A stretch of 53,964 bases of DNA, the filler included, from an uncultured virus (IMG/VR IMGVR_UViG_2061766007_002098) (Duplodnaviria > Heunggongvirae > Uroviricota > Caudoviricetes). It is 4 parts of one record of this genome, joined end to end, with 100 filler letters (N's around TTAATTAATTAA, not from the genome) between each part and the next. Parts side by side here need not be neighbours in the genome. Positions count along the whole stretch, not along the records: positions 43,187 to 53,964 come from IMGVR_UViG_2061766007_002098; 3 more parts are not named here. One strand, written 5' to 3'. Shown here in pieces: positions 1 through 53,964 of the stretch. Position numbers and translations under genes: made by a program. Position 1 is the first letter of the stretch. The number at the start of each line of letters is the position of its first letter. The notes below the pieces were generated by a model. It was given only the letters and a program-made list of their open reading frames with translations. It was not told the DNA's origin and did no database searches.

Positions 1-1
1 C

Positions 2-649
2 GGAAATATCGCTAGCGCAGGCAAGAAGGTTGGCGATCTCGTGAACCACGGAAAATACACCTACGTCCAAAGTAGCCCCGGAGCTGGTGAGTTCAGCGAC
101 TGGAACCAGCTAACGGTTGACGGGATATACTCTATTCCAAACAGTCCGGAAGCAGGAACAGCAAATAGCCCGGAAGAAGACAAGATGACGCTCATCGTAA
201 TGACGAGTACGGATTCGCAGGACCGGACTCTTGTCGAGCAGATCGCTGTTGGTGACGAAATGTACGTTCGTAAGAAGACTTCTTCCGGCTGGGACGCATC
301 GTGGACGCAGGTGACAAGGCAGACTTGGGCGAACTGGGTTATTACGAACACATCGGGAATAACCTACAATATGCTGAAGGCCGCCCTTGATGCAGGACGT
401 GCCGTTTACTTGGTCGGTTATGTATCAAACCGTTCCTACATCCTCAAGGCTACGGAGTTTTCCGTTTCGCAAAATTCAGTAGTGCTATTCACAGGAATAA
501 CTAGTACCGGCATGCTCGCAACGACTAAGTGCACGGTTCAAGAAGGATGGGACAGCAACATTACAGTGTCTGGACTTCCGTGGGACGGCTACCACCTTAG
601 CATTGGCGGCACGCCGACGGCAGGGACGAACACGATTTACTTCACGTAG
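2..649 (+). CDS. tail fibre protein, C-terminal part (pyocin-knob-like repeat), 5'-truncated
   Basis: Frame is open from position 2. The pattern DWNQLTVDGIY...P...TLIVM...QIA...MYVR...W..SWTQV resembles pyocin-knob fibre domains, and the gene precedes the lysis genes. Confidence 0.6.
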   Translation, partial: GNIASAGKKVGDLVNHGKYTYVQSSPGAGEFSDWNQLTVDGIYSIPNSPEAGTANSPEEDKMTLIVMTSTDSQDRTLVEQIAVGDEMYVRKKTSSGWDASWTQVTRQTWANWVITNTSGITYNMLKAALDAGRAVYLVGYVSNRSYILKATEFSVSQNSVVLFTGITSTGMLATTKCTVQEGWDSNITVSGLPWDGYHLSIGGTPTAGTNTIYFT

Positions 650-658
650 GACTAGCGG

Positions 659-1411
659 ATGATATTCAAGGAGACCGAACATATCATGCCGTGGATGGCG
701 CACGACTACAACGACGGACTCAATTTCGGGTTCCGCAGTGCGCGCGTTTTCGAAAATCAGTATCGTTGGAGCCCCGCATCTACTGGCAGCTCGAATATCC
801 ACACGATACACCAGGAGTTCCGCGTTGACAACGGCAGTTTCCTATCGGTACCTATGACCGGATTCAGTTCTGTCGGGTCTAACATGACCAAGCTCGATGG
901 CGGCTGCTACGTTCCGGGAAAGAACGCGCAGACTACATTGGAAGTGAGCAAGTCGGGTCTAGGGATTACCACGTGGTTTGACTCCACGAATAAGAAGTGG
1001 AGGATAACACGCAATACGCCTGGTATTGGAACTAACCAAACGGACTATACCATAAGACCTTATGCGCTGATCGTTATCGGTGATTCTTCACCAGTAATGA
1101 CTGTCACTCCGTCATCTTGGGTTCAAAATTATCGTAGGCGTCTTGAAACTACATACGAACGTGAAGATTATCCAATTGACAGCAGCCAGGTCAAGCTCAT
1201 CAAACAGTTGATGTATGCGGCAAACCTCTATTGGAGCGTTTATGCCGTAAAATCTCCGACAGGTTACTCTAACTATCATGTCATAGGTGGTGAGGTTGAA
1301 GAGATGACTATGCCTGGACTTAAATTCTCCGGAACTCCTAGTGCCGACACCCAGTTCGGATACCTTGAACTAGGCTGCGACATCATCAAATGGCAGTTTA
1401 TGAGAAACTAA
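659..1411 (+). CDS. hypothetical tail-associated protein
   Basis: 250-aa beta-rich ORF between tail fibre and holin. Confidence 0.5.
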   Translation: MIFKETEHIMPWMAHDYNDGLNFGFRSARVFENQYRWSPASTGSSNIHTIHQEFRVDNGSFLSVPMTGFSSVGSNMTKLDGGCYVPGKNAQTTLEVSKSGLGITTWFDSTNKKWRITRNTPGIGTNQTDYTIRPYALIVIGDSSPVMTVTPSSWVQNYRRRLETTYEREDYPIDSSQVKLIKQLMYAANLYWSVYAVKSPTGYSNYHVIGGEVEEMTMPGLKFSGTPSADTQFGYLELGCDIIKWQFMRN

Positions 1412-1437
1412 ACGATTTATAATCACAAGGAGCACTC

Positions 1438-1701
1438 ATGGACATCACTGGGATCGACATAGGCGCATTGTTGGCAGGTCTAGGCGGGCTCGCAAAGAGC
1501 CTGCATTCGGACCGTGCGGCAGCGTCGGCCAAGAAGGGTTTGGAGGAACGCTGCGCCATCCTTGAACGCCGCCTTGACGACGGCGAACGACGCTTTTCGA
1601 GCAACGAAAGCAAGATTGACCGCCTTATGGACAAGGTGGGCGACATCGACAAGAACGTGGCTACGATTCTCGGCTACATGAAGGGGAGGGCCGAAAAGTG
1701 A
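1438..1701 (+). CDS. putative holin (one N-terminal hydrophobic helix plus coiled coil)
   Basis: AAGGAG RBS, segment IGALLAGLGGLA then heptad region, position upstream of endolysin. Confidence 0.5.
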   Translation: MDITGIDIGALLAGLGGLAKSLHSDRAAASAKKGLEERCAILERRLDDGERRFSSNESKIDRLMDKVGDIDKNVATILGYMKGRAEK

Positions 1702-1806
1702 AGGCTTTTATACTGTTGCTTTTCCTTTTTGTGCTGGTCGCTCTCGGGTGGCTGTTCTTCGACGATGACGACTGGGGCAAGATGAACTAGGCAATGGAGG
1801 CTATGA

Positions 1807-2251
1807 ATGGGAAGCAAGGTTGTTCTTATCGACGCGGCGATACTGAAGCCGCTCGTGGTGACGGAAGGCTTGTTCGACGGCGACACTGTATACGCATTCG
1901 AGCGCGACTTCGAGATGCTACTGCATACAAGTGTAGGAGACTACCTGTGGAAAGTAGGCGAGGGCTACATCAGCAACTGCGGCTCGATACCGTGGCTCGC
2001 GCAGAAGCTGCTCCGGGTGAAGTCGTTCGACCCGAAGAACCCGATGCAAAACGCATTCTTCTTCCTGCACGACGACCTTTACCAGAAGAAGGGCTACGAC
2101 ATCTTCAGCCGTGACGATTCGGACGCCATCTGCCGTGGCGGTCTACGCGTGAGCGGTANNNNNNNNNNNNNNNNNNNNNNNNNGGGGGCATTGGGGCGAC
2201 AATGCCTACTGCAACTTCGATTTCTTGAGCAAGCTCGAAAAGTTTGTCTGA
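1807..2251 (+). CDS. DUF1353-family protein (gap inside)
   Basis: GYISNCGSIPW...AFFFLHDDLY...SRDDSDAI motif. After the gap the frame GHWGDNAY...EKFV* ends at 2251. Confidence 0.7.
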
Positions 2252-2304
2252 TTATGAGAATTTTTCTCGCAAATATATGCGAAACGACTAAAAATGGGTA
2301 AAAA

Positions 2305-2697
2305 ATGAGCCAACTGATATTGATTCGCGACATCAAGGGCGACAAGGCCATCCTGGGCAAGCTGTACTTGAATGGGGCTATAGTCTGCTACACGCTGGAG
2401 AACGCGTCCAAGGCGATACCTTGCGGGGTGTACCTGGTTCAAAATTCAAGGTCGCCGAAGTTCAAGCGCGAGCTTCCGCTGGTGTGGAACGCGGGTGTGC
2501 CTTCGTCAAGGGGTATCCGCATACACGTCGGCAACACCGTGGCGTCGAGCTCCGGCTGCATACTCGTCGGCATGGGCAGAAATTATGCCAGGCCGAATGC
2601 GGAGCCATCGCTGCTTGAATCCGCGCCAGCCGAGACGATGGTCACGATGCTGTGCAGGAATGTTACGGAACTAATCATTATCGACGAACGCGGATAG
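2305..2697 (+). CDS. DUF5675-family putative endolysin (L,D-transpeptidase-like)
   Basis: GKLYLNG..CYTLE, AIPCGVY, SPKFKRELP, RGIRIHVGNT...SGCILVG motifs. Confidence 0.85.
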   Translation: MSQLILIRDIKGDKAILGKLYLNGAIVCYTLENASKAIPCGVYLVQNSRSPKFKRELPLVWNAGVPSSRGIRIHVGNTVASSSGCILVGMGRNYARPNAEPSLLESAPAETMVTMLCRNVTELIIIDERG

Positions 2698-2847
2698 CGT
2701 TCTTTTATTTATCAGTCGAAGGGAATTACAAGTCCCCGCGAATGCTAGAAGGGAGCTGACGCGGGCGATTTCAAAAAGACATTAGAGAGCCGATTCGGGA
2801 AACACCCGATAGGCATTATCACACACCAATCGAAAGGAGATAATAAG

Positions 2848-3364
2848 ATGGTGTATCAAGAAGACAAGGAATACGCCTCCAAGGGCGTAGGTACTGCCGG
2901 TCTTACCACCGGCATCATCGGTACCGTCGGTACCGCAATCGCGACCGGCCTGCTCGGCGGAAACGGCCTCGGCGGCCTCTTCGGAGGCAACCAGAACCCC
3001 GCCGCCAATCCGGTCTACCAGCTCTCGCAGAAGGACAACGAGATCGCGTTGCTCAAGGCGCAGCAGTATTCGGACAACAAGACGTTCGCTCTTGCTGAAC
3101 GTGTCGCCAACCTCGAAACGAAGGTGGTGAGTATCGAAACGGCAGCACCGCTCCGCGACAAGATCCTCTCCGACAGCATCCTCAACCTCCAGGCTACTCT
3201 TTCCCGTATCGCCGTGCCGTTCGTCCCGAACTACGCGGTGGCTCCGGGCTGGGGTCCCGCAATGGTGGCTCCGCTTCCGCCTCCGTTTCCGCCNNNNNNN
3301 NNNNNNNNNNNNNNNNNNNNNNNNNNNTCCCACAAGCACGACCGCAGCGTCGCAGGCCGCGTAA
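2848..3364 (+). CDS. Gly-rich hydrophobic N-terminus plus coiled-coil protein (ASKGVG type)
   Basis: AAGGAG RBS; YASKGVGTAGLTTGIIGT...; after the gap the likely frame ends PTSTTAASQAA* at 3364. Confidence 0.7.
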
Positions 3365-3379
3365 GAAGAGAGGTAGCGC

Positions 3380-3709
3380 ATGACTATCTCCCTTGAACAG
3401 GCCCTTGAAGGCCTGGCCTCGTTTGTCGATAGCGACATGATCCCGAAGATGCCCAACGGCATCAAGAAAATCGGTGCCGTGATGTCTGTCGAGGCGTTGA
3501 GGCTGAAACCCGAATTCATTGCTAAGCCTTACGAAGGATTCTTCAAGATGGTGGGCGTGCTTTCCGAAGACGGCAAGACCGTCGATATGGACATGCTCTC
3601 CAAGCACCTGAAGAACGCCTTCTCCAAGGTTCCGTCCGTGGACCTGTGGGGATTCACCTTCGAACCGTCCGACGCCGACAGGCTCGTGACGCGCATGGGA
3701 GGCGTGTAA
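3380..3709 (+). CDS. hypothetical protein
   Basis: GAGG RBS, 109 aa, second gene of the cassette. Confidence 0.75.
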   Translation: MTISLEQALEGLASFVDSDMIPKMPNGIKKIGAVMSVEALRLKPEFIAKPYEGFFKMVGVLSEDGKTVDMDMLSKHLKNAFSKVPSVDLWGFTFEPSDADRLVTRMGGV

Positions 3710-3900
3710 TGATTGACGAACGCATGAAGAAGGTGCTGGAACGCACCAAGGAAACGCTGACGCGCCACCTGGAAGACCTCAACGACCAGGTAGACGTGAA
3801 CAACGGCCGTATCAAGGACCACATGGCTCTTGACGGCATCAAGGACTCCCTGAAGAGTGTGAGGTGCTGTCTCGAACTCGTGGCCATGGCTACCAAGTAG
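3709..3900 (+). CDS. small helical hypothetical protein
   Basis: TAATG overlap with the previous stop codon; MIDERMKKVLERTKETL... Confidence 0.7.
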   Translation: MIDERMKKVLERTKETLTRHLEDLNDQVDVNNGRIKDHMALDGIKDSLKSVRCCLELVAMATK

Positions 3901-3916
3901 CCTTCGGTACGGCAAG

Positions 3917-3960
3917 AAAAAGGACGGTTCCCGGATTCGGGAGCCGTCTTTCGTTTTATT
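3917..3960. terminator. bidirectional intrinsic terminator between convergent late and early transcription
   Basis: AAAAAGGACGGTTCCCG-GATT-CGGGAGCCGTCTTTCGTTTT. Confidence 0.8.
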
Positions 3961-3969
3961 CGCTTGGTA

Positions 3970-4173
3970 TCAGGTGTCGATCGCGATTCGGAACGTGTGC
4001 AGCCTTCCATCGTTGTCGTGCAGCGTCTTCGCCATGATGATTTGGCGTGTCGCCGAGATGTGCGTCCACGTCCTTTCGCCTTGCGGAAGCTCGTAGTAGC
4101 CTGTGTTTCCGATGCGGTCCTTGAATTCTGTCTCGTCGACAGACCTGCTGTCGACCGTATAAAGTATGCTCAT
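3970..4173 (-). CDS. hypothetical protein
   Basis: 67-aa ORF with AAGGGG RBS. Confidence 0.55.
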   Translation of the reverse strand: MSILYTVDSRSVDETEFKDRIGNTGYYELPQGERTWTHISATRQIIMAKTLHDNDGRLHTFRIAIDT

Positions 4174-4276
4174 GATATTATCCCCTTTTAAGAAAGTTGC
4201 GGCGTGGCGGACCCATCCGCCCGTTTTGGCTCACTTTCGCGGTCGTGTGGCCCCATGGTTGGCGCCGCCGTAATGG

Positions 4277-4574
4277 TTAGCGGTTTGTATTCCTTGGACC
4301 CCTCGGGAGTCCCTTGTCGGCCCTTGGAGCCTTGTTCGGCGAGCCCTTCGGCCTGCCGCCCTTGCGCCCGTTCTCGGCGCTGGTGCGCTTCTTCAGCTCG
4401 CTCTCGGCTTCCGGCTTGCGCTCCCTGTATTCCTNNNNNNNNNNNNNNNTTCCTTGACCCCTTGCGCCTTCCGGCGAAGCTCGGTGCCAGGCCTTCATCT
4501 ACGGCCTGCGAAATCAGCGCGGACACCTCGTCTCTAGACAGGTCGGTCCCGCAATGTGGACACTTGACTGGCAT
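4277..4574 (-). CDS. small putative DNA-binding protein (CxxC N-terminus, AT-hook-like SAENGRKGGRPKG C-terminus; gap inside)
   Basis: MPVKCPHCG... before the gap and ...TSAENGRKGGRPKGSPNK after it; has its own promoter. Confidence 0.6.
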
Positions 4575-4597
4575 AATTAAACCTACTTTTTGGATGT

Positions 4598-4626
4598 AAT
4601 ATAGATTAGGCGCGGAAGGACGTCAA
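4598..4626 (-). promoter_or_regulatory. sigma70-type promoter
   Basis: TTGACG-17bp-TATATT on the minus strand. Confidence 0.7.
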
Positions 4627-4630
4627 GCGC

Positions 4631-5044
4631 CTATCCTTCGCACTGCGTCAGCATCATGTAGCCGTCGGGGTATTTCCTGGTTCCCAGCTTCTCGACGTGG
4701 GCGAGTACGAATTCGCATTCGTCGTCGGTGAGCGACACGGTGTTGCCTTCGTCGTCGTGGTTGGTGACGAGCAGGCTACCTACGAGCATGGGTCTTCCGA
4801 GATTGTCGATCGCGGAAATCTTCGGGCTTATCTTGAACATACCCTCGTCGTCGCAGATTATGTCGAAGCGTTTGCTGGAGCGCCCGTGTCCGATGGTGCG
4901 GGACACGATGTCGATGCACTCGCAGTGCAGCAGGCCGTAGATGTTCTGTAGGCTGTGCTCGAACTCCACGGTCTTCGCTTCTTCGGAGTCCACGTCGATG
5001 AGCACTGCCTTAACGATTCTCTTTTCTTCTTCCAGGTCTTCCAT
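4631..5044 (-). CDS. DUF3846-like protein
   Basis: LQNIYGLLHCECIDIV...IICDDEG...LVGSLLVT..D.EG...SLTDDE pattern. Confidence 0.7.
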   Translation of the reverse strand: MEDLEEEKRIVKAVLIDVDSEEAKTVEFEHSLQNIYGLLHCECIDIVSRTIGHGRSSKRFDIICDDEGMFKISPKISAIDNLGRPMLVGSLLVTNHDDEGNTVSLTDDECEFVLAHVEKLGTRKYPDGYMMLTQCEG

Positions 5045-5076
5045 GGTTTTACCTCGTTGTTAATGGTCGTGCGGGT

Positions 5077-5367
5077 TTAGGCTCTTGCAAAGTCTGCTTC
5101 GTCGAAAGATTTCTTGACGGTAGCCTTGAACGGGCTGATAATGTCGAAGTTAGGCCTGTGTTTCAGACCGACAAGCGTCTGGACGTAAGAAACGGCAGCG
5201 TCAAGTGCTTCGTCGGCATAAGCCTTCGCTTCACCGAAGAGAGGCTTGTCGAACGTCACGACAAGTTCGTTCTGCATCATGTCGGGTTCAATCTTGTGGG
5301 CAATGCAAAACTCGTTGAGAACGCTGCTTACTTCCATAGACATTCTTTTATAAAGGTTGATAGGCAT
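5077..5367 (-). CDS. hypothetical protein
   Basis: 96-aa ORF with GAGG RBS. Confidence 0.6.
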   Translation of the reverse strand: MPINLYKRMSMEVSSVLNEFCIAHKIEPDMMQNELVVTFDKPLFGEAKAYADEALDAAVSYVQTLVGLKHRPNFDIISPFKATVKKSFDEADFARA

Positions 5368-5431
5368 TGTGGTGTTCCTCGGTTGTTAAAGTTTGTGCGG
5401 GTTTAGGCGTTTCCCGCTCGCCGTTGGGTTG

Positions 5432-5635
5432 TTAGGCGACTTTGATTGCATGGAGCGAGTAGGTTGCGCCCATCATCTTTGCGTCGGCGAATATATCGTT
5501 TTCTTCTTTAGCGTAAATAGTGAAGTTTGGAAAAGCGTTTTCGACGATTGTATCGAATCTTCTGCCTGTAGAATCTTCAACAGTAACGTCGTTGTATGCC
5601 TTGCCGTTCTTTGTGAGAATTGTGCGGATTTTCAT
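5432..5635 (-). CDS. hypothetical protein
   Basis: 67 aa, GAGG RBS, first gene after the 5668 promoter. Confidence 0.6.
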   Translation of the reverse strand: MKIRTILTKNGKAYNDVTVEDSTGRRFDTIVENAFPNFTIYAKEENDIFADAKMMGATYSLHAIKVA

Positions 5636-5667
5636 GATTTCCTCGCTTGTTTGTTGTTTACTCTCTA

Positions 5668-5696
5668 AATATACCTAAATGTTTGAAATAAATCAA
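5668..5696 (-). promoter_or_regulatory. sigma70-type promoter
   Basis: TTGATT-17bp-TATATT. Confidence 0.7.
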
Positions 5697-5718
5697 TAGG
5701 TTTATTTAAAAAGTGTGT

Positions 5719-5750
5719 AAAAAAAATGCGACATTCGGAAATGCCGCATT
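5719..5750 (-). terminator. intrinsic terminator downstream of the integrase
   Basis: Hairpin AATGCG.CATT/AATG.CGCATT followed by a T run on the minus strand. Confidence 0.6.
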
Positions 5751-5774
5751 CGAGGGGGGTTCGGGCAGGGTGGC

Positions 5775-6842
5775 CTACAGTTCCGGTATGGCGTCTACCG
5801 CCTTCTTCCTGCCTTCGTCCAGCACCTTCGCGTATATCTGCGTGGTGGTTATCTTCGTGTGGCCGAGCAATTTGGACACGGTGAACAGGTCGGCACCGTT
5901 GCCGAGGGCGAGAGTGGCGAAGGTGTGGCGCGCCACGTGAAAGGATATGCGCTTCGTGATTCCTGCGGCCTTCGCCCATTCGCGAATCTTACGGTTGTGC
6001 CATTCCTCGCACGTGGGGAAGTCGTGGAACACCTTGTCGGAGTCGTTCTCGCGCAGGAACTTCGCGGCGTTCTTGCCGATGGGAACCTGGACGAATTCGC
6101 CCGTCTTGTGCTGCCGTAAAAAAATTACGCCGTTACGGATGTCAGACCACTTGAGGTTGCGCACGTCGGACAGGCGCAAGCCCGTGAAGCAAGAGAACAG
6201 GAACGGGTACGCAACCTTCGGCTCGCAGGGAGTGTCCGACAGCGCACGCAGCTCCTCGATCGTAAGGAAGCACCTTTCCCCGGCCACCTTCGGCGGAACG
6301 AGCCCGGAGAAGTCCGGCACCATCGTTATTATGCCGTCCAGCTTCGCCTTGTGCAGGATGGTCTTTAGCACGTTGGTCTTGGTCAGTATTGTGTTGTTCG
6401 CGTAGCCCTTGGTATCGCGCATCCACGCCACGAGACGGCCGTAGAAGGCGCGGTTTATGTCTACCAGTCGCGCGTGCCTGGAGAACTCCTTGAAGTTGGC
6501 TATCAGTTCCAGACGGGAGTGCCTGGTGCCTTCCGTGCGGCAGGTGGCGGACTCCTTGAGCGCGTAGTCGGTAAACATCACGCTGTGGTCGGACTCCTGT
6601 ACGAACACGCCAAGGTCCGCCTCGTCGAGTTCCCTTGCCTTCTTGCGGGCGTATTCCTCCGCCATTGCAAGCGTGTTGGAATTTGCTATCTTTACGGTTG
6701 CCGACGAACCCGGATTCAGGTATAGGTTCAGAGGTTCTCGTATTCTCTTTCCGTCGATTCTGTAGTTGATCCAAAGGGATTCGGAACCGTCCGCAAGCCT
6801 GCGCCTGAAGACGGTTACACGTTTTCGCGTGACCGGGACCAT
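5775..6842 (-). CDS. int: tyrosine integrase (arm-binding N-domain, SAM-like and catalytic domains)
   Basis: FSCFTGLRLSD (R), K, SFHVARHTFAT (HxxR), LLGH, TTQIYAK (Y). Confidence 0.95.
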   Translation of the reverse strand: MVPVTRKRVTVFRRRLADGSESLWINYRIDGKRIREPLNLYLNPGSSATVKIANSNTLAMAEEYARKKARELDEADLGVFVQESDHSVMFTDYALKESATCRTEGTRHSRLELIANFKEFSRHARLVDINRAFYGRLVAWMRDTKGYANNTILTKTNVLKTILHKAKLDGIITMVPDFSGLVPPKVAGERCFLTIEELRALSDTPCEPKVAYPFLFSCFTGLRLSDVRNLKWSDIRNGVIFLRQHKTGEFVQVPIGKNAAKFLRENDSDKVFHDFPTCEEWHNRKIREWAKAAGITKRISFHVARHTFATLALGNGADLFTVSKLLGHTKITTTQIYAKVLDEGRKKAVDAIPEL

Positions 6843-6843
6843 A

Positions 6844-7190
6844 GTGACTACTCCTTCGTCTTGTTATTGCAAGTGACCAAGACGTGACCAATTTTAGAAA
6901 AAAGGTGTCGCGAAACGTGACGGGGTAGTCCTTTGGCTCCGGTCCGAAGGCTTGATTTTTACGAAATTGTCCGTTTCGCTACATTTCACTACATATATAG
7001 TAGGAAGAGTCCCTTTGGCACTATAACACAAGAAAGAACGGCTGCAATCCCAGTAAACACAAGGGTTGCGGCCGTTTTTCTTTTCTTGGAAAATCGTCTC
7101 CAAGTGACCACGGCGTGACCAATGTCTAAAAAACGGCATTTTTTAGACACGTTTTGCAACGGATAGCGTCTTGTAAATCCGGTCACGCAG
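6844..7190. other. putative attP site
   Basis: Paired GTGACCA direct repeats 11 bp apart at 6873/6884 and 7104/7115 flank a tRNA-3'-like segment GAGTCCCTTTGGCACTA (~7007-7023) and a terminator-like hairpin (~7037-7085); adjacent to int. Confidence 0.7.
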
Positions 7191-7256
7191 GCTTTCACAA
7201 AAAAAGGATGGCGGCCGTAGCCACCATCCATGGGTCTTTCCGGAGCATTCCTTCTA

Positions 7257-7754
7257 TCACTTCGCCTTATTATCCTGCGTTTCGACCACATTACACATTG
7301 ATTGAACTAGCTTACTCGTATTATCTAGAGCAAGTTGCATAATATCAGTTGACACTTCCATCGGTCGTACGGAACCAGAACGGGCTAGTCCAGCTACAGT
7401 GCAATCAACACACATCTCAATTAGATCTAAAAGATTGATGTCTTTATGACAGAATGACAATGGATGATGTCTCTCTTCGTGAACGTGAAGTTGGTACCAT
7501 TCGCCATTCACAAAGTCCGCACCATCATTCATTGTCGCTAGAAAATCTCTGTAGAAGATATGTTCATGGGTTTTCTTCGTATAGTCATGTTTTGCTGAAG
7601 ATTCGTACAGACGTGCAGCCAACTCACGCATAACAGATTTTACATCATTGATGTGCATATCATTGGCTCTTGCAAAGTCTTTGAAAGACACGTCTTTCGG
7701 CGCGGTTCTCGTGTCGCCATTTGGATTTTTTACTATTTGTATTTTATTAAGCAT
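7257..7754 (-). CDS. DUF5662-like (HD-related) protein
   Basis: KHDYTK...WYQLH...RHHP...LLDLIEMCVD motif. Confidence 0.65.
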   Translation of the reverse strand: MLNKIQIVKNPNGDTRTAPKDVSFKDFARANDMHINDVKSVMRELAARLYESSAKHDYTKKTHEHIFYRDFLATMNDGADFVNGEWYQLHVHEERHHPLSFCHKDINLLDLIEMCVDCTVAGLARSGSVRPMEVSTDIMQLALDNTSKLVQSMCNVVETQDNKAK

Positions 7755-7781
7755 TTTTTTGATTCTCCTTGGTTGTCATTG

Positions 7782-8210
7782 CTAAATCTTTTCGAGCAGC
7801 GACTTCACCTGCTCGGCGAATATCTTGTAGTAGTGGTGGTTATCCTGTTCCTTCGCCGTCCTCTCGGCCTTTTCCAACCGCGTGTCTATGGCGTTTGCAA
7901 AGTTCCGCAGGACATTCAGTTCGTCGTTCATGGGGCCGAGACGGTCCATGATGAACTGCGAGAGAATCTTCTCCCAGCGCGTCGTGAACGCTCCGTTGCC
8001 TATGTTGGCCTTCACGTTCCCGATGAATTCCTTGGTCTCAAGGTTTGCGAGGCGTTTAATTTTCGCGCGTCTGTTATCCTCGTCTATCTGCTCCTGCGTG
8101 CGAGTGTCAGCCGGTTCCGGGATCTCGCCTCGTTCCATGGCCTCGACCTCGGCGAAGATGCGGTCAAGCCGTTCTCTCTCCTCCGCCGTCTTTATTTTCG
8201 CTGGTGCCAT
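7782..8210 (-). CDS. hypothetical coiled-coil protein
   Basis: 142-aa ORF with AAGGAG RBS. Confidence 0.65.
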   Translation of the reverse strand: MAPAKIKTAEERERLDRIFAEVEAMERGEIPEPADTRTQEQIDEDNRRAKIKRLANLETKEFIGNVKANIGNGAFTTRWEKILSQFIMDRLGPMNDELNVLRNFANAIDTRLEKAERTAKEQDNHHYYKIFAEQVKSLLEKI

Positions 8211-8271
8211 ACAGAAAGACTCCTTACAGCCAAGTTACTAAGAATAAGTATCGTGGGAAAAACATTTTCCA

Positions 8272-8775
8272 TCAGCTGTCATAACCTTCAGTTGCTTTTT
8301 TGTATCTCTCGTACTTAAATATGAAGTTGTGCATAATATTAAACCAATACTTTTCGTCCTTTGAGTTCGGGTAGTATTTCTTGAAAAACAGGTGGACCAT
8401 CTTTGCAAAACCAACCCTTAATCGAAGCAAAGACAAGAAATTCCTAATGCGTAGAACGTTGCACGCTTTCAGTTTGTGACGTAACTTGATATTATTCTCT
8501 ATATTTGCATTAAACTGATCATGTAACTCGTCCATCATTTCAAAAGCCCTTTCTCTTGCGACCTGCTGCCACCACTTCCACTCGGATTCAGGCTTCATTT
8601 TGGGCAGTTCAAGAAGTTTTTCACCTTCCTTGCAGTTACGCATCTCTTCCGTAATTTCCATACGGTGCGATAGGCACTCCTCGCATATCGGGAGCCCTTC
8701 GAACTCTCCCTTCGGCTTACCGAAGTAACAAATGTGGCATCTTTTAAAGTTCATTTTGTTCCTTTTCAAATTCAT
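8272..8775 (-). CDS. hypothetical protein with CxxC pairs
   Basis: CHIC...CEEC, part of the overlapping operon. Confidence 0.55.
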   Translation of the reverse strand: MNLKRNKMNFKRCHICYFGKPKGEFEGLPICEECLSHRMEITEEMRNCKEGEKLLELPKMKPESEWKWWQQVARERAFEMMDELHDQFNANIENNIKLRHKLKACNVLRIRNFLSLLRLRVGFAKMVHLFFKKYYPNSKDEKYWFNIMHNFIFKYERYKKATEGYDS

Positions 8776-9013
8776 CGTACAGTTCGATTCTCTTCTGCAT
8801 GGAAAGCCCTTTCGCCATCCTTTTCCACAAGTAGAACCAATTCTTTACGACCATCGGCATGAAGCACGTGCCGCATACTTGGTGAAGTCTCGGTACATCA
8901 GGATCGTCTTCCGTGACAAAATATTTGGCCCCGCAATTATCGCAATTTACGAAAATACAACATTTGTCACCGATTCTGCCGACGTTCGAAAATCCTCTGT
9001 AGTCCAGGTTCAT
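8744..9013 (-). CDS. Zn-ribbon protein (allele 1)
   Basis: MNLDYRGFSNVGRIGDKC...CDNC...CGTC; near-identical allele at 9138-9373. Confidence 0.6.
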   Translation of the reverse strand: MNLDYRGFSNVGRIGDKCCIFVNCDNCGAKYFVTEDDPDVPRLHQVCGTCFMPMVVKNWFYLWKRMAKGLSMQKRIELYDEFEKEQNEL

Positions 9014-9137
9014 NNNNNNNNNNACAAAGCGAACGCGAGGTCCCTTTCGTTGTACGCGAAACACTTGTGACCGAATCTGATGCAGAAATCCTTGCTTTCA
9101 GTCCATTTCGCCACATAGACTCTCCTGNNNNNNNNNN

Positions 9138-9373
9138 TACAGTTCGAATCTCTTCTGCATGGAAAGCCCCTTCGGCATCCTTTTCCACAGGTAGAACCAG
9201 TTCTTTACGACCATCGGCATGAAACAAGTGTCGCATACTCGGTGAAGTCTCGGTACATCAGGGTCGTCTTCCATGACAAAATAGTGGGCACCGCAATTAT
9301 CGCAGAATCCGTCTATATAACATTTGTCACCGATTCTTCCGACGTTCGAAAAATTTCTGTATTCAAGGTTCAT
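9138..9373 (-). CDS. Zn-ribbon protein (allele 2, truncated by gap)
   Basis: MNLEYRNFSNVGRIGDKC...CDNC...CDTC. Confidence 0.55.
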
Positions 9374-10177
9374 GCCTTCTTCACCACCTTCTGCACCTTC
9401 TTTATCAGCTCCTCGGTCTCGGCAATCTGCACGATGACCTTCTCGCGGCGTTCGCCGTCCCTGCACAGGTACGAACGGTCGTACAGCTTGTGCTGGTGCT
9501 CGATGAGCGATTCCAGCATCAGTTGAAAATCTTGNNNNNNNNNNNNNNNNNNNNNNNNNNNNNNNNNNNNNNNNNNNNNNNNNNNNNNNNNNNNNNNNNN
9601 NNNNNNNNNNNGTATCTTCTTCCGTGTATGGACATCTTTCTGTAAACAGCTTGGCATATTCTCCTTTACCCAATTGAGTTATAACGTGCTCGAACAGATT
9701 GAAGTTTACCTTCGGGNNNNNNNNNNTCGTAGGTTCTGTAATCGCAGAGAGATTTTCTTTGGTTTCCTTCTCTACCTTGTTATCGGTGTCCGCGTGCTTG
9801 GTCGGCGTTGTGGGGTAGGAGTCAAGCTTGCCTCCGTTCAGTTCCTTTCGGAAGTGCGGCCAGTTGAATATGTACGCCGGAGTGAACCANNNNNNNNNNN
9901 NNNNNNNNNNNNNNNNNNCCGCTATTTCGGAAGGGTCTACTTCAGCCTGCTCCGCAATGGGTCTAGGCTCTCTTGCCTTGCAATTTTCCTTCGGACATAG
10001 ACTGCACGCGGAAGTGTTGTGGTAATAGTAGCACATCAAGTTTTCCTTCACGTAACCAGGAGCGTCTTTTACAAGANNNNNNNNNNNNNNNNNNNNNNNN
10101 NNNNNNNNNNNNNNNNNNNNNNNNNNNNNNNNNNNNNNNNNNNNNNNNNNNNNNNNNNNNNNNNNNNNNNNNNNNNN

Positions 10178-10402
10178 CATTCCCTTCTCTCCGTAAGACT
10201 TGGCTATGTCGGCGAAGCGCTTCTCGTAGACATCGCGTTCGTTCAGGTCTACCGCGTTCTTTACGGAAATCGCCGAGGCCTCGAAGAAGTCTCCGAGAAC
10301 GGAATAGTAGTCCCTGTCGTGTATGGACCGGAGCTTCTTCGCGATTTCTTCGGAAGCCCTGGAACGGACGCCGAGTATTTCCTTTTCTGCTGTCTCCGCC
10401 AT
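10178..10402 (-). CDS. N-6 DNA methylase, probable N-terminal fragment
   Basis: YSVLGDFFEASAIS...YEKRF..IAKSY is typical of the N-terminus of small phage N6 MTases; the catalytic part appears at 12881-13209. Confidence 0.5.
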
Positions 10403-10405
10403 GGT

Positions 10406-10690
10406 CTATACCGCCCTGCGGATTTCGTCGATTGGAACTATGCGGCGCGATTCCATGTAGGCGTCAAGGTCTTCGCGGCGGAACTTGGTGAACTTCCCGT
10501 CCTTGATGTGCGGAATCTCCCTTGCGCGTACTCGGTCCGCGAGAGAGCGCTCCGTTGTCTTGAGGTAGTCTACCGCCTGTTCGAAAGAGAGATACCGCTG
10601 CTCCGGGTGCATCATCGCGTGCATGGCCTGTATGATGTCGTTGCGCATCTGCTCGATGTCATTGCGCGTTACGAGTTCGTCAGGTGTCAT
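10406..10690 (-). CDS. excisionase-like HTH_17 protein
   Basis: YLSFEQAVDYL...LADRVRAREIPHIKDGKFTKFRREDLDAYM. Confidence 0.8.
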   Translation of the reverse strand: MTPDELVTRNDIEQMRNDIIQAMHAMMHPEQRYLSFEQAVDYLKTTERSLADRVRAREIPHIKDGKFTKFRREDLDAYMESRRIVPIDEIRRAV

Positions 10691-11087
10691 TGTGTTTTCC
10701 CTCCGTTTCTTGCTTGTGTTCGATTCCCATGAAGATGTTCAGGTTCCTGTGCGCCCGTATTTCGAGCATCGTCCCGCACCATAGCGCTATGAACAGCGCG
10801 CGGTCTTCTCCGTAGAAAAGGAACGCCGTCGTGAAGTAAATCGCTAGTGCCAGGTATATGTATGTGAACAGCCTGTCGATCATTTCGTTTTCCTTTTCTT
10901 CGACTTGTCCTTGTTGCAGAACCACTCCTGTTCCTCCGCCCACCAGCCCTTCGGTAGCTGGGATAGCAGTTTCGCGGCCTCCTTGCGTTCCTTTTCGGTG
11001 AGTTCTCGTCGGTCGCCCGGTCCCATGTAGTAGTAATCCATGCCGAGGTGTACCGCCTCGCAGATTTTAAACTGGTGCTTGGTTAGG

Positions 11088-11432
11088 TTAATCATCATCG
11101 TTTTGCTCCATCATTTTCTTTGCGATTCTGATTTTTAAACGTCTTTTTGAAATCTTTCTGTAATCCGGTAATGCACCTGATTGCTTATCCGATTTTGTCC
11201 AGTATTTCCTTCCGCACTTTCCACACACTATTCCAGGATGAATGTCTAAACCATAAGCGTCAGCATCTTTATCATCTTGAACCATTTCCTTTGGCAGTTC
11301 TTTACTAGCTCTTATCCATTTGTAACAATCGGAGCATATTACCCGATTTCTACGGTGGGCGAAACGTGGAATGCTCAAACCGGTAAATTCAAGAACTTCG
11401 TTCTGAAATTCATTCAGCTCTCTACGCATCAT
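11088..11432 (-). CDS. hypothetical protein with CxxC pairs
   Basis: CSDC...CGKC, overlapping operon structure. Confidence 0.55.
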   Translation of the reverse strand: MMRRELNEFQNEVLEFTGLSIPRFAHRRNRVICSDCYKWIRASKELPKEMVQDDKDADAYGLDIHPGIVCGKCGRKYWTKSDKQSGALPDYRKISKRRLKIRIAKKMMEQNDDD

Positions 11433-11681
11433 TTCTTAATCTCCTTGTCCGTTGAATTCCTCTTATTTGTCTGCGGAGCTGACGAATTTCCTTTTTCCTG
11501 TACATCAGGCGAAGTTCGTGGTTGCTTATGTGGTTGTGTCGGTGGCCGCCTTTCATGTTAGGGCGGTAATGCTCGACACATTCGTTGTACGCGAAAACTG
11601 TTAAAGCGTGATGTACTTTTGTCGTGACGTAGCAGCCGTTGCCTTCATATTTTACTTTCGATGTGTGCCAGCTAAACTTTC

Positions 11682-12056
11682 TCATAAGCTCGTTTCCTTT
11701 TGGAATGGTGCCAAACGGTAGTCCATCACCTTGTCTTCGATGAAATGAGCTATTGCGTAGATTCTATAGTCTTTCAAAATCGCACGGACAGGAGAACCCT
11801 TGAGCTTGTTCCAATGATCCACACCAGCAACTTCCATAATTCGGAAAATTGCGGTCATGCCCTTTTCCCACCCTTCCAGCTTGTAGTCGCCTTTTAACCT
11901 TTTGGCGAACGACCAGCCTCCAAAAACGCAATGGCCTCTCTGAAGGTTTAGCGTTATGTTTACGGTAGGGTATTCTTCTGTGGTGATGTCGGCGTTTTCG
12001 ATCAATGCGTTCATCACTTCGTATCCGTTCTGGATATACATTTCTATAGGGTTCAT
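11682..12056 (-). CDS. conserved phage hypothetical protein
   Basis: NALIENADI...FGG...IFRIMEVAGVDHWNKLKGSPVR...AIAHFIED, a common phage family. Confidence 0.65.
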   Translation of the reverse strand: MNPIEMYIQNGYEVMNALIENADITTEEYPTVNITLNLQRGHCVFGGWSFAKRLKGDYKLEGWEKGMTAIFRIMEVAGVDHWNKLKGSPVRAILKDYRIYAIAHFIEDKVMDYRLAPFQKETSL

Positions 12057-12057
12057 T

Positions 12058-12393
12058 TTATTTCTCCCATGTTATCACGAAATACGTCTTTCCAGGCTCC
12101 GCGCCCCATTCGGGCTTTCCCGTGCCGATTCGGACTTTCGGGTTCTTGAATTCAAGGCGACGCTCCATATCGGTTTTCTTCGGATAGCCGAGCGTGAACA
12201 CAAGCGTATCAAAATCATTGCGGATTTCAAAATAGAAGCCCCCAATCGGATTGAGCCACGGTTGATTAGGATTCTTCTCTCGGCACAGCCGTTTATACCA
12301 GCATTCCTTCATTTCCCGATATTCTTCTTTCTTTTCGCCCGACTTAATCATGTCGAACCACTGCTTCTTCAGCGATAGCGTGAGCGTCTTCAT
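12058..12393 (-). CDS. ASCH-domain protein
   Basis: LTLSLKKQWFDMIKSGEKKEEYRE...FTLGY...GKPEWGAEPG. Confidence 0.85.
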   Translation of the reverse strand: MKTLTLSLKKQWFDMIKSGEKKEEYREMKECWYKRLCREKNPNQPWLNPIGGFYFEIRNDFDTLVFTLGYPKKTDMERRLEFKNPKVRIGTGKPEWGAEPGKTYFVITWEK

Positions 12394-12695
12394 TTTTCAT
12401 CCTTAGGAGCCGACGGCAGCGGCATCCATTTTGTGTAAAGTTCTTGGTTCTCGACATCAAATTTGCATGTAATATCCCATCGGCGTAATTCAATGTATGT
12501 CCCGTATCTAGACGGATTTTCGACGAATACTAGAATCCACTGCTTTTCTTTCGGCTTTTCCTCGCTGAACTTTCTCCAGCGGCGTTCTTCTTCCAGCTCT
12601 GCGATGCGTTCTTTCAGGCGCACGACGCCGTCGAGCACATTGCCTGCCTGCTCCATCATGCCGTGCGTGTTGAGGTGGTGCAATTCTATTGCCAT
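12390..12695 (-). CDS. DUF551-like protein
   Basis: RWRKFSEEKP...ILVF...KWMPLPSAP. Confidence 0.65.
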   Translation of the reverse strand: MAIELHHLNTHGMMEQAGNVLDGVVRLKERIAELEEERRWRKFSEEKPKEKQWILVFVENPSRYGTYIELRRWDITCKFDVENQELYTKWMPLPSAPKDEK

Positions 12696-12720
12696 TGTGT
12701 TTTCCTTTGTTTTTATGTAG

Positions 12721-12810
12721 GTGGCTGGCGGGGCTCGAACCCGCACGATGCGTTACGCATCCGAGTAGCATAGACTCGCTTTTGCTGCTCTACCGTTGAG
12801 CTACAGCCAC
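12721..12810 (-). ncRNA. tRNA-like RNA with non-canonical anticodon domain
   Basis: Acceptor GTGGCTG/CAGCCAC, D arm GCTC-AACGGTA-GAGC, T arm GCGGG-TTCGAGC-CCCGC; 7-nt insertion before a CGAGT-CTATGCT-ACTCG hairpin. Confidence 0.8.
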
Positions 12811-12880
12811 TGTGTTTTAGGTTTCGTCGATGAGTTTCTTGATCTGGTCGCCGAGGACTTTCTTGTAATCNNNNNNNNNN

Positions 12881-13209
12881 TATGAACATGTTGTGAGCGT
12901 AGTTGATTCCTGCCGCGTGCATGACGTCGATGGCGGCCACCATGAGTCCACCGGCTCCGCACGTGGGCTCGTAGAACGTTATTACACGGTCGGGATTCTC
13001 TTCTATTTCGCTGATGAAACGGTCCTTTTCAAGGTTGCACTCTGCCATCATTCGCGAAACGTGGTAAGGCGTGAAGAACTGCCCGAGCCCTTTCGAGTTG
13101 GTGCCGCTCGCCATGTATAGCTCTCCCGCGAAGTCGCGGAACATCGCGCTGCCGTGTATAGCCGCGTGAATCTCGTCCGTGAACAGCGACAGACATTCCG
13201 CAAAAATAT
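12881..13209 (-). CDS. N-6 DNA methylase, central fragment
   Basis: GELYM...GLGQFFTPYHVSRMMA...FYEPTCGAGGLM (motif I). Confidence 0.8.
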
Positions 13210-13468
13210 TNNNNNNNNNNATCCATGTGGTTGAATTGGATCGTGAGGAAGTTGTAATCTTGGTTCTTTTCCTTCGCTTCCTTGATTTCTTCGCTCAAGG
13301 ACTTGCAACGGTCATACACCTTGTCGCGTTCGAGCGCGAGCTTCAGGATTTTCTCGCTCGGTGTTTCCTCGTGCTTTTTGCGGAGACGGTTCAGCATTTC
13401 GAACAGGTTTCCCGGAATTTCTTTTTCGTTGTTCTTGTTTTGTTCACACATGGTTTGTTTCCTTTGCC

Positions 13469-13924
13469 CTACTGGGCGGTTGTTTGGTTGTTTGTTTCAA
13501 TCTCCATATAGTCTACAGTTGGTTCGTGCCACTCGGTATCGTCCCACTTGCGGACAAAGACATTGTTTGCCTTTGTTTCACTATGACCTTGGTCGTACCA
13601 CCACTCAATTGCAGCTCTTGAACTATCACCAATGCAATTACACCACTCCCCGTTCCCCTGTGCAAGCCACTTTGCCAGCTCTCGGTTTGTAGCAATGCGC
13701 GGTGCGAGGTTTTCGGGGAGTATGGCGCAATGATGGTAGCGATATAGGTTTGAATCAATTACCTTCATTTTCAATTTTGCGCTGTCTGGGAAAATTGCTA
13801 TTACATCTTGTTCGCACGGACTTAAAAAATCATCATCCCACACCACGCACCTTCTAGGCGGGTCGAAAATCTGCGGTTCGGTTACTTCCTCCAGCTCCAT
13901 TCCGTTGTATTTAATCGTTGCCAT
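13469..13924 (-). CDS. hypothetical protein
   Basis: MATIKYNG... ORF with AAGGAG RBS. Confidence 0.6.
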   Translation of the reverse strand: MATIKYNGMELEEVTEPQIFDPPRRCVVWDDDFLSPCEQDVIAIFPDSAKLKMKVIDSNLYRYHHCAILPENLAPRIATNRELAKWLAQGNGEWCNCIGDSSRAAIEWWYDQGHSETKANNVFVRKWDDTEWHEPTVDYMEIETNNQTTAQ

Positions 13925-14077
13925 TGTCGGTCTCCTTATCAGTGAAAAAATCATCAACATACATCAAAAACTTTTCTTCACACTTTTGGCATAAATCATA
14001 AACGAACGGGTCGCCAAAGTCCAAATGGGAGTTTCCATCGCCTTTACGTAATTTCTTCTTGCATTTGTCGCAAATTC

Positions 14078-14479
14078 TCATTTGTATTCCTCCGCCTTCG
14101 CTCGGCACTTGCGTTCTACTTCTTGGAACATTTTCCACCACTCCATCGCAGTTCTAGCAACTCCTAAAGGCTTGCCCGATTCATCTCTTTTGCGGGATGT
14201 AAAATGGAGAACTTGTGTATAAGGGTGGTTGTCAATAACAATTGCCACAAAACGAGCTTTTTCAGCCCTAGCGAGCCACAACGCCCGTTTCAGCCTGCGG
14301 TTCTCCATCCCTGCATCCACCATCTCGGCGTATGCCGTAGCCTTTGCATCCTCAAGTTTCGCCTTGAGCTCTGCGATGGCGGCGTCTACTTCATCCTTGA
14401 GGTAGAATTTGCCGGTGTCATTTCCGCTTCTAACCCAGTCGCCTGTCCTGTCGATATATACAGATTTCAGTTCGTTCAT
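14078..14479 (-). CDS. hypothetical coiled-coil protein
   Basis: 133-aa ORF in the operon. Confidence 0.6.
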   Translation of the reverse strand: MNELKSVYIDRTGDWVRSGNDTGKFYLKDEVDAAIAELKAKLEDAKATAYAEMVDAGMENRRLKRALWLARAEKARFVAIVIDNHPYTQVLHFTSRKRDESGKPLGVARTAMEWWKMFQEVERKCRAKAEEYK

Positions 14480-14485
14480 AGTTCT

Positions 14486-15229
14486 TTACATCATTCCTAG
14501 TTTGTTCATAATCGCTTCCTGCTCGCGCTGGAGACGTTTCTGTTCAACGACCTCGCGGGTGTTGCCGATGTGCGACTTTCGCATGTTCTCGATGCTTTCC
14601 GGCGTGAACCAGTAGCCGCGCTTCTCGGCATTCTCGCGCTTCACCCTTTGGCACTTCTCCACCCATTCCCCGTCGGGGTCGTTGCGGCGGCGGGTGGCCC
14701 ACATCCTGCGCGTCTTCATCGCCATTACGTGCGGCTTCCTGGCGCACATCTCCCTGAAAGTCTGTCGGCCTCTTTCGAGGTCGCGGCACATCTGTTCGTG
14801 GCGCGCCTCGTCCATCGCGTGTATCCGTCCAAATTCCTCCGCGCTGACGAAGTCGAGGTTGTCTACGGCGTAGTTCTCACGGTTGCCGTCCTTGAAGACG
14901 ATCGCGAGGCCCTTCGGCTTCTCCGTTCCGTGAATCTTGCGGTACATGTAGCTCGAAAGCGTCTCGCGCCTTCCAGGCGCCGTAGTGCCTCGGTAGTAGC
15001 CCCTCATGAACCAGTAGAAGGTGATGCCGTCGATGACGATGGTCTTGTTCTTTGAGGCCTTCTTGTGTACGTTCCTTTCGCTCATGTCGATGCCGGATTT
15101 CTTGATGTAGCTCCATACGGTCGTCTTGTCGATGCCGAGTTCATCGGCGACCTTGTGCGTGGAGCCCAGCTCCTTGTAGAGTTCAGCGGCCTTTTCGACG
15201 AGGTGCGGGTAGCGAAGTTTGTTAGCCAT
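14486..15229 (-). CDS. HTH plus degenerate HNH plus NUMOD3-like protein
   Basis: N-terminal HTH (KVADELGIDKTTV), IVFKDGNRENYAVDNL (HNH with His replaced), FTPESIENMRKSHIG. Confidence 0.65.
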   Translation of the reverse strand: MANKLRYPHLVEKAAELYKELGSTHKVADELGIDKTTVWSYIKKSGIDMSERNVHKKASKNKTIVIDGITFYWFMRGYYRGTTAPGRRETLSSYMYRKIHGTEKPKGLAIVFKDGNRENYAVDNLDFVSAEEFGRIHAMDEARHEQMCRDLERGRQTFREMCARKPHVMAMKTRRMWATRRRNDPDGEWVEKCQRVKRENAEKRGYWFTPESIENMRKSHIGNTREVVEQKRLQREQEAIMNKLGMM

Positions 15230-15351
15230 TGACAAGCCTCATCAAGCAGATTGTGAGACCCACCACCCACGCCACGAACGTGCAGATAGCTGCCACCGTG
15301 AAGGCTATCGCAACGATCCATAACCAGATGTTCGTCAGTTTTTCCTTCATG

Positions 15352-16057
15352 CTACACCGCCTTTCCTTCGTATTTCAAAGCTTGGAACATATCGGGCTGG
15401 TAGTTTCCCAGCAACTTGTTGATAGAATCGTTAAAGAAATTGCGGTCAACCTCGAAGCCGTAGGATTTGCGGCCTAGGGATTGCGCTGCAAGCAAAGTAG
15501 TGCCGGAGCCGCAGCAAGGGTCGATCACCACATCGCCTTCATCCGTGAACAAGTCAATGAGTTTTTTTATTAGCGGTACAGGTTTCTGCGTTGGGTGCAC
15601 CTTCGGCGTGTCCGTATCGCGTTCCCAGTCGATGCAGTTGAAAATCATCTTGCCGCGGTTGTTGAATTTCGGCAGCTTGTTACGGTAGAACAAAAGGCCG
15701 TATTCGCANNNNNNNNNNGAACTTGAATAGCTGCTCGAATTCGCAGAACAGAATCATGCATGGCGCGCGTCCGCTTTCTTTCGGTTCCTTCGTAAGCATT
15801 TTAGAACAGAAGTGCATAAATTCGGCGGGACGGAATTCGTCCTCGGAATTGAAAAACTTTTTGCCTGCAAGTTCACTTTCGCCGTTCTTGTTGTCGCCGC
15901 CGACATACCAGGAAGGATTGCTTCCATATGCATTCGTTCCGAGGTTGTACGGCACATCTGCAATAATAAGTTGAGCTTTCGGTATCTGATAAACCTTGTA
16001 ATTCTGGAAGCTGTCGCGATACAGGTTCATATCGTACAGGTGCCATTCGTTGTTCAT
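15352..16057 (-). CDS. beta-class N4/N6 DNA methyltransferase (gap inside)
   Basis: IIADVPYN (motif IV), HPTQKP, VVIDPCCGSGTT (motif I). Confidence 0.9.
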
Positions 16058-16388
16058 CGTCATTCCTCGTCGTTTCAAATCCTTCCCCGCAGTTATGGCC
16101 TGCGGGTGGAGGCGCGGCGGTTTACCCGTCTTCGTCGGCACCATCTAATTCACAGATTTGTATGCCGCCTAGAGGCTTTGGCGGTAAATGTAAATGGAGT
16201 CCACTCTACCAGCCTTCGCCGCGCCATTGCGTCCCTAAAGTCCGGTTATAGGCGACGCAATTTTTTTAAAGTTTCCCTGCGGGCAGAGCGGTGTAATTCA
16301 CTAGGTTTTAGAATATAAACGAAATGTTGGTGAACACTCTGTCCGCAGGGTGCGCGCCAATCGGTTGTTCATGGCGCGTAGTATGTGT

Positions 16389-16457
16389 GCCCGCCGGGTG
16401 CGATTTACAAAGGCGTATTATTGTGTTGCGGCACAAATGTGCCTGCACCCATTGGGC
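16389..16457 (-). ncRNA. 69-nt hairpin RNA, copy A
   Basis: GCCC-N3-GGGTGC ... GCACCC-N3-GGGC closing stem, inner hairpin, CAACACAA; starts 3 nt after tRNA-CAT. Confidence 0.65.
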
Positions 16458-16460
16458 TAT

Positions 16461-16533
16461 TGCACCACCCAGGATTCGGACCTGGAACCAGCGAGTTATG
16501 AGTCCGCCGCTCTGACCGTTGAGCTAGTGGTGC
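16461..16533 (-). tRNA. tRNA with CAT anticodon (Ile2/Met-like)
   Basis: GCACCAC/GTGGTGC acceptor, GCTC-AACGGTCA-GAGC, GCGGA-CTCATAA-CTCGC, CCAGG-TCCGAAT-CCTGG. Confidence 0.85.
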
Positions 16534-16621
16534 GGGTGGCCGTTGTCTCCGAAAGTGGCCGGCTTTCTACCAGTATTACAGGAGGGTTGTCTGTCCTTAC
16601 TCGGTCAGGCTGTCGAGAGAA

Positions 16622-16694
16622 TCAGAAAGGCAGTCCATCCAGGTCCTCGTCGCTAGGCGGCGCGTAGCCATGCGCCTGCTGCGGCGGGTTCGCG
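16622..16694 (-). CDS. ssb: SSB C-terminal tail (fragment)
   Basis: ...HGYAPPSDEDLDGLPF*. Confidence 0.6.
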
Positions 16695-16704
16695 NNNNNN
16701 NNNN

Positions 16705-17150
16705 GTTGCCGACAATTTTCATGTTGGCCTTGAGGACTTGAGGGGAGTAGTTCTTACGGAAAACGAGGTTGATGTAATTAGGCAATCCGTACTGTTTACC
16801 GAGTTCGATAAACTTGAATTGCTGCTCGAACTCGCAGAACAGAATCATGCAGGGCGCGCGTCCGCTTTCCTTCGGCTCCTTCGTGAGCATTTTAGAACAG
16901 AAGTGCATGAATTCGGCGGGGCGGAATTCGTCCTCGGAATTGAAAAACTTTTTTCCTGCAAGTTCGCTTTCGCCGTTCTTGTTNNNNNNNNNNNNNNNNN
17001 NNNNNNNNNNNNNNNNNNNNNNNNGTTCGTTCCGAGGTTGTACGGCACATCGGCTATAATAAGTTGAGCTTTTGGAATTTGATAAACCTTGTAATTCTGG
17101 AAGCTGTCTCTATACAGGTTCATATCGTACAGGTGCCATTCGTTGTTCAT
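16705..17150 (-). CDS. second allele of the beta-class DNA MTase (fragment)
   Basis: Near-identical to 15718-16057. Confidence 0.8.
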
Positions 17151-17389
17151 TTCGTTGTATCCTTCCTTGTTTCAAATCCGTTCCCGCAGTTATGGCCTGC
17201 GGGTGGAGGCGCGGCGGTTACACCTTCTCTGTGGCATAGCTAATCCGTTGATTTTTATGCCGCCTAGTGGCGTGGGCGGTATGCAAAAAATGGAGTCTTC
17301 TANNNNNNNNNNTGTATGTTTACAGATTTTAGAAGAAAGTTCAGTTGTTGGTTTAACTTTCAGTTTATGCTGCCATCGTGCAAATTCGG

Positions 17390-17458
17390 GCCCTCCGGGT
17401 GCTGGTAAATTAGGGGTTGTGTTGTACACTAGTGTCAAACTAGTTGCACCCATCGGGC
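17390..17458 (-). ncRNA. 69-nt hairpin RNA, copy B
   Basis: Same closing stem; inner ACTAGT-TTGAC-ACTAGT; then CAACACAACCCCTA. Confidence 0.65.
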
Positions 17459-17576
17459 TTTTAAGTTCATGCGGCCTTCTTCAGCTTGCCGCGGTAGGTA
17501 TCGTTGTAAGTCTTTTTCTTCGCCTTGTATGCAGGGTCGTCCTTGTGTCTTGCCCTGTATNNNNNNNNNNATTTTC

Positions 17577-17645
17577 GCCCTCCGGGTGCGGAACTTATAG
17601 GGGTTGTGTCGTACACATGTGTCAAACATGCTGCACCCATCGGGC
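17577..17645 (-). ncRNA. 69-nt hairpin RNA, copy C (allele of B)
   Basis: Inner GCATGT-TTGAC-ACATGT shows compensatory change relative to B. Confidence 0.65.
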
Positions 17646-18186
17646 TTTTAAGTTCATGCGGCCTTCTTCAGCTTGCCGCGGTAGGTATCGTTGTATATCT
17701 TTTTCTTCGCCTTGTATGCAGGGTCGTCCTTGTGTCTTGCCCTGTATTGCCTGGCGTATTCCCTCATGGCTTCCGGGTGTTCCCTTTTCCACTTGTCGGC
17801 GTTGGCACGCATCTTTTCCTTGTGGGAGGCGTAGTATTCGGCATCGTAGTCGGGGTGGTTATCGCGCCACCGCTTGCTCCGTCTCTTGCCGTTTTCCACC
17901 CTGTTCCGCTGCACGGGGTCTTCAATCCTGTGTACCGTTGCGGCGGGTCTCATGCGTTCGCCTATGAGTGATTCCCAGTTAGCCATGTTTTCTGTTCTCC
18001 GGTTTAAAAACTTGTCTACTTCGTGAGCTTCTGCATTTGATTCATGAGGGCGCGCATCTGCCCTTCCTTCTGTGTGCGGTCGTTCTTTTCGAGGTGGGCG
18101 CGGATTTCGTTGCCGAAGTGGCGGTCTATTGCCCGGTAGCAGGCCACCATCGCGCCCCACGCCTTCGAGTAGTCCGTTCTATGCTT

Positions 18187-18352
18187 GGTGCGCTCCATAG
18201 CTGCCGTGCGCTCCATAGCTGCCGTGCGCTCNNNNNNNNNNTCGGTCGATGGCCCGGTAGCAGGCCACCATCGCGCCCCACGCCTTCGAGTAGTCCGTAC
18301 TGTGCTTGGTGCGCTCCATAGCTGCCGTGCGCTCCATAGCTGCCGTGCGCTC
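18187..18352 (-). repeat. 18-bp coding tandem repeat (ERTAAM)n, duplicated across gaps
   Basis: GTGCGCTCCATAGCTGCC units on the plus strand. Confidence 0.85.
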
Positions 18353-19150
18353 NNNNNNNNNNTTCTTCATGCAATCCTTGAATGCGCTTTCAACGAGCCG
18401 CTTGCCTGCGGATTTCATGAGCTGGCAATGGATAGCTTTCAGGGCGTAGAAATAGGTGTTTTCGCGCTCGTTGAGTTCGTGGATGGCGTTCTGCAATTTC
18501 AGCACCTTGCGGGCGAGGCATACCTCAAGCGCGGTGTGGCTCCCCCCCCCCTGGCNNNNNNNNNNAGCCATGAAAAGCGCAATCTTGGCAAGTTCCTTCT
18601 CGCGCTCGGTCGCATCTTCGGGAAGGTTGCTCACGCGCCCCTTCTTCTCGTCAAAGAACCGCTGCTGCGCCTCGGTCAGTTTCCATTCGGTATTCATACC
18701 CCCCCCCAGCGTTTTCAGGGCCTCGGCAAAGGGAGGGTTCCCGATGCAGTCGTTATAGATGTGTTCGTGTTCGTTGTTCATTTTGTTTTACCTCTTTTTT
18801 AGTTGGTTGATTTCGCTTTCAAGTTCCTTTATCCTGGCTTTCGCCATGTCCCATTCGACCTCGTGCTTGCGCAGCTCTTCAAGCTCTCCGCTGATGGCTT
18901 CAAAAGTCTCGCGCAAGAGGGCCACGCTTTCGGCACCTTCTTCGTTCCTGATGCTCACGGTCTTTTCGTACTTGAGTAGGCGGTTCACGAGCGCATTTCT
19001 TTCTACCACGAGGGCATCGTAGGCGTGNNNNNNNNNNGTTTTACCTCGTTTTTAGTTGGTTGATTTCGCTTTCAAGTTCCTTTATCCTGGCTTTCGCCNN
19101 NNNNNNNNAGAGTTCAATTACCATTTTGTTTCTCCTGTTAAAAAAGGCTA

Positions 19151-19252
19151 GTGGAACTGGCGGAATCGAACCGCCATCACAAGGCATTCAGTTTCACTTA
19201 GTCTTAAGAAACCTTGTGCGCACCGAGCGTGCCGTGGTGCCGCACTTTTCTA
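19151..19252 (-). ncRNA. tRNA-like RNA with extended anticodon-position stem
   Basis: T arm GGCGG-TTCGATT-CCGCC, stem CACAAGG/CCTTGTG, D-position hairpin GCACC/GGTGC; poor acceptor stem. Confidence 0.5.
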
Positions 19253-19288
19253 TCAAGGGCTGCGGCTCACCCCTGCCGGAGACACGGC

Positions 19289-19732
19289 TTAGAAGGGCAA
19301 ATCGTCCGCGTATGCGTCCGCCTGTGCGTCCATTCCCTGCTGGTAGTCGTTGGCTACCTCCTGCCCGAAAACGGAACCCTGCTGGCCCTGCGGCTGCGTA
19401 TTCCTCGGCGTGAGTACCTGGAACGTGCTGGCGTTGATTTCGGTCATATAGCGCTTCTGCCCGTTGTTGTCCGTCCACGAGCGGTTCGCAATTTCGCCTT
19501 CCACGTAGAGCTTCACGCCCTTGCCTACATTCAGCTTCTCGAAGGTCTCGGCAGACTTGCCCCAGATGGCGATGTTGTGCCATTCGGTAAGCTCCTTCTG
19601 TTCGCCGTTATTGTCGCGGTATTTCTTGGAGGTGGCGAGGGAGAAGCGCACGCACTTCTTGCCGTTCGGGGAGGTAACGGTAGGGTCTTTCCCGATGTTG
19701 CCGATAAGCATTGCTTTGTTCAAATAGGCCAT
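19289..19732 (-). CDS. ssb: single-stranded DNA-binding protein
   Basis: MAYLNKAMLIGNIGKDP...TEWHNI...LYVEGEI...DDLPF. Confidence 0.95.
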   Translation of the reverse strand: MAYLNKAMLIGNIGKDPTVTSPNGKKCVRFSLATSKKYRDNNGEQKELTEWHNIAIWGKSAETFEKLNVGKGVKLYVEGEIANRSWTDNNGQKRYMTEINASTFQVLTPRNTQPQGQQGSVFGQEVANDYQQGMDAQADAYADDLPF

Positions 19733-19742
19733 ATTTACCTCG

Positions 19743-20186
19743 TTACTTGATGGAAAGAGTTCGTTCCTTGGGCTTCGCGATGATCACGTCGGGGACGAGT
19801 TCTGCGAGCTTTTCTACCGTCATTCCGGAAGCCTTCGAAATCTGCGAAACGGTGAGCTGCTGGAACAGCTGTGTCTGCGATACGAGTCCGCGTTCGATGA
19901 GGGTGTTCGCCATAATTTCTGCGGCGCCTTCCATCCAGTCGTAGGTGTAGCTCTGCTTGCTCCACTTCATGCCGGCTGGGAGGTCTTCTTCCGTCCCCAC
20001 GTTCATGGTGTGCTTGGTCGCTTCCTTGATGGATGCTGCGGCCTTTTCACACCACGCCTTCAGTTCCCAGTTCTCGCGGATTTCGCCCGCGCGGAGGGCG
20101 CGCTGCTGGATGAATTCGGCTTGCTGTTCATCGCCCATTTCCACGCCGGCGTTCGCAATCATCCACTTGAGGGTGTCTGCGGCTGC
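19743..20186 (-). CDS. recombination-module protein resembling the C-terminal part of DUF2800 (N-terminus in gap)
   Basis: EEDLPAGMKWSKQSYTY...LTVSQISKA...IIAKPKERTL. Confidence 0.55.
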   Translation of the reverse strand, partial: AAADTLKWMIANAGVEMGDEQQAEFIQQRALRAGEIRENWELKAWCEKAAASIKEATKHTMNVGTEEDLPAGMKWSKQSYTYDWMEGAAEIMANTLIERGLVSQTQLFQQLTVSQISKASGMTVEKLAELVPDVIIAKPKERTLSIK

Positions 20187-20497
20187 NNNNNNNNNNCAAT
20201 CGTCATAGATGTGTTCGTGTTCGCTCATTTTTTTCCTCGTTGTTGTTCGTCGATAATCCTTGCTTTTGCCAAATCGTCAGCCAATTTCTTCCAGGTGGCG
20301 AGTTCTCGTGCGAGTTGGTTTCGCTCAACCATAAGCGCGTCGTAGGCGTGATGCCATTTACCAACCTCGTTTTCAAGTTGCTTTGTGTAGTCTTTGTATT
20401 CTTCTATTGTCTGCATAGTAAACTTTGCCGGTTTCGTTCGCCGCCACTCGGCGGCTANNNNNNNNNNNNNNNNNNNNNNNNNNNNNNNNNNNNNNNN

Positions 20498-20538
20498 GGG
20501 TTATGAGTCCGTAGCTCTAACCGTTGAGCTAGGCGAGC
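20498..20538 (-). tRNA. tRNA-CAT, 5' half (3' half in gap)
   Basis: GCTCGCC-TA-GCTC-AACGGTTA-GAGC-T-ACGGA-CTCATAA-CCC. Confidence 0.7.
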
Positions 20539-20633
20539 TGTGTTTCGTTCAAAAGTTTCCCACCGCAAGACCGAGACAAAAAAAGACTAGGGTGAGTTTT
20601 ACGGCCTTGCGGTGGTGCGGGAACTTCCCGCGA

Positions 20634-21155
20634 TTACTTGAAGCTCAATGTCCGCTTCTTCGGCTTAGCTACGATCTGGTCGGGGTACATGTCGATGAGC
20701 TTTTCCTTGGTGAGCCCGCTCGCCCTAATTACCGCGTCCACCGAGAGTTCGCACAGCGCAGTGTCGGTGGTGCAGATGCCCTTGCTTTCAAGGTCCTTCA
20801 CTACCTGTACGGAACTGCCGTATGCGTCCCACTCGTAGGTATACGACTGCTTGCTCCAGCTCACCTTCACGCCGTCCTCGCCGTCGGGGAGTTCTTCGGG
20901 CGTGCCGAGGTTGTAGAGGTGTTCGGTGTATTCCTTGATGTCCTTGCAGAGTTTTTCCAAACCCTTGCGGAATTCCGTCAGCTCGCGCATGGGACGGTTG
21001 AGGCCGTTGCGGAGGGAAATCACGTCGGCGAGCGTTTCCTCGTCGAGTTCGATGCCCGCGTACTTCTTCGCGAAGAGGAAGGCGTTCACGGCGCTCTTGG
21101 AGAGTTCGAGGGATCCCAGTTCTGCGGGCGTGGTGAGTACGATTTCGTTAGCCAT
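20634..21155 (-). CDS. DUF2800-C-like paralogue
   Basis: MANEIV...GTPEELPDG...WSKQSYTY...IVAKPKKRTLSFK. Confidence 0.55.
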   Translation of the reverse strand: MANEIVLTTPAELGSLELSKSAVNAFLFAKKYAGIELDEETLADVISLRNGLNRPMRELTEFRKGLEKLCKDIKEYTEHLYNLGTPEELPDGEDGVKVSWSKQSYTYEWDAYGSSVQVVKDLESKGICTTDTALCELSVDAVIRASGLTKEKLIDMYPDQIVAKPKKRTLSFK

Positions 21156-21790
21156 TGTCGGCCTCCTTGTTGATTTCGGCCTGAATGGCCTTGAAAACNN
21201 NNNNNNNNNNNNNNNNNNNNNNNNNNNNNNNNNNNNNNNNNNNNNNNNNNNNNNNNNNNNNNNNNNNNNNNNNNNNNNNNNNNNNNNNNNNNNNNNNNNN
21301 NNNNNNNNNNNNNNNNNNNNNNNNNNNNNNNNNNNNNNNNNNNNNNNNNNNNNNNNNNNNNNNNNNNNNNNNNNNNNNNNNNNNNNNNNNNNNNNNNNNN
21401 NNNNNNNNNNNNNNNNNNNNNNNNNNNNNNNNNNNNNNNNNNNNNNNNNNNNNNNNNNNNNNNNNNNNNNNNNNNNNNNNNNNNNNNNNNNNNNNNNNNN
21501 NNNNNNNNNNNNNNNNNNNNNNNNNNNNNNNNNNNNNNNNNNNNNNNNNNNNNNNNNNNNNNNNNNNNNNNNNNNNNNNNNNNNNNNNNNNNNNNNNNNN
21601 NNNNNNNNNNNNNNNNNNNNNNNNNNNNNNNNNNNNNNNNNNNNNNNNNNNNNNNNNNNNNNNNNNGAGAGAAGACCCTTTTTGCTCGACGGAGCGCGAT
21701 CTTGGCGCAAAGCCTCTGTTTGTCCTTCGCAAGGTTTAGTTCGAAATTGTTATCCATGTTGTGCCTCTCTTTTTGTGTTGTCGTATCCTA

Positions 21791-21829
21791 AATATACAAT
21801 ATCGTGAGCGTATTGTCAATAGGTGAGCG
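21791..21829 (-). promoter_or_regulatory. strong early promoter with operator-like repeats
   Basis: TTGACA-17bp-TATATT; GTGAGCG direct repeats at 21804 and 21823; TATTG-T-CAATA palindrome over the -35. Confidence 0.85.
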
Positions 21830-21991
21830 AAAAAAAAATTATTTTTTTCTCGGCTATGTCCACCCAAAGTGTGGCTAGTTTGAAAAATCGTTGAAATTAG
21901 TCCAATTTCGCCATTTTCCACCCNNNNNNNNNNNNNNNNNNNNNNNNNNNNNNNNNNNCCAAATACTTTTCAAAATTTGTCATCGTCACCC

Positions 21992-22288
21992 CTAGAAGAC
22001 AAAGTCCTCGTCTTCTTTCTTTTGCGGTTGATTGGGAAGGAGGCCGTTTCGCTCCATCAGGGCGTAGCCTATCGGATGCAGGGGAAGGCGCGGATTTTCG
22101 CCCCAGTCGTTGCCGCATTGGCGCTGGACTTCCGGCTCTATCATGGTCTCCCAGTAGCGGCGGAGGTTATTGTCATCGGTCGAATACGCGCGGACATATT
22201 CGTCGTATTTTCCGTGTAGGATAGCCCACAGCTTGACGGTTTCCCGCTTGTTGATCTGCTTTATATCGAAACTCATGCGCTCTTGCAC
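21992..22288 (-). CDS. hypothetical protein downstream of the replication initiator
   Basis: 98-aa ORF overlapping the initiator stop codon. Confidence 0.55.
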   Translation of the reverse strand: MQERMSFDIKQINKRETVKLWAILHGKYDEYVRAYSTDDNNLRRYWETMIEPEVQRQCGNDWGENPRLPLHPIGYALMERNGLLPNQPQKKEDEDFVF

Positions 22289-22408
22289 CTATTGGCTTTA
22301 GCAGTCTCGCACCATGTAACGAGGAAAGCTTCAAAGTTCTTTATCTTTCGCCCGTCGGCGTCATTTCCGCCACGTTCCATCGTGGCTTCCCAGCAGTTAC
22401 GGGCGTCG
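22273..22408 (-). CDS. probable replication initiator C-terminus (fragment)
   Basis: ...GRKIKNFEAFLVTW pattern typical of replisome-organiser C-termini. Confidence 0.45.
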
Positions 22409-23300
22409 NNNNNNNNNNNNNNNNNNNNNNNNNNNNNNNNNNNNNNNNNNNNNNNNNNNNNNNNNNNNNNNNNNNNNNNNNNNNNNNNNNNNNNNNNNNN
22501 NNNNNNNNNNNNNNNNNNNNNNNNNNNNNNNNNNNNNNNNNNNNNNNNNNNNNNNNNNNNNNNNNNNNNNNNNNNNNNNNNNNNNNNNNNNNNNNNNNNN
22601 NNNNNNNNNNNNNNNNNNNNNNNNNNNNNNNNNNNNNNNNNNNNNNNNNNNNNNNNNNNNNNNNNNNNNNNNNNNNNNNNNNNNNNNNNNNNNNNNNNNN
22701 NNNNNNNNNNNNNNNNNNNNNNNNNNNNNNNNNNNNNNNNNNNNNNNNNNNNNNNNNNNNNNNNNNNNNNNNNNNNNNNNNNNNNNNNNNNNNNNNNNNN
22801 NNNNNNNNNNNNNNNNNNNNNNNNNNNNNNNNNNNNNNNNNNNNNNNNNNNNNNNNNNNNNNNNNNNNNNNNNNNNNNNNNNNNNNNNNNNNNNNNNNNN
22901 NNNNNNNNNNNNNNNNNNNNNNNNNNNNNNNNNNNNNNNNNNNNNNNNNNNNNNNNNNNNNNNNNNNNNNNNNNNNNNNNNNNNNNNNNNNNNNNNNNNN
23001 NNNNNNNNNNNNNNNNNNNNNNNNNNNNNNNNNNNNNNNNNNNNNNNNNNNNNNNNNNNNNNNNNNNNNNNNNNNNNNNNNNNNNNNNNNNNNNNNNNNN
23101 NNNNNNNNNNNNNNNNNNNNNNNNNNNNNNNNNNNNNNNNNNNNNNNNNNNNNNNNNNNNNNNNNNNNNNNNNNNNNNNNNNNNNNNNNNNNNNNNNNNN
23201 NNNNNNNNNNNNNNNNNNNNNNNNNNNNNNNNNNNNNNNNNNNNNNNNNNNNNNNNNNNNNNNNNNNNNNNNNNNNNNNNNNNNNNNNNNNNNNNNNNNN

Positions 23301-23432
23301 GAAAGCTAAACAAAACCTATAGGTTATTTTTAGCTTTGAAAAACAAAAGCTAACTAAAAGCTAAACGAAAGCTAACCATAAAGCTAATCAAAACAGAAGC
23401 TAGACTCTAGATGCTAGATGCAAGAATCTAGA
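23301..23432. repeat. iteron array (putative origin)
   Basis: AAAGCTAA at 23302, 23346, 23357, 23368 and 23380, one inverted copy at 23330, then CTAGA repeats; stops in all frames. Confidence 0.7.
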
Positions 23433-23461
23433 ATATATTCTTTTCCATATANNNNNNNNNN

Positions 23462-23714
23462 CCGGCGCTATTCTTCGGAGGTCGACCGCCCTGCCTTCCG
23501 TTTTCGGCCTTGGTCTTTACGGCCTTGAACGCCTTTTCGTAGGCGTGCCTGGCACGTTCGGATTTTTCCAGCTTTCCGGAAATCAAAGCCATGCGGAAAA
23601 GGTATTCCTCGCGGCCCAGCGCCTCGAAGTCAACCGTACCGAAATCGTCTCGAAACTTGTCGTTCAAGAGCGCCAAGTCTGCGATCCAAAGTTTAACCCA
23701 TTTAGGCTCGTTCA
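23462..23714 (-). CDS. replication initiator N-terminus (fragment)
   Basis: MNEPKWVKLWIAD...KAENGRQGGRPPK, typical of YdaU/DUF6291-like initiators. Confidence 0.6.
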
Positions 23715-23872
23715 TCTTCCGTAACCCTCTTAAATTCGTTTTCAAGGGCTAGTCCGATGGCGTCCGCCTGGGAAATGCTGACTCCCAGCTTATCGGAATA
23801 CGCCTTTTGCAATGTCGGGATAGTCTTCTCGGCCTTGCTGCGGGGGATTGCTTTAACTATAAATTGATCCAT
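23702..23872 (-). CDS. 56-aa putative ribbon-helix-helix regulator
   Basis: MDQFIVKAIPRSKAEKTIPTLQKAYSDKLGVSISQADAIGLAL...; AAGGA RBS; inverted repeat CGTGACA-CCA-TGTCACG at 23887-23903. Confidence 0.55.
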   Translation of the reverse strand: MDQFIVKAIPRSKAEKTIPTLQKAYSDKLGVSISQADAIGLALENEFKRVTEDERA

Positions 23873-24090
23873 TAATCATCCTTATGCGTGACACCATGTC
23901 ACGTTAATAATGTTTATGCCTGAAAGATACGTGCGTACCTCTCTCTTTACGTTGCCTTCGCCGAACATATCTACGACGTACTTGCAGTAGTCCCTGGTTT
24001 TAGCGTTGAGAATCCAGTCGTTCTTCGGCTGGAAAACCAAGCACTTGTGCCCCAAACCATTTNNNNNNNNNNTTTTTTCTCCTTTCTGAA

Positions 24091-24456
24091 TTATGCGGTG
24101 AACCCGTTCACCTTCGCCTCGTGTTCCAGCATGACGCGGAATTGCGGCACTGTTGGCGGTATAAGTCCGTGGTTGAGCGGTGCGTCGGCTGGGTAGCCCT
24201 TGGCTACGGGCAGCATGCGCCAGTATTTCTTGTAGAGGTCCTCAAGCATCTTCTTCTTCGGCCTGTCGAACGCGAGCGCCTTCTGCACGTTGACGTACTC
24301 GTAGCGGTCGCCGACCTTGTGGCGCACGTGGGCCTTGCAGTAGTTGACGTACTCGGCGTCGGAAATCGCTGCAGACAGGTTTCGGATGGCGGTCATCATG
24401 TTCATGCAGCGCCTCTTGTAATCGTCGGGCAGCCATGCTGTACGGTTATCAGCCAT
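24091..24456 (-). CDS. hypothetical protein
   Basis: 121 aa, overlapping operon. Confidence 0.6.
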   Translation of the reverse strand: MADNRTAWLPDDYKRRCMNMMTAIRNLSAAISDAEYVNYCKAHVRHKVGDRYEYVNVQKALAFDRPKKKMLEDLYKKYWRMLPVAKGYPADAPLNHGLIPPTVPQFRVMLEHEAKVNGFTA

Positions 24457-24937
24457 TGGTAATCATCCCCCTGTCGATGTTCAAGAGTTCCTGGAACTCG
24501 TCGCGGCCGAAATTCTTCGCGAAGGTCTTGACGGAATCGTCCCATAGTTCGCCGTCACGGAGTAGCGGGAGAGCCTTGCGCCACTTGCCGCTGTAAGAGG
24601 AATTGCAGCTCTCCGCGATAGCCACGGCCGCCCTGGTGATGTCCCCATCGGTGATGGGTGTCCTCAAGTCCTTCTCCATCTTGATGTCGAGAGCCTTCTG
24701 GAAGGCGGCCTTGAGTTCGCGGTTGCTGACGTCAGCGCGTTCTGCGATGATCGAGACCCTTGCCTCTAGGATGTCGTCTACTGGAGGCATGAGTCCGAGC
24801 GCGTGGTAGGAGTACACTAGCAGCTTCGTGACGATTCCGAGCCTTACGGCCATGATTGCGTCCTGCTTCGGGGAGCGTTTAGGCGAGTTCGTGGAATTGA
24901 TTGCCGCGATAGCGTTTTCTATGAAGTCACCGTTCAT
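24449..24937 (-). CDS. hypothetical replication-associated protein
   Basis: 162 aa, directly after the putative initiator. Confidence 0.55.
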   Translation of the reverse strand: MNGDFIENAIAAINSTNSPKRSPKQDAIMAVRLGIVTKLLVYSYHALGLMPPVDDILEARVSIIAERADVSNRELKAAFQKALDIKMEKDLRTPITDGDITRAAVAIAESCNSSYSGKWRKALPLLRDGELWDDSVKTFAKNFGRDEFQELLNIDRGMITNG

Positions 24938-24945
24938 ATTGTCTC

Positions 24946-25653
24946 CTACTTTATTAGCCCGTACTTGCGGAGCTGTGCGACCTGCCGCTGGCCTTCTATC
25001 TCTTGGAAGGACATGGTGTTATTCGCCTCGGCCTTCTCGTTCTTCTCTCCGAAGCGCTTGCGTGCGTCCGCCCATTTCTTGAGCGTTGCGAAATGATTCT
25101 TGCTAGTTACCGTTCCGTCGGCGATGTTTGCGGAGAATGAGTTGATGAGTTTCTTGCATTCTTCAACGTTTCCGACATATTGTGCAAGCTCGTTGAACTG
25201 GTCCTGCGAGATTTCCACGTTCTGGAATTCGCCCCAAAGCGGTTCGGAAGCGGGAACGAGTGCGGTGCCGGTATTATGGCTACCGGCTTGTGCAGATTTC
25301 TTACCCTTACAGGAGTCTTTTGCACCCGTTCCCGAATCTTCGGAACCGAAAATTTCAAGCCATCTTTGTTCCAGCTGTTCCTTGCTGGGGTTCTTCACGC
25401 CGTCTTCAGCGAGGGCCTTGCGGACAATCTTCATTTGAGACTTGCGCTTCTGTACGCAGTTGAAATCCCTTGCCTCGTTCAGGAGCAAGATTGCGTATTC
25501 GTTTGGGTCTTTGCAAAGGTCTTGGAACTGCAAAGTCTTGGCGAACGAAACCAGCCATTTTTGGCAAGCGTCCTTGTCTTCGAGGATTCCGTCTACTTCA
25601 TAGAGGAACCTGCGAATGAGTACGCAAACCTTATTTATTTCGTTCTCTGCCAT
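24946..25653 (-). CDS. putative replication initiator (second type)
   Basis: C-terminal WGEFQNVEIS..QFNEL...KNHFATLKKW resembles phage replisome-organiser C-domains. Confidence 0.55.
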   Translation of the reverse strand: MAENEINKVCVLIRRFLYEVDGILEDKDACQKWLVSFAKTLQFQDLCKDPNEYAILLLNEARDFNCVQKRKSQMKIVRKALAEDGVKNPSKEQLEQRWLEIFGSEDSGTGAKDSCKGKKSAQAGSHNTGTALVPASEPLWGEFQNVEISQDQFNELAQYVGNVEECKKLINSFSANIADGTVTSKNHFATLKKWADARKRFGEKNEKAEANNTMSFQEIEGQRQVAQLRKYGLIK

Positions 25654-25659
25654 TTATTA

Positions 25660-25824
25660 CTATCCGTTTACAACTTTCTTGTGGAGTTCCTTGATTGCCA
25701 TATTGACAACCATCTTTCCGCTGACCGAAGATTCCGGAATGTTCATTTTCTTGGAAAGCGCGTTTGCGATTTCCTTTTCCATGACTTCGGATTCTTCGGA
25801 GATTTCTCGCAATATCTTTGCCAT
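25660..25824 (-). CDS. 54-aa putative regulator
   Basis: MAKILREISEESEVMEKEIANALSKK...; first gene after promoter TTGCTT-17-TATATT (~25881-25912). Confidence 0.5.
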   Translation of the reverse strand: MAKILREISEESEVMEKEIANALSKKMNIPESSVSGKMVVNMAIKELHKKVVNG

Positions 25825-26056
25825 TTTGTTTCTTCCTTGAGTTTGTTTTTAAAACAAATCCTGTTTGTTTTGTAGTCTAAAATATATAAACTGAAAAACA
25901 AAAAAGCAAGAGGTAATCAAAAAAAAATTGTTTTTTAGTTGAACTTTTTGTAAATTTGGCGTTCATATGGAAATAGCGTTGTTCAGGCTGATGAAGGCGA
26001 ACGGCGAAATATAGGATGTCGCCTGCGGTACACCGTGGGCGTTTTTTATTTGTATT

Positions 26057-26111
26057 GGGACACCCACGGCAATCCCACGGGAGACCTGCGGGACACCCAC
26101 GGCAATCCCGA
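26057..26111. repeat. five 11-bp repeats (putative iterons)
   Basis: GGGACACCCAC GGCAATCCCAC GGGAGACCTGC GGGACACCCAC GGCAATCCCGA. Confidence 0.7.
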
Positions 26112-26184
26112 CCCACTCCCCATTACATATCATTTCATATNNNNNNNNNNNNNNNNNNNNNNNNNNNNNNNNNNNNNNNNNNNN

Positions 26185-26196
26185 TTAATTAATTAA
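26185..26196. other. artificial scaffold-joining linker
   Basis: TTAATTAATTAA (stops in all frames) inside N runs. Confidence 0.95.
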
Positions 26197-26289
26197 NNNN
26201 NNNNNNNNNNNNNNNNNNNNNNNNNNNNNNNNNNNNNNNNAAACGCGCCTCTCCGGCGGCGTAGAAGTGCATGTTACGGGGTTGAATAT

Positions 26290-26603
26290 TTGAATAGGCA
26301 AGTCAATATAGACCTCTCCAACCTGCTACCGCACCAGCGGAAGCTCATCAAGTCCGCCGCGCGCAAGTCCGCACTCATCTGCGGCCGTGGCGCCGGAAAG
26401 TCATACGTCTGCGCCGCCCTGTGCCTGTTGACGCTCCTTAACGGCAAGAACGTGATGGTGGGCGGCCAATGCTACGACACACTCCACGATACGCTCTACG
26501 CAGAAATAAAGAACCTTGCCGCCGCGTGGGGCATCTATGACATGATCGAGTGGCGCGAGCGTCCCATGCTCATGACCCTCGGTAATAATCACGTATGGTT
26601 CGG
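26290..26603 (+). CDS. terL: terminase large subunit, N-terminal fragment
   Basis: LLPHQ (Q motif), ICGRGAGKS (Walker A). Confidence 0.85.
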
Positions 26604-26618
26604 NNNNNNNNNNTGTTT

Positions 26619-26993
26619 ATGCCCACTTTGGAAGAAGTTCAAGCAAATGTAAATACCGCGAAACGTACCGCGAAAAAAAAGAAGGTCCTCTCCGAAAAGC
26701 AGAAGGCCGTCCTTGAGAATAACAAGTTCCGAAAGGGAGAGGAAAGGACCGTAAAAGCCGCAATTATGGGCGGCACCGCAAAGGGAACCGCATACCAGCT
26801 CCTGCGCGAACTCATGGCAGAGTCGCAGAAACGCGACAACGTGAAGAAAATCTTCGACGACCTCGACGCGGGCGAATTCCAGAACGCTCTCGCACGTCTC
26901 GCCGTCCTCAAGCAGGGCGGCGTGTCTTTCGATCAGACCGACGAGGGAAAGACGCAGAAGATGGAACTGGATAACCGCCTCTCCGGCGGCGTT
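26619..26993 (+). CDS. terS: terminase small subunit (fragment)
   Basis: Its end RLSGGV matches the ORF end at 26241-26293 that overlaps the TerL start. Confidence 0.65.
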
Positions 26994-27151
26994 NNNNNNN
27001 NNNCTATGAACGAGTAAAGGAAATGGCGGAGGCTAACGGCGTAACCATTCCCAGCAAGGAAATGATCCCTCGCACGCAGACCTGGAGCTTTGCGAACTAT
27101 AANNNNNNNNNNNNNNNNNNNNNNNNNNNNNNNNNNNNNNNNNNNNNNNNN

Positions 27152-28333
27152 CGGTGACAAGGTGATAAAGCGGGTCCTGTTCCGCAGCCTTTCGTGTCTT
27201 CCCGTCGTGCCTATCTACGGCCAACGTTTCAAGGATAACGAAAAGAAATTCTACAAGGGCTTTGTCCGCGATTCCAAGCACCTCTGCAAGATTGTCAACG
27301 GCTGCTACGTTTCGCTCTGGGAAAGAGTGAGCGTCCCGACCGTTCCTTATACCTCCGTAAGCATGGAGTCCGTGGAGAACCTTACGCCGGACTACGAGAA
27401 CGACCTTGCACGATACAAGCGTTACCGCGCCTACACTAAGAAGGGAGAAACCTACGTGCAGCTCCCCAAGCCGGAGCGAGTGGACCCGACCGTCGTTACG
27501 GCGGACTTGATTCCGATTATTAACGATTCCTTGAACAAGATTTCGAAGATGATTGGAATCCCGGAAGAAGGTCTCGGTTTCAATGCCGCATCCGAAGTGC
27601 AGAAGACCGCGCAGGAAATCTTGACCCGCTCGTCCGCACTCGTCACGAACGTGAGTCACTACTACCGACACCTCCAGCGCTCTATTCAGCATATGGCGGA
27701 AATTATCGTAGAACTCCTTTGCATTTACAACGGAAAGGAAAATGTCTACACCATCAAGCTTTTCAAGGGACCCGAAGACGCGCTCAAGCGTGAACAACGC
27801 CGCCAGCAAATCCTCGCTTTCCAAAGCCTCGCCCCCGAAGCTGTCAAGCCGTTACTCTTGGCGGAAGCCATCAAGACGGGCGACTTTGATAACGCCGATG
27901 CCATCGCGGCAGCTATCCTTACGACACTACCGCCGGAACTCAAGGCCGTAATGCAGATTGGCCAGGGCGTAGACATCTCCGCCATGCAGCAGCAAATCGC
28001 AATGCTTACCCAGCAGAGCCAGCAGCAGGCACAGCAGATAGAGGATTACCGACGCACCATCGATGCAGACATTATCGCTGGGCAGAACCAGTTGCTCGTA
28101 ACGCGCATGAACAACGAGGCTGCTCTCCGCTCCAAGCTGGTGGAACTCGAGGCGAAGGCGGCAGAGAACGAGAAGGACCGCCAGATCGAACTTGCTAAGC
28201 TCACGGCGGAACAACGTGCAGATGCGGAAAAGCTATTCATCGAAAGCCGTAACGCCGACACCCGCGCCCGCGAAGCAACCATGAAGGCCCTGCAGGAAGC
28301 TGAACGCCTACGCATGGAAGCCGAAAAGACGAA
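27152..28333 (+). CDS. P22-like portal protein (fragment)
   Basis: LPVVPIYG...GFVRDSK...N, and a long Q-rich C-terminal coiled-coil barrel. Confidence 0.75.
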
Positions 28334-28377
28334 NNNNNNNNNNNNNNNNNNNNNNNNNNNNNNNNNNNNNNNNNNNN

Positions 28378-28389
28378 TTAATTAATTAA
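28378..28389. other. artificial scaffold-joining linker
   Basis: TTAATTAATTAA inside N runs. Confidence 0.95.
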
Positions 28390-28438
28390 NNNNNNNNNNN
28401 NNNNNNNNNNNNNNNNNNNNNNNNNNNNNNNNNCTCTA

Positions 28439-28487
28439 CCCGCCCCCCTTCCCTAGCGAGGGGTGCGGGCCTTTTTTCCTTTTGTTT
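28439..28487 (+). terminator. intrinsic terminator
   Basis: GC-rich hairpin followed by TTTTTT. Confidence 0.7.
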
Positions 28488-28571
28488 GAACCCCTTTTGG
28501 CTAGAGAGAACGAATTTTCACCACCTCGAAAAAGCGTTACTCTCTAGCTAATTTTTTTAAGGAATTTTCTA

Positions 28572-29186
28572 ATGCCATTGAAAGATTACATCGAACCTAT
28601 TATTGATGTAGTAGCGCCTCATGCACGAAAAAAACCTTTTAGTTTAATGTCTTATGTGAAAGATTTTAACGAATGGTTTGCTCCTGCGGCACAAATGGCA
28701 ATAGATGAATACGAAGGCGAAGAATCTTATCCTGGATGGAGTTATGCGTTGGCTTCTGTTCCTGCTTTTGGCAAGGTTGCAAAACCTCTTGCAAAGGTTT
28801 CTTCTAAATATGCAAAGCCTTTGACAAAAGCGCAAAAACTAGAAATCATAAAAAAGAACAATATTGCGAATGACGATTATCACACGTGGATTCGTAATGA
28901 AAAAGACATTCTCAATTTTAAAGATGCTCGTAAATACACTCTTGACGATATAGGCGAAGTTTCCTCTTATCCAGATGTTACAAAAGATTTGTTGGACGAT
29001 GCTGAAAAAAGCGGTAAAATAAAAGTTTATTCATCAAAGCCGTTTTCTCTTGGCGGTTTTGTTTCTCCTAGCAAAATGCAAGCAATGGACTACGCTGGTA
29101 ACGGAAAAGTGTACGAAGGTATTTTTGATATAGATGATATAGCATGGATTAACGCCGATGAAGGCCAACTTGTGAGGATTAAATAA
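28572..29186 (+). CDS. AT-rich accessory protein, putative ART-fold effector
   Basis: C-domain IKVYSS...GGFVSPS..QA.DYAG.GKVY...IAWINADEG; pre-toxin-like ASVPAFGKVAK. Confidence 0.5.
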   Translation: MPLKDYIEPIIDVVAPHARKKPFSLMSYVKDFNEWFAPAAQMAIDEYEGEESYPGWSYALASVPAFGKVAKPLAKVSSKYAKPLTKAQKLEIIKKNNIANDDYHTWIRNEKDILNFKDARKYTLDDIGEVSSYPDVTKDLLDDAEKSGKIKVYSSKPFSLGGFVSPSKMQAMDYAGNGKVYEGIFDIDDIAWINADEGQLVRIK

Positions 29187-29187
29187 A

Positions 29188-29748
29188 ATGCTCGTCCGCG
29201 AACTTATCCAAGATATTCTCGACGAAATCGGCCAGCTCGTAGGCGGAAACCCCGCTTCGGATACTGACGCGGCCAAATGTCGACGTATGATTAACAAGTG
29301 CGTGCGCGAATACAACGTGCAGGGCTTTCTCCATTTTTGCCGTTCCCGCCTGCAGCTCGGACAGGGTAAGGAATTCCTTTTCGAAGATAAGATTCCCCTT
29401 AATGTAAATGCGGTTTACTACAAGATTGGACCGAACTATGTCGGGTTGACTCCAGTCCAGGCACACAATATGCCAGCCTACGAGGGCGTAGGGTGCGAAC
29501 CTTACAAGTTCGCTTACGAAAAGTTCTACGATGGAGATGAACTTAAAGCACGCCTTATTCTCGACCGTAATTCAATGTACGAAGTCGAGGCGGTCGTTAC
29601 CTATGACCTCGAACCNNNNNNNNNNTCCGAGCGCGACAAGCTCCTTGAATACATTAAGGAAATCGAAATGCAGGCTCTGGACGTTCCGACGCCTTGTTAT
29701 AACATTGCAGACAAGTTTTACGGCGGCGTGGGCCGTTTCCCGTGGTAA
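29188..29748 (+). CDS. P22 gp4-like head-tail adaptor
   Basis: VRELIQDILDEIG...D.....IN...EY helical N-terminus; precedes the gp10-like gene. Confidence 0.65.
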   Translation: MLVRELIQDILDEIGQLVGGNPASDTDAAKCRRMINKCVREYNVQGFLHFCRSRLQLGQGKEFLFEDKIPLNVNAVYYKIGPNYVGLTPVQAHNMPAYEGVGCEPYKFAYEKFYDGDELKARLILDRNSMYEVEAVVTYDLEXXXXSERDKLLEYIKEIEMQALDVPTPCYNIADKFYGGVGRFPW

Positions 29749-29751
29749 AAT

Positions 29752-31557
29752 ATGGCAGCACGTGTAATTCAAATAAATTCTTTCTGCGGCGGGTCCTCGA
29801 AGCTCTTGGACTCCGAATTTGTCGGCATGGAAGAATCCTTGAATATGTACCCAGAAACGGTCACCGCTACCGACACCTACTCTACGAAGATTTTAAAGTC
29901 CGTGGAAGGCTTTACGCAGGGCGCACTCTTTGCCGGGTCTTCCGCGTTTGGTTACGAAGAATACTGCGGGATGTGCGTAGTAAACCAGAATCCTTTCGTG
30001 GTTGGTCCAAAGGATTCCCTTCTTATCGTGACGCGCGGACACAACCAGCCTACAAGACACGCCGTATATGTTACCACGCCTTCCATAGGGAACGCTTGGC
30101 AGACGGTGGGAATGTTCACGGCGAGCGACTCTAGAAAAGCCTTCATTAGCGAATTGCCTAACGGCTTGGCGTTAATTCTTATTGGAGAGAAAATCTTTGT
30201 TGCAGACCCGACAAGTACGGCCGACCCTGCGCCGGAACTTGACGAAATCACGCTCCCGGACGCTTTCGACCATGCCGGGAAAATTAAGCCGACGCAGATT
30301 GCCCAGCTTAACTTTAGGGTGATCCTGAACGACAAGAACCGCGATTATATCTATTGGTCCGAAATCAACCGTCCTAACGACGTTTCGGATGTTCACGCCT
30401 TCGAACAGAACCTCACCCAGTACGCTTACACGAAGGTTGACGGGACTGTCGTCACCTTTGACGATAACGTGTTCTACGCTCCGGCCGAAGGTTCCTATGT
30501 TCCCGGTTCGCTCACTACGCAACAGGTTTACACGTCTTCCCTTAACTCCATGAAGATGGATTTCAAGGCCGACAACGTGGTCGCCATGCGCGCTACAGAT
30601 ACAAGCCTTTTCGTATTCGGGAATAACTCCCTCGAAATCTTGCGCTGGCAGAATTCGACAGTAGCGCCTTTTGCCATCGTGAACAAGACCTCCCTTGCTG
30701 GAGTATCGTTTGAAAATGCCGTTACCATTATTGGCAACGAGTGTTATTTTGTCGGGAAAGGCCCTAGCGGAATGTACGGAGTGTGGGCCGTTGACGAAAA
30801 CGGAACTGTTCGCAAAGTTTCAACGAACTCAATAGACCAGGTTTTGGCAAGCTACAATCGGCTTCCGCACGTAATCAAGGATATAGAAACCTTCGAATAT
30901 TCTTACAAGGGCCACCAGTTCTTCGTTTTCAATGTCTACGACTCTACAGACAGCGAAAAACAGGATACATATTGCTTTGACCTTGTAGAGCAAGTATGGA
31001 CCACTCGCGCAAGTTTTGACAAGAAAAACATCCGTTACGCCTGGAACGCTGTAGACGCCGTTTCGCTAGACGGTTTCCCGTTCTTCGTGACGCATACAAA
31101 AATCGGAAGGACCCGTGTTTGCAATTTTGATCCGGAGTCCTCCACAGACCACTTTAACGACGAGGACAACCAAGTCGTAGAGCGCTATTTTATCCAGCGC
31201 GAAAGGGTGACGGGCATCAAGTACGACGGAATTAACGACATCATCGTTACAGGGCTTGAATTGATTTTGAACAACGGAGTGACGAAACAGATTGAACCGA
31301 ACGAAGCCGGATTTTATGGCGACAAGGTGGCGCACGACCCCAAGGTGATGTTACAGGTTTCCACGGACGGTGGCCGTTCCTGGTCTAACGAACTATGGGC
31401 CTATGCCGGAAAAACGGGCCAGTATTCTTGGCGCACCCGCTGGAATTCCTTGGGAAAGGGCGCCCGCTTCGCTTTCCGCGTGAAAATGACCGATCCCGTA
31501 CCTTTTGAAATCGCGACCGCTTACCTTTCTTACATCCAGTGCGGTAACAGGGTATAA
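29752..31557 (+). CDS. P22 gp10-like tail hub / DNA stabilisation protein
   Basis: NMYPE; C-terminal PKVMLQVSTDGGRSWSNE...GKTGQY..R.RW..LG...FRVKMTDPV. Confidence 0.85.
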   Translation: MAARVIQINSFCGGSSKLLDSEFVGMEESLNMYPETVTATDTYSTKILKSVEGFTQGALFAGSSAFGYEEYCGMCVVNQNPFVVGPKDSLLIVTRGHNQPTRHAVYVTTPSIGNAWQTVGMFTASDSRKAFISELPNGLALILIGEKIFVADPTSTADPAPELDEITLPDAFDHAGKIKPTQIAQLNFRVILNDKNRDYIYWSEINRPNDVSDVHAFEQNLTQYAYTKVDGTVVTFDDNVFYAPAEGSYVPGSLTTQQVYTSSLNSMKMDFKADNVVAMRATDTSLFVFGNNSLEILRWQNSTVAPFAIVNKTSLAGVSFENAVTIIGNECYFVGKGPSGMYGVWAVDENGTVRKVSTNSIDQVLASYNRLPHVIKDIETFEYSYKGHQFFVFNVYDSTDSEKQDTYCFDLVEQVWTTRASFDKKNIRYAWNAVDAVSLDGFPFFVTHTKIGRTRVCNFDPESSTDHFNDEDNQVVERYFIQRERVTGIKYDGINDIIVTGLELILNNGVTKQIEPNEAGFYGDKVAHDPKVMLQVSTDGGRSWSNELWAYAGKTGQYSWRTRWNSLGKGARFAFRVKMTDPVPFEIATAYLSYIQCGNRV

Positions 31558-31558
31558 T

Positions 31559-31885
31559 ATGGACCAGCAAGTTAAACAAATTGAAAGCCTCGGCAACGGC
31601 GTAATAGATACGAAAACGTATCTTCCGTTGATAGCCGTTAAAAACGGCCAGATGGTCCACTTGTCGACAGACGGTTTCATCGACTTTTCGAATGTCCCGA
31701 AATTGACATTCCCGGATTCCCGTTTCGCGTTCGCTGTTCATTTTTACGAAAAGGATGTAGGCGCGAACATTGACGCGACTCCGGCTAAAATTATTATTAT
31801 GGCAGCGGGTCGGACTAAATTGGAAATTAACGAATCACGCGTTTATTTCGTGGAATCTACACTCTTGACAAAGGAGAATTTATAA
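31559..31885 (+). CDS. hypothetical virion protein
   Basis: 108 aa between the gp10-like gene and the ejection genes. Confidence 0.55.
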   Translation: MDQQVKQIESLGNGVIDTKTYLPLIAVKNGQMVHLSTDGFIDFSNVPKLTFPDSRFAFAVHFYEKDVGANIDATPAKIIIMAAGRTKLEINESRVYFVESTLLTKENL

Positions 31886-32091
31886 TGGCTTGGTATGATA
31901 AATTGACGGACGCCGGAGAATGGNNNNNNNNNNNNNNNNNNNNNNNNNNNNNNNNNNNNNNNNNNNNNNNNNNNNNNNNNNNNNNNNNNNNNNNNNNNNN
32001 NNNNNNNNNNNNNNNNNNNNNNNNNNNNNNNNNNNNNNNNNNNNNNNNNNNNNNNNNNNNNNNNNNNNNNNNNNNNNNNNNNNNNNNNNNN

Positions 32092-33444
32092 CGACTGCGC
32101 CCGTAAGGTAGGCGGTATCGAAGCGGTAGGTGCCATTGCGGTTCACGTCGCCGTGAACGACTGCGCTCATTTCGAGCTTGCCGGACGGAGACTTTGCGGA
32201 GATTTCTTCGAGGCCCGAATCGTCGAGCTTGACGGAAGAAAGTTCCACGTTGCCCTTCTGCCATGCCCACACAAGAGCGTATTTCTTGTTGGCGGTGTGG
32301 AGCCAGGTAACGGCGGCGGTCGCTGCAGGGAGAGTGGACACGTTGCGGTGTGCGCCGACGGCGTTAATTTCGCCAACCTTAAGCGAGATAGTGCCAGAGC
32401 CGCCAGTGGCGTCAGCCTGCACGACGAAGACCTTGGAGTCAGCCATTACGTGACCGAGTACGTCGCACTTCTGCACGTTGGCAACGGTGAACACGGAGCC
32501 AGCCTTGATAACGGTTGCCGTGGTGATGTTGGCGGAGGCCAGCACGATAGTGTCGGCGCCTTCGTCCGGCTTGGCGGAAACGGTGGTGGAGGCCGGAGCC
32601 GCGCCAAGATCGAGTACGGGCATCGGGGTGTTTTTCCACATGACGTTGGAGTATTCGCCGATCTTTGCCTTGCGGTAGAGTTCACCCGCGATGGCTTCCT
32701 GGTTGAACAAGNNNNNNNNNNAGCCAGCACGATAGTGTCGGCGCCTTCTTCCGGCTTGGCGGAAACGGTGGTGGAAGCCGGAGCCGCGCCAAGATCGAGG
32801 ACGGGCATCGGGGTATTTTTCCACATGACGTTGGAGTATTCGCCGATCTTTGCCTTTCGGTAGAGTTCACCCGCGATGGCTTCCTGGTTGAACAAGCTCA
32901 AGCCGCCCTTTGCGATCTTGGACTTGATTCGGCCGCTCATGTAGCCGACAAGTTCACCGCCGCAGCGGGAATCCTGCAGAGATCCAGCCATGTCGGAAAG
33001 GAGGCCGTAGCCGTCAAAACTATTGCTGGTGCCNNNNNNNNNNNNNNNNNNNNNNNNNNNNNNNNNNNNNNNNNNNNNNNNNNNNNNNNNAGAACCGATT
33101 TCCGGGGAGCGCGGATTTGCGACTTCGCGTTCGAAGGAGTCAATGTCGACCACCTTTTGCAAGGAGCTAATGGTTGCGGAGTTAGTAGATACGCAAACGG
33201 TGAATTCGCGTTCGAATTCCTTGATGTCGTTATTTTTGATGTCGCCACCAGAGCCGATGGTCGGGATGCGGCCCTTGGTGGTAACGGTCTTACCCGGATC
33301 GGGAATAACGACCTTGAGCTTGCCGCCCTGGCGGCCCTTCAAGCCTTCCTGGGTGGAGCGGCAATCTTCGAGAATGGGGCAAGATTCTTCGATTTCTGCG
33401 GTGAAGATTTCAAGGCCCGGTACGGTTACAATGGTGTTAGCCAT
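32092..33444 (-). CDS. P22-like major capsid protein (gapped, duplicated fragments, probably mis-oriented)
   Basis: MANTIVT...GGKLKVVIPD...IKAGSVFTVANV...VFVVQAD...RFD, typical of the P22 coat family. Confidence 0.8.
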
Positions 33445-33778
33445 AATAAAAACCTCTTGTTAGTGTGTTGGGTAGCGCTCGGGGCGGTTCTTGCGGAGCC
33501 AATCCTTCGCATTGAACGTGGCGGGCGCCTGCGTTTTGCCTACGCTTCCNNNNNNNNNNNNNNNNNNNNNNNNNNNNNNNNNNNNNNNNNNNNNNNNNNN
33601 NNNNNNNNNNNNNNNNNNNNNNNNNNNNNNNNNNNNNNNNNTTTTGGAACAACATATTCTTTGACCAGTTCTTCATCTGTTCCGTCACTTCGGAGTTCTT
33701 CGCAATAGCCATAGCCATGACGAGACCAACGGGGCTTTGGTCGATGATTTCCTGGTAGAGCTGGCCTTCTTCGCTTTC
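33437..33778 (-). CDS. scaffolding protein C-terminal fragments
   Basis: SPVGLVMAMAIAKN..., immediately upstream of the coat gene. Confidence 0.5.
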   Translation of the reverse strand, partial: ESEEGQLYQEIIDQSPVGLVMAMAIAKNSEVTEQMKNWSKNMLFQXXXXXXXXXXXXXXXXXXXXXXXXXXXXXXXXKRRQNAGARHVQCEGLAPQEPPRALPNTLTRGFYYG

Positions 33779-33788
33779 NNNNNNNNNN

Positions 33789-34213
33789 TTCAAGCCGCCC
33801 TTTGCGATCTTGGACTTGATTCGGCCACTCATGTAGCCCACAAGTTCACCGCCGCAGCGGGAATCCTGCAGAGAGCCAGCCATGTCGGAAAGGAGGCCGT
33901 AGCCGTCAAAACTATTGCTGGTGCCGTCAACCACGAAGACGGAGTCGGCGTAGAGTGCGGCTTCGTCGATAACGGTTTCCTGCACGGAGGAACCGATTTC
34001 CGGGGAGCGCGGATTTGCGACTTCTCGTTCGAATGAGTCAATGTCGACAACCTTCTGCAAGGAGCTGATGGTTGCGGAGTTCGTGGAAACGCAAACGGTG
34101 AATTCGCGTTCGAATTCCTTGATGTCGTTATTTTCGATGTCGCCACCAGAGCCGATGGTCGGTATGCGGCCCTTGGTGGTAACGGTCTTACCCGGATCGG
34201 GAATAACGACCTT
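33789..34213 (-). CDS. second allele fragment of the coat gene
   Basis: Near-identical to 32898-33315. Confidence 0.75.
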
Positions 34214-34223
34214 NNNNNNNNNN

Positions 34224-35012
34224 GAAGCTTTACAGAATGCTCCGGAATACGGAGCAAAGGCAACAGACAAACTCGGCCTTACTAATGTTGAAGAACAGCA
34301 GGAAGCCTACGACCAGGCAGAAGAAGCCTTGAAGCAGCAACAGCAGCAGGCCGGACAGACTTATAACACTGCTTTGGGTCTTGTAGCTCAAAATCGTGGT
34401 GCAATAGCTGAAATGATAGGCCCTGAAAACCTTGATTATTACAAGCAGATGGTCTACGGTATCGACCCGACAAAGTACGCAGCAAGCACGGAGCCTATTA
34501 AGGACTTCGAATTCGAGCGTGACGTTTCCAAGTACATGGACCCTGCCGCAAAGTACCAGATCGACCAGAGCGTGAACGCTGCCCTTCAGACCATGGCTGG
34601 CCAGGGCGGTATTTCCGGCGGTGCAGCAGCCCGCGCGTTGCAGGCCGAAGCCTCGCAGAAGGCCAGCGAACTTTACGGCGATGCTTGGGACCGCATGATG
34701 AAGGCAAGCGAACAGGAATACGGAAAGGCTCGCGACATTGTTTCCGCAGAACAGACCGCAAAACAGCAAGAAGCCGCCATGCAGCAATACAAGACGGGAC
34801 AGCTTGGAGACCTTTACGGCCAGTATATCGGCAATATGCAGGGCGCAAACGAAGATGTCATTAACATTCTCATGGGACAGATGGGAACAAACCTTTCCCT
34901 CGCTCAAGCATTGGCACAACTCGGAATAGACCGTGCGTCCGCTCCGACTTGGTTGCAGCAGGTGTTGGGAATGGGTGGACAGGCAGCCTCTATTTATGGC
35001 GCGGTGAAGTAA
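34224..35012 (+). CDS. DNA ejection / injection protein (N-terminus probably MAWYDK.. at 31885)
   Basis: Q/A/G-rich, DPAAKYQ...GGISGGAAARALQ, typical of gp7-like proteins. Confidence 0.7.
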   Translation, partial: EALQNAPEYGAKATDKLGLTNVEEQQEAYDQAEEALKQQQQQAGQTYNTALGLVAQNRGAIAEMIGPENLDYYKQMVYGIDPTKYAASTEPIKDFEFERDVSKYMDPAAKYQIDQSVNAALQTMAGQGGISGGAAARALQAEASQKASELYGDAWDRMMKASEQEYGKARDIVSAEQTAKQQEAAMQQYKTGQLGDLYGQYIGNMQGANEDVINILMGQMGTNLSLAQALAQLGIDRASAPTWLQQVLGMGGQAASIYGAVK

Positions 35013-35021
35013 GGAGGAACT

Positions 35022-35291
35022 ATGGCTTTGAACTTTACCCCCCTTTCCGCCTACAAGTTCGACGTATTGAGCGGAATCCGTCAACAGGCCGAAAACCGCA
35101 GGGAAGCCGCGCAAGGTCTCGGCGCCATTCTAGGCACGGCTAAAGGAATCGCAGACGAGCAGAAGACCCGCGACTTTTTCGCGCAATTCGACGATTCCGA
35201 AGAAATCGCGAACATTACGGCGCAGATTGCCGAAAACGAAGCAAAAATCCAGTCCTTGCGCGATGAATTGAAGACTCTCGGAGGTGAATAA
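35022..35291 (+). CDS. putative ejection protein
   Basis: AAGGAGG RBS, position in the ejection cluster. Confidence 0.6.
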   Translation: MALNFTPLSAYKFDVLSGIRQQAENRREAAQGLGAILGTAKGIADEQKTRDFFAQFDDSEEIANITAQIAENEAKIQSLRDELKTLGGE

Positions 35292-36323
35292 ATGGCTCTT
35301 AACGACTATCTCGAAGACAAGGTCGAAGTGACCGAAGAATTTAAGGGCGTTCCGTTCCGTACGCCCGAAAAATCGAACGCCACCCTCGCGACGGTAGATT
35401 CCGACATGGAACAGGCACGGAAGGCCGCACAGATTCGCGGTCGCCGTGAAGCTATCCAGCAGCAAATCAACAACCTTGAGAGTCAAAACGCCGAACTCCG
35501 CGCACGCCTTGAGACCGTCAAGAAAGAATCCCTTTCGGACATGGACGAAGACAAAATCGTAGCCATGGCGAAAGCAAAGGGTATCAAGAACGAAGACATC
35601 GACGCATGGCTGAAGGGTCGCGCCCAGCGCAGCGCCCGCGAAATCAGCGGGCGGCAGACCGAAGAACAGCGTAAAATCTCGGAAGAATTGAATCAACAGA
35701 ACATGGACTCCGACGTCCAGGCTATTTACGACGCTTACTCCAAGTATTCGAAAGCATTGGACGACGCTAACTTGAGCGAAGACGAAGCGGCCGTGACAAA
35801 GAACCGAATCGTCCTTGCGGCAAAGAACGAACTCGATACCCGCAAGCGTAATTTCCAGCGCCGATACGGTAAATCCTGGGAAGAATTTACGGGCGAAGAA
35901 GAACAGACTACTACCGAACCGAAAAGCGGAAAGGTTGAAGGCAAAGAAAAGGTCGAGGTAGTTTTGACTGCCGACGAGGCAAAGGTGGTCGACGAAAAGA
36001 CCATGCAGAAATTCAACGAACCCGACACGACGAACAAGCAGAAGCGAGAAATCAAGGCCGAAGCGCAGAAGAAAATTCGCGAAAAGTCCGAAGCGGAACA
36101 AGCGCGCGCCAAAAAGTTGGATACCATGCGTAGACACCTTGCGACGCTCGGAATCAATGCGAATACGAAAAACATTACGCAAATCATAAAGAACGCCGAA
36201 AAAACACAGGACAAAACAATCCGTGATGCAGTAGACGCTTTGAAATCTTTTGTTCATTCTGAAAAGGATTTTTACGGTTATAACGATTTGATGAAATTGT
36301 TCAAGGTAAAGGAAGGTAAGTAA
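35292..36323 (+). CDS. putative ejection protein
   Basis: Helical, charged, 343 aa. Confidence 0.6.
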   Translation: MALNDYLEDKVEVTEEFKGVPFRTPEKSNATLATVDSDMEQARKAAQIRGRREAIQQQINNLESQNAELRARLETVKKESLSDMDEDKIVAMAKAKGIKNEDIDAWLKGRAQRSAREISGRQTEEQRKISEELNQQNMDSDVQAIYDAYSKYSKALDDANLSEDEAAVTKNRIVLAAKNELDTRKRNFQRRYGKSWEEFTGEEEQTTTEPKSGKVEGKEKVEVVLTADEAKVVDEKTMQKFNEPDTTNKQKREIKAEAQKKIREKSEAEQARAKKLDTMRRHLATLGINANTKNITQIIKNAEKTQDKTIRDAVDALKSFVHSEKDFYGYNDLMKLFKVKEGK

Positions 36324-36324
36324 A

Positions 36325-38094
36325 ATGGCTATCAAGATTACAGAAGACATCATCAAGGAATACGCCGAACGTAACGACTTTCCGACCCTTTACGAAAAGT
36401 ACAAGGAAATCAAGAATGACAAGGACTTGAAAAAATTCCAGCGCGAGAACAAGTTCGCATTGCAGGCTATCGAAGGCGAACAGAAGGGCAAGCGCAGGGA
36501 AGAACGCCTCGCGGAAATCCGCGAAGAAGACCCGCTTACTTACGGCGTCACCGACGAAGAACTTGTCGAAGCCATGCCGGAAGACTTTACGAAAATTGAA
36601 GCCGAAGACATTGAGCTTGATTATGGCGTACCGAAAAAACTTTTTATCCCGAAGGGAAACTACACCAATAAGGAATGGATTTCTATCATGCGACAGCGTT
36701 TCAAGGAAGCTGGACTTGATTTTAACAACCTCGAAGACCGCCGCAGGGTTGCAGAGGCACAGAGCAAGGAAGAAGGCCGAGAAGGAATCCGTGAAGTAGC
36801 GGAGGAAGAAGGCGGTTTTAGAGCCGAAATGTCGCCGCGTTCCCTTGCGAAGCTCAAGGCAGGAAAACAGATCGATGAAGGCGACGTGGCGGCCGATGTT
36901 CTCCGCATGGGAGAGGCCGCGCCGATTGCCGTTGCCGCTCCATCCATTGTTGGCCGCAATGTTCTTGAAGCCTACCTTGACGAAGGCGAAATTACGTCCG
37001 AGGGAATCCAGGACGCAATGGGAAAAAGCGTTTCCGACATTGGCAAATATACGCTTGCTACGCTCGGCGGTGGTGTTCTCGGCCGTGGCGCCTCCACTTT
37101 ACTCCGTGCGCCTCTCAAGGCCGTGGGCGGAGGCTTGAAACGTGGCGGCGAAAGGGTCCTTGAAGACCTCGTCAAGGCAAGCGGTAAAGGCTCCCGCGAA
37201 CAGGTCGTGAAGGCAACGCAGAAGGCTTTGGCTGACGGAAAGGCTGGAGTTACAAACCCCTACGCTGAAAAGGCCGCAGAAGCCGTAAAAAGTGCGGAAT
37301 TGACCGAAGCGCAGAAGAAACGCGCACAGAGCGTTCTTTCGAAGTACCTTGAAGACCGAGACCTCGGAAAAGTCGCCAGTTTGGCAGAAACCGAAATGCA
37401 GAAGCGAACCGTCCGCGGTCCGCGTATCCTTGACAAGGAAATCAAGGAAGAAGCAAAGAGTATCGGGAANNNNNNNNNNAACGTTCTTTCGAAGTACCTT
37501 GAAGACCGCGACCTCGGAAAAGTCGCCAATTTGGCAGAAACCGAAATGCAGAAACGAACCGTCCGCGGGCCGCGTATCCTTGACAAGGAAATCAAGGAAG
37601 AAGCAAAGAGTATCGGGAAGAAGGCGACCGAAGGCACCATGGAAAAGAAGCTTGACTGGGAAGAAATCAAATCTTTCTTGCCCTCCGACAAGGCTCGGCA
37701 GCTTTTAATAAAGCTCCAGAGCGCAGGGCTTCGCGGTGACGAAGGCGAAATCGTGATGAATGGCGTCGAGGATTTCTCCGTAGACGCAAAGGAAGTCGCG
37801 AGAACCGCCAAGGAATCCCAGATCATCGGGGATTTCCTGGACCAAAACAAGAAGCTCCGCAACGATATTTTCAAGGGCCTTGCACAGGAAAAGGTTCTAA
37901 AGTCCTACGGCACGCGCCCGGATGAAAAGCTTCGCGGAGTGTTCAAGTTCGTGGCGGAAGAACCTGTCGCCTACGAAAGACCCGCTTCAAAGGAAGGCGC
38001 ACTTTACGGACTTTCCCTTCTCCCGAAGTATCCATTGCGCCGTTACGTTACTGACGTTGACGCAAAATACAATTTTGAAGAAAAAGAAAAATAA
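36325..38094 (+). CDS. putative ejection protein (internal duplication at gap 37470 is an artefact)
   Basis: Helical with Gly/Ala hydrophobic segments. Confidence 0.6.
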   Translation: MAIKITEDIIKEYAERNDFPTLYEKYKEIKNDKDLKKFQRENKFALQAIEGEQKGKRREERLAEIREEDPLTYGVTDEELVEAMPEDFTKIEAEDIELDYGVPKKLFIPKGNYTNKEWISIMRQRFKEAGLDFNNLEDRRRVAEAQSKEEGREGIREVAEEEGGFRAEMSPRSLAKLKAGKQIDEGDVAADVLRMGEAAPIAVAAPSIVGRNVLEAYLDEGEITSEGIQDAMGKSVSDIGKYTLATLGGGVLGRGASTLLRAPLKAVGGGLKRGGERVLEDLVKASGKGSREQVVKATQKALADGKAGVTNPYAEKAAEAVKSAELTEAQKKRAQSVLSKYLEDRDLGKVASLAETEMQKRTVRGPRILDKEIKEEAKSIGXXXXNVLSKYLEDRDLGKVANLAETEMQKRTVRGPRILDKEIKEEAKSIGKKATEGTMEKKLDWEEIKSFLPSDKARQLLIKLQSAGLRGDEGEIVMNGVEDFSVDAKEVARTAKESQIIGDFLDQNKKLRNDIFKGLAQEKVLKSYGTRPDEKLRGVFKFVAEEPVAYERPASKEGALYGLSLLPKYPLRRYVTDVDAKYNFEEKEK

Positions 38095-38110
38095 ATCATA
38101 TTGGTAATGT

Positions 38111-38552
38111 ATGGCGACTAAAACGGGAAATCTTGTACTGGACCAGCTCTTGACCGCAAACCCNNNNNNNNNNGGTCAACCCTGCAGCCCTCTACAAGTC
38201 CGCCTACAAGCAGGCAATCAACCCCGGCGCATCAAAGAGCGGAACGTGTAACTATTGCCTCCGCTGTAATGGCCGCGTTTTTCGTGGTGCCGACATTATC
38301 ATGCAAGACGGTACGGTCGGACACCATCCAAACTGCAAGTGCATCTTTACGCTTACGCAGTCGCCCGTTTCGCAGGGCATCTACACCGGGGCGGATTTCG
38401 GCGCACGAAAGCAACTTCGCACGAATTCCAACGCCTTGGACGGGGTATCTACCGCAGACCTCCGAATCCTTGCCAGCAAGCGCAACCTCCGCTCGCGCGG
38501 CATCACGAACGACGCCCTGCGTAAATCCATTTTGAAATCCTACATGAAATAA
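38111..38552 (+). CDS. small MuF-like (CxxC...HPNCxC) protein with HeH/SAP-like tail (gap inside)
   Basis: Frame from 38175: TCNYCLRCNGRVF...GHHPNCKCIF...LDGVSTADLRILASKRNLRSRGITNDALRKSIL. Confidence 0.55.
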
Positions 38553-38564
38553 GGAGCAAGAAAA

Positions 38565-39453
38565 ATGTCTTTATCTACCGAAAAATACGGCTTCATCATC
38601 GATCCTTTCTTCTCTTTCATGGATGAAAAGGGAAATCCTATCAAGAACGGATTCCTCCGCATCTTCCTTGCAGGAAGTTCGACTCCGGCCGTTACCTACT
38701 TGAATTGGGCCGGAGCGATGAACCAGGAAACAATCCAGCTTGACAACTCCGGCCGTTGCTATACCCGCGTAATTGGGGCGAAGGGTACGCTTTACAAGGT
38801 CGTGGTCTATAATATCCTCCACTCCCAGGAAAACCCGCTCCTTACGGTAGATAACGTCCAGGTTATTAGCTCTGCTGCAGATGTTTTAGACGGTTCTGTT
38901 ACAACTCAAAAACTTGCAGACGAAGCTGTTACTGCAGCAAAGCTTCATGAAAGCGCGGTCACAACATTAAAACTTGCAGACGAAGCTGTTACTGCAGCAA
39001 AGCTTCATGAAAGCGCGGTCACAACATTAAAACTTGCAGACGAAGCTGTTACTGCAGCAAAGCTTGCAAATTCTTCTATTTCAGAAAATAAGCTTACAGA
39101 CGATCTTAAATTAAAAGTAATCAAGGACTACGTGACTCCCGAAATGTTCGGTGCCGTGGGTGATGGGGTTGAAGACGATACTCAAAGCGTAACGGCCGCT
39201 GTTGCTTCTGGAAAGAATTTATTGTTGGTTGGAGTGTACAGAATCGCCAGCCTCGTAAAGATTCCTAGAACTTGTAAGGTTTTTAGAACAACAGGGTCTT
39301 TTGCAGTTGACGCCTTTGATACCGATACTCAAACGGGTGGCTGGGTTTTCTTCTCTTACCCCGAATTGCCCGTGACTCCCGAAATGTTCGGTGCGGTAGG
39401 CGACGGAGTGGCAGACGATACGAAGGCCATCCAAAATGCAATAGATGCCAACC
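38565..39453 (+). CDS. tailspike N-terminus (P22 head-binding domain plus repeats)
   Basis: FMDEKGNPIKNGFLRIFLAGSSTP...IQLDNSGR; two VTPEMFGAVGDG..DDT motifs. Confidence 0.8.
38909..39068 (+). repeat. 60-bp coding tandem repeat (KLADEAVTAAKLHESAVTTL)
   Basis: About 2.7 near-identical units. Confidence 0.85.
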
Positions 39454-39463
39454 NNNNNNNNNN

Positions 39464-41201
39464 CAAGATTTCCGTACTAGGCGCAAGCATTAACGCTTCA
39501 GGCGCTACTATCGTAACCGGGCTTGACTCCGTGACGGTCCCGGAAGAGAATTTCCTCAAGGCAACCGTAGAAGGAACTGGCGTAGAACTTGCGCTCGATC
39601 CGACGGAAGTTACGAGCGAGGTAAGCACTACCGCCGGAGCGGTAACGGCTGCGCCTGACTACGTTGTCCCTCTCCTGGACAAGACCGGGACCGGGGACGG
39701 TAAGAAAATTTCGCTTGCAAACCTTTTCAAGTTTGCGCTTGATTGGATTTCGAGACTCGCTACGACAGTTACCAGCTTTGCAAGCGGAGACTTTATCGCG
39801 GTAAGCAATACTACAAACGGCACCCGCAAGATGTCCAAGGACACGCTCCTTGAGCTGACCGCACAGAACGCACTCGCAGGCCTCTACGGAAGTGAAAGCG
39901 CAATTGACTTTTTTATTTCTAACGAGCAACAAACAGTTCTTCTCGTTAAAGACGGATTTGTAAGAACAAAAAATCAGTCTATTACGAAGGATAATGATTT
40001 TTTTGACTTTTCGATAAAAAAAGATAACGAGTTTGTCTTCGGAATAAAAAATGGCGTCCCTCGCTATTCGGGACTTTCGTTCGACAAAGACGAATTTACA
40101 GACTTTGCCATAAAGAATAAAGACGGCAAGTATGTCTTGGCTTTCAAGGATGGAAAGTTGATTACAGGGGATTACGGTAAGGATAGGCTTAATCCGATTT
40201 ATCCTTCCGTAGCGTATGGAAAAGTTGCAGTCCATACGAAAGATGTTAGGACTGTGACTGACAACGTCCTTGTGAACGATAATGGTAATCTTGATGAAGA
40301 TTGTTATGTTGTTCTTTATCCGACCAAACAGGTTTTTGGGAAAAGAAAACTCGTTGTATTTTTTCACGGAGCTGGCGAGCCTGTACAAGAGTCTAGCTGG
40401 CTTGGGCTTGAGATGTCTATGGCGAATTTCTTTGCGGCAATGGGCTATGTTGTCTGTGCTTGCAACGGAATGCCGAGAGCGTTTTCCACAGCGAACAATC
40501 TGTCTTATCAAAGACCTGTTGGAAACTATATGTGGATTGAATCTGCCTGCAAAATGGTTGAAAAGGTATGCAGAGAGTATGACTGTGACTTGAATGAAAT
40601 TTATGTTTATGGCGAAAGCCAAGGTGGGATGGGGGCTCTCAATTTTATTGAAGGTGGAAACATTCCTGTCAAATCGTGCGTGATTGACAGCCCTACAATA
40701 TCTATGCTGTATTCCCAACTTAACATTTCCGCAGCCACTGTAAACCTTAAATTTTTCTATGACTTTGAAAATGCAGCAGAATATACTCCCGAAAAGGTAT
40801 ATGGTCTAGACCCCTTCACTAGAAATTGCGATAAGATTGAAGACGCTGCCGACTATACTATAACATCGCCTGGTGGAGCGGCGGGTTATCTTTCCGCTGA
40901 AGAACTCGCTAGGTGCGTGAGTCGNNNNNNNNNNNNTAAATTTTTCTTGGGAACTAACGATTCGACTACTCCTGCGTATGCATGTCAACTCGTATACAAA
41001 CAAATGAAAAATGCGGGACAACTGGTCGCCTGTAATCTCTATCAAGGCATTGGTCATTGTGTAGACCAATTGGCTCCAGTTATCGGAACATTTAGCTATC
41101 GCGGCGTTACTTATAATGTCACGCAGCCGATTGTAGATATGGTCAATTGGTGGTCAAGGTTTGGCGGCTATACTGAATTGCCGCAAATTACAACAACTTA
41201 A
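39464..41201 (+). CDS. tail-associated protein with alpha/beta-hydrolase (serine esterase) domain
   Basis: VVFFHGAG, YGESQGG (GxSxG), GTND, GIGH; probably a different allele from 38565-39453. Confidence 0.7.
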
Positions 41202-41224
41202 TTTATAAAAATCAAGGAGGCCTT

Positions 41225-41714
41225 ATGGGCGTACAAATCAACTTAAAGAATGTGGACTTCGGTGAATCCGGCTTTGACCTGTCCAAAGCTAATCTCGTTG
41301 TGGGCGGCGTCAATGTTCGTATCGGCGACCCCAAATTTGGAGATATGACTACAAATACGAATCGTCTCAGATTCTCGGAGCCTGTCTATATTGAGGAAGG
41401 ACAAGTTGTCACTTTCTTTGGACTTACAGGAAAGGATGTGAACGATGACGATTGTACTTTATTGATTGACGGCGTGGCGTATAACTCGGAAAACACCTCT
41501 CACTCTACTGCTGTGGCTAGNNNNNNNNNNNNNNNNNNNNNNNNNNNNNNNNNNNNNNNNNNACAAACTTAACGCGGAAAAACAGTCTGAATTTTCTTGG
41601 AAGAATACAATCGGTAGTTACTGGTTCGTGTTTACGTTTGGTGACACGCCTAGTGCTGCAACATCGACAGATGTGTTGCCAAGCGGGTTTGATATGTTCA
41701 TTGAGCGGAATTGA
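41225..41714 (+). CDS. hypothetical protein (gap inside)
   Basis: AAGGAGG RBS, MGVQINLKNVDF... Confidence 0.55.
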
Positions 41715-41775
41715 CAATTGTAACCCATCCGTGCCCACCCGCTGACGGACTCCCGCTGTTGAGCGATTTCTAGCC

Positions 41776-41801
41776 AGCAGCTGACTCTTAATCAGCGGGT
41801 C
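41776..41801 (+). other. tRNA-Lys(CTT) fragment
   Basis: AGCA-GCTGA-CTCTTAA-TCAGC-GGGTC; no D arm or acceptor upstream. Confidence 0.7.
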
Positions 41802-41833
41802 NNNNNNNNNNTAAAACTCAGGCTGAAGCCGGT

Positions 41834-42910
41834 ATGGTCCACACGAAGCATAGTGCGCTTACGGTCGTATTAACGAATACTTACAAGACTAGCGATGCTA
41901 TTCTTGTAAGGGCAGAACAACATTTTAACCCCCTCATTATCGATGGTGGCAAAAAAGCCAATATTATTGGCTCTAGTACAGATGATGCAGAATATATTAA
42001 CTACGGCATTAGAGTTTTGAAACCTGACAATTACCCTCAGGGGGATATCGACACGCAAACCCGAAAGCATATCTACGGCCTAGGATTTATGCGTTATAAA
42101 AACGCCATTTACTTTGACGGCGCTGATTGGGATAGCTCTGTAGAACATTGTTTCTTCCAAGACATTTCTGTAAATGCAATCTATTTGCGTGAGAGCGACG
42201 GAACGCTCGTTAAGGACAATTATTGCAGTTGGGTCTGGGGAAAATTCATCCATCTTTGGTATTCTAACGCCTGTCGAGTGATTGGCAACCACTCGGGTGA
42301 ATATGGCGATAATCCTCCGGGTGGAATTTTGGTGGAGTACGGGACTAACAGCCCGAACGTCATTACAGATAACGTTCTTAAAGGCTGCGGCATTACTATT
42401 CAAAATCGTAACAACATCGGGGATATTGTAGCAAACAACGTAATTAAAAATACTCTATCCGATGCGGGAATTACTATCCCTAATAGTGCTGTTGGAGTGA
42501 ATATCAACGGAAACACTCTTATGAACTGCACTATCGGTGTGGATATTTTTGGAAAGCAAACGTTAAAAGGAAATACCTTTGTCGGTTGTGCAATCGGAGC
42601 AAAACTTGATGGCTACCAGCATACTAGAATCGTTGTTGACGATAACGATTTTGAAAAATGTACAACGGGTATTTATCACGTTGCAAACTCATGGGATAAC
42701 GTCTTCAAGGATAATGTCTTCAGGGAAAATACAACGGCTATTGAAGCAGCAGATGTCTCAATGAAAAGCGTAGTTGACGGGAATTTCTTCTTGGAATGTA
42801 CACATCTGTATTCTTACACTCCGTCTAGCAGTGGGAACGACCCGATTTTTGGCACAAATTACAGCACTCAAAGCGGTTTTGAGACTGGAAGTCTGACGGA
42901 ATCTGTTTAA
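41834..42910 (+). CDS. right-handed parallel beta-helix protein (tailspike C-terminal allele)
   Basis: Repeated I..N.I.N / GNTF..C..G rungs. Confidence 0.75.
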   Translation: MVHTKHSALTVVLTNTYKTSDAILVRAEQHFNPLIIDGGKKANIIGSSTDDAEYINYGIRVLKPDNYPQGDIDTQTRKHIYGLGFMRYKNAIYFDGADWDSSVEHCFFQDISVNAIYLRESDGTLVKDNYCSWVWGKFIHLWYSNACRVIGNHSGEYGDNPPGGILVEYGTNSPNVITDNVLKGCGITIQNRNNIGDIVANNVIKNTLSDAGITIPNSAVGVNINGNTLMNCTIGVDIFGKQTLKGNTFVGCAIGAKLDGYQHTRIVVDDNDFEKCTTGIYHVANSWDNVFKDNVFRENTTAIEAADVSMKSVVDGNFFLECTHLYSYTPSSSGNDPIFGTNYSTQSGFETGSLTESV

Positions 42911-42941
42911 CATAGGTGTAGAATAGATTTAGTATTGTAAC

Positions 42942-42967
42942 CTCTTAATTAGCGGGTCGCAGGTTCG
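42942..42967 (+). other. tRNA-Lys(CTT) fragment
   Basis: CTCTTAATTAGCGGGTCGCAGGTTCG, from anticodon loop to T loop. Confidence 0.65.
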
Positions 42968-42979
42968 CAAAGGAAACAT

Positions 42980-43086
42980 ATGAAACTCACGCTCAAAGAC
43001 CTCGTTAAGCTAATCGCCCCGTACCTCGTCGCCATCGGCGGGGCTATCGGGGTGTATGCTGACGGGAAGTCTAGATTCGAATTGAT
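42980..43086 (+). CDS. small membrane (holin-like) protein, truncated
   Basis: AAGGA RBS; MKLTLKDLVKLIAPYLVAIGGAIGVYA. Confidence 0.45.
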
Positions 43087-43130
43087 NNNNNNNNNNNNNN
43101 NNNNNNNNNNNNNNNNNNNNNNNNNNNNNN

Positions 43131-43142
43131 TTAATTAATTAA
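43131..43142. other. artificial scaffold-joining linker
   Basis: TTAATTAATTAA inside N runs. Confidence 0.95.
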
Positions 43143-43186
43143 NNNNNNNNNNNNNNNNNNNNNNNNNNNNNNNNNNNNNNNNNNNN

Positions 43187-43402
43187 TCCGAAGCCTGCGC
43201 CAGACACATTGACGTGTACGAAGAACCGAATGGCGCGTGGTGCGGCGACGTTTGGAAAGCCTTTGTAAAGCTCCGTGCCACGTTGCCGTTCGCTATCTAT
43301 ACATGGAATCACGACTGGGGTTGCGGCGTAATAGATACTCAATTTATCACGGTTGAAAACGAAAAGTCCTTGCCGGAGGATGTCGAAAACCTCACTTACA
43401 AG
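43187..43402 (+). CDS. class I SAM methyltransferase C-terminal fragment
   Basis: WCGDVWKAFVKLR...DWGCGVI, as in glycan-associated methyltransferases. Confidence 0.55.
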
Positions 43403-43506
43403 NNNNNNNNNNNNNNNNNNNNNNNNNNNNNNNNNNNNNNNNNNNNNNNNNNNNNNNNNNNNNNNNNNNNNNNNNNNNNNNNNNNNNNNNNNNNNNNNNN
43501 NNNNNN

Positions 43507-44487
43507 AACCTCGTTCCAGCTCTCCTTTTGACAGAGGATGTCGAATCGTTCTTTTAGGATTTCGGCCGTGCAGTTTTTCGTGATCTTGGAAAGCGGATGC
43601 GCTTCTTCGTATGGTCCGAAATTGAAGGAAGAACCGAGAAGGACCGCCCCAATTGCTGTTGCTTCGAGAAGCTTCAAGTTACTTTTTGCCCGATTGAATA
43701 CGTTATCCTGGAGGGGCGCCAAGTAAAAGTTAGGATTGATGCTTGCGATGGTAGCTGGGAATTCGATCGTAGAGACGTTCTTGTGTACAGTTATCCTTTC
43801 CTTGTATTCCTGCAGGCAATCCGGCACGTTGAAAAGATGCAGATCGATTCGGTCGTTCGCTACGGCGTTCTTTAGCCAAGGGAGCCATGGTCCCGCAAAG
43901 TCGCCGTCCATTCCTTCCCTAAAGTGAGAAGTAGACCCCGCGTAAAGGACTCTAGGCTTGTCAAGGTCACCTCCTACAAGGTGTCTTTCGATATACCCGA
44001 AAAAGAAGCGCGGGACGGCGTTGGGCAGAAGCTTAACGTGCTTCCATCCGAAGCGGTACTCCATGCAGCGCTTGAGCCATTCTGTAGTGACCGTCACCCC
44101 GTCAATGTCTCCGAGGCTGCGTTCCATGATGGCGCCTACGGGCTTCACGTCTATGCGGGTGATATTGTAGGTCGGGATCGTCTGCTTTCCGTCAAGGTCA
44201 AAGACAATATCGTCAAAGTCCGCAAAAATCTTGAAGCCGAAGCGGTTACGCTTGCGTTTGTAGTGCTGGATGAAAGTTTCCTGGTTCTCCGTTGTCGGCC
44301 TAAAAATCACGATCGCGGCGGTGTACTTGAGGATGTAATCGTCGGTGATTTCGGCACGCGAGACTATAACCTCCACGTCGCCGGAACGGCTGGAGCGTAG
44401 CAAGGCTGCCATGGCGTCGCAGCGGTAGAAAGCGCAGGCGCTCTTGTCGGCCGGGTGCAGGATGATTACGTTCTTCTTGATGAACAT
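43507..44487 (-). CDS. GT-B (GT4-like) glycosyltransferase
   Basis: SACAFYR, FADFDD, YAGSTSH, LAPLQDNVFNRAKSNLKLLEA. Confidence 0.85.
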
Positions 44488-44526
44488 TGCTATTCCTCCC
44501 ATGTAATGACGAAATANNNNNNNNNN

Positions 44527-44863
44527 TGGCTCCCCATTCGGTACGGCCTTCACCGATGCGGATTTTCGGGTTCTTGAATTCCAGGCGGCGTTCCTTGTCT
44601 CCGGCTTTCGGGTAGCCGAGGGTAAAGACGAGGCTGTCAAAGTGTTTTACCCATTCACCGCTATTTACGTGACTCTTTACAAAATCCTCAAAGTGAGTCA
44701 TGAAATGCGCGGATTTCGTCGCCGCCACGCAAATTTCGCCGAGGCTGTATTTGAGAAGGCGGCTCGTCCAGTAAGCGCTAGATTCGCGGTACTCTTCTTT
44801 TTTGATTCCGGCCTTGATAAGGTCGAACCATTTCTTTTTAAGTGGTAGTGTTAAGGTTTTCAT
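44527..44863 (-). CDS. ASCH-domain protein (second copy)
   Basis: LTLPLKKKWFDLIKAGIKKEEYRE...FTLGYPK...EWGA. Confidence 0.8.
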
Positions 44864-45599
44864 TTTCCACCTCTAAAGCCACGTAACGGCGAGTGTAAGC
44901 ACGCCTGCGGCTATCCAATAAACAAACATCTTTACATCGCCCTTGAACGCATACGGCACCGCCGCGATAAAATCCAAGGCCATTAAGATCGTAGGGAATA
45001 CTTTCTCCATTAGACAAATTCCCCTTTGCTGTATTTATAAGGTTCTACAACCCGGTCACGCTCGTAGAGAGATTCTCCTTTCCGCCTTCGCTTCATCTGC
45101 TTGGGCGTTAGCTGGTAAAAACCTCTTACAGAGTGCCATTCGTTAACGGGTTTTACCGTATCANNNNNNNNNNCTTGCTGAAATCGTAAGGCTCGACAAC
45201 CCGGTCACGCTCGTATAGCGTTTCGCCTTTTCGCTTTCGCATCATCTGCTTGGGCGTGAGCTGGTGAAAACCTCTTATGGAGTGCCACTCGCTAACGGGT
45301 TTTACCGTTTCATCTGTCGCCATTGTTGACCTCCTTCTTTTCGCAAGCAAGACAGATAAACCGATGTTTCTCCTTATCGAGCCTGCAGTTTTTCATGAAT
45401 CCGCAAACGTCGCAATTCACGTAGTCAAGATAAAGCCTTCTTTTCATTCGGCCACCTTCGGGACTGGTAGTCCGTGCTTGATCCTGTNNNNNNNNNNCGC
45501 AGGAAAGACAGATAAACCGACGTTTCACCTTGTCAAGCCTGCAGTTTTTCAAGAATCCGCAAACGTCACAATTTACGTAATCAAGATAAAGCTTTCTTT

Positions 45600-45962
45600 T
45601 CATTCGGCCACCTTCGGGACTGGTAGTCCGTGCTTGATCCTGTAACGATAGGTGCCGTATTTCATGCCCGTTCTTTTTTCGAAAGATTCCTGCCATCGTC
45701 TCACGTAGGCGGTGACCTTTTGGCGGTGCTTCCGTTGGTATGTCTTGCACTTTCTGTTGTTGGCGGCCTTTCCCTTTGGCGTGTTGCGGTATCGCTTGGA
45801 ACGGCGGCGGGCAAGCTCGCGTTCGTGTGACCGTTTTTCCATGGCCCTTTCGCGCATTTCCGCAGAGGTAGCGCACAACATCGTATCTACGGCGCTAATG
45901 GAGGCGAGGGCGGAACGGCGGCGGGCTTCGGCGTAAATGTCGATTTCTTTTTTCTTCGCCAT
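45600..45962 (-). CDS. basic hypothetical protein
   Basis: 120 aa, Arg/Lys-rich, directly after ssb. Confidence 0.55.
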   Translation of the reverse strand: MAKKKEIDIYAEARRRSALASISAVDTMLCATSAEMRERAMEKRSHERELARRRSKRYRNTPKGKAANNRKCKTYQRKHRQKVTAYVRRWQESFEKRTGMKYGTYRYRIKHGLPVPKVAE

Positions 45963-45971
45963 CTTTCCACC

Positions 45972-46403
45972 CTAGAACGGAAGTTCGTCTTCGTTTTCCT
46001 GCGGCATTGCTCCGGCGGTCTTTTCTTCCTTCGGCGGGTTGCTGTAGTTGTAAGCCGGGGCGCTGTTGGTGCGCGGCGTGAGAATCTGCACCGCGTCGGC
46101 CTGCAGTTCCGCGATGTTCTTCTGCTGTCCGTCCTGGTCTACATAGTTGCGGAAATTCATTTCGCCGGACACGAAAAGGGAAATTCCCTTCCCGATGTTC
46201 AGGTTCGCGATATTCTCGGCCAGCTTGCCGAAACAAACCACGTTGAACCAGTTCGTGATTTCCTTCTGTTCGCCGTTCTTGTCGCGGTACTTTTTCGATA
46301 CTGCGACGGAGAAAAGGACCTTCTGTCCTCCGCTGGGAAGGGTTACGACGGTTGCGGGCTTGCCCGTGTTTCCGATGATTTCAGTTCTGTTCAAGTATGC
46401 CAT
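45972..46403 (-). CDS. ssb: single-stranded DNA-binding protein
   Basis: MAYLNRTEIIGNTGK...NEDELPF. Confidence 0.9.
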   Translation of the reverse strand: MAYLNRTEIIGNTGKPATVVTLPSGGQKVLFSVAVSKKYRDKNGEQKEITNWFNVVCFGKLAENIANLNIGKGISLFVSGEMNFRNYVDQDGQQKNIAELQADAVQILTPRTNSAPAYNYSNPPKEEKTAGAMPQENEDELPF

Positions 46404-46717
46404 TTTGTTTTTTCCTTTTTGTTGATGGTAAATTTTACCCATGGATGATTTTTGCGATAGCGCAAGCGACGGCGACGCAGTAAAAGAGAATGAGAACCAA
46501 GGCCACGATAGCGACGAACCACGTCCAGACATCGTTTACGATCTGGTTGAAAGTCTTCTTTGTCTTCATTTTAACGTCTCTATTATTTTTTTGTAACAAG
46601 CGTTGCAAAGATTGAAATAGTCATAACCATTCTCTTTTGCAACAGTAACAAAGTTTATATCACTAATGTTTGTATCTTTTTTACATTTGGTGCATAAAAA
46701 TTTTCTCATTTTCTGAT

Positions 46718-47140
46718 TCATACTACCTCCTTTTCGATATTGTCGCACACCTTGCGGAGCTTTCTAGACAAATCCTTCTTTCCTTCGGGGTAGTTGTTCA
46801 TGTTCTTGTCATACGGCAACACCGAGTTTACAAACACGTTGTATATGTCTGTTGCGAGGAATTTCGCGCTGTTGCTTCTGTGTATTTGGTGGCACGGTCT
46901 GCACAGAGGGTGTCCGCATCCGTAATCCTTGAACGAGTACGAGAATTCGTAGATTATGAATTCTCCCACGGCGCAAAGTTTAACGCTTACGTAAGAGTGC
47001 GGAATCAATCCTTCGCGGAATTCAAGACAATTATCGGTATACACGCCGCAAGCGTTCTGAATGCCTTCGCCTATTGCGGATAGGCGCCACGGACGGTTCT
47101 GCGGGTCGTCCGCGAATATGTCAAGTTGTACGGAGTCCAT
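46718..47140 (-). CDS. hypothetical protein with N-terminal QLDIF motif
   Basis: MDSVQLDIFAD. Confidence 0.65.
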   Translation of the reverse strand: MDSVQLDIFADDPQNRPWRLSAIGEGIQNACGVYTDNCLEFREGLIPHSYVSVKLCAVGEFIIYEFSYSFKDYGCGHPLCRPCHQIHRSNSAKFLATDIYNVFVNSVLPYDKNMNNYPEGKKDLSRKLRKVCDNIEKEVV

Positions 47141-47150
47141 TTATAAATCC

Positions 47151-48014
47151 TTAACCTTTCTTGAATACCAAAATATTTTGGTGTACCTTTACGAGTTTAC
47201 GTGTTTTCATGTTTCCTTCGGCTCTCATAGAAGCAGAGGCAATAGGGTTCAACAGAATAGCTTCGTTGTAGTAGTTCATTCCGCAATCCATAAATGCCTT
47301 GATAGTGTCCGGCACAAATCCGATATAATTACCATTTTTACCGCGAACCTCTCCGACAACAAAGCAAGCGAAACCGCCCTTTTTGAGTTTAAAACAAGCC
47401 TTCTTTATAATTGATCGATAGGCGACAAGGAAATCTTTGTAATTCATATTTGAAATGTCTCCTTCCAAGTCGCTGTAAACCTCCAAGTCTGCGTAAGGAG
47501 GACAAGAAAAAACGAGGTCGTATTCGCGCACGATTTTGTCCAATACCTTGTTAGAATCTCCGACATAGTAGTTAGGTTGGTTGTCAACATCCAAGATTGC
47601 CTGGGCTTGTTCGCGGTTTGAGTCAATTTGTTCTTGACGAATGTCAATGCCAGTGTAATTATAACCGAGATAATTCGCGACAATTCCGCGAACGGAACCG
47701 CCCGCGAACGGGTCGAGAATATCTCCGTTTTCTGGGCAGAACCACTTGTAAATAACTTCACACAAAGCAGGGTCAAATATTGAAACATAGTCAACAGAAT
47801 TTTTTTCTTTTGCGGTTGTGTCAATGTGGATGCAGGAGGAATCTCGACCTATTTCGGATTTGATTCCCTTCATTTTCCACAAGTTCTTGCGGACTTGCCA
47901 CGGCCCTCTTTTGGTGTCAATTACGCTAAATGGAGGCTCGATGAACTTGTCGCGAAGGATTACATCTTGCTTGACTGGCACGCCGAACAAGTCTACTTGT
48001 TCATACCCCCCCCC
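47151..48014 (-). CDS. alpha-class (N4C-type) DNA methyltransferase (start in gap)
   Basis: SIFDP, ILDPFAGGSVRG (motif I), VFSCPPY (motif IV). Confidence 0.9.
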   Translation of the reverse strand, partial: GGGYEQVDLFGVPVKQDVILRDKFIEPPFSVIDTKRGPWQVRKNLWKMKGIKSEIGRDSSCIHIDTTAKEKNSVDYVSIFDPALCEVIYKWFCPENGDILDPFAGGSVRGIVANYLGYNYTGIDIRQEQIDSNREQAQAILDVDNQPNYYVGDSNKVLDKIVREYDLVFSCPPYADLEVYSDLEGDISNMNYKDFLVAYRSIIKKACFKLKKGGFACFVVGEVRGKNGNYIGFVPDTIKAFMDCGMNYYNEAILLNPIASASMRAEGNMKTRKLVKVHQNILVFKKG

Positions 48015-48042
48015 NNNNNNNNNNCGTATTCTTCGTTGTAAA

Positions 48043-48609
48043 TCATGCGGCCCCCTTCCTCCTCTTGGATTTCTTGTCAATGGCGAATCCTTCCGGCTGC
48101 AATCTGTGGCCTTCCTCGTCATAGTATCCGAGTTGCACGCGCCTCTGGAATACGCTAGGCTGTTCTTTCTTGAGGTTCTGTATGTACTCCTCGTCTGTGT
48201 ATCCAGTCAATCGCAAGTAAACCTTATGGAATTCGTCGGAGTTCATTACTTTCTTTTGAATACATTCCCCGCTATAATGAACGTAGGCATTTATATGCCT
48301 TCCGTCCTTACGTTTCCATGAGTATTCAATCGCGTCTACGTTGCAGATTTCGCGAGCGGTTATGGGCTTCCCACAGCAGAAGCATTCTCCAATAACATCT
48401 TCGTAGTCCACGCGGTCATCTTCGCGGAGGTCGTACCAGTAAATGCCAGCCTTGACAAATCTGTCTACGCACTCGGCCACGTACTCGCGCACGTTGCCTC
48501 TATATTTGGCCCATAGTTCATTGCATATTGCTTCTGCCTTGCGTTCGCAGATAACATGGAGCGGTTCTTCTTCCACGGGTGCGAACATGTCAAGCTGTAC
48601 TGCGTCCAT
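48043..48609 (-). CDS. hypothetical protein with N-terminal QLDMF motif
   Basis: MDAVQLDMFAP, CxxC. Confidence 0.65.
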   Translation of the reverse strand: MDAVQLDMFAPVEEEPLHVICERKAEAICNELWAKYRGNVREYVAECVDRFVKAGIYWYDLREDDRVDYEDVIGECFCCGKPITAREICNVDAIEYSWKRKDGRHINAYVHYSGECIQKKVMNSDEFHKVYLRLTGYTDEEYIQNLKKEQPSVFQRRVQLGYYDEEGHRLQPEGFAIDKKSKRRKGAA

Positions 48610-48700
48610 TTACAAATCCTTAACCTTTCTTGAATACCAAAATATTTTGGTGTACCTTTACGANNNNNNNNNNATGCCTCTTGTTTGATGTTGTAACCTA

Positions 48701-48739
48701 AATATATATTATCGTGAGCGTATTGTCAATAGGTGAGCG
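48701..48739 (-). promoter_or_regulatory. second copy of the strong early promoter/operator
   Basis: Near-identical to 21791-21829. Confidence 0.85.
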
Positions 48740-48789
48740 AAAAAAAATCGCAACCACCCATTATGGCTGGACGGTGCGACCAGTTTTTT

Positions 48790-48840
48790 TTACTTCTTGG
48801 GCGGTTTCTTTCCGCCTTTCTTCTTGCCACCGCAAGCCAT
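48790..48840 (-). CDS. 16-aa basic micropeptide MACGGKKKGGKKPPKK
   Basis: GGAGG RBS, ATG...TAA, followed by a hairpin and T run. Confidence 0.6.
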   Translation of the reverse strand: MACGGKKKGGKKPPKK

Positions 48841-49305
48841 AGGGCCTCCTTGGTTGAGGGTTTTACAAAAGGTTCTCCAGGGGTAGCGCCTTCTTTGTCG
48901 GAACTATACCAATCTAGTTTTTTATCCCGCCAAGAGGCTCTGGTCGGTTCTTACGGAGAAATCTACGAGCAACCCTGGAGCGCCGGAGCCATCGTTCGTT
49001 CAGGCGTCCGGCCTTTTAAATTTTTCCCTGCAGAAAAGCCGCTTATAGAAGAAGAAAACTGAAACGAGTCACGTCTTCGCCGCAGGGTTTCCCCCGATCG
49101 TTCGGTCACGGGGAGAAAATCACCTTCTAGTCCCTGTCATTGTCGATAAGGTCGATAATTCGAGCCTGCAAAGCCTTCTTGTAAGCCTTCATTGCGGCAA
49201 GCTGTGCAGGCCAGAGAGCTTTCGCGGATGCGTTTACGCTGGCGGGATCGGCCGCAATGGCGTTNNNNNNNNNNGATCGTTCGGTCACGGGGAGAAAGTT
49301 ACCTT

Positions 49306-49513
49306 CTAGTCCTTGTCATTGTCGATAAGGTCGATAATTCGAGCCTGCAAAGCCTTCTTGTAAGCCTTCATTGCGGCAAGCTGTGCAGGCCAAAGAGCTT
49401 TCGCGGATGCGTTTACGCTGGCGGGATCGGCCGCAATGGCGTTNNNNNNNNNNAGTTGGAATCTTCGCCTGTTCCTGGCAGAGCTGGCCGATGTTTTCGC
49501 AAGTATCACCCAT
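49306..49513 (-). CDS. crAss001_48-like small protein (gap inside; duplicate 3' end at 49127-49264)
   Basis: QLAAMKAYKKALQARI motif. Confidence 0.5.
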
Positions 49514-49559
49514 AATTTATTCCTTTGCCTTTCCTGGCGGTTTTTGATTGTGAATTGTC

Positions 49560-49628
49560 GCCCTCCGGGCGGTGAAAGTTAGGGGAGCATTATACCCTTG
49601 TGTTGTGGTAAAATGCGGCCCGGAGGGC
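49560..49628 (-). ncRNA. 69-nt hairpin RNA, copy D
   Basis: GCCCTCCGGGC...GCCCGGAGGGC stem, CAACACAA loop, CCCCTAA; starts 5 nt after tRNA-Ser. Confidence 0.65.
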
Positions 49629-49633
49629 TTTAG

Positions 49634-49715
49634 CGGAAGATGAAGGACTCGAACCTTCAAGCGGTAACCCGCGACTCTTTAGCAAAGAGTTTCCTTACCA
49701 TTAGGTTAATCTTCC
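49634..49715 (-). tRNA. tRNA-Ser(GCT)
   Basis: GGAAGAT/ATCTTCC, ACTCT-TTGCTAA-AGAGT, variable arm, GAAGG-TTCGAGT-CCTTC, G73. Confidence 0.9.
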
Positions 49716-49810
49716 ATGGGTGCGGCCTTTTACTGTCGCGGTGCCGAACCAATTCTTCCGCGGGATGTTGTTTTAGAGAGTAGCGCTTTTGACCACATCC
49801 AAAGCTCTAG

Positions 49811-49887
49811 AGGGGTTCCCGGACTCGGACCGGGCGGAGGCTAAAAGAGACACAACAACACGCACTCCGGCAAAGCCTGCAACCCCT
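49811..49887 (-). ncRNA. 77-nt tRNA-mimic RNA with a 20-nt antisense-like loop
   Basis: AGGGGTT/AACCCCT, CCCGG-TCCGAGT-CCGGG, mini D hairpin, GGAG/CTCC stem. Confidence 0.75.
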
Positions 49888-50007
49888 TGTGGACTACTTG
49901 ATGGTAAGAGTCCTTTCCTTCGGCTTGATGACGATGCCTTCGTGGAAGAGTTCCAGCATCTTGTCGGTGGTAATGCCAGCGGCCTTGATCATGGCGGNNN
50001 NNNNNNN

Positions 50008-50326
50008 CGTCGAAATCGTCCGAGCCGTCAATCATGAAAAGGGCGCAAAGGGCGTACTTTCGGGCGTAGCTGCTGCACGCTCCAGTAAGCTGCGCCGGGT
50101 CCATGCCCGTTTTGGTGTCCTGTTCGCGCGCCCAACCCTGCGCGGAGAATTCCTTTTCGCCGATGTAGAGCTTCGCGGTGGCAACCACGTAGAAGCGCCC
50201 CTCGGTGTAGCGGACTTCGTCGGTCAAAACGAGGTCTACGCCGAATTCGTCAAGGACGGGCTTTACCGCCTCGTAGATGTCTTCAGCGCTGCGGTAGTTG
50301 TACTTGCCGAACGTGTTCTTGTTTTT
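50008..50326 (-). CDS. erf: Erf-family single-strand annealing protein (fragment)
   Basis: FGKYNYRSAEDI...GMDPAQLTGACSSYARKYAL. Confidence 0.85.
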
Positions 50327-50336
50327 NNNNNNNNNN

Positions 50337-50621
50337 AGTCTCGAATCCGTCGTAGTTCGGGTTCATTTCGGCGCGCTTGAGGTACACCTCGTAACCGGTG
50401 ACGATGCTCATTACGGTGCCTCCTTCCTTGTTCTTGTAGGTGGTGGCGTAGATTTCGCGCTTGAAGGGGTTGAGCCCGAAAGCCTGAGCTACTGCCGCAA
50501 ACTGGTTGCGCTGCACGTCCGTGAGCTTGTCGGTGAGGGTGGCGAAGTAGTCGTTGAGGAGCTTCGCCGTGATTTGGTTCTGTTCTGTGACGGTTGCAAC
50601 CGCGTTGTTTTGTTGTTCCAT
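50337..50621 (-). CDS. bet: Bet/RecT allele, N-terminal fragment
   Basis: GLNPFKREIY; near-identical to 53095-53381. Confidence 0.8.
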
Positions 50622-50941
50622 GTTATGCCTCTTTTTTAGTGTTGTTTTCTGGTTCGAGATAAAGTGAAGCGTGGTCCCTGTTCCAGGCGTACTTGATGGC
50701 GTCGCCCATTGTCATGACTCCGACAAGTTCACCGTCCACATAAGTGATGAAAAGTTTATCCATTGACCACCTGCCTTTCGCGGAGTTCCCGGAGTCTGCG
50801 GGCTTCGGCTTCGTTGATTTCGGTTTCCTGTTTCACGGCATCGTCGAAGAGTTCGCAATAGATGTCGAAATGAAGGAGCATTTCTTCAAGGTCGGACTTG
50901 TCGATTTTCTGCAAACGTCCAGCCTTGAGCANNNNNNNNNN

Positions 50942-51279
50942 TGCTGCCTGCTGCCTAGAAGCTGGAAGGTGAAGCACACGATCTCGGTCATGTCGTGGCG
51001 GATTCCGGCGTTGTCGTTCCATGTCCTGTAGCTGATTTCGCCTTCGAGGTATATTGGAGTGCCTTTCTTTACTCCGCACTTTTCGAAGCTCTCGGCGCTC
51101 TTGCCTGCGATGCGGATGTTATGCCATGAGGTCTCCTCTTTCGTCTCGCCGCTGGCGTCGCGGTACTTCTTGCTCGTCGCCACGCTGAACTGCACCACCT
51201 TGCCGCCGTTGTTGAACTGTCGAACAACCGGGTCCTTTCCGATGTTACCGACGATGATTACCTTGTTTACGCTTGCCAT
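50942..51279 (-). CDS. ssb: single-stranded DNA-binding protein (C-terminus in gap)
   Basis: MASVNKVIIVGNIGKDP...IYLEGEI. Confidence 0.9.
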
Positions 51280-51461
51280 TGTATTACCTGCTGTTTAACC
51301 TTGTCTTTCTTCGTTGGCACTATGTGCGCCTTATGCCCTTCATACCCGTGCCGCGCCGCCCACTGTTCCAGCGCATACACCATGCGGTATGCCTGGGAAC
51401 GTCTGCCGAACTTGGAGCCGACTATCGACGCGGCGGGGTATTTAAGGGGGCGCTTCATTGT

Positions 51462-51971
51462 CTACTTGATTGTGAGTGTTCGTTCCTTCGGCTTGATCTC
51501 GATGCCGTCGTGGAAGAGCTCCAGCATCTTCTCGGTGGTGATTCCTGCGGCCTTCTGCATTCCGTTCACTGTCACCATGTCGAAGAGCTGCTCCTTGGTA
51601 GTGAGGCCGGAGTCGATGAGGCTCTGTGCGATAACACGGGCCTGACCTTCCTCGAAGGCGTAGGTGTAGGACTGCTTGCTCCACTTTACATTCGCGGGTA
51701 GATCCTCTTCGGTTCCCACGTTGTAGGTGTGCTTGAGCGCTTCCTTGATGGAGGCGGCGGTCCTTTCCATCCACTTTTGGACTTCCGCCAGCTCGCGGAA
51801 CCCTTCGTTCTTGGCGTTGCGCTGCGACACGAATTCCTGTTCCGCGCCTTCGTCCATCTCGATTCCTGCGTGGGCGATGGCGAAGCGGTAGGCGTCCATG
51901 GCCTTTTCGCTCGGTACGAGCATCTGCTGCATTTCTTCCGGAGTTACGATCATTACTTCCTTGCTAGCCAT
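51462..51971 (-). CDS. DUF2800-C-like protein
   Basis: GTEEDLPANVKWSKQSYTY...IEIKPKERTLTIK. Confidence 0.6.
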   Translation of the reverse strand: MASKEVMIVTPEEMQQMLVPSEKAMDAYRFAIAHAGIEMDEGAEQEFVSQRNAKNEGFRELAEVQKWMERTAASIKEALKHTYNVGTEEDLPANVKWSKQSYTYAFEEGQARVIAQSLIDSGLTTKEQLFDMVTVNGMQKAAGITTEKMLELFHDGIEIKPKERTLTIK

Positions 51972-52127
51972 AGTCAGTCCTTCCTGTTGCCGATGATGAT
52001 GTTGGATGTGATTTCGATTGTAGATTGCGTGGAGCCGTTTTCCCTGGCCTCGATGATCTTCTTCTGGATAAGGAAGTAGGCTTTGTCGTTTACTCGCACG
52101 TTGTGCGGGACTATTAGTCTTGGAGCC

Positions 52128-52466
52128 TTATCCATTGTCGGCCTCCTTGTTGATTTCGGTTTCGTTCATTTCTACCGGATTCTTTACGGCTTCGGTGAGG
52201 TCGGCCAGCAATCTGCTGCGGCCTGCGGAGGTTTTCACGTCCATGACGCTTTTGAGCGCCGCCTTTTCGAGAAACGCGTCGAACGCTTCCGGATTCTTTT
52301 CTCGGATGTCGTCGCACATCTTCTTCCAGTTGGCGTCCTTTTCGTCCTGGGTCTTCGCGGCCTTCGGCGGTTCGGGCTGTGCCACGGGTGCTGCCTGCTG
52401 CACTTCGGTGTACCCTTGCTGTTCCAGCTTGTCGGCTCCGGTCATGTGTTCGGGGAGTTCGTCGTT
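52128..52466 (-). CDS. Bet allele, C-terminal fragment with a different tail
   Basis: Identical to the 52566 gene up to AAKTQDE, then diverges. Confidence 0.7.
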   Translation of the reverse strand, partial: NDELPEHMTGADKLEQQGYTEVQQAAPVAQPEPPKAAKTQDEKDANWKKMCDDIREKNPEAFDAFLEKAALKSVMDVKTSAGRSRLLADLTEAVKNPVEMNETEINKEADNG

Positions 52467-52565
52467 NNNNNNNNNNGGGCGATGGCGAACCTGTAGGCGT
52501 CAATGGCCTTCTCGGACGGGACGAGGTTCTTCATGTCTTCTGGGGTTACAATCATTACTTCCTTA

Positions 52566-53381
52566 CTAGCCATTGTTGGCCTCCTTTTCTTCGAAGTCGA
52601 TGGTGGACTTCAGTTCGGTGTAGAGTTTCCGCCGGTCCTTGCTGCCCTTGATCTCGGCAAGGTCAGGCACGTTGTGCTGCTTCATGTAGTTGTCGAAGAT
52701 TTCCGGGTTGCGTTCGCGCAGCTCGTCGCACATGGCGAGCCAGTTGGCGTCACGCTCGTCCTGGGTCTTCGCGGCCTTCGGCGGTTCTACCTGTGCCACG
52801 GGCGCAGCCTGCTGCACTTCGGTGTAGCCCTGCTGTTCCAGCTTGTCGGCTCCGGTCATGTGTTCGGGGAGTTCGTCGTTCGTGTACGGCATGCCTCCGA
52901 AGTCGGTGGGGAAGGCGCGGCGGAACGCCGTGGCGATAGCGACCTTCTCCAGCATCATGCGGGGCTTGGTCGCCCAGAGCGAGCGCCCGGTGGAGTATTC
53001 TGCCATCCACACGGTAGACGTGATGGGCATGCGGCGGTCCTTGCGGTACACCTTGCAGGTGCAGTTCATCTGCTTGTCCACTACGTTGAATTCCGTCTCG
53101 AATCCGTCGTAGTTCGGGTTCATCTCGGCGCGCTTGAGGTACACCTCGTAACCGGTGACGATGCTCATGACCGTCTGTCCGTCCTTGTTGCGGTAGGTGG
53201 TGGCGTAGATTTCGCGCTTGAATGGGTTGAGGCCGAAAGCCTGCGCGACTGCCGCGAACTGGTTGCGCTGTACGTCGGTGAGCTTGTCGGTGAGGGTGGC
53301 GAAGTAGTCGTTGAGAAGTTTCGCCGTGATCTGGCTCTGTTCGGTGACGGTTGCCACCGCGTTGATGTTGTTCTGTTCCAT
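52566..53381 (-). CDS. bet: Bet/RecT single-strand annealing protein
   Basis: GLNPFKREIY, CTCKVYRKDR, W..KPRMMLEKVA...FRRAFP. Confidence 0.9.
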   Translation of the reverse strand: MEQNNINAVATVTEQSQITAKLLNDYFATLTDKLTDVQRNQFAAVAQAFGLNPFKREIYATTYRNKDGQTVMSIVTGYEVYLKRAEMNPNYDGFETEFNVVDKQMNCTCKVYRKDRRMPITSTVWMAEYSTGRSLWATKPRMMLEKVAIATAFRRAFPTDFGGMPYTNDELPEHMTGADKLEQQGYTEVQQAAPVAQVEPPKAAKTQDERDANWLAMCDELRERNPEIFDNYMKQHNVPDLAEIKGSKDRRKLYTELKSTIDFEEKEANNG

Positions 53382-53417
53382 AGTTGTTGTCTCCGTTTCG
53401 GTTGTTGATAAGTTGTG

Positions 53418-53666
53418 TCAATTGTTGACAGGATTGTTGTAAGCCTTGTGATACCATTCCTGCCATGCGGCTTCGCGCTGGTCTGCGAGGCTCTTCCATA
53501 TTTCGAGGTCGCGTACTCCGCAGTCGAAAAGTATGCTCCTGACGGCGTCTGGTCTTTCGCGGAACGCGTTGTATAAGATCCTTGTCAGCTTCTCCTGCTT
53601 TTCTTCGCATTCCCTGACAAGCCTATTCCAGCGTTCCGATTCTGTCTCTGTCCTGGTCTCACTCAT
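53418..53666 (-). CDS. hypothetical protein
   Basis: 82 aa upstream of bet. Confidence 0.55.
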   Translation of the reverse strand: MSETRTETESERWNRLVRECEEKQEKLTRILYNAFRERPDAVRSILFDCGVRDLEIWKSLADQREAAWQEWYHKAYNNPVNN

Positions 53667-53809
53667 GATTCACCTTCCTTAGTCCGTTATAGTTTTGATG
53701 GTCGCACGAGTAGCAGAGCATGCGCCTGCCGTCCCTCCTGCAATACTTGTGCAGCCCGCACACCGTGCACGTTGCATACTCGCTGAAGTCCTTGTGGAAC
53801 GCTACCATG
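53659..53809 (-). CDS. small Zn-finger protein
   Basis: CTVC...C...CYSC; similar to the small ORFs at 45310-45603. Confidence 0.5.
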
Positions 53810-53964
53810 CGCAATCCACCCATCCGGCGAGAACGAAGACGCCTAGAAGCAGCGCGGCAAAGAGCCAGGGGGCGAGCCTGTCGAGAAGCCACTGGCGGNN
53901 NNNNNNNNTAGCAATTCTTCAAGGTCGGACTTGTCGATTTTCTGCAAACGTCCAGCCTTGAGCA

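Follow-up and report, generated by a model that had tools for sequence, protein, structure and literature searches.

Hairpins of 69 nt occur at four places (A to D, Table 1) in the window, i.e., the whole stretch of DNA analysed here, which comprises 53,964 nucleotides (filler included) from an uncultured virus. Two of them directly follow tRNA genes, and the question is whether they give rise to free small RNAs, as proposed in a preliminary description, or whether they mark sites within a longer transcript or in the DNA itself.

A hairpin family in a composite phage scaffold

A search for the closing stem GCCC-N3-GGG...CCC-N3-GGGC with a gap of 40-65 nt returned only these four places, each of 69 nt, and no match in 100 shuffles; their occurrence is far above chance. 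With filters off, a covariance model likewise detected just A to D in the whole window (E 9e-24 to 2.5e-14), and the next match that is not a reverse strand of these has an E-value of 0.75. As described before, ACACAA is found in all four elements and CCCCUA in B, C and D, the inner stems of B and C differ by paired changes (CUAG/CUAG vs CAUG/CAUG), and A begins 3 nt past the end of tRNA-Met and D 4-5 nt past the end of tRNA-Ser, all on the minus strand. Counting four elements per genome was, however, wrong, since related phage variants are combined in the window, a composite scaffold, and the elements are not four genes of one genome. The window contains 63 N-runs, duplicated variant segments (17390-17560 with 17577-17747, 92% match; 15720-16186 with 16811-17281, 87-94%) as well as three SSB and two RecT genes; A, B and C are therefore alleles at one locus, and D represents a second locus.

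Table 1. Positions of the elements, tRNAs and associated hairpins, counted from the first nucleotide of the window
Feature	Position	Strand	Remarks
Element A, 69 nt	16389..16457	-	closing helix GCCC-AAU-GGGUGC / GCACCC-GGC-GGGC; inner hairpin GGCAC/GUGCC
Element B, 69 nt	17390..17458	-	allele at the A/C locus; preceded by ORF stop and ACUUAAAA
Element C, 69 nt	17577..17645	-	allelic duplicate of B, on the other side of the N-gap 17561-17570
Element D, 69 nt	49560..49628	-	fully paired closing helix GCCCUCCGGGC / GCCCGGAGGGC; next ORF start 46 nt downstream
tRNA-Met (CAT)	16461..16533	-	CCA not encoded; spacer AUA (16458-16460) before element A
tRNA-Ser (GCT)	49634..49715	-	CCA not encoded; spacer CUAAA (49629-49633) before element D
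Second hairpin, hp2	16353..16378	-	10 nt after element A; 7-bp covarying stem, conserved 12-nt loop (G/A)UGAMCNAACGAU
Third hairpin, hp3	16275..16350	-	14-bp long-range stem CCCUGCGGACAGAG / CUCUGCCCGCAGGG around the conserved block UUCUAAAA...GAAUUACAC
Larger paralogous hairpin, 5' part (UUUGCAC-GAU-GGCAGC...)	17313..17384	-	cut off by N-gap

Altogether, 27 distinct relatives were found on viral and metagenome contigs. The closing helix is common to 25 distinct members, which are mostly derived from such contigs; one (L041) comes from a contig in a bacterial MAG bin. A length of exactly 69 nt, which had been regarded as a family trait, fails as such, as the 25 distinct relatives measured span 53-87 nt and just six of them have 69 nt. 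In eight viral or provirus records searched, the element is mostly present once and rarely twice, and in the family of the MAG it was detected in 2 of 151 genomes, one of the two matches being weak. The element is phage-borne and not a general host feature, and the phages carrying it are rumen phages; the host assignment is tentative and based on one 2.7-kb contig, that of L041, binned into the MAG. No Rfam family matched at gathering thresholds or, over local stretches, at E<=10, and the Rfam CRISPR-DR models had no match over any element at E<=10. The sequence family is real and, as anticipated, uncatalogued.

The closing helix and its strand

The constant part of the family is the closing helix and not the interior. 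Its near-invariant consensus, GCC(C)-RAU-GGGUGY ... GCACCC-GGA-GG(G)C, consists of 3-4 bp, a 3x3 internal loop, in which RAU faces GGA (G.A, A.G, U.G), and 6 bp; 5 of the 13 pairs are invariant. U.G wobbles are present at three helix positions (27/30, 7/30 and 1/30 distinct rows), and no A.C mismatch was found among the 30 distinct rows. The opposite strand would thus be mismatched at the wobble positions, which points to the tRNA-sense strand as the folded one, as had been proposed. One member shows a compensatory flip (GGCC/GGCC). Folding z-scores average -2.2 on the sense and -1.5 on the antisense strand; however, the absolute folding energy of the antisense strand is lower in 19 of 25 cases, which counts against the explanation favoured below. 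The inner hairpin is present in A to D as described but missing from the predicted fold of 7 of 25 relatives. As a separate matter, compensated pairs in a palindromic stem can also be produced by template switching, without selection on the RNA.

Two further hairpins, hp2 and hp3, are located downstream of A-type elements. Both-side changes occur at 11 of their 21 pairs, and their G.U pairs fall on the same strand as well, so that the whole region can be read as structured RNA of the sense strand. The block TTCTTCTAAAA...AATTACAC, which is conserved in all nine aligned loci, was considered as a candidate early promoter; it forms part of a covarying stem, the scan did not list it with the sigma-70-like sites, and the motif is not clearly repeated before other genes. 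In addition, a complete larger paralogue of 94-109 nt with the same RAU/GGA internal loop is found in five loci (L003, L007, L209, L223 and L266). A specific binding factor, which would recognise the RAU/GGA helix, is suggested by the near-invariant 3' strand CCCGGAGG and by the presence of the RAU/GGA loop in this larger hairpin class as well.

Position behind tRNAs and possible roles in the transcript

Of 24 distinct upstream contexts, 16 place the element 2-11 nt behind the 3' end of a tRNA or tRNA-like sequence. In 11 of the 24, ARAGORN called a tRNA (Met, Ser, Thr or Ile) on the strand of the element, with its 3' end 2-9 nt upstream, and tRNA-like 3' ends are found in five further contexts, two of which were called only with introns allowed and one only at a relaxed threshold. 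The spacer, as judged by inspection, is at most 5 nt long in 13 of the 16 tRNA-linked contexts; the other eight contexts have no tRNA link. Wherever they could be read, flanking genes and tRNAs have the same strand as the element. The element is placed where tRNA processing would free its 5' side, in agreement with the preliminary description. The third tRNA of the window (12720-12810) has no such hairpin, and in one relative (L001) a plain hairpin, GCCGCC-GAGU-GGCGGC, follows tRNA-Met with the same UA spacer and also lacks a U-run.

The position behind tRNAs is that of the tRNA intrinsic terminators of the tentative host: of 24 tRNA genes examined in the MAG with L041, the majority are followed, 1-8 nt past the tRNA, by C and an A-tract, a hairpin and a U-tract. 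Bacterial tRNA-gene terminators and the element are alike in being GC-rich stem-loops that lie on the tRNA strand, behind the 3' end of the gene and a few bases past the discriminator, and C/U-A with a run of A often precedes the hairpin. However, the U-tract directly after the stem is absent in 23 of 25 distinct elements (it is present in L151/L271 and L171), the hairpin is not compact, with an interior of 27-63 nt vs a terminator loop of 3-8 nt, and the stem is nearly invariant with a conserved 3x3 internal loop. Furthermore, genes follow the element without a recognisable intervening promoter, and the start codon 46 nt from D is taken as a sign of read-through.

The element could instead be a regulated transcription signal, i.e., a factor-dependent terminator, a pause site or an antitermination site of the nut/put type, which divides early from later genes. 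Such a role would fit the number of one to two copies per phage record and their constant location, with the recombination genes (SSB, RecT, Erf) on one side and the methyltransferase region on the other, as well as the terminator position after tRNAs, the two members with U-runs and the conserved helix sequence, which is expected of a factor-binding site. Rho-binding RNA is C-rich and G-poor, and so is the loop. We nevertheless regard this explanation as unlikely: apart from the missing U-tract in 23 of 25 elements, no antiterminator, NusG-like or Q-like protein was found among the ORFs scanned, most of which had no match at all.

The observed family, strand, structure, position and missing U-tract would be accommodated best if the element were a cis-acting read-through hairpin that punctuates the transcript, releasing the tRNA 3' end and protecting the RNA, and that is read by a postulated factor; we favour this explanation tentatively and at somewhat less than even confidence. 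Phage transcripts of the tRNA-sense (minus) strand would contain the element as a structured RNA, with RNA polymerase reading through it into the next hairpins and genes. The tRNA would be cut away within the short (C)UA-A spacer; candidates for the cut are RNase Z, acting behind the discriminator, a cleavage of the RNase E type, and RNase P, with the stacked helix as its hairpin substrate. After the cut, the helix would shield the new 5' end of the downstream RNA and/or block 3' exonucleases. The almost invariant sequence speaks against this explanation, as a purely structural hairpin would not need it. Further points against it are the eight contexts without a tRNA link, the third tRNA of the window, which lacks such a hairpin, and the single binned contig on which the host assignment is based.

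With respect to RNase P, hairpin-loop model substrates, pre-4.5S RNA and the phage M3 and C4 RNAs are described as being cleaved by the enzyme (PMC11143913). As far as that account goes, the element resembles these substrates and the acceptor/T-stem models in that its 5' and 3' ends form a stacked helix of about 12-13 layers with a G at the first paired position, and its location directly downstream of a tRNA may be likened to that of the second tRNA in a dimeric precursor. However, it has neither a T-loop-like cap nor a 3' RCCA, and its helix varies in length (12-13 layers, vs 16-17 for the larger paralogue).

Ribozymes are already described at the same spot. Theta ribozymes are reported to lie within 5 nt of tRNA 3' ends, with about 90% Bacteroidota hosts, and their partner tRNAs mostly lack CCA and are frequently tRNA-Met (PMC10879173). 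They share with the element the kind of phage (gut or rumen, of Bacteroidota), the position directly behind tRNAs that lack CCA and are often tRNA-Met, and the presumed role in tRNA 3' end formation, and 13 of the 16 tRNA-linked elements lie within about 5 nt of the phage tRNA. In contrast, the spacer of the element is 2-11 nt long vs 0-1 nt for theta ribozymes (PMC10879173). A new class of self-cleaving ribozyme doing the job of the theta (HDV-like) ribozymes would explain the position, the kind of phage and the conserved internal loop with tandem G.A pairs. However, the fold is a nested hairpin, in which the 5' end pairs with the 3' end and the first 7 nt have no internal complement (by inspection), and not the HDV/theta-like nested double pseudoknot with a catalytic C in J4/2; the interior has no conserved catalytic core and shrinks to 27 nt, and no Rfam ribozyme model, including the HDV types, matched at E<=10. 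Self-cleavage is thus very improbable. Bacteroidota phages embed CCA-less tRNAs in operons, and HDV-like ribozymes are already known to free tRNA 3' ends. If the punctuation hairpin is real, a further conserved structure at this spot, unrelated to the ribozymes, would indicate that the release of tRNAs from read-through transcripts is a recurring problem with several solutions, and it would point to a factor reading the small RAU/GGA helix motif. Should the element be only a terminator-like stem inherited from a common ancestor, it would be ordinary.

The enclosed loop (27-63 nt) is G-poor (11% G), A/C-rich and free to vary. A free small RNA would be released by tRNA-processing enzymes, use the helix as a protein handle and pair with or sequester a target through the loop as a guide, sponge or decoy. 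Precedents are the tRNA-linked stable RNAs of T4 and the 3' trailer sponge of E. coli leuZ, and the abutting tRNA 3' ends in 16 of 24 contexts, the constant helix around a variable single-stranded loop and the recurring CA-rich motif ACACAA are all consistent with this model. However, the loop changes by indels and replacement without a conserved seed (ACACAA in 14/25, CCCCUA in 13/25), and a defined 3' end signal is missing, with a U-run in only 2 of 25 elements. The only proposed target was a 77-nt RNA, for which the loop of D was thought to act as a sponge through its complementarity to UGUUGUG about 225 nt upstream; this 7-mer and its complement occur nine times in the window vs about six expected (own arithmetic), i.e., at chance level. 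No promoter or terminator of its own was seen for the element, and public RNA runs (contigs only) gave no RNA cover over 16379-16444. A free trans-acting guide, anti-SD or decoy RNA is therefore not supported and appears improbable, and the element is probably a cutting or protection mark in the transcript rather than a free guide RNA. It is similarly doubtful that the RAU/GGA helix is a handle for a dedicated RNA-binding or RNA-cleaving factor with the loop as its specificity region, in which case the elements would constitute a new class of phage RNAs linked to tRNAs, released by the enzymes of tRNA processing and acting as a protein-dependent theta counterpart or as guide or decoy.

Exchange of sequences at the element edges

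Judging from sequence comparisons, the edges of the element are recombination junctions. An identical 71-nt element is shared by two loci (L003 and L190) whose flanks are unrelated on either side. When the window is compared with L138, homology starts again 1 nt before D, the upstream segment being swapped (tRNA-Ser vs tRNA-Thr). L143 and L216 share the downstream sequence and differ in their interiors, and L259 and L268 diverge exactly at the 3' edge. The phages encode the annealing proteins Erf and RecT. These observations could reflect a role at the DNA level, with the element serving as a recombination linker or small mobile hairpin (PeSL- or attC-like) whose conserved arms mediate module exchange. 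PeSLs are described as motifs composed of terminator and promoter at which genetic exchange takes place (PMC4122927, PMC2839356), and the element resembles the PeSL cassettes of T4-type phages presented there in being a conserved intergenic stem-loop that borders swapped segments, with homology breakpoints at the motif. However, it has 1-2 copies per genome in the eight records, vs many PeSLs flanking variable ORFs (PMC2839356, PMC4122927), no demonstrated promoter partner, another host phylum and a tight link to tRNA 3' ends.

An integron attC-type site was rejected, as by inspection the arms have no GTTRRRY core and the only integrase is phage-type and about 10 kb away. The R and L boxes of attC sites contain this core, and the likeness is confined to the general layout of two helices, an unpaired spacer and a variable top.

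A role in the DNA is also hard to reconcile with an orientation that is always that of the flanking tRNA or genes, with strand-specific wobble pairs, with just 1-2 copies per genome and with flanks in which inspection revealed no target-site duplication, and we consider it unlikely. The same pattern would be expected if recombination took place at a conserved RNA motif with a function, so a role in the DNA is compatible with the punctuation hairpin and does not exclude it. The low copy number (1-2 per phage) makes a specific regulatory, replicative or recombinational site possible. The element marks hot spots for the exchange of tRNA genes and small ORFs among related phages.

The hairpin elements and the composite window

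The preliminary description had proposed a set of four hairpin RNAs of 69 nt each, and the four stretches stand as it gave them. The pattern GCCC-N3-GGG ... CCC-N3-GGGC with a gap of 40 to 65 nt is unique to these four places of the window and was found 0 times in 100 shuffles. Since the nearby tRNAs and the flanking ORFs are encoded on the minus strand, the elements, named A to D, are to be read on this strand. Element D is separated from the next start codon by 46 nt. A further 91-nt tRNA with a four-base anticodon was called at 12720-12810 (minus).

Location of the elements, neighbouring tRNAs and downstream hairpins (window coordinates unless a related locus, L, is named)
Feature	Position	Strand	Description
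Element A	16389-16457	minus	pattern match; after tRNA-Met, spacer AUA
Element B	17390-17458	minus	pattern match; after ORF stop and ACUUAAAA
Element C	17577-17645	minus	pattern match; after ORF stop and ACUUAAAA
Element D	49560-49628	minus	pattern match; after tRNA-Ser, spacer CUAAA
tRNA-Met	16461-16533	minus	
tRNA-Ser	49633/49634-49715	minus	
hp2, second hairpin downstream of A	16353-16378	minus	7-bp covarying stem, conserved 12-nt loop (G/A)UGAMCNAACGAU
hp3, third hairpin downstream of A	16275-16350	minus	14-bp long-range stem around conserved UUCUUCUAAAA...AAUUACAC block
Larger hairpin, L003	1577-1672		
Larger hairpin, L007	467-575	minus	
Larger hairpin, L209			
Larger hairpin, L223			
Larger hairpin, L266	1254-1362		
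Larger hairpin, window	17313-17384		partial, cut by N-gap

The window is a composite scaffold, in which variant copies of the same segments lie side by side, and not one genome. It contains 63 N-runs, and self-comparison revealed 92% identity between 17390-17560 and 17577-17747, 87-94% between 15720-16186 and 16811-17281, and 98% between 49096-49264 and 49275-49443; 50338-50624 and 53095-53385 form another such pair. SSB is encoded three times, RecT twice and Erf once. Based on the N-runs, the variant segments and the multiplicity of SSB and RecT, A, B and C represent a single locus in alternative versions, located between a tRNA or small ORF on one side and a methyltransferase-like gene on the other, while D is a second locus or a variant. 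Counts per genome taken from a composite window are unreliable, and eight other viral or provirus records scored with the covariance model carry one copy (seven records) or two (one record), so that the idea of four elements per genome had to be abandoned. One of the records is from an isolate with a provirus. A blastn search of the phage database, with structural genes (7 kb) as query, returned no match. An 878-aa tail-fibre-like ORF contains perfect repeats with a 60-nt period at 38909-39065 (97 nt, 100% identity at offsets of 60 and 120).

A family with a constant closing helix

Relatives were collected by pattern scans and then scored with R1, a covariance model of the family. Four scans of viral contigs yielded 3, 6, 17 and 8 loci; of the 17 loci of the third scan, 13 were accepted at E<=3.3e-7, two were discarded (L263 and L273, E 0.094) and two received no score (L258 and L274). 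The scan for relatives resembling D (D-type) contributed seven of eight loci, the eighth, L306, being a coding, GC-rich chance match. At least 118 rows were obtained from metagenome contigs, of which at least 18 were accepted after scoring; among those rejected, L173, L181 and L193 matched the regular expression only, while six others (L204, L161, L160, L233, L220 and L139) were weak or GC-rich. Bacterial genome contigs gave at least 120 rows, and among the matches listed L041 was, by inspection, the sole relative, the others being GC-rich chance matches. L041 is a 2.7-kb contig recorded as part of a Paludibacteraceae MAG from cattle reticulum. Across 151 genomes of the family to which this MAG belongs, the model matched only the MAG and one weak place; the element therefore belongs to phages rather than to the general repertoire of the host, and the host assignment via this MAG is tentative.

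The analysed set comprises 25 distinct sequences, to which two further D-type variants were added later. Members span 53-87 nt and only six of the 25 are 69 nt long, which means that an exact length is not a trait of the family. The closing helix, GCC(C)-RAU-GGGUG(C/U)A ... (C)CGCACCC-GGA-GG(G)C, is the part that remains constant: all 25 predicted folds keep it, with the loss of two outer pairs in L234. The inner hairpin does not extend to the whole family, being missing from the predicted fold of seven of the 25 relatives; in members that have it, both of its strands vary (CUAG/CUAG versus CAUG/CAUG, GGCAC/GUGCC versus GGCCA/UGGCC). The shorter members look like deletion derivatives in which half of the inner hairpin has been lost. 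The interior is poor in G (11%, compared to 25% on the minus strand of the window) and consists of A and C to 64%; ACACAA is present in 14 and CCCCUA in 13 of the 25 members.

Helix pairs were counted on 30 distinct rows of an alignment fitted to the model, and the counts thus lean towards this structure. Five of the 13 closing-helix pairs are invariant. The 3x3 internal loop RAU/GGA, formed by G.A, A.G and U.G, is present in 27 of the 30 rows, and three D-type rows are fully Watson-Crick at this site (UCC/GGA). U.G or G.U wobbles occur at three helix positions, in 27, 7 and 1 of the 30 rows, and no A.C mismatch was found in these rows; one member has a flipped pair (GGCC/GGCC). On the opposite strand these wobbles would become mismatches, and this, along with the constant orientation shared with tRNAs and genes, points to a sense-strand RNA, the wobble argument being based on only three independent positions. 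Mean folding z-scores of the 25 members are -2.2 for the sense and -1.5 for the antisense strand, and the absolute folding energy is lower on the antisense strand in 19 of them.

tRNA context and downstream hairpins

In 11 of 24 distinct upstream contexts, a tRNA called by ARAGORN (Met, Ser, Thr or Ile) ends 2-9 nt before the element. Five contexts have tRNA-like 3' ends, two of which were called as intron-bearing, one at a relaxed threshold and two not at all, and in the remaining eight the element follows an ORF or unassigned sequence. The tRNA-like genes upstream of the L002 and L223 elements are called only if the anticodon region may contain inserts of 20 nt and 39 nt, and L143/L262, L135 and L174 show a T-arm and acceptor-like 3' end without a standard tRNA call. 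The spacer nearly always starts with (C)UA, sometimes followed by A's.

In the L041 MAG, most of 24 inspected tRNA genes are followed, from 1-8 nt, by a C, an A-tract, a hairpin and a U-tract; these structures are canonical terminators. Nearly all of these genes (L277-L301) lack an encoded CCA; 'CA' comes next, mostly followed by an A-run and the terminator, whose stem is lengthened by the A-tract and U-tract. The phage element occupies the same position, but an adjacent U-run is found in only two of 25 members (L151/L271, L171). A canonical terminator was rejected, as the U-tract is absent and the interior is long. A regulated terminator or antitermination site would suit this position and is nonetheless improbable. 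Promoter and terminator scans of the window and a 20-kb stretch of the MAG gave counts equal to those of shuffles. A promoter within the hairpin (TTGACA ... TATAAG, or TAnnTTTG-like) was dismissed on inspection, given the wrong spacing of these motifs and their lack of conservation. L001 has UA and a plain 6-bp GC hairpin (657-676, GAGU loop) after its tRNA-Met, with no U-run; no convincing ORF lies in the next 480 nt or so, which lead up to the small ORF ahead of the element.

A-type elements, which resemble A, are followed by the hp2 and hp3 modules, which are also present in L001, L002, L004, L041, L148, L183, L234 and L270. Two-sided changes affect 11 of the 21 hp2 and hp3 pairs, with G.U pairs on the same strand. 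Located 5-6 nt downstream of B-type elements is a larger hairpin (94-109 nt) that shares the RAU/GGA internal loop; its consensus is UUUGCAC-RAU-GGCNGC ... GCNGCC-GGA-GUGCAAA, and its inner stem covaries (GGCAGC/GCUGCC, GGCGGC/GCCGCC, GGCCGC/GCGGCC). In L003, around 25 nt separate its end from the next start codon. Due to the covarying downstream hairpins, the whole intergenic region reads as structured sense RNA, and RAU/GGA is a recurring module. A TCTAAA block before other genes showed no clear pattern.

Candidate roles and mosaic flanks

The most likely reading, still a tentative one, is that the element is a read-through version of the tRNA-trailing hairpin, which would assist tRNA release and protect RNA ends. 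RNA polymerase would transcribe on past the element, and a cut within the UA-rich spacer would free the tRNA; candidate enzymes are RNase Z, an RNase E-type enzyme or RNase P, for which the stacked helix might be a hairpin substrate like pre-4.5S, M3 and C4 RNAs (PMC11143913). The helix would afterwards shield the RNA ends next to it. A putative specific factor is suggested by the invariant 3' strand together with the RAU/GGA loop, which recurs. Among neighbouring ORFs, comparison with PHROGs and Pfam recognised no RNase, CCA-adding enzyme, RNA ligase, antiterminator or RNA-binding family.

A small RNA released from the transcript is a rival reading of low probability. The preliminary description had suggested, among other roles, that the elements act as a sponge for a 77-nt RNA upstream that contains UGUUGUG; this pairing did not hold up, as the 7-mer occurs at chance frequency. 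Public RNA runs sharing few words with the region are available as contigs only and leave 16379-16444 uncovered; these contigs were interpreted as variants of relatives rather than as a sign for or against expression.

A new ribozyme is very unlikely. In Bacteroidota phages, theta ribozymes likewise sit at the 3' ends of tRNAs (PMC10879173); however, the element is not a theta or HDV-like ribozyme, as its fold is a nested hairpin whose 5' end has no pairing partner inside it and which, by inspection, lacks theta/HDV-like core motifs. Hammerhead and twister readings were also rejected, their core motifs being absent from the inspected fold. An Rfam scan of the window at gathering thresholds matched three tRNAs only, and scans of the elements with their surroundings and of nine related loci, at E<=10 or E<=1, matched nothing over the elements or the hairpins downstream. 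The conserved motif is not described in the full-text literature searched, but it is of a familiar kind, a stem-loop at a tRNA or gene boundary in a phage.

Flanking sequences are exchanged at the element's edges. The 71-nt elements of L003 and L190 are identical and their flanks unrelated on either side, and between the window and L138 homology resumes 1 nt before D, the upstream tRNA segment being swapped (Ser for Thr). L143 and L216 have common downstream sequence and different interiors, and L259 and L268 diverge at the 3' edge. Comparable mosaic behaviour is known from the PeSL terminator/promoter cassettes of T4-type phages (PMC4122927, PMC2839356). The phages also encode the annealing proteins Erf and RecT. 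A role primarily as a recombination linker at the DNA level would fit these exchanges and is compatible with the read-through reading, but it has a low probability given the signs of a sense-strand RNA. One low-depth public-run contig joins 16264 to 16457, thereby skipping the element and hp2/hp3, and two others continue with unrelated sequence after tRNA-Met (16454); these contigs come from two public runs. These low-depth contigs suggest presence/absence variation of the element and hp2/hp3 modules among relatives.

Follow-up and report, generated by a model that had tools for sequence, protein, structure and literature searches.

A tRNA-shaped RNA gene of 77 nt, named T1, was found on the minus strand at positions 49811..49887 of the window, that is, the whole analysed stretch of 53,964 nucleotides (filler included) from an uncultured virus of the Caudoviricetes (IMGVR_UViG_2061766007_002098). 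T1 is very probably a real, conserved, tRNA-derived RNA element: its cloverleaf-like fold, its modular conservation, the complementarity of its large loop to a leader cassette in a fixed register, and the co-occurrence of the element with this cassette were all observed. On sequence grounds, we also propose, tentatively, that this loop could act as an antisense regulator of the leader cassette.

Fold and conservation of T1

Read along the minus strand, T1 begins with the 5' strand of the acceptor stem (49881..49887), whose partner is 49811-49817 and whose pairs 1-6 are formed in 6/6 distinct sequences, followed by a mini hairpin of 3 bp with a loop of 3-4 nt, which replaces the D arm in the RNAalifold consensus (49869..49878). 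The 5' strand of the former anticodon stem (49862..49868, with one bulged U, invariant in 6/6 sequences) pairs with 49836-49841 to give a 6-bp stem, closing a U/G-rich loop of 20 nt (49842..49861), which is the segment proposed as antisense from its pairing with leaders. One linker base joins this arm to the T arm (49818..49834), made of 5 bp and a 7-nt loop with C at its second position, and the 3' strand of the acceptor (49811..49817) is followed by CTAG, with encoded CCA absent. Letters and arms agree with the fold and coordinates given in the first-pass annotation of this DNA.

T1 is not a decodable tRNA. As in the tRNA family (RF00005), its acceptor of 6-7 bp stacks directly onto a T arm that has a 5-bp stem and a 7-nt loop, and it lies among true phage tRNA genes with a CTAG-type trailer and, like its neighbours, no encoded CCA. 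This acceptor/T-arm half is kept, whereas the D arm, the 7-nt anticodon loop and a variable region of at least 4 nt have been lost, their places being taken by the 3-bp mini hairpin, a loop of 18-20 nt and the 1-nt linker. ARAGORN did not call T1 in standard or mitochondrial mode or with introns of 0-60 nt allowed, and gave only nonsensical overlapping calls under relaxed thresholds, while an Rfam search on 49500-50100 showed no tRNA match either at the gathering threshold or at E<=10. A tRNA with a short intron was rejected on the same silence of ARAGORN, and we know of no bacterial pathway for short tRNA introns of that kind. A tmRNA, or a piece of one, was also discarded, as the ARAGORN tmRNA search over the window was empty and T1 is too short for a tag frame. 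The thermodynamic z-scores of T1 are unimpressive (-0.3 to -1.75); the own MFE structure of the window copy, with z only -1.75, is not the cloverleaf, and in the commoner 75-nt form the cloverleaf is either the MFE structure or the RNAalifold consensus.

The set of T1 relatives comprised nine records with six distinct sequences, from rumen metagenomes and phage contigs and including the window. An IMG/VR contig (L010), reached through an ERF-protein query, carries T1 at 95% identity, and a scan of metagenomes with a T-arm/acceptor pattern yielded eight T1 loci; the handles L116, L010 and G009 denote the same contig, which is 31.3 kb long, has direct terminal repeats and is 100% complete by the record's estimate. 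In the eight further records, T1 is ~95-100% conserved while the flanks differ, and the similarity starts and stops at the acceptor stem. At least three different upstream contexts (either the stop of a gene or a hairpin-containing spacer of ~100 nt) and two to three different downstream ones (either of two unrelated sequences) were distinguished, and the T1 stretch was seen in cattle gut and rumen metagenomes of 13 studies.

RNAalifold applied to the six sequences returned the cloverleaf-like fold of the first-pass annotation as consensus. At acceptor pair 2, G2-C71 is replaced by U2-A71 in L010, a compensatory change, with G-C in the other five sequences; acceptor pair 7 is U-A in two of the six and a C.A mismatch in four (U7/C7 vs A66). 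The mini hairpin exists in three variants, with varying loop letters and a single one-sided change (C-G to U-G) that preserves pairing, and a contig variant from run X16 shows C73 changed to U (G5.U73) together with two T-loop changes that restore the canonical loop. The tRNA-like scaffold of the original proposal is thus conserved, as a discrete module across differing flanks, with a compensatory acceptor change and an agreeing consensus fold. For the former anticodon stem, invariant in the six sequences, covariation neither supports nor contradicts the pairing. The loop measures 18 nt in the other eight records, where a 'TA' is absent, so that the 20-nt length is peculiar to the window; contigs from public runs carry the same 2-nt deletion. 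Loop variation consists of G/U at position 1 (L120) plus this 2-nt indel at the 3' edge, and the 14-nt pairing core shows zero substitutions, which is not significant given the estimated ~10 variable sites in 75 nt.

T1 could instead be a decaying tRNA pseudogene, a recombination scar or an attachment-site remnant, functionless now, as would agree with the absence of any call by tRNA programs, the C.A mismatch at acceptor pair 7 in four of six sequences and the high mosaicism of the region. However, this leaves unaccounted for the sharp boundaries, the 95-100% conservation over different flanks, the compensatory acceptor change and the tRNA-like T-loop variants, and we consider it improbable. 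No host tRNA shares the 3' part of T1, the 22-23-nt T-arm/acceptor pattern giving 0 exact matches across 185,579 species, each represented by one genome; in the viral contig collection, 0 matches were likewise obtained with exact and degenerate forms of such patterns. The specific idea of an attachment site copying the 3' half of a host tRNA was rejected, given these 0 exact host matches and the lack of an integrase match in the complete carrier G009. The integrase of the window is located 43 kb away from T1, in a patchwork scaffold.

The window contains 63 N runs, mostly of 10 N, and near-identical pieces in tandem, each of them closed by an N run. These pieces are 85-98% identical and arranged head to tail (for instance, 49096-49274 vs 49275-49453 and 45342-45487 vs 45498-45643), and larger modules are duplicated too, such as the RecT N-termini at 50338-50607 and 53095-53364. 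By its sequence, the window looks like a scaffold of phage-population variants, in which gene order across N runs would be unreliable. T1 lies on one contiguous piece of 544 nt (49454-49997) together with a true tRNA-Ser(GCT), 95 nt downstream and recognised by ARAGORN and Rfam (49633..49715, minus strand), and both leaders lie on other pieces; T1 and leaders are found together in the complete contiguous relative G009. Among deposited phages, the sequence search matched the tRNA-Ser part only, and megablast of 44000-53964 gave no match.

Immediately upstream of T1 is the 3' end of a gene (49894..49997, minus strand), with its stop 6 nt before the element, encoding a C-terminal module shared by genes associated with annealing proteins. 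This module of ~31 residues ends four genes on the minus strand with 60-86% DNA identity (19743-19835, 20634-20726, 49894-49986 and 51462-51554), and recombination proteins may share it as a partner-binding tail.

Complementarity between the loop and a leader cassette

The claim that the T1 loop pairs with two early leaders was confirmed, as both pairings comprise 15 contiguous pairs (15/15), two of them G-U, and end on the A of ATG. One leader precedes a RecT-family N-terminal ORF, 'bet' (50621..50635, minus strand), and the other precedes the first gene behind a strong promoter (21757..21771, minus strand). The two had been presented as different leaders; both sites do pair, but they are paralogous copies of one cassette and, consequently, not independent. 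The promoter stated to lie before the second leader is also present, in the form of a sigma-70-like module TTGACA-17-TATATT at 21791..21819 (minus strand, repeat family D20), and another copy of the module with the start of a third leader cassette was located at 48674..48729 (minus strand), truncated by the N run 48664-48673. As for 'bet', it is a fragment corresponding to the N-terminal part of a RecT-family gene, and the window also contains, elsewhere, a full RecT-family allele preceded by a different leader.

The cassette occurs in one to three copies per phage, behind copies of the strong promoter and before the annealing-protein gene, this being of RecT type (window) or ERF type (G009) alike. 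In L116, two TTGACA-17-TATATT promoters, each matching at 11/12 positions and embedded in a duplicated 67-nt module, are each followed by a leader that ends in the cassette and ATG, and a third copy of the cassette precedes the ERF gene; T1 itself closes the first operon, preceded by ERF and a 173-aa gene, and no promoter-like site was found directly before it. A search for the cassette motif, allowing only transitions at five positions, detected it in 7/9 T1 records and in 0/113 loci without T1, and the promoter module was found only in T1 loci. The cassette is missing from the T1 records L118 (3.3 kb) and L121 (1.1 kb), and the complementarity between loop and leader likewise recurs in seven of the nine records. 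This co-occurrence may simply reflect shared descent. The motif was also considered as a leader on the opposite strand, an option that was rejected because no ATG follows it there.

In G009, the best two duplexes of the T1 loop among ~31,000 sense-strand windows correspond to the leaders directly behind the two promoter copies (-20.1 and -19.4 kcal/mol), the ERF leader ties for third-best, and these top three leader duplexes share one register, ending at the A of ATG. Shuffle tests were run on the loops and leaders of L116, L120 and G009, not on the 20-nt loop of the window. Leader by leader, shuffled loops equalled the observed energy in 0-6 of 1000 cases, with 1, 4 and 6 on the three L116 leaders. 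When the best of all candidate leaders was taken, the observed value was reached by 19/1000 shuffles in L116 (41 candidate leaders) and 8/1000 in L120 (45), both for 8-kb loci, and by 32/500 in the whole of G009 (162 candidate leaders), where at least five leaders at or below -15 kcal/mol were obtained by 40/500 shuffled loops. Whole-strand tests on loci were not significant, with 50-163/1000 shuffled loops reaching the observed score, and neither was a crude ungapped whole-genome score (558/2000); these scores fail because the U/G-rich loop pairs widely once G-U is allowed, as illustrated by the 16-nt run and several 14-nt runs that it also forms elsewhere in the window. The objection that shuffled U/G-rich loops would pair equally well is, thus, answered in part: the leaders themselves beat the shuffles (1-6/1000), but the excess becomes modest when the search space is taken into account.

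Cassette variation among records is limited to three internal, pairing-neutral transitions and one edge transversion that breaks the terminal pair. As the T1 lineage is shallow and these variants are uninformative, the loop/leader covariation named as a check in the first-pass annotation cannot be shown, for any U/G loop tolerates the cassette transitions seen. A longer inverted repeat between T1 and the leader was sought and not found, the complementarity being confined to the loop. Apart from this, positions 12-24 of T1 (mini hairpin and stem) show a Watson-Crick match of 11-13 nt to a coding site in L116, L119, L120 and L123, reached by 4-30/200 shuffles and probably due to chance.

Other elements in the tRNA slot

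In related phages, the slot of T1 is occupied by a true tRNA (Ser, Met or Thr) or by an ARAGORN-negative tRNA-like element. These other elements, named T2 to T5 in addition to some oddities, have in common a canonical T arm, an acceptor stem that still pairs and the CTAG trailer, the latter following 15/15 of the tRNA-like elements compared. Counted by position, since MAFFT misaligned the 5' ends, both partners differ across slot types at acceptor pairs 1, 2, 4, 5 and 6 and at the first two T-stem pairs, with pairing maintained. In this slot, tRNA genes thus give up the decoding half and retain the acceptor/T-arm minihelix.

The type T4 element, present in six records, carries a U-rich loop of 14-16 nt on a 6-bp stem. 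In four of the five contigs with enough flank, the best site for this loop is a GGAAAATGAACAA-type leader located 0.57-1.08 kb downstream, two contigs forming 14-15 Watson-Crick pairs and the variants that carry one loop change forming 10+3; whole-contig shuffles reached the match in 5-12/2000 cases (G004) and 0/2000 (G005). The target motif occurs only in loci of this type, and its leader is also a cassette, preceding different genes in different contigs. In the T4-type contig G008 (28.8 kb, 73% complete), no target was found and another gene module occupies that place. Type T4 is an independent parallel to T1, with another loop and another leader under the same logic. Its loop keeps CAU at the centre, opposite the AUG of the target leader, and this suggests a path from an AUG-reading tRNA-Met to an RNA masking the AUG and its surroundings. 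Regarding the leader itself, in L101, L113 and L126 it holds a mini frame of four codons whose stop overlaps the start of the downstream gene, and in L095 its first AUG opens an out-of-frame ORF of 24 codons.

No significant leader complementarity was detected in the flanks examined of nine other tRNA-like elements (T2, T3, T5, L002, L003, L091, L093, L057 and L097). Further ARAGORN-negative elements were recorded in L002 (4192-4285), L003 (5607-5709), L091 (134 nt), L093/L108 (59 nt), L057 (60 nt), L097 and L112. The L002 element is read by ARAGORN as tRNA-Arg(CCT) only if a 20-nt 'intron' is allowed, and one 59-nt element has acceptor, D and T arms and no anticodon arm. The elements of L095, L102, L096 and L002 show a C.A mismatch at acceptor pair 1, the hallmark of bacterial initiator tRNA.

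In addition, a conserved non-coding segment follows the tRNA or tRNA-like genes in 26 IMG/VR loci (L090-L115 at ~2501-2520; L116 at 4025-4316). It consists, in this order, of a hairpin with a four-base loop and 5/6 covarying pairs, an invariant stretch of ~33 nt, variable hairpins and a boxA-like motif, and its length, between the element and the leader of the next gene, is ~0.5 kb in the single locus where it was measured. No copy of this segment was found in the window, and its assignment to ROOL/GOLLD was rejected, given the absence of an Rfam match in L010 and L011.

These slot elements bear on another reading of T1, that of a relic tRNA kept as a processing signal or in some other tRNA-like role, with an incidental leader match; the acceptor/T-arm minihelix would serve as an RNase P/3'-nuclease site that punctuates the early transcript or ends a neighbouring RNA, while the middle drifts. 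It agrees with the occupation of the slot by true tRNAs (Met, Thr, Ser) or by five or more other ARAGORN-negative elements sharing only acceptor and T arm, followed by CTAG, with the location of many of them before the conserved structured segment, with the lack of complementarity to any leader in most slot types, and with genome-wide statistics of T1 that are compatible with chance at the 6-28% level. However, T1 is not tied to the conserved segment, which does not follow it in the window, L120 or L122. The relic reading also leaves unexplained why the top two duplexes of a 31-kb genome extend from the Shine-Dalgarno sequence to AUG behind its two strongest promoter matches, and why an independent, statistically strong match exists between the loop and leader of type T4. 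We regard it as the main rival, less likely than the antisense role.

The antisense role of T1 is plausible but tentative; placement, register, co-occurrence and the type T4 parallel support it. For the original proposal of a tRNA-scaffold antisense repressor, the scaffold, the complementarity, its register and the co-occurrence with the cassette held up, whereas the loop statistics are modest and no covariation came to its aid. More speculatively, though still as a possibility worth stating, rumen phages could harbour a family of anticodon-arm-swapped tRNAs, natural tRNA-scaffold riboregulators with an exchangeable antisense loop that matches their own early leader cassette. Two types would fit this family so far, namely, T1 with the AAGAGGCAYAACA-type leader and type T4 with the GGAAAATGAACAA-type leader.

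Proposed role, known systems and further tRNAs

We infer the following sequence of events for T1. T1 would be transcribed as the last part of the early operon, behind the annealing-protein genes, and would then be excised in the manner of a tRNA, with RNase P and a 3' tRNA-processing nuclease making the cuts. The processed RNA would build up as a stable species, and its loop would then pair over ~14-15 nt with the cassette, from the Shine-Dalgarno sequence to the start codon; both the annealing-protein gene and the first gene after every copy of the strong early promoter are headed by this cassette. Such pairing would reduce translation, resulting in negative feedback or in a timed shut-off of early genes. 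With respect to expression, the single RNA-library contig on this stretch covers the tRNA-Ser part only, and the only raw RNA run had 0 reads on the stretch, which is no test of T1 expression.

The first-pass annotation had offered either RNA-based immunity or early-gene feedback as the purpose of this repression. A tyrosine integrase is encoded in the window at 5778-6842, and another one in a 95%-complete relative. In G009, the complete T1 carrier, no match to a tyrosine integrase or to a serine recombinase/resolvase and no lysogeny genes were found. The immunity option is, thus, weak, and given a carrier without integrase and a T1 without a promoter of its own, feedback within the early operon is the better guess and fits better than lysogenic immunity. 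As for the accompanying remark that no CI-like gene is visible, no CI/XRE-type repressor was recognised among the ORFs scanned by Pfam/PHROGs, but many ORFs are unassigned and parts of the window are masked; an HTH_17 protein is encoded at 10409-10690.

The small phage RNAs that come closest in function are C4 of P1/P7 and CI of P4, C4 being of comparable size and directed at a ribosome-binding region. Like them, T1 would be a short phage RNA of similar size, lying within the operon that it would control and exposing a loop complementary to a ribosome-binding region; the likeness is a functional analogy only. Membership of T1 in the C4/CI family finds no backing, as no Rfam match appeared around T1 at E<=10 or in L010 and L011 at E<=1, Rfam being a collection that includes the C4 antisense RNA family. 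Unlike C4, T1 possesses an acceptor stem of 7 bp and a genuine tRNA T arm, a single large loop instead of two, and targets both upstream and downstream of itself, and its complete carrier shows no lysogeny genes. In the relevant part of a review (PMC11143913, citing Hartmann et al. 1995), C4 is described as a documented RNase P substrate.

The arrangement of T1 also resembles laboratory designs. In the engineered tRNA scaffold, a functional RNA is grafted in place of the anticodon arm, and the tRNA body provides processing and stability. The same design principle is apparent in T1, the tRNA-scaffold and external guide sequence (EGS) molecules being laboratory constructs. The EGS concept for RNase P is presented in a section of the same review (PMC11143913). 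An EGS pairs through its acceptor-like part so that RNase P cuts the target, whereas T1 would pair through its loop, and cleavage of the target is not implied. Among natural RNAs, phage T4 species 1 and 2 are small stable RNAs of unassigned function, encoded among phage tRNA genes and with tRNA-like ends. They are likened to T1 by description, and no antisense targets are known for them. Searches of open full-text literature brought up no description of a tRNA-shaped antisense RNA against phage leaders.

Finally, T1 could be a tRNA mimic acting on proteins, as a decoy or inhibitor of tRNA-targeting defence or of tRNA-handling enzymes, or as a tagging or primer-like RNA. Anticodon nucleases can be countered by phage tRNAs and their mimics, and such a role would suit the preservation of the acceptor/T-arm half with loss of the decoding parts, as well as the presence of several odd tRNA-like genes in these phages. 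However, the data give no hint of a protein partner, one would expect an anticodon-nuclease decoy to retain an anticodon-like loop, which T1 does not, and no defence or counter-defence gene was identified beside it, so we give this role little credence.

If the pairing of T1 with its leaders is functional, the element would be a natural counterpart of the engineered tRNA scaffold and a second, unrelated route to the RNase P-linked antisense control of P1/P4, with tRNA genes recycled as regulators. It would also explain the frequent 'broken' tRNAs in phage tRNA clusters, which annotation pipelines skip. Short and easy to test, the loop/leader pairs of T1 and type T4 could find use as orthogonal translational switches. 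Should the pairing prove incidental, there is still a hot spot in uncultured rumen phages where tRNAs decay into conserved acceptor/T-arm minihelices.

Other unusual features were noticed along the window. At 12720-12810 (minus strand), ARAGORN reports a 91-nt tRNA-??? in which an 8-nt loop holds an anticodon of four bases (cgag) and the variable arm is long; it scores 43.8 bits with the Rfam tRNA model and could be a frameshift-reading or a degenerate type II tRNA. A true tRNA-Met (59.4 bits) at 16461-16533 (minus strand) has C at the second position of its T loop, like T1, and in the close relative L001 the tRNA-Met carries the usual T there. Three tandem repeats with a spacing of 60 nt are located at 38872-39065 (plus strand), inside a tail-fibre-like gene of 878 aa.
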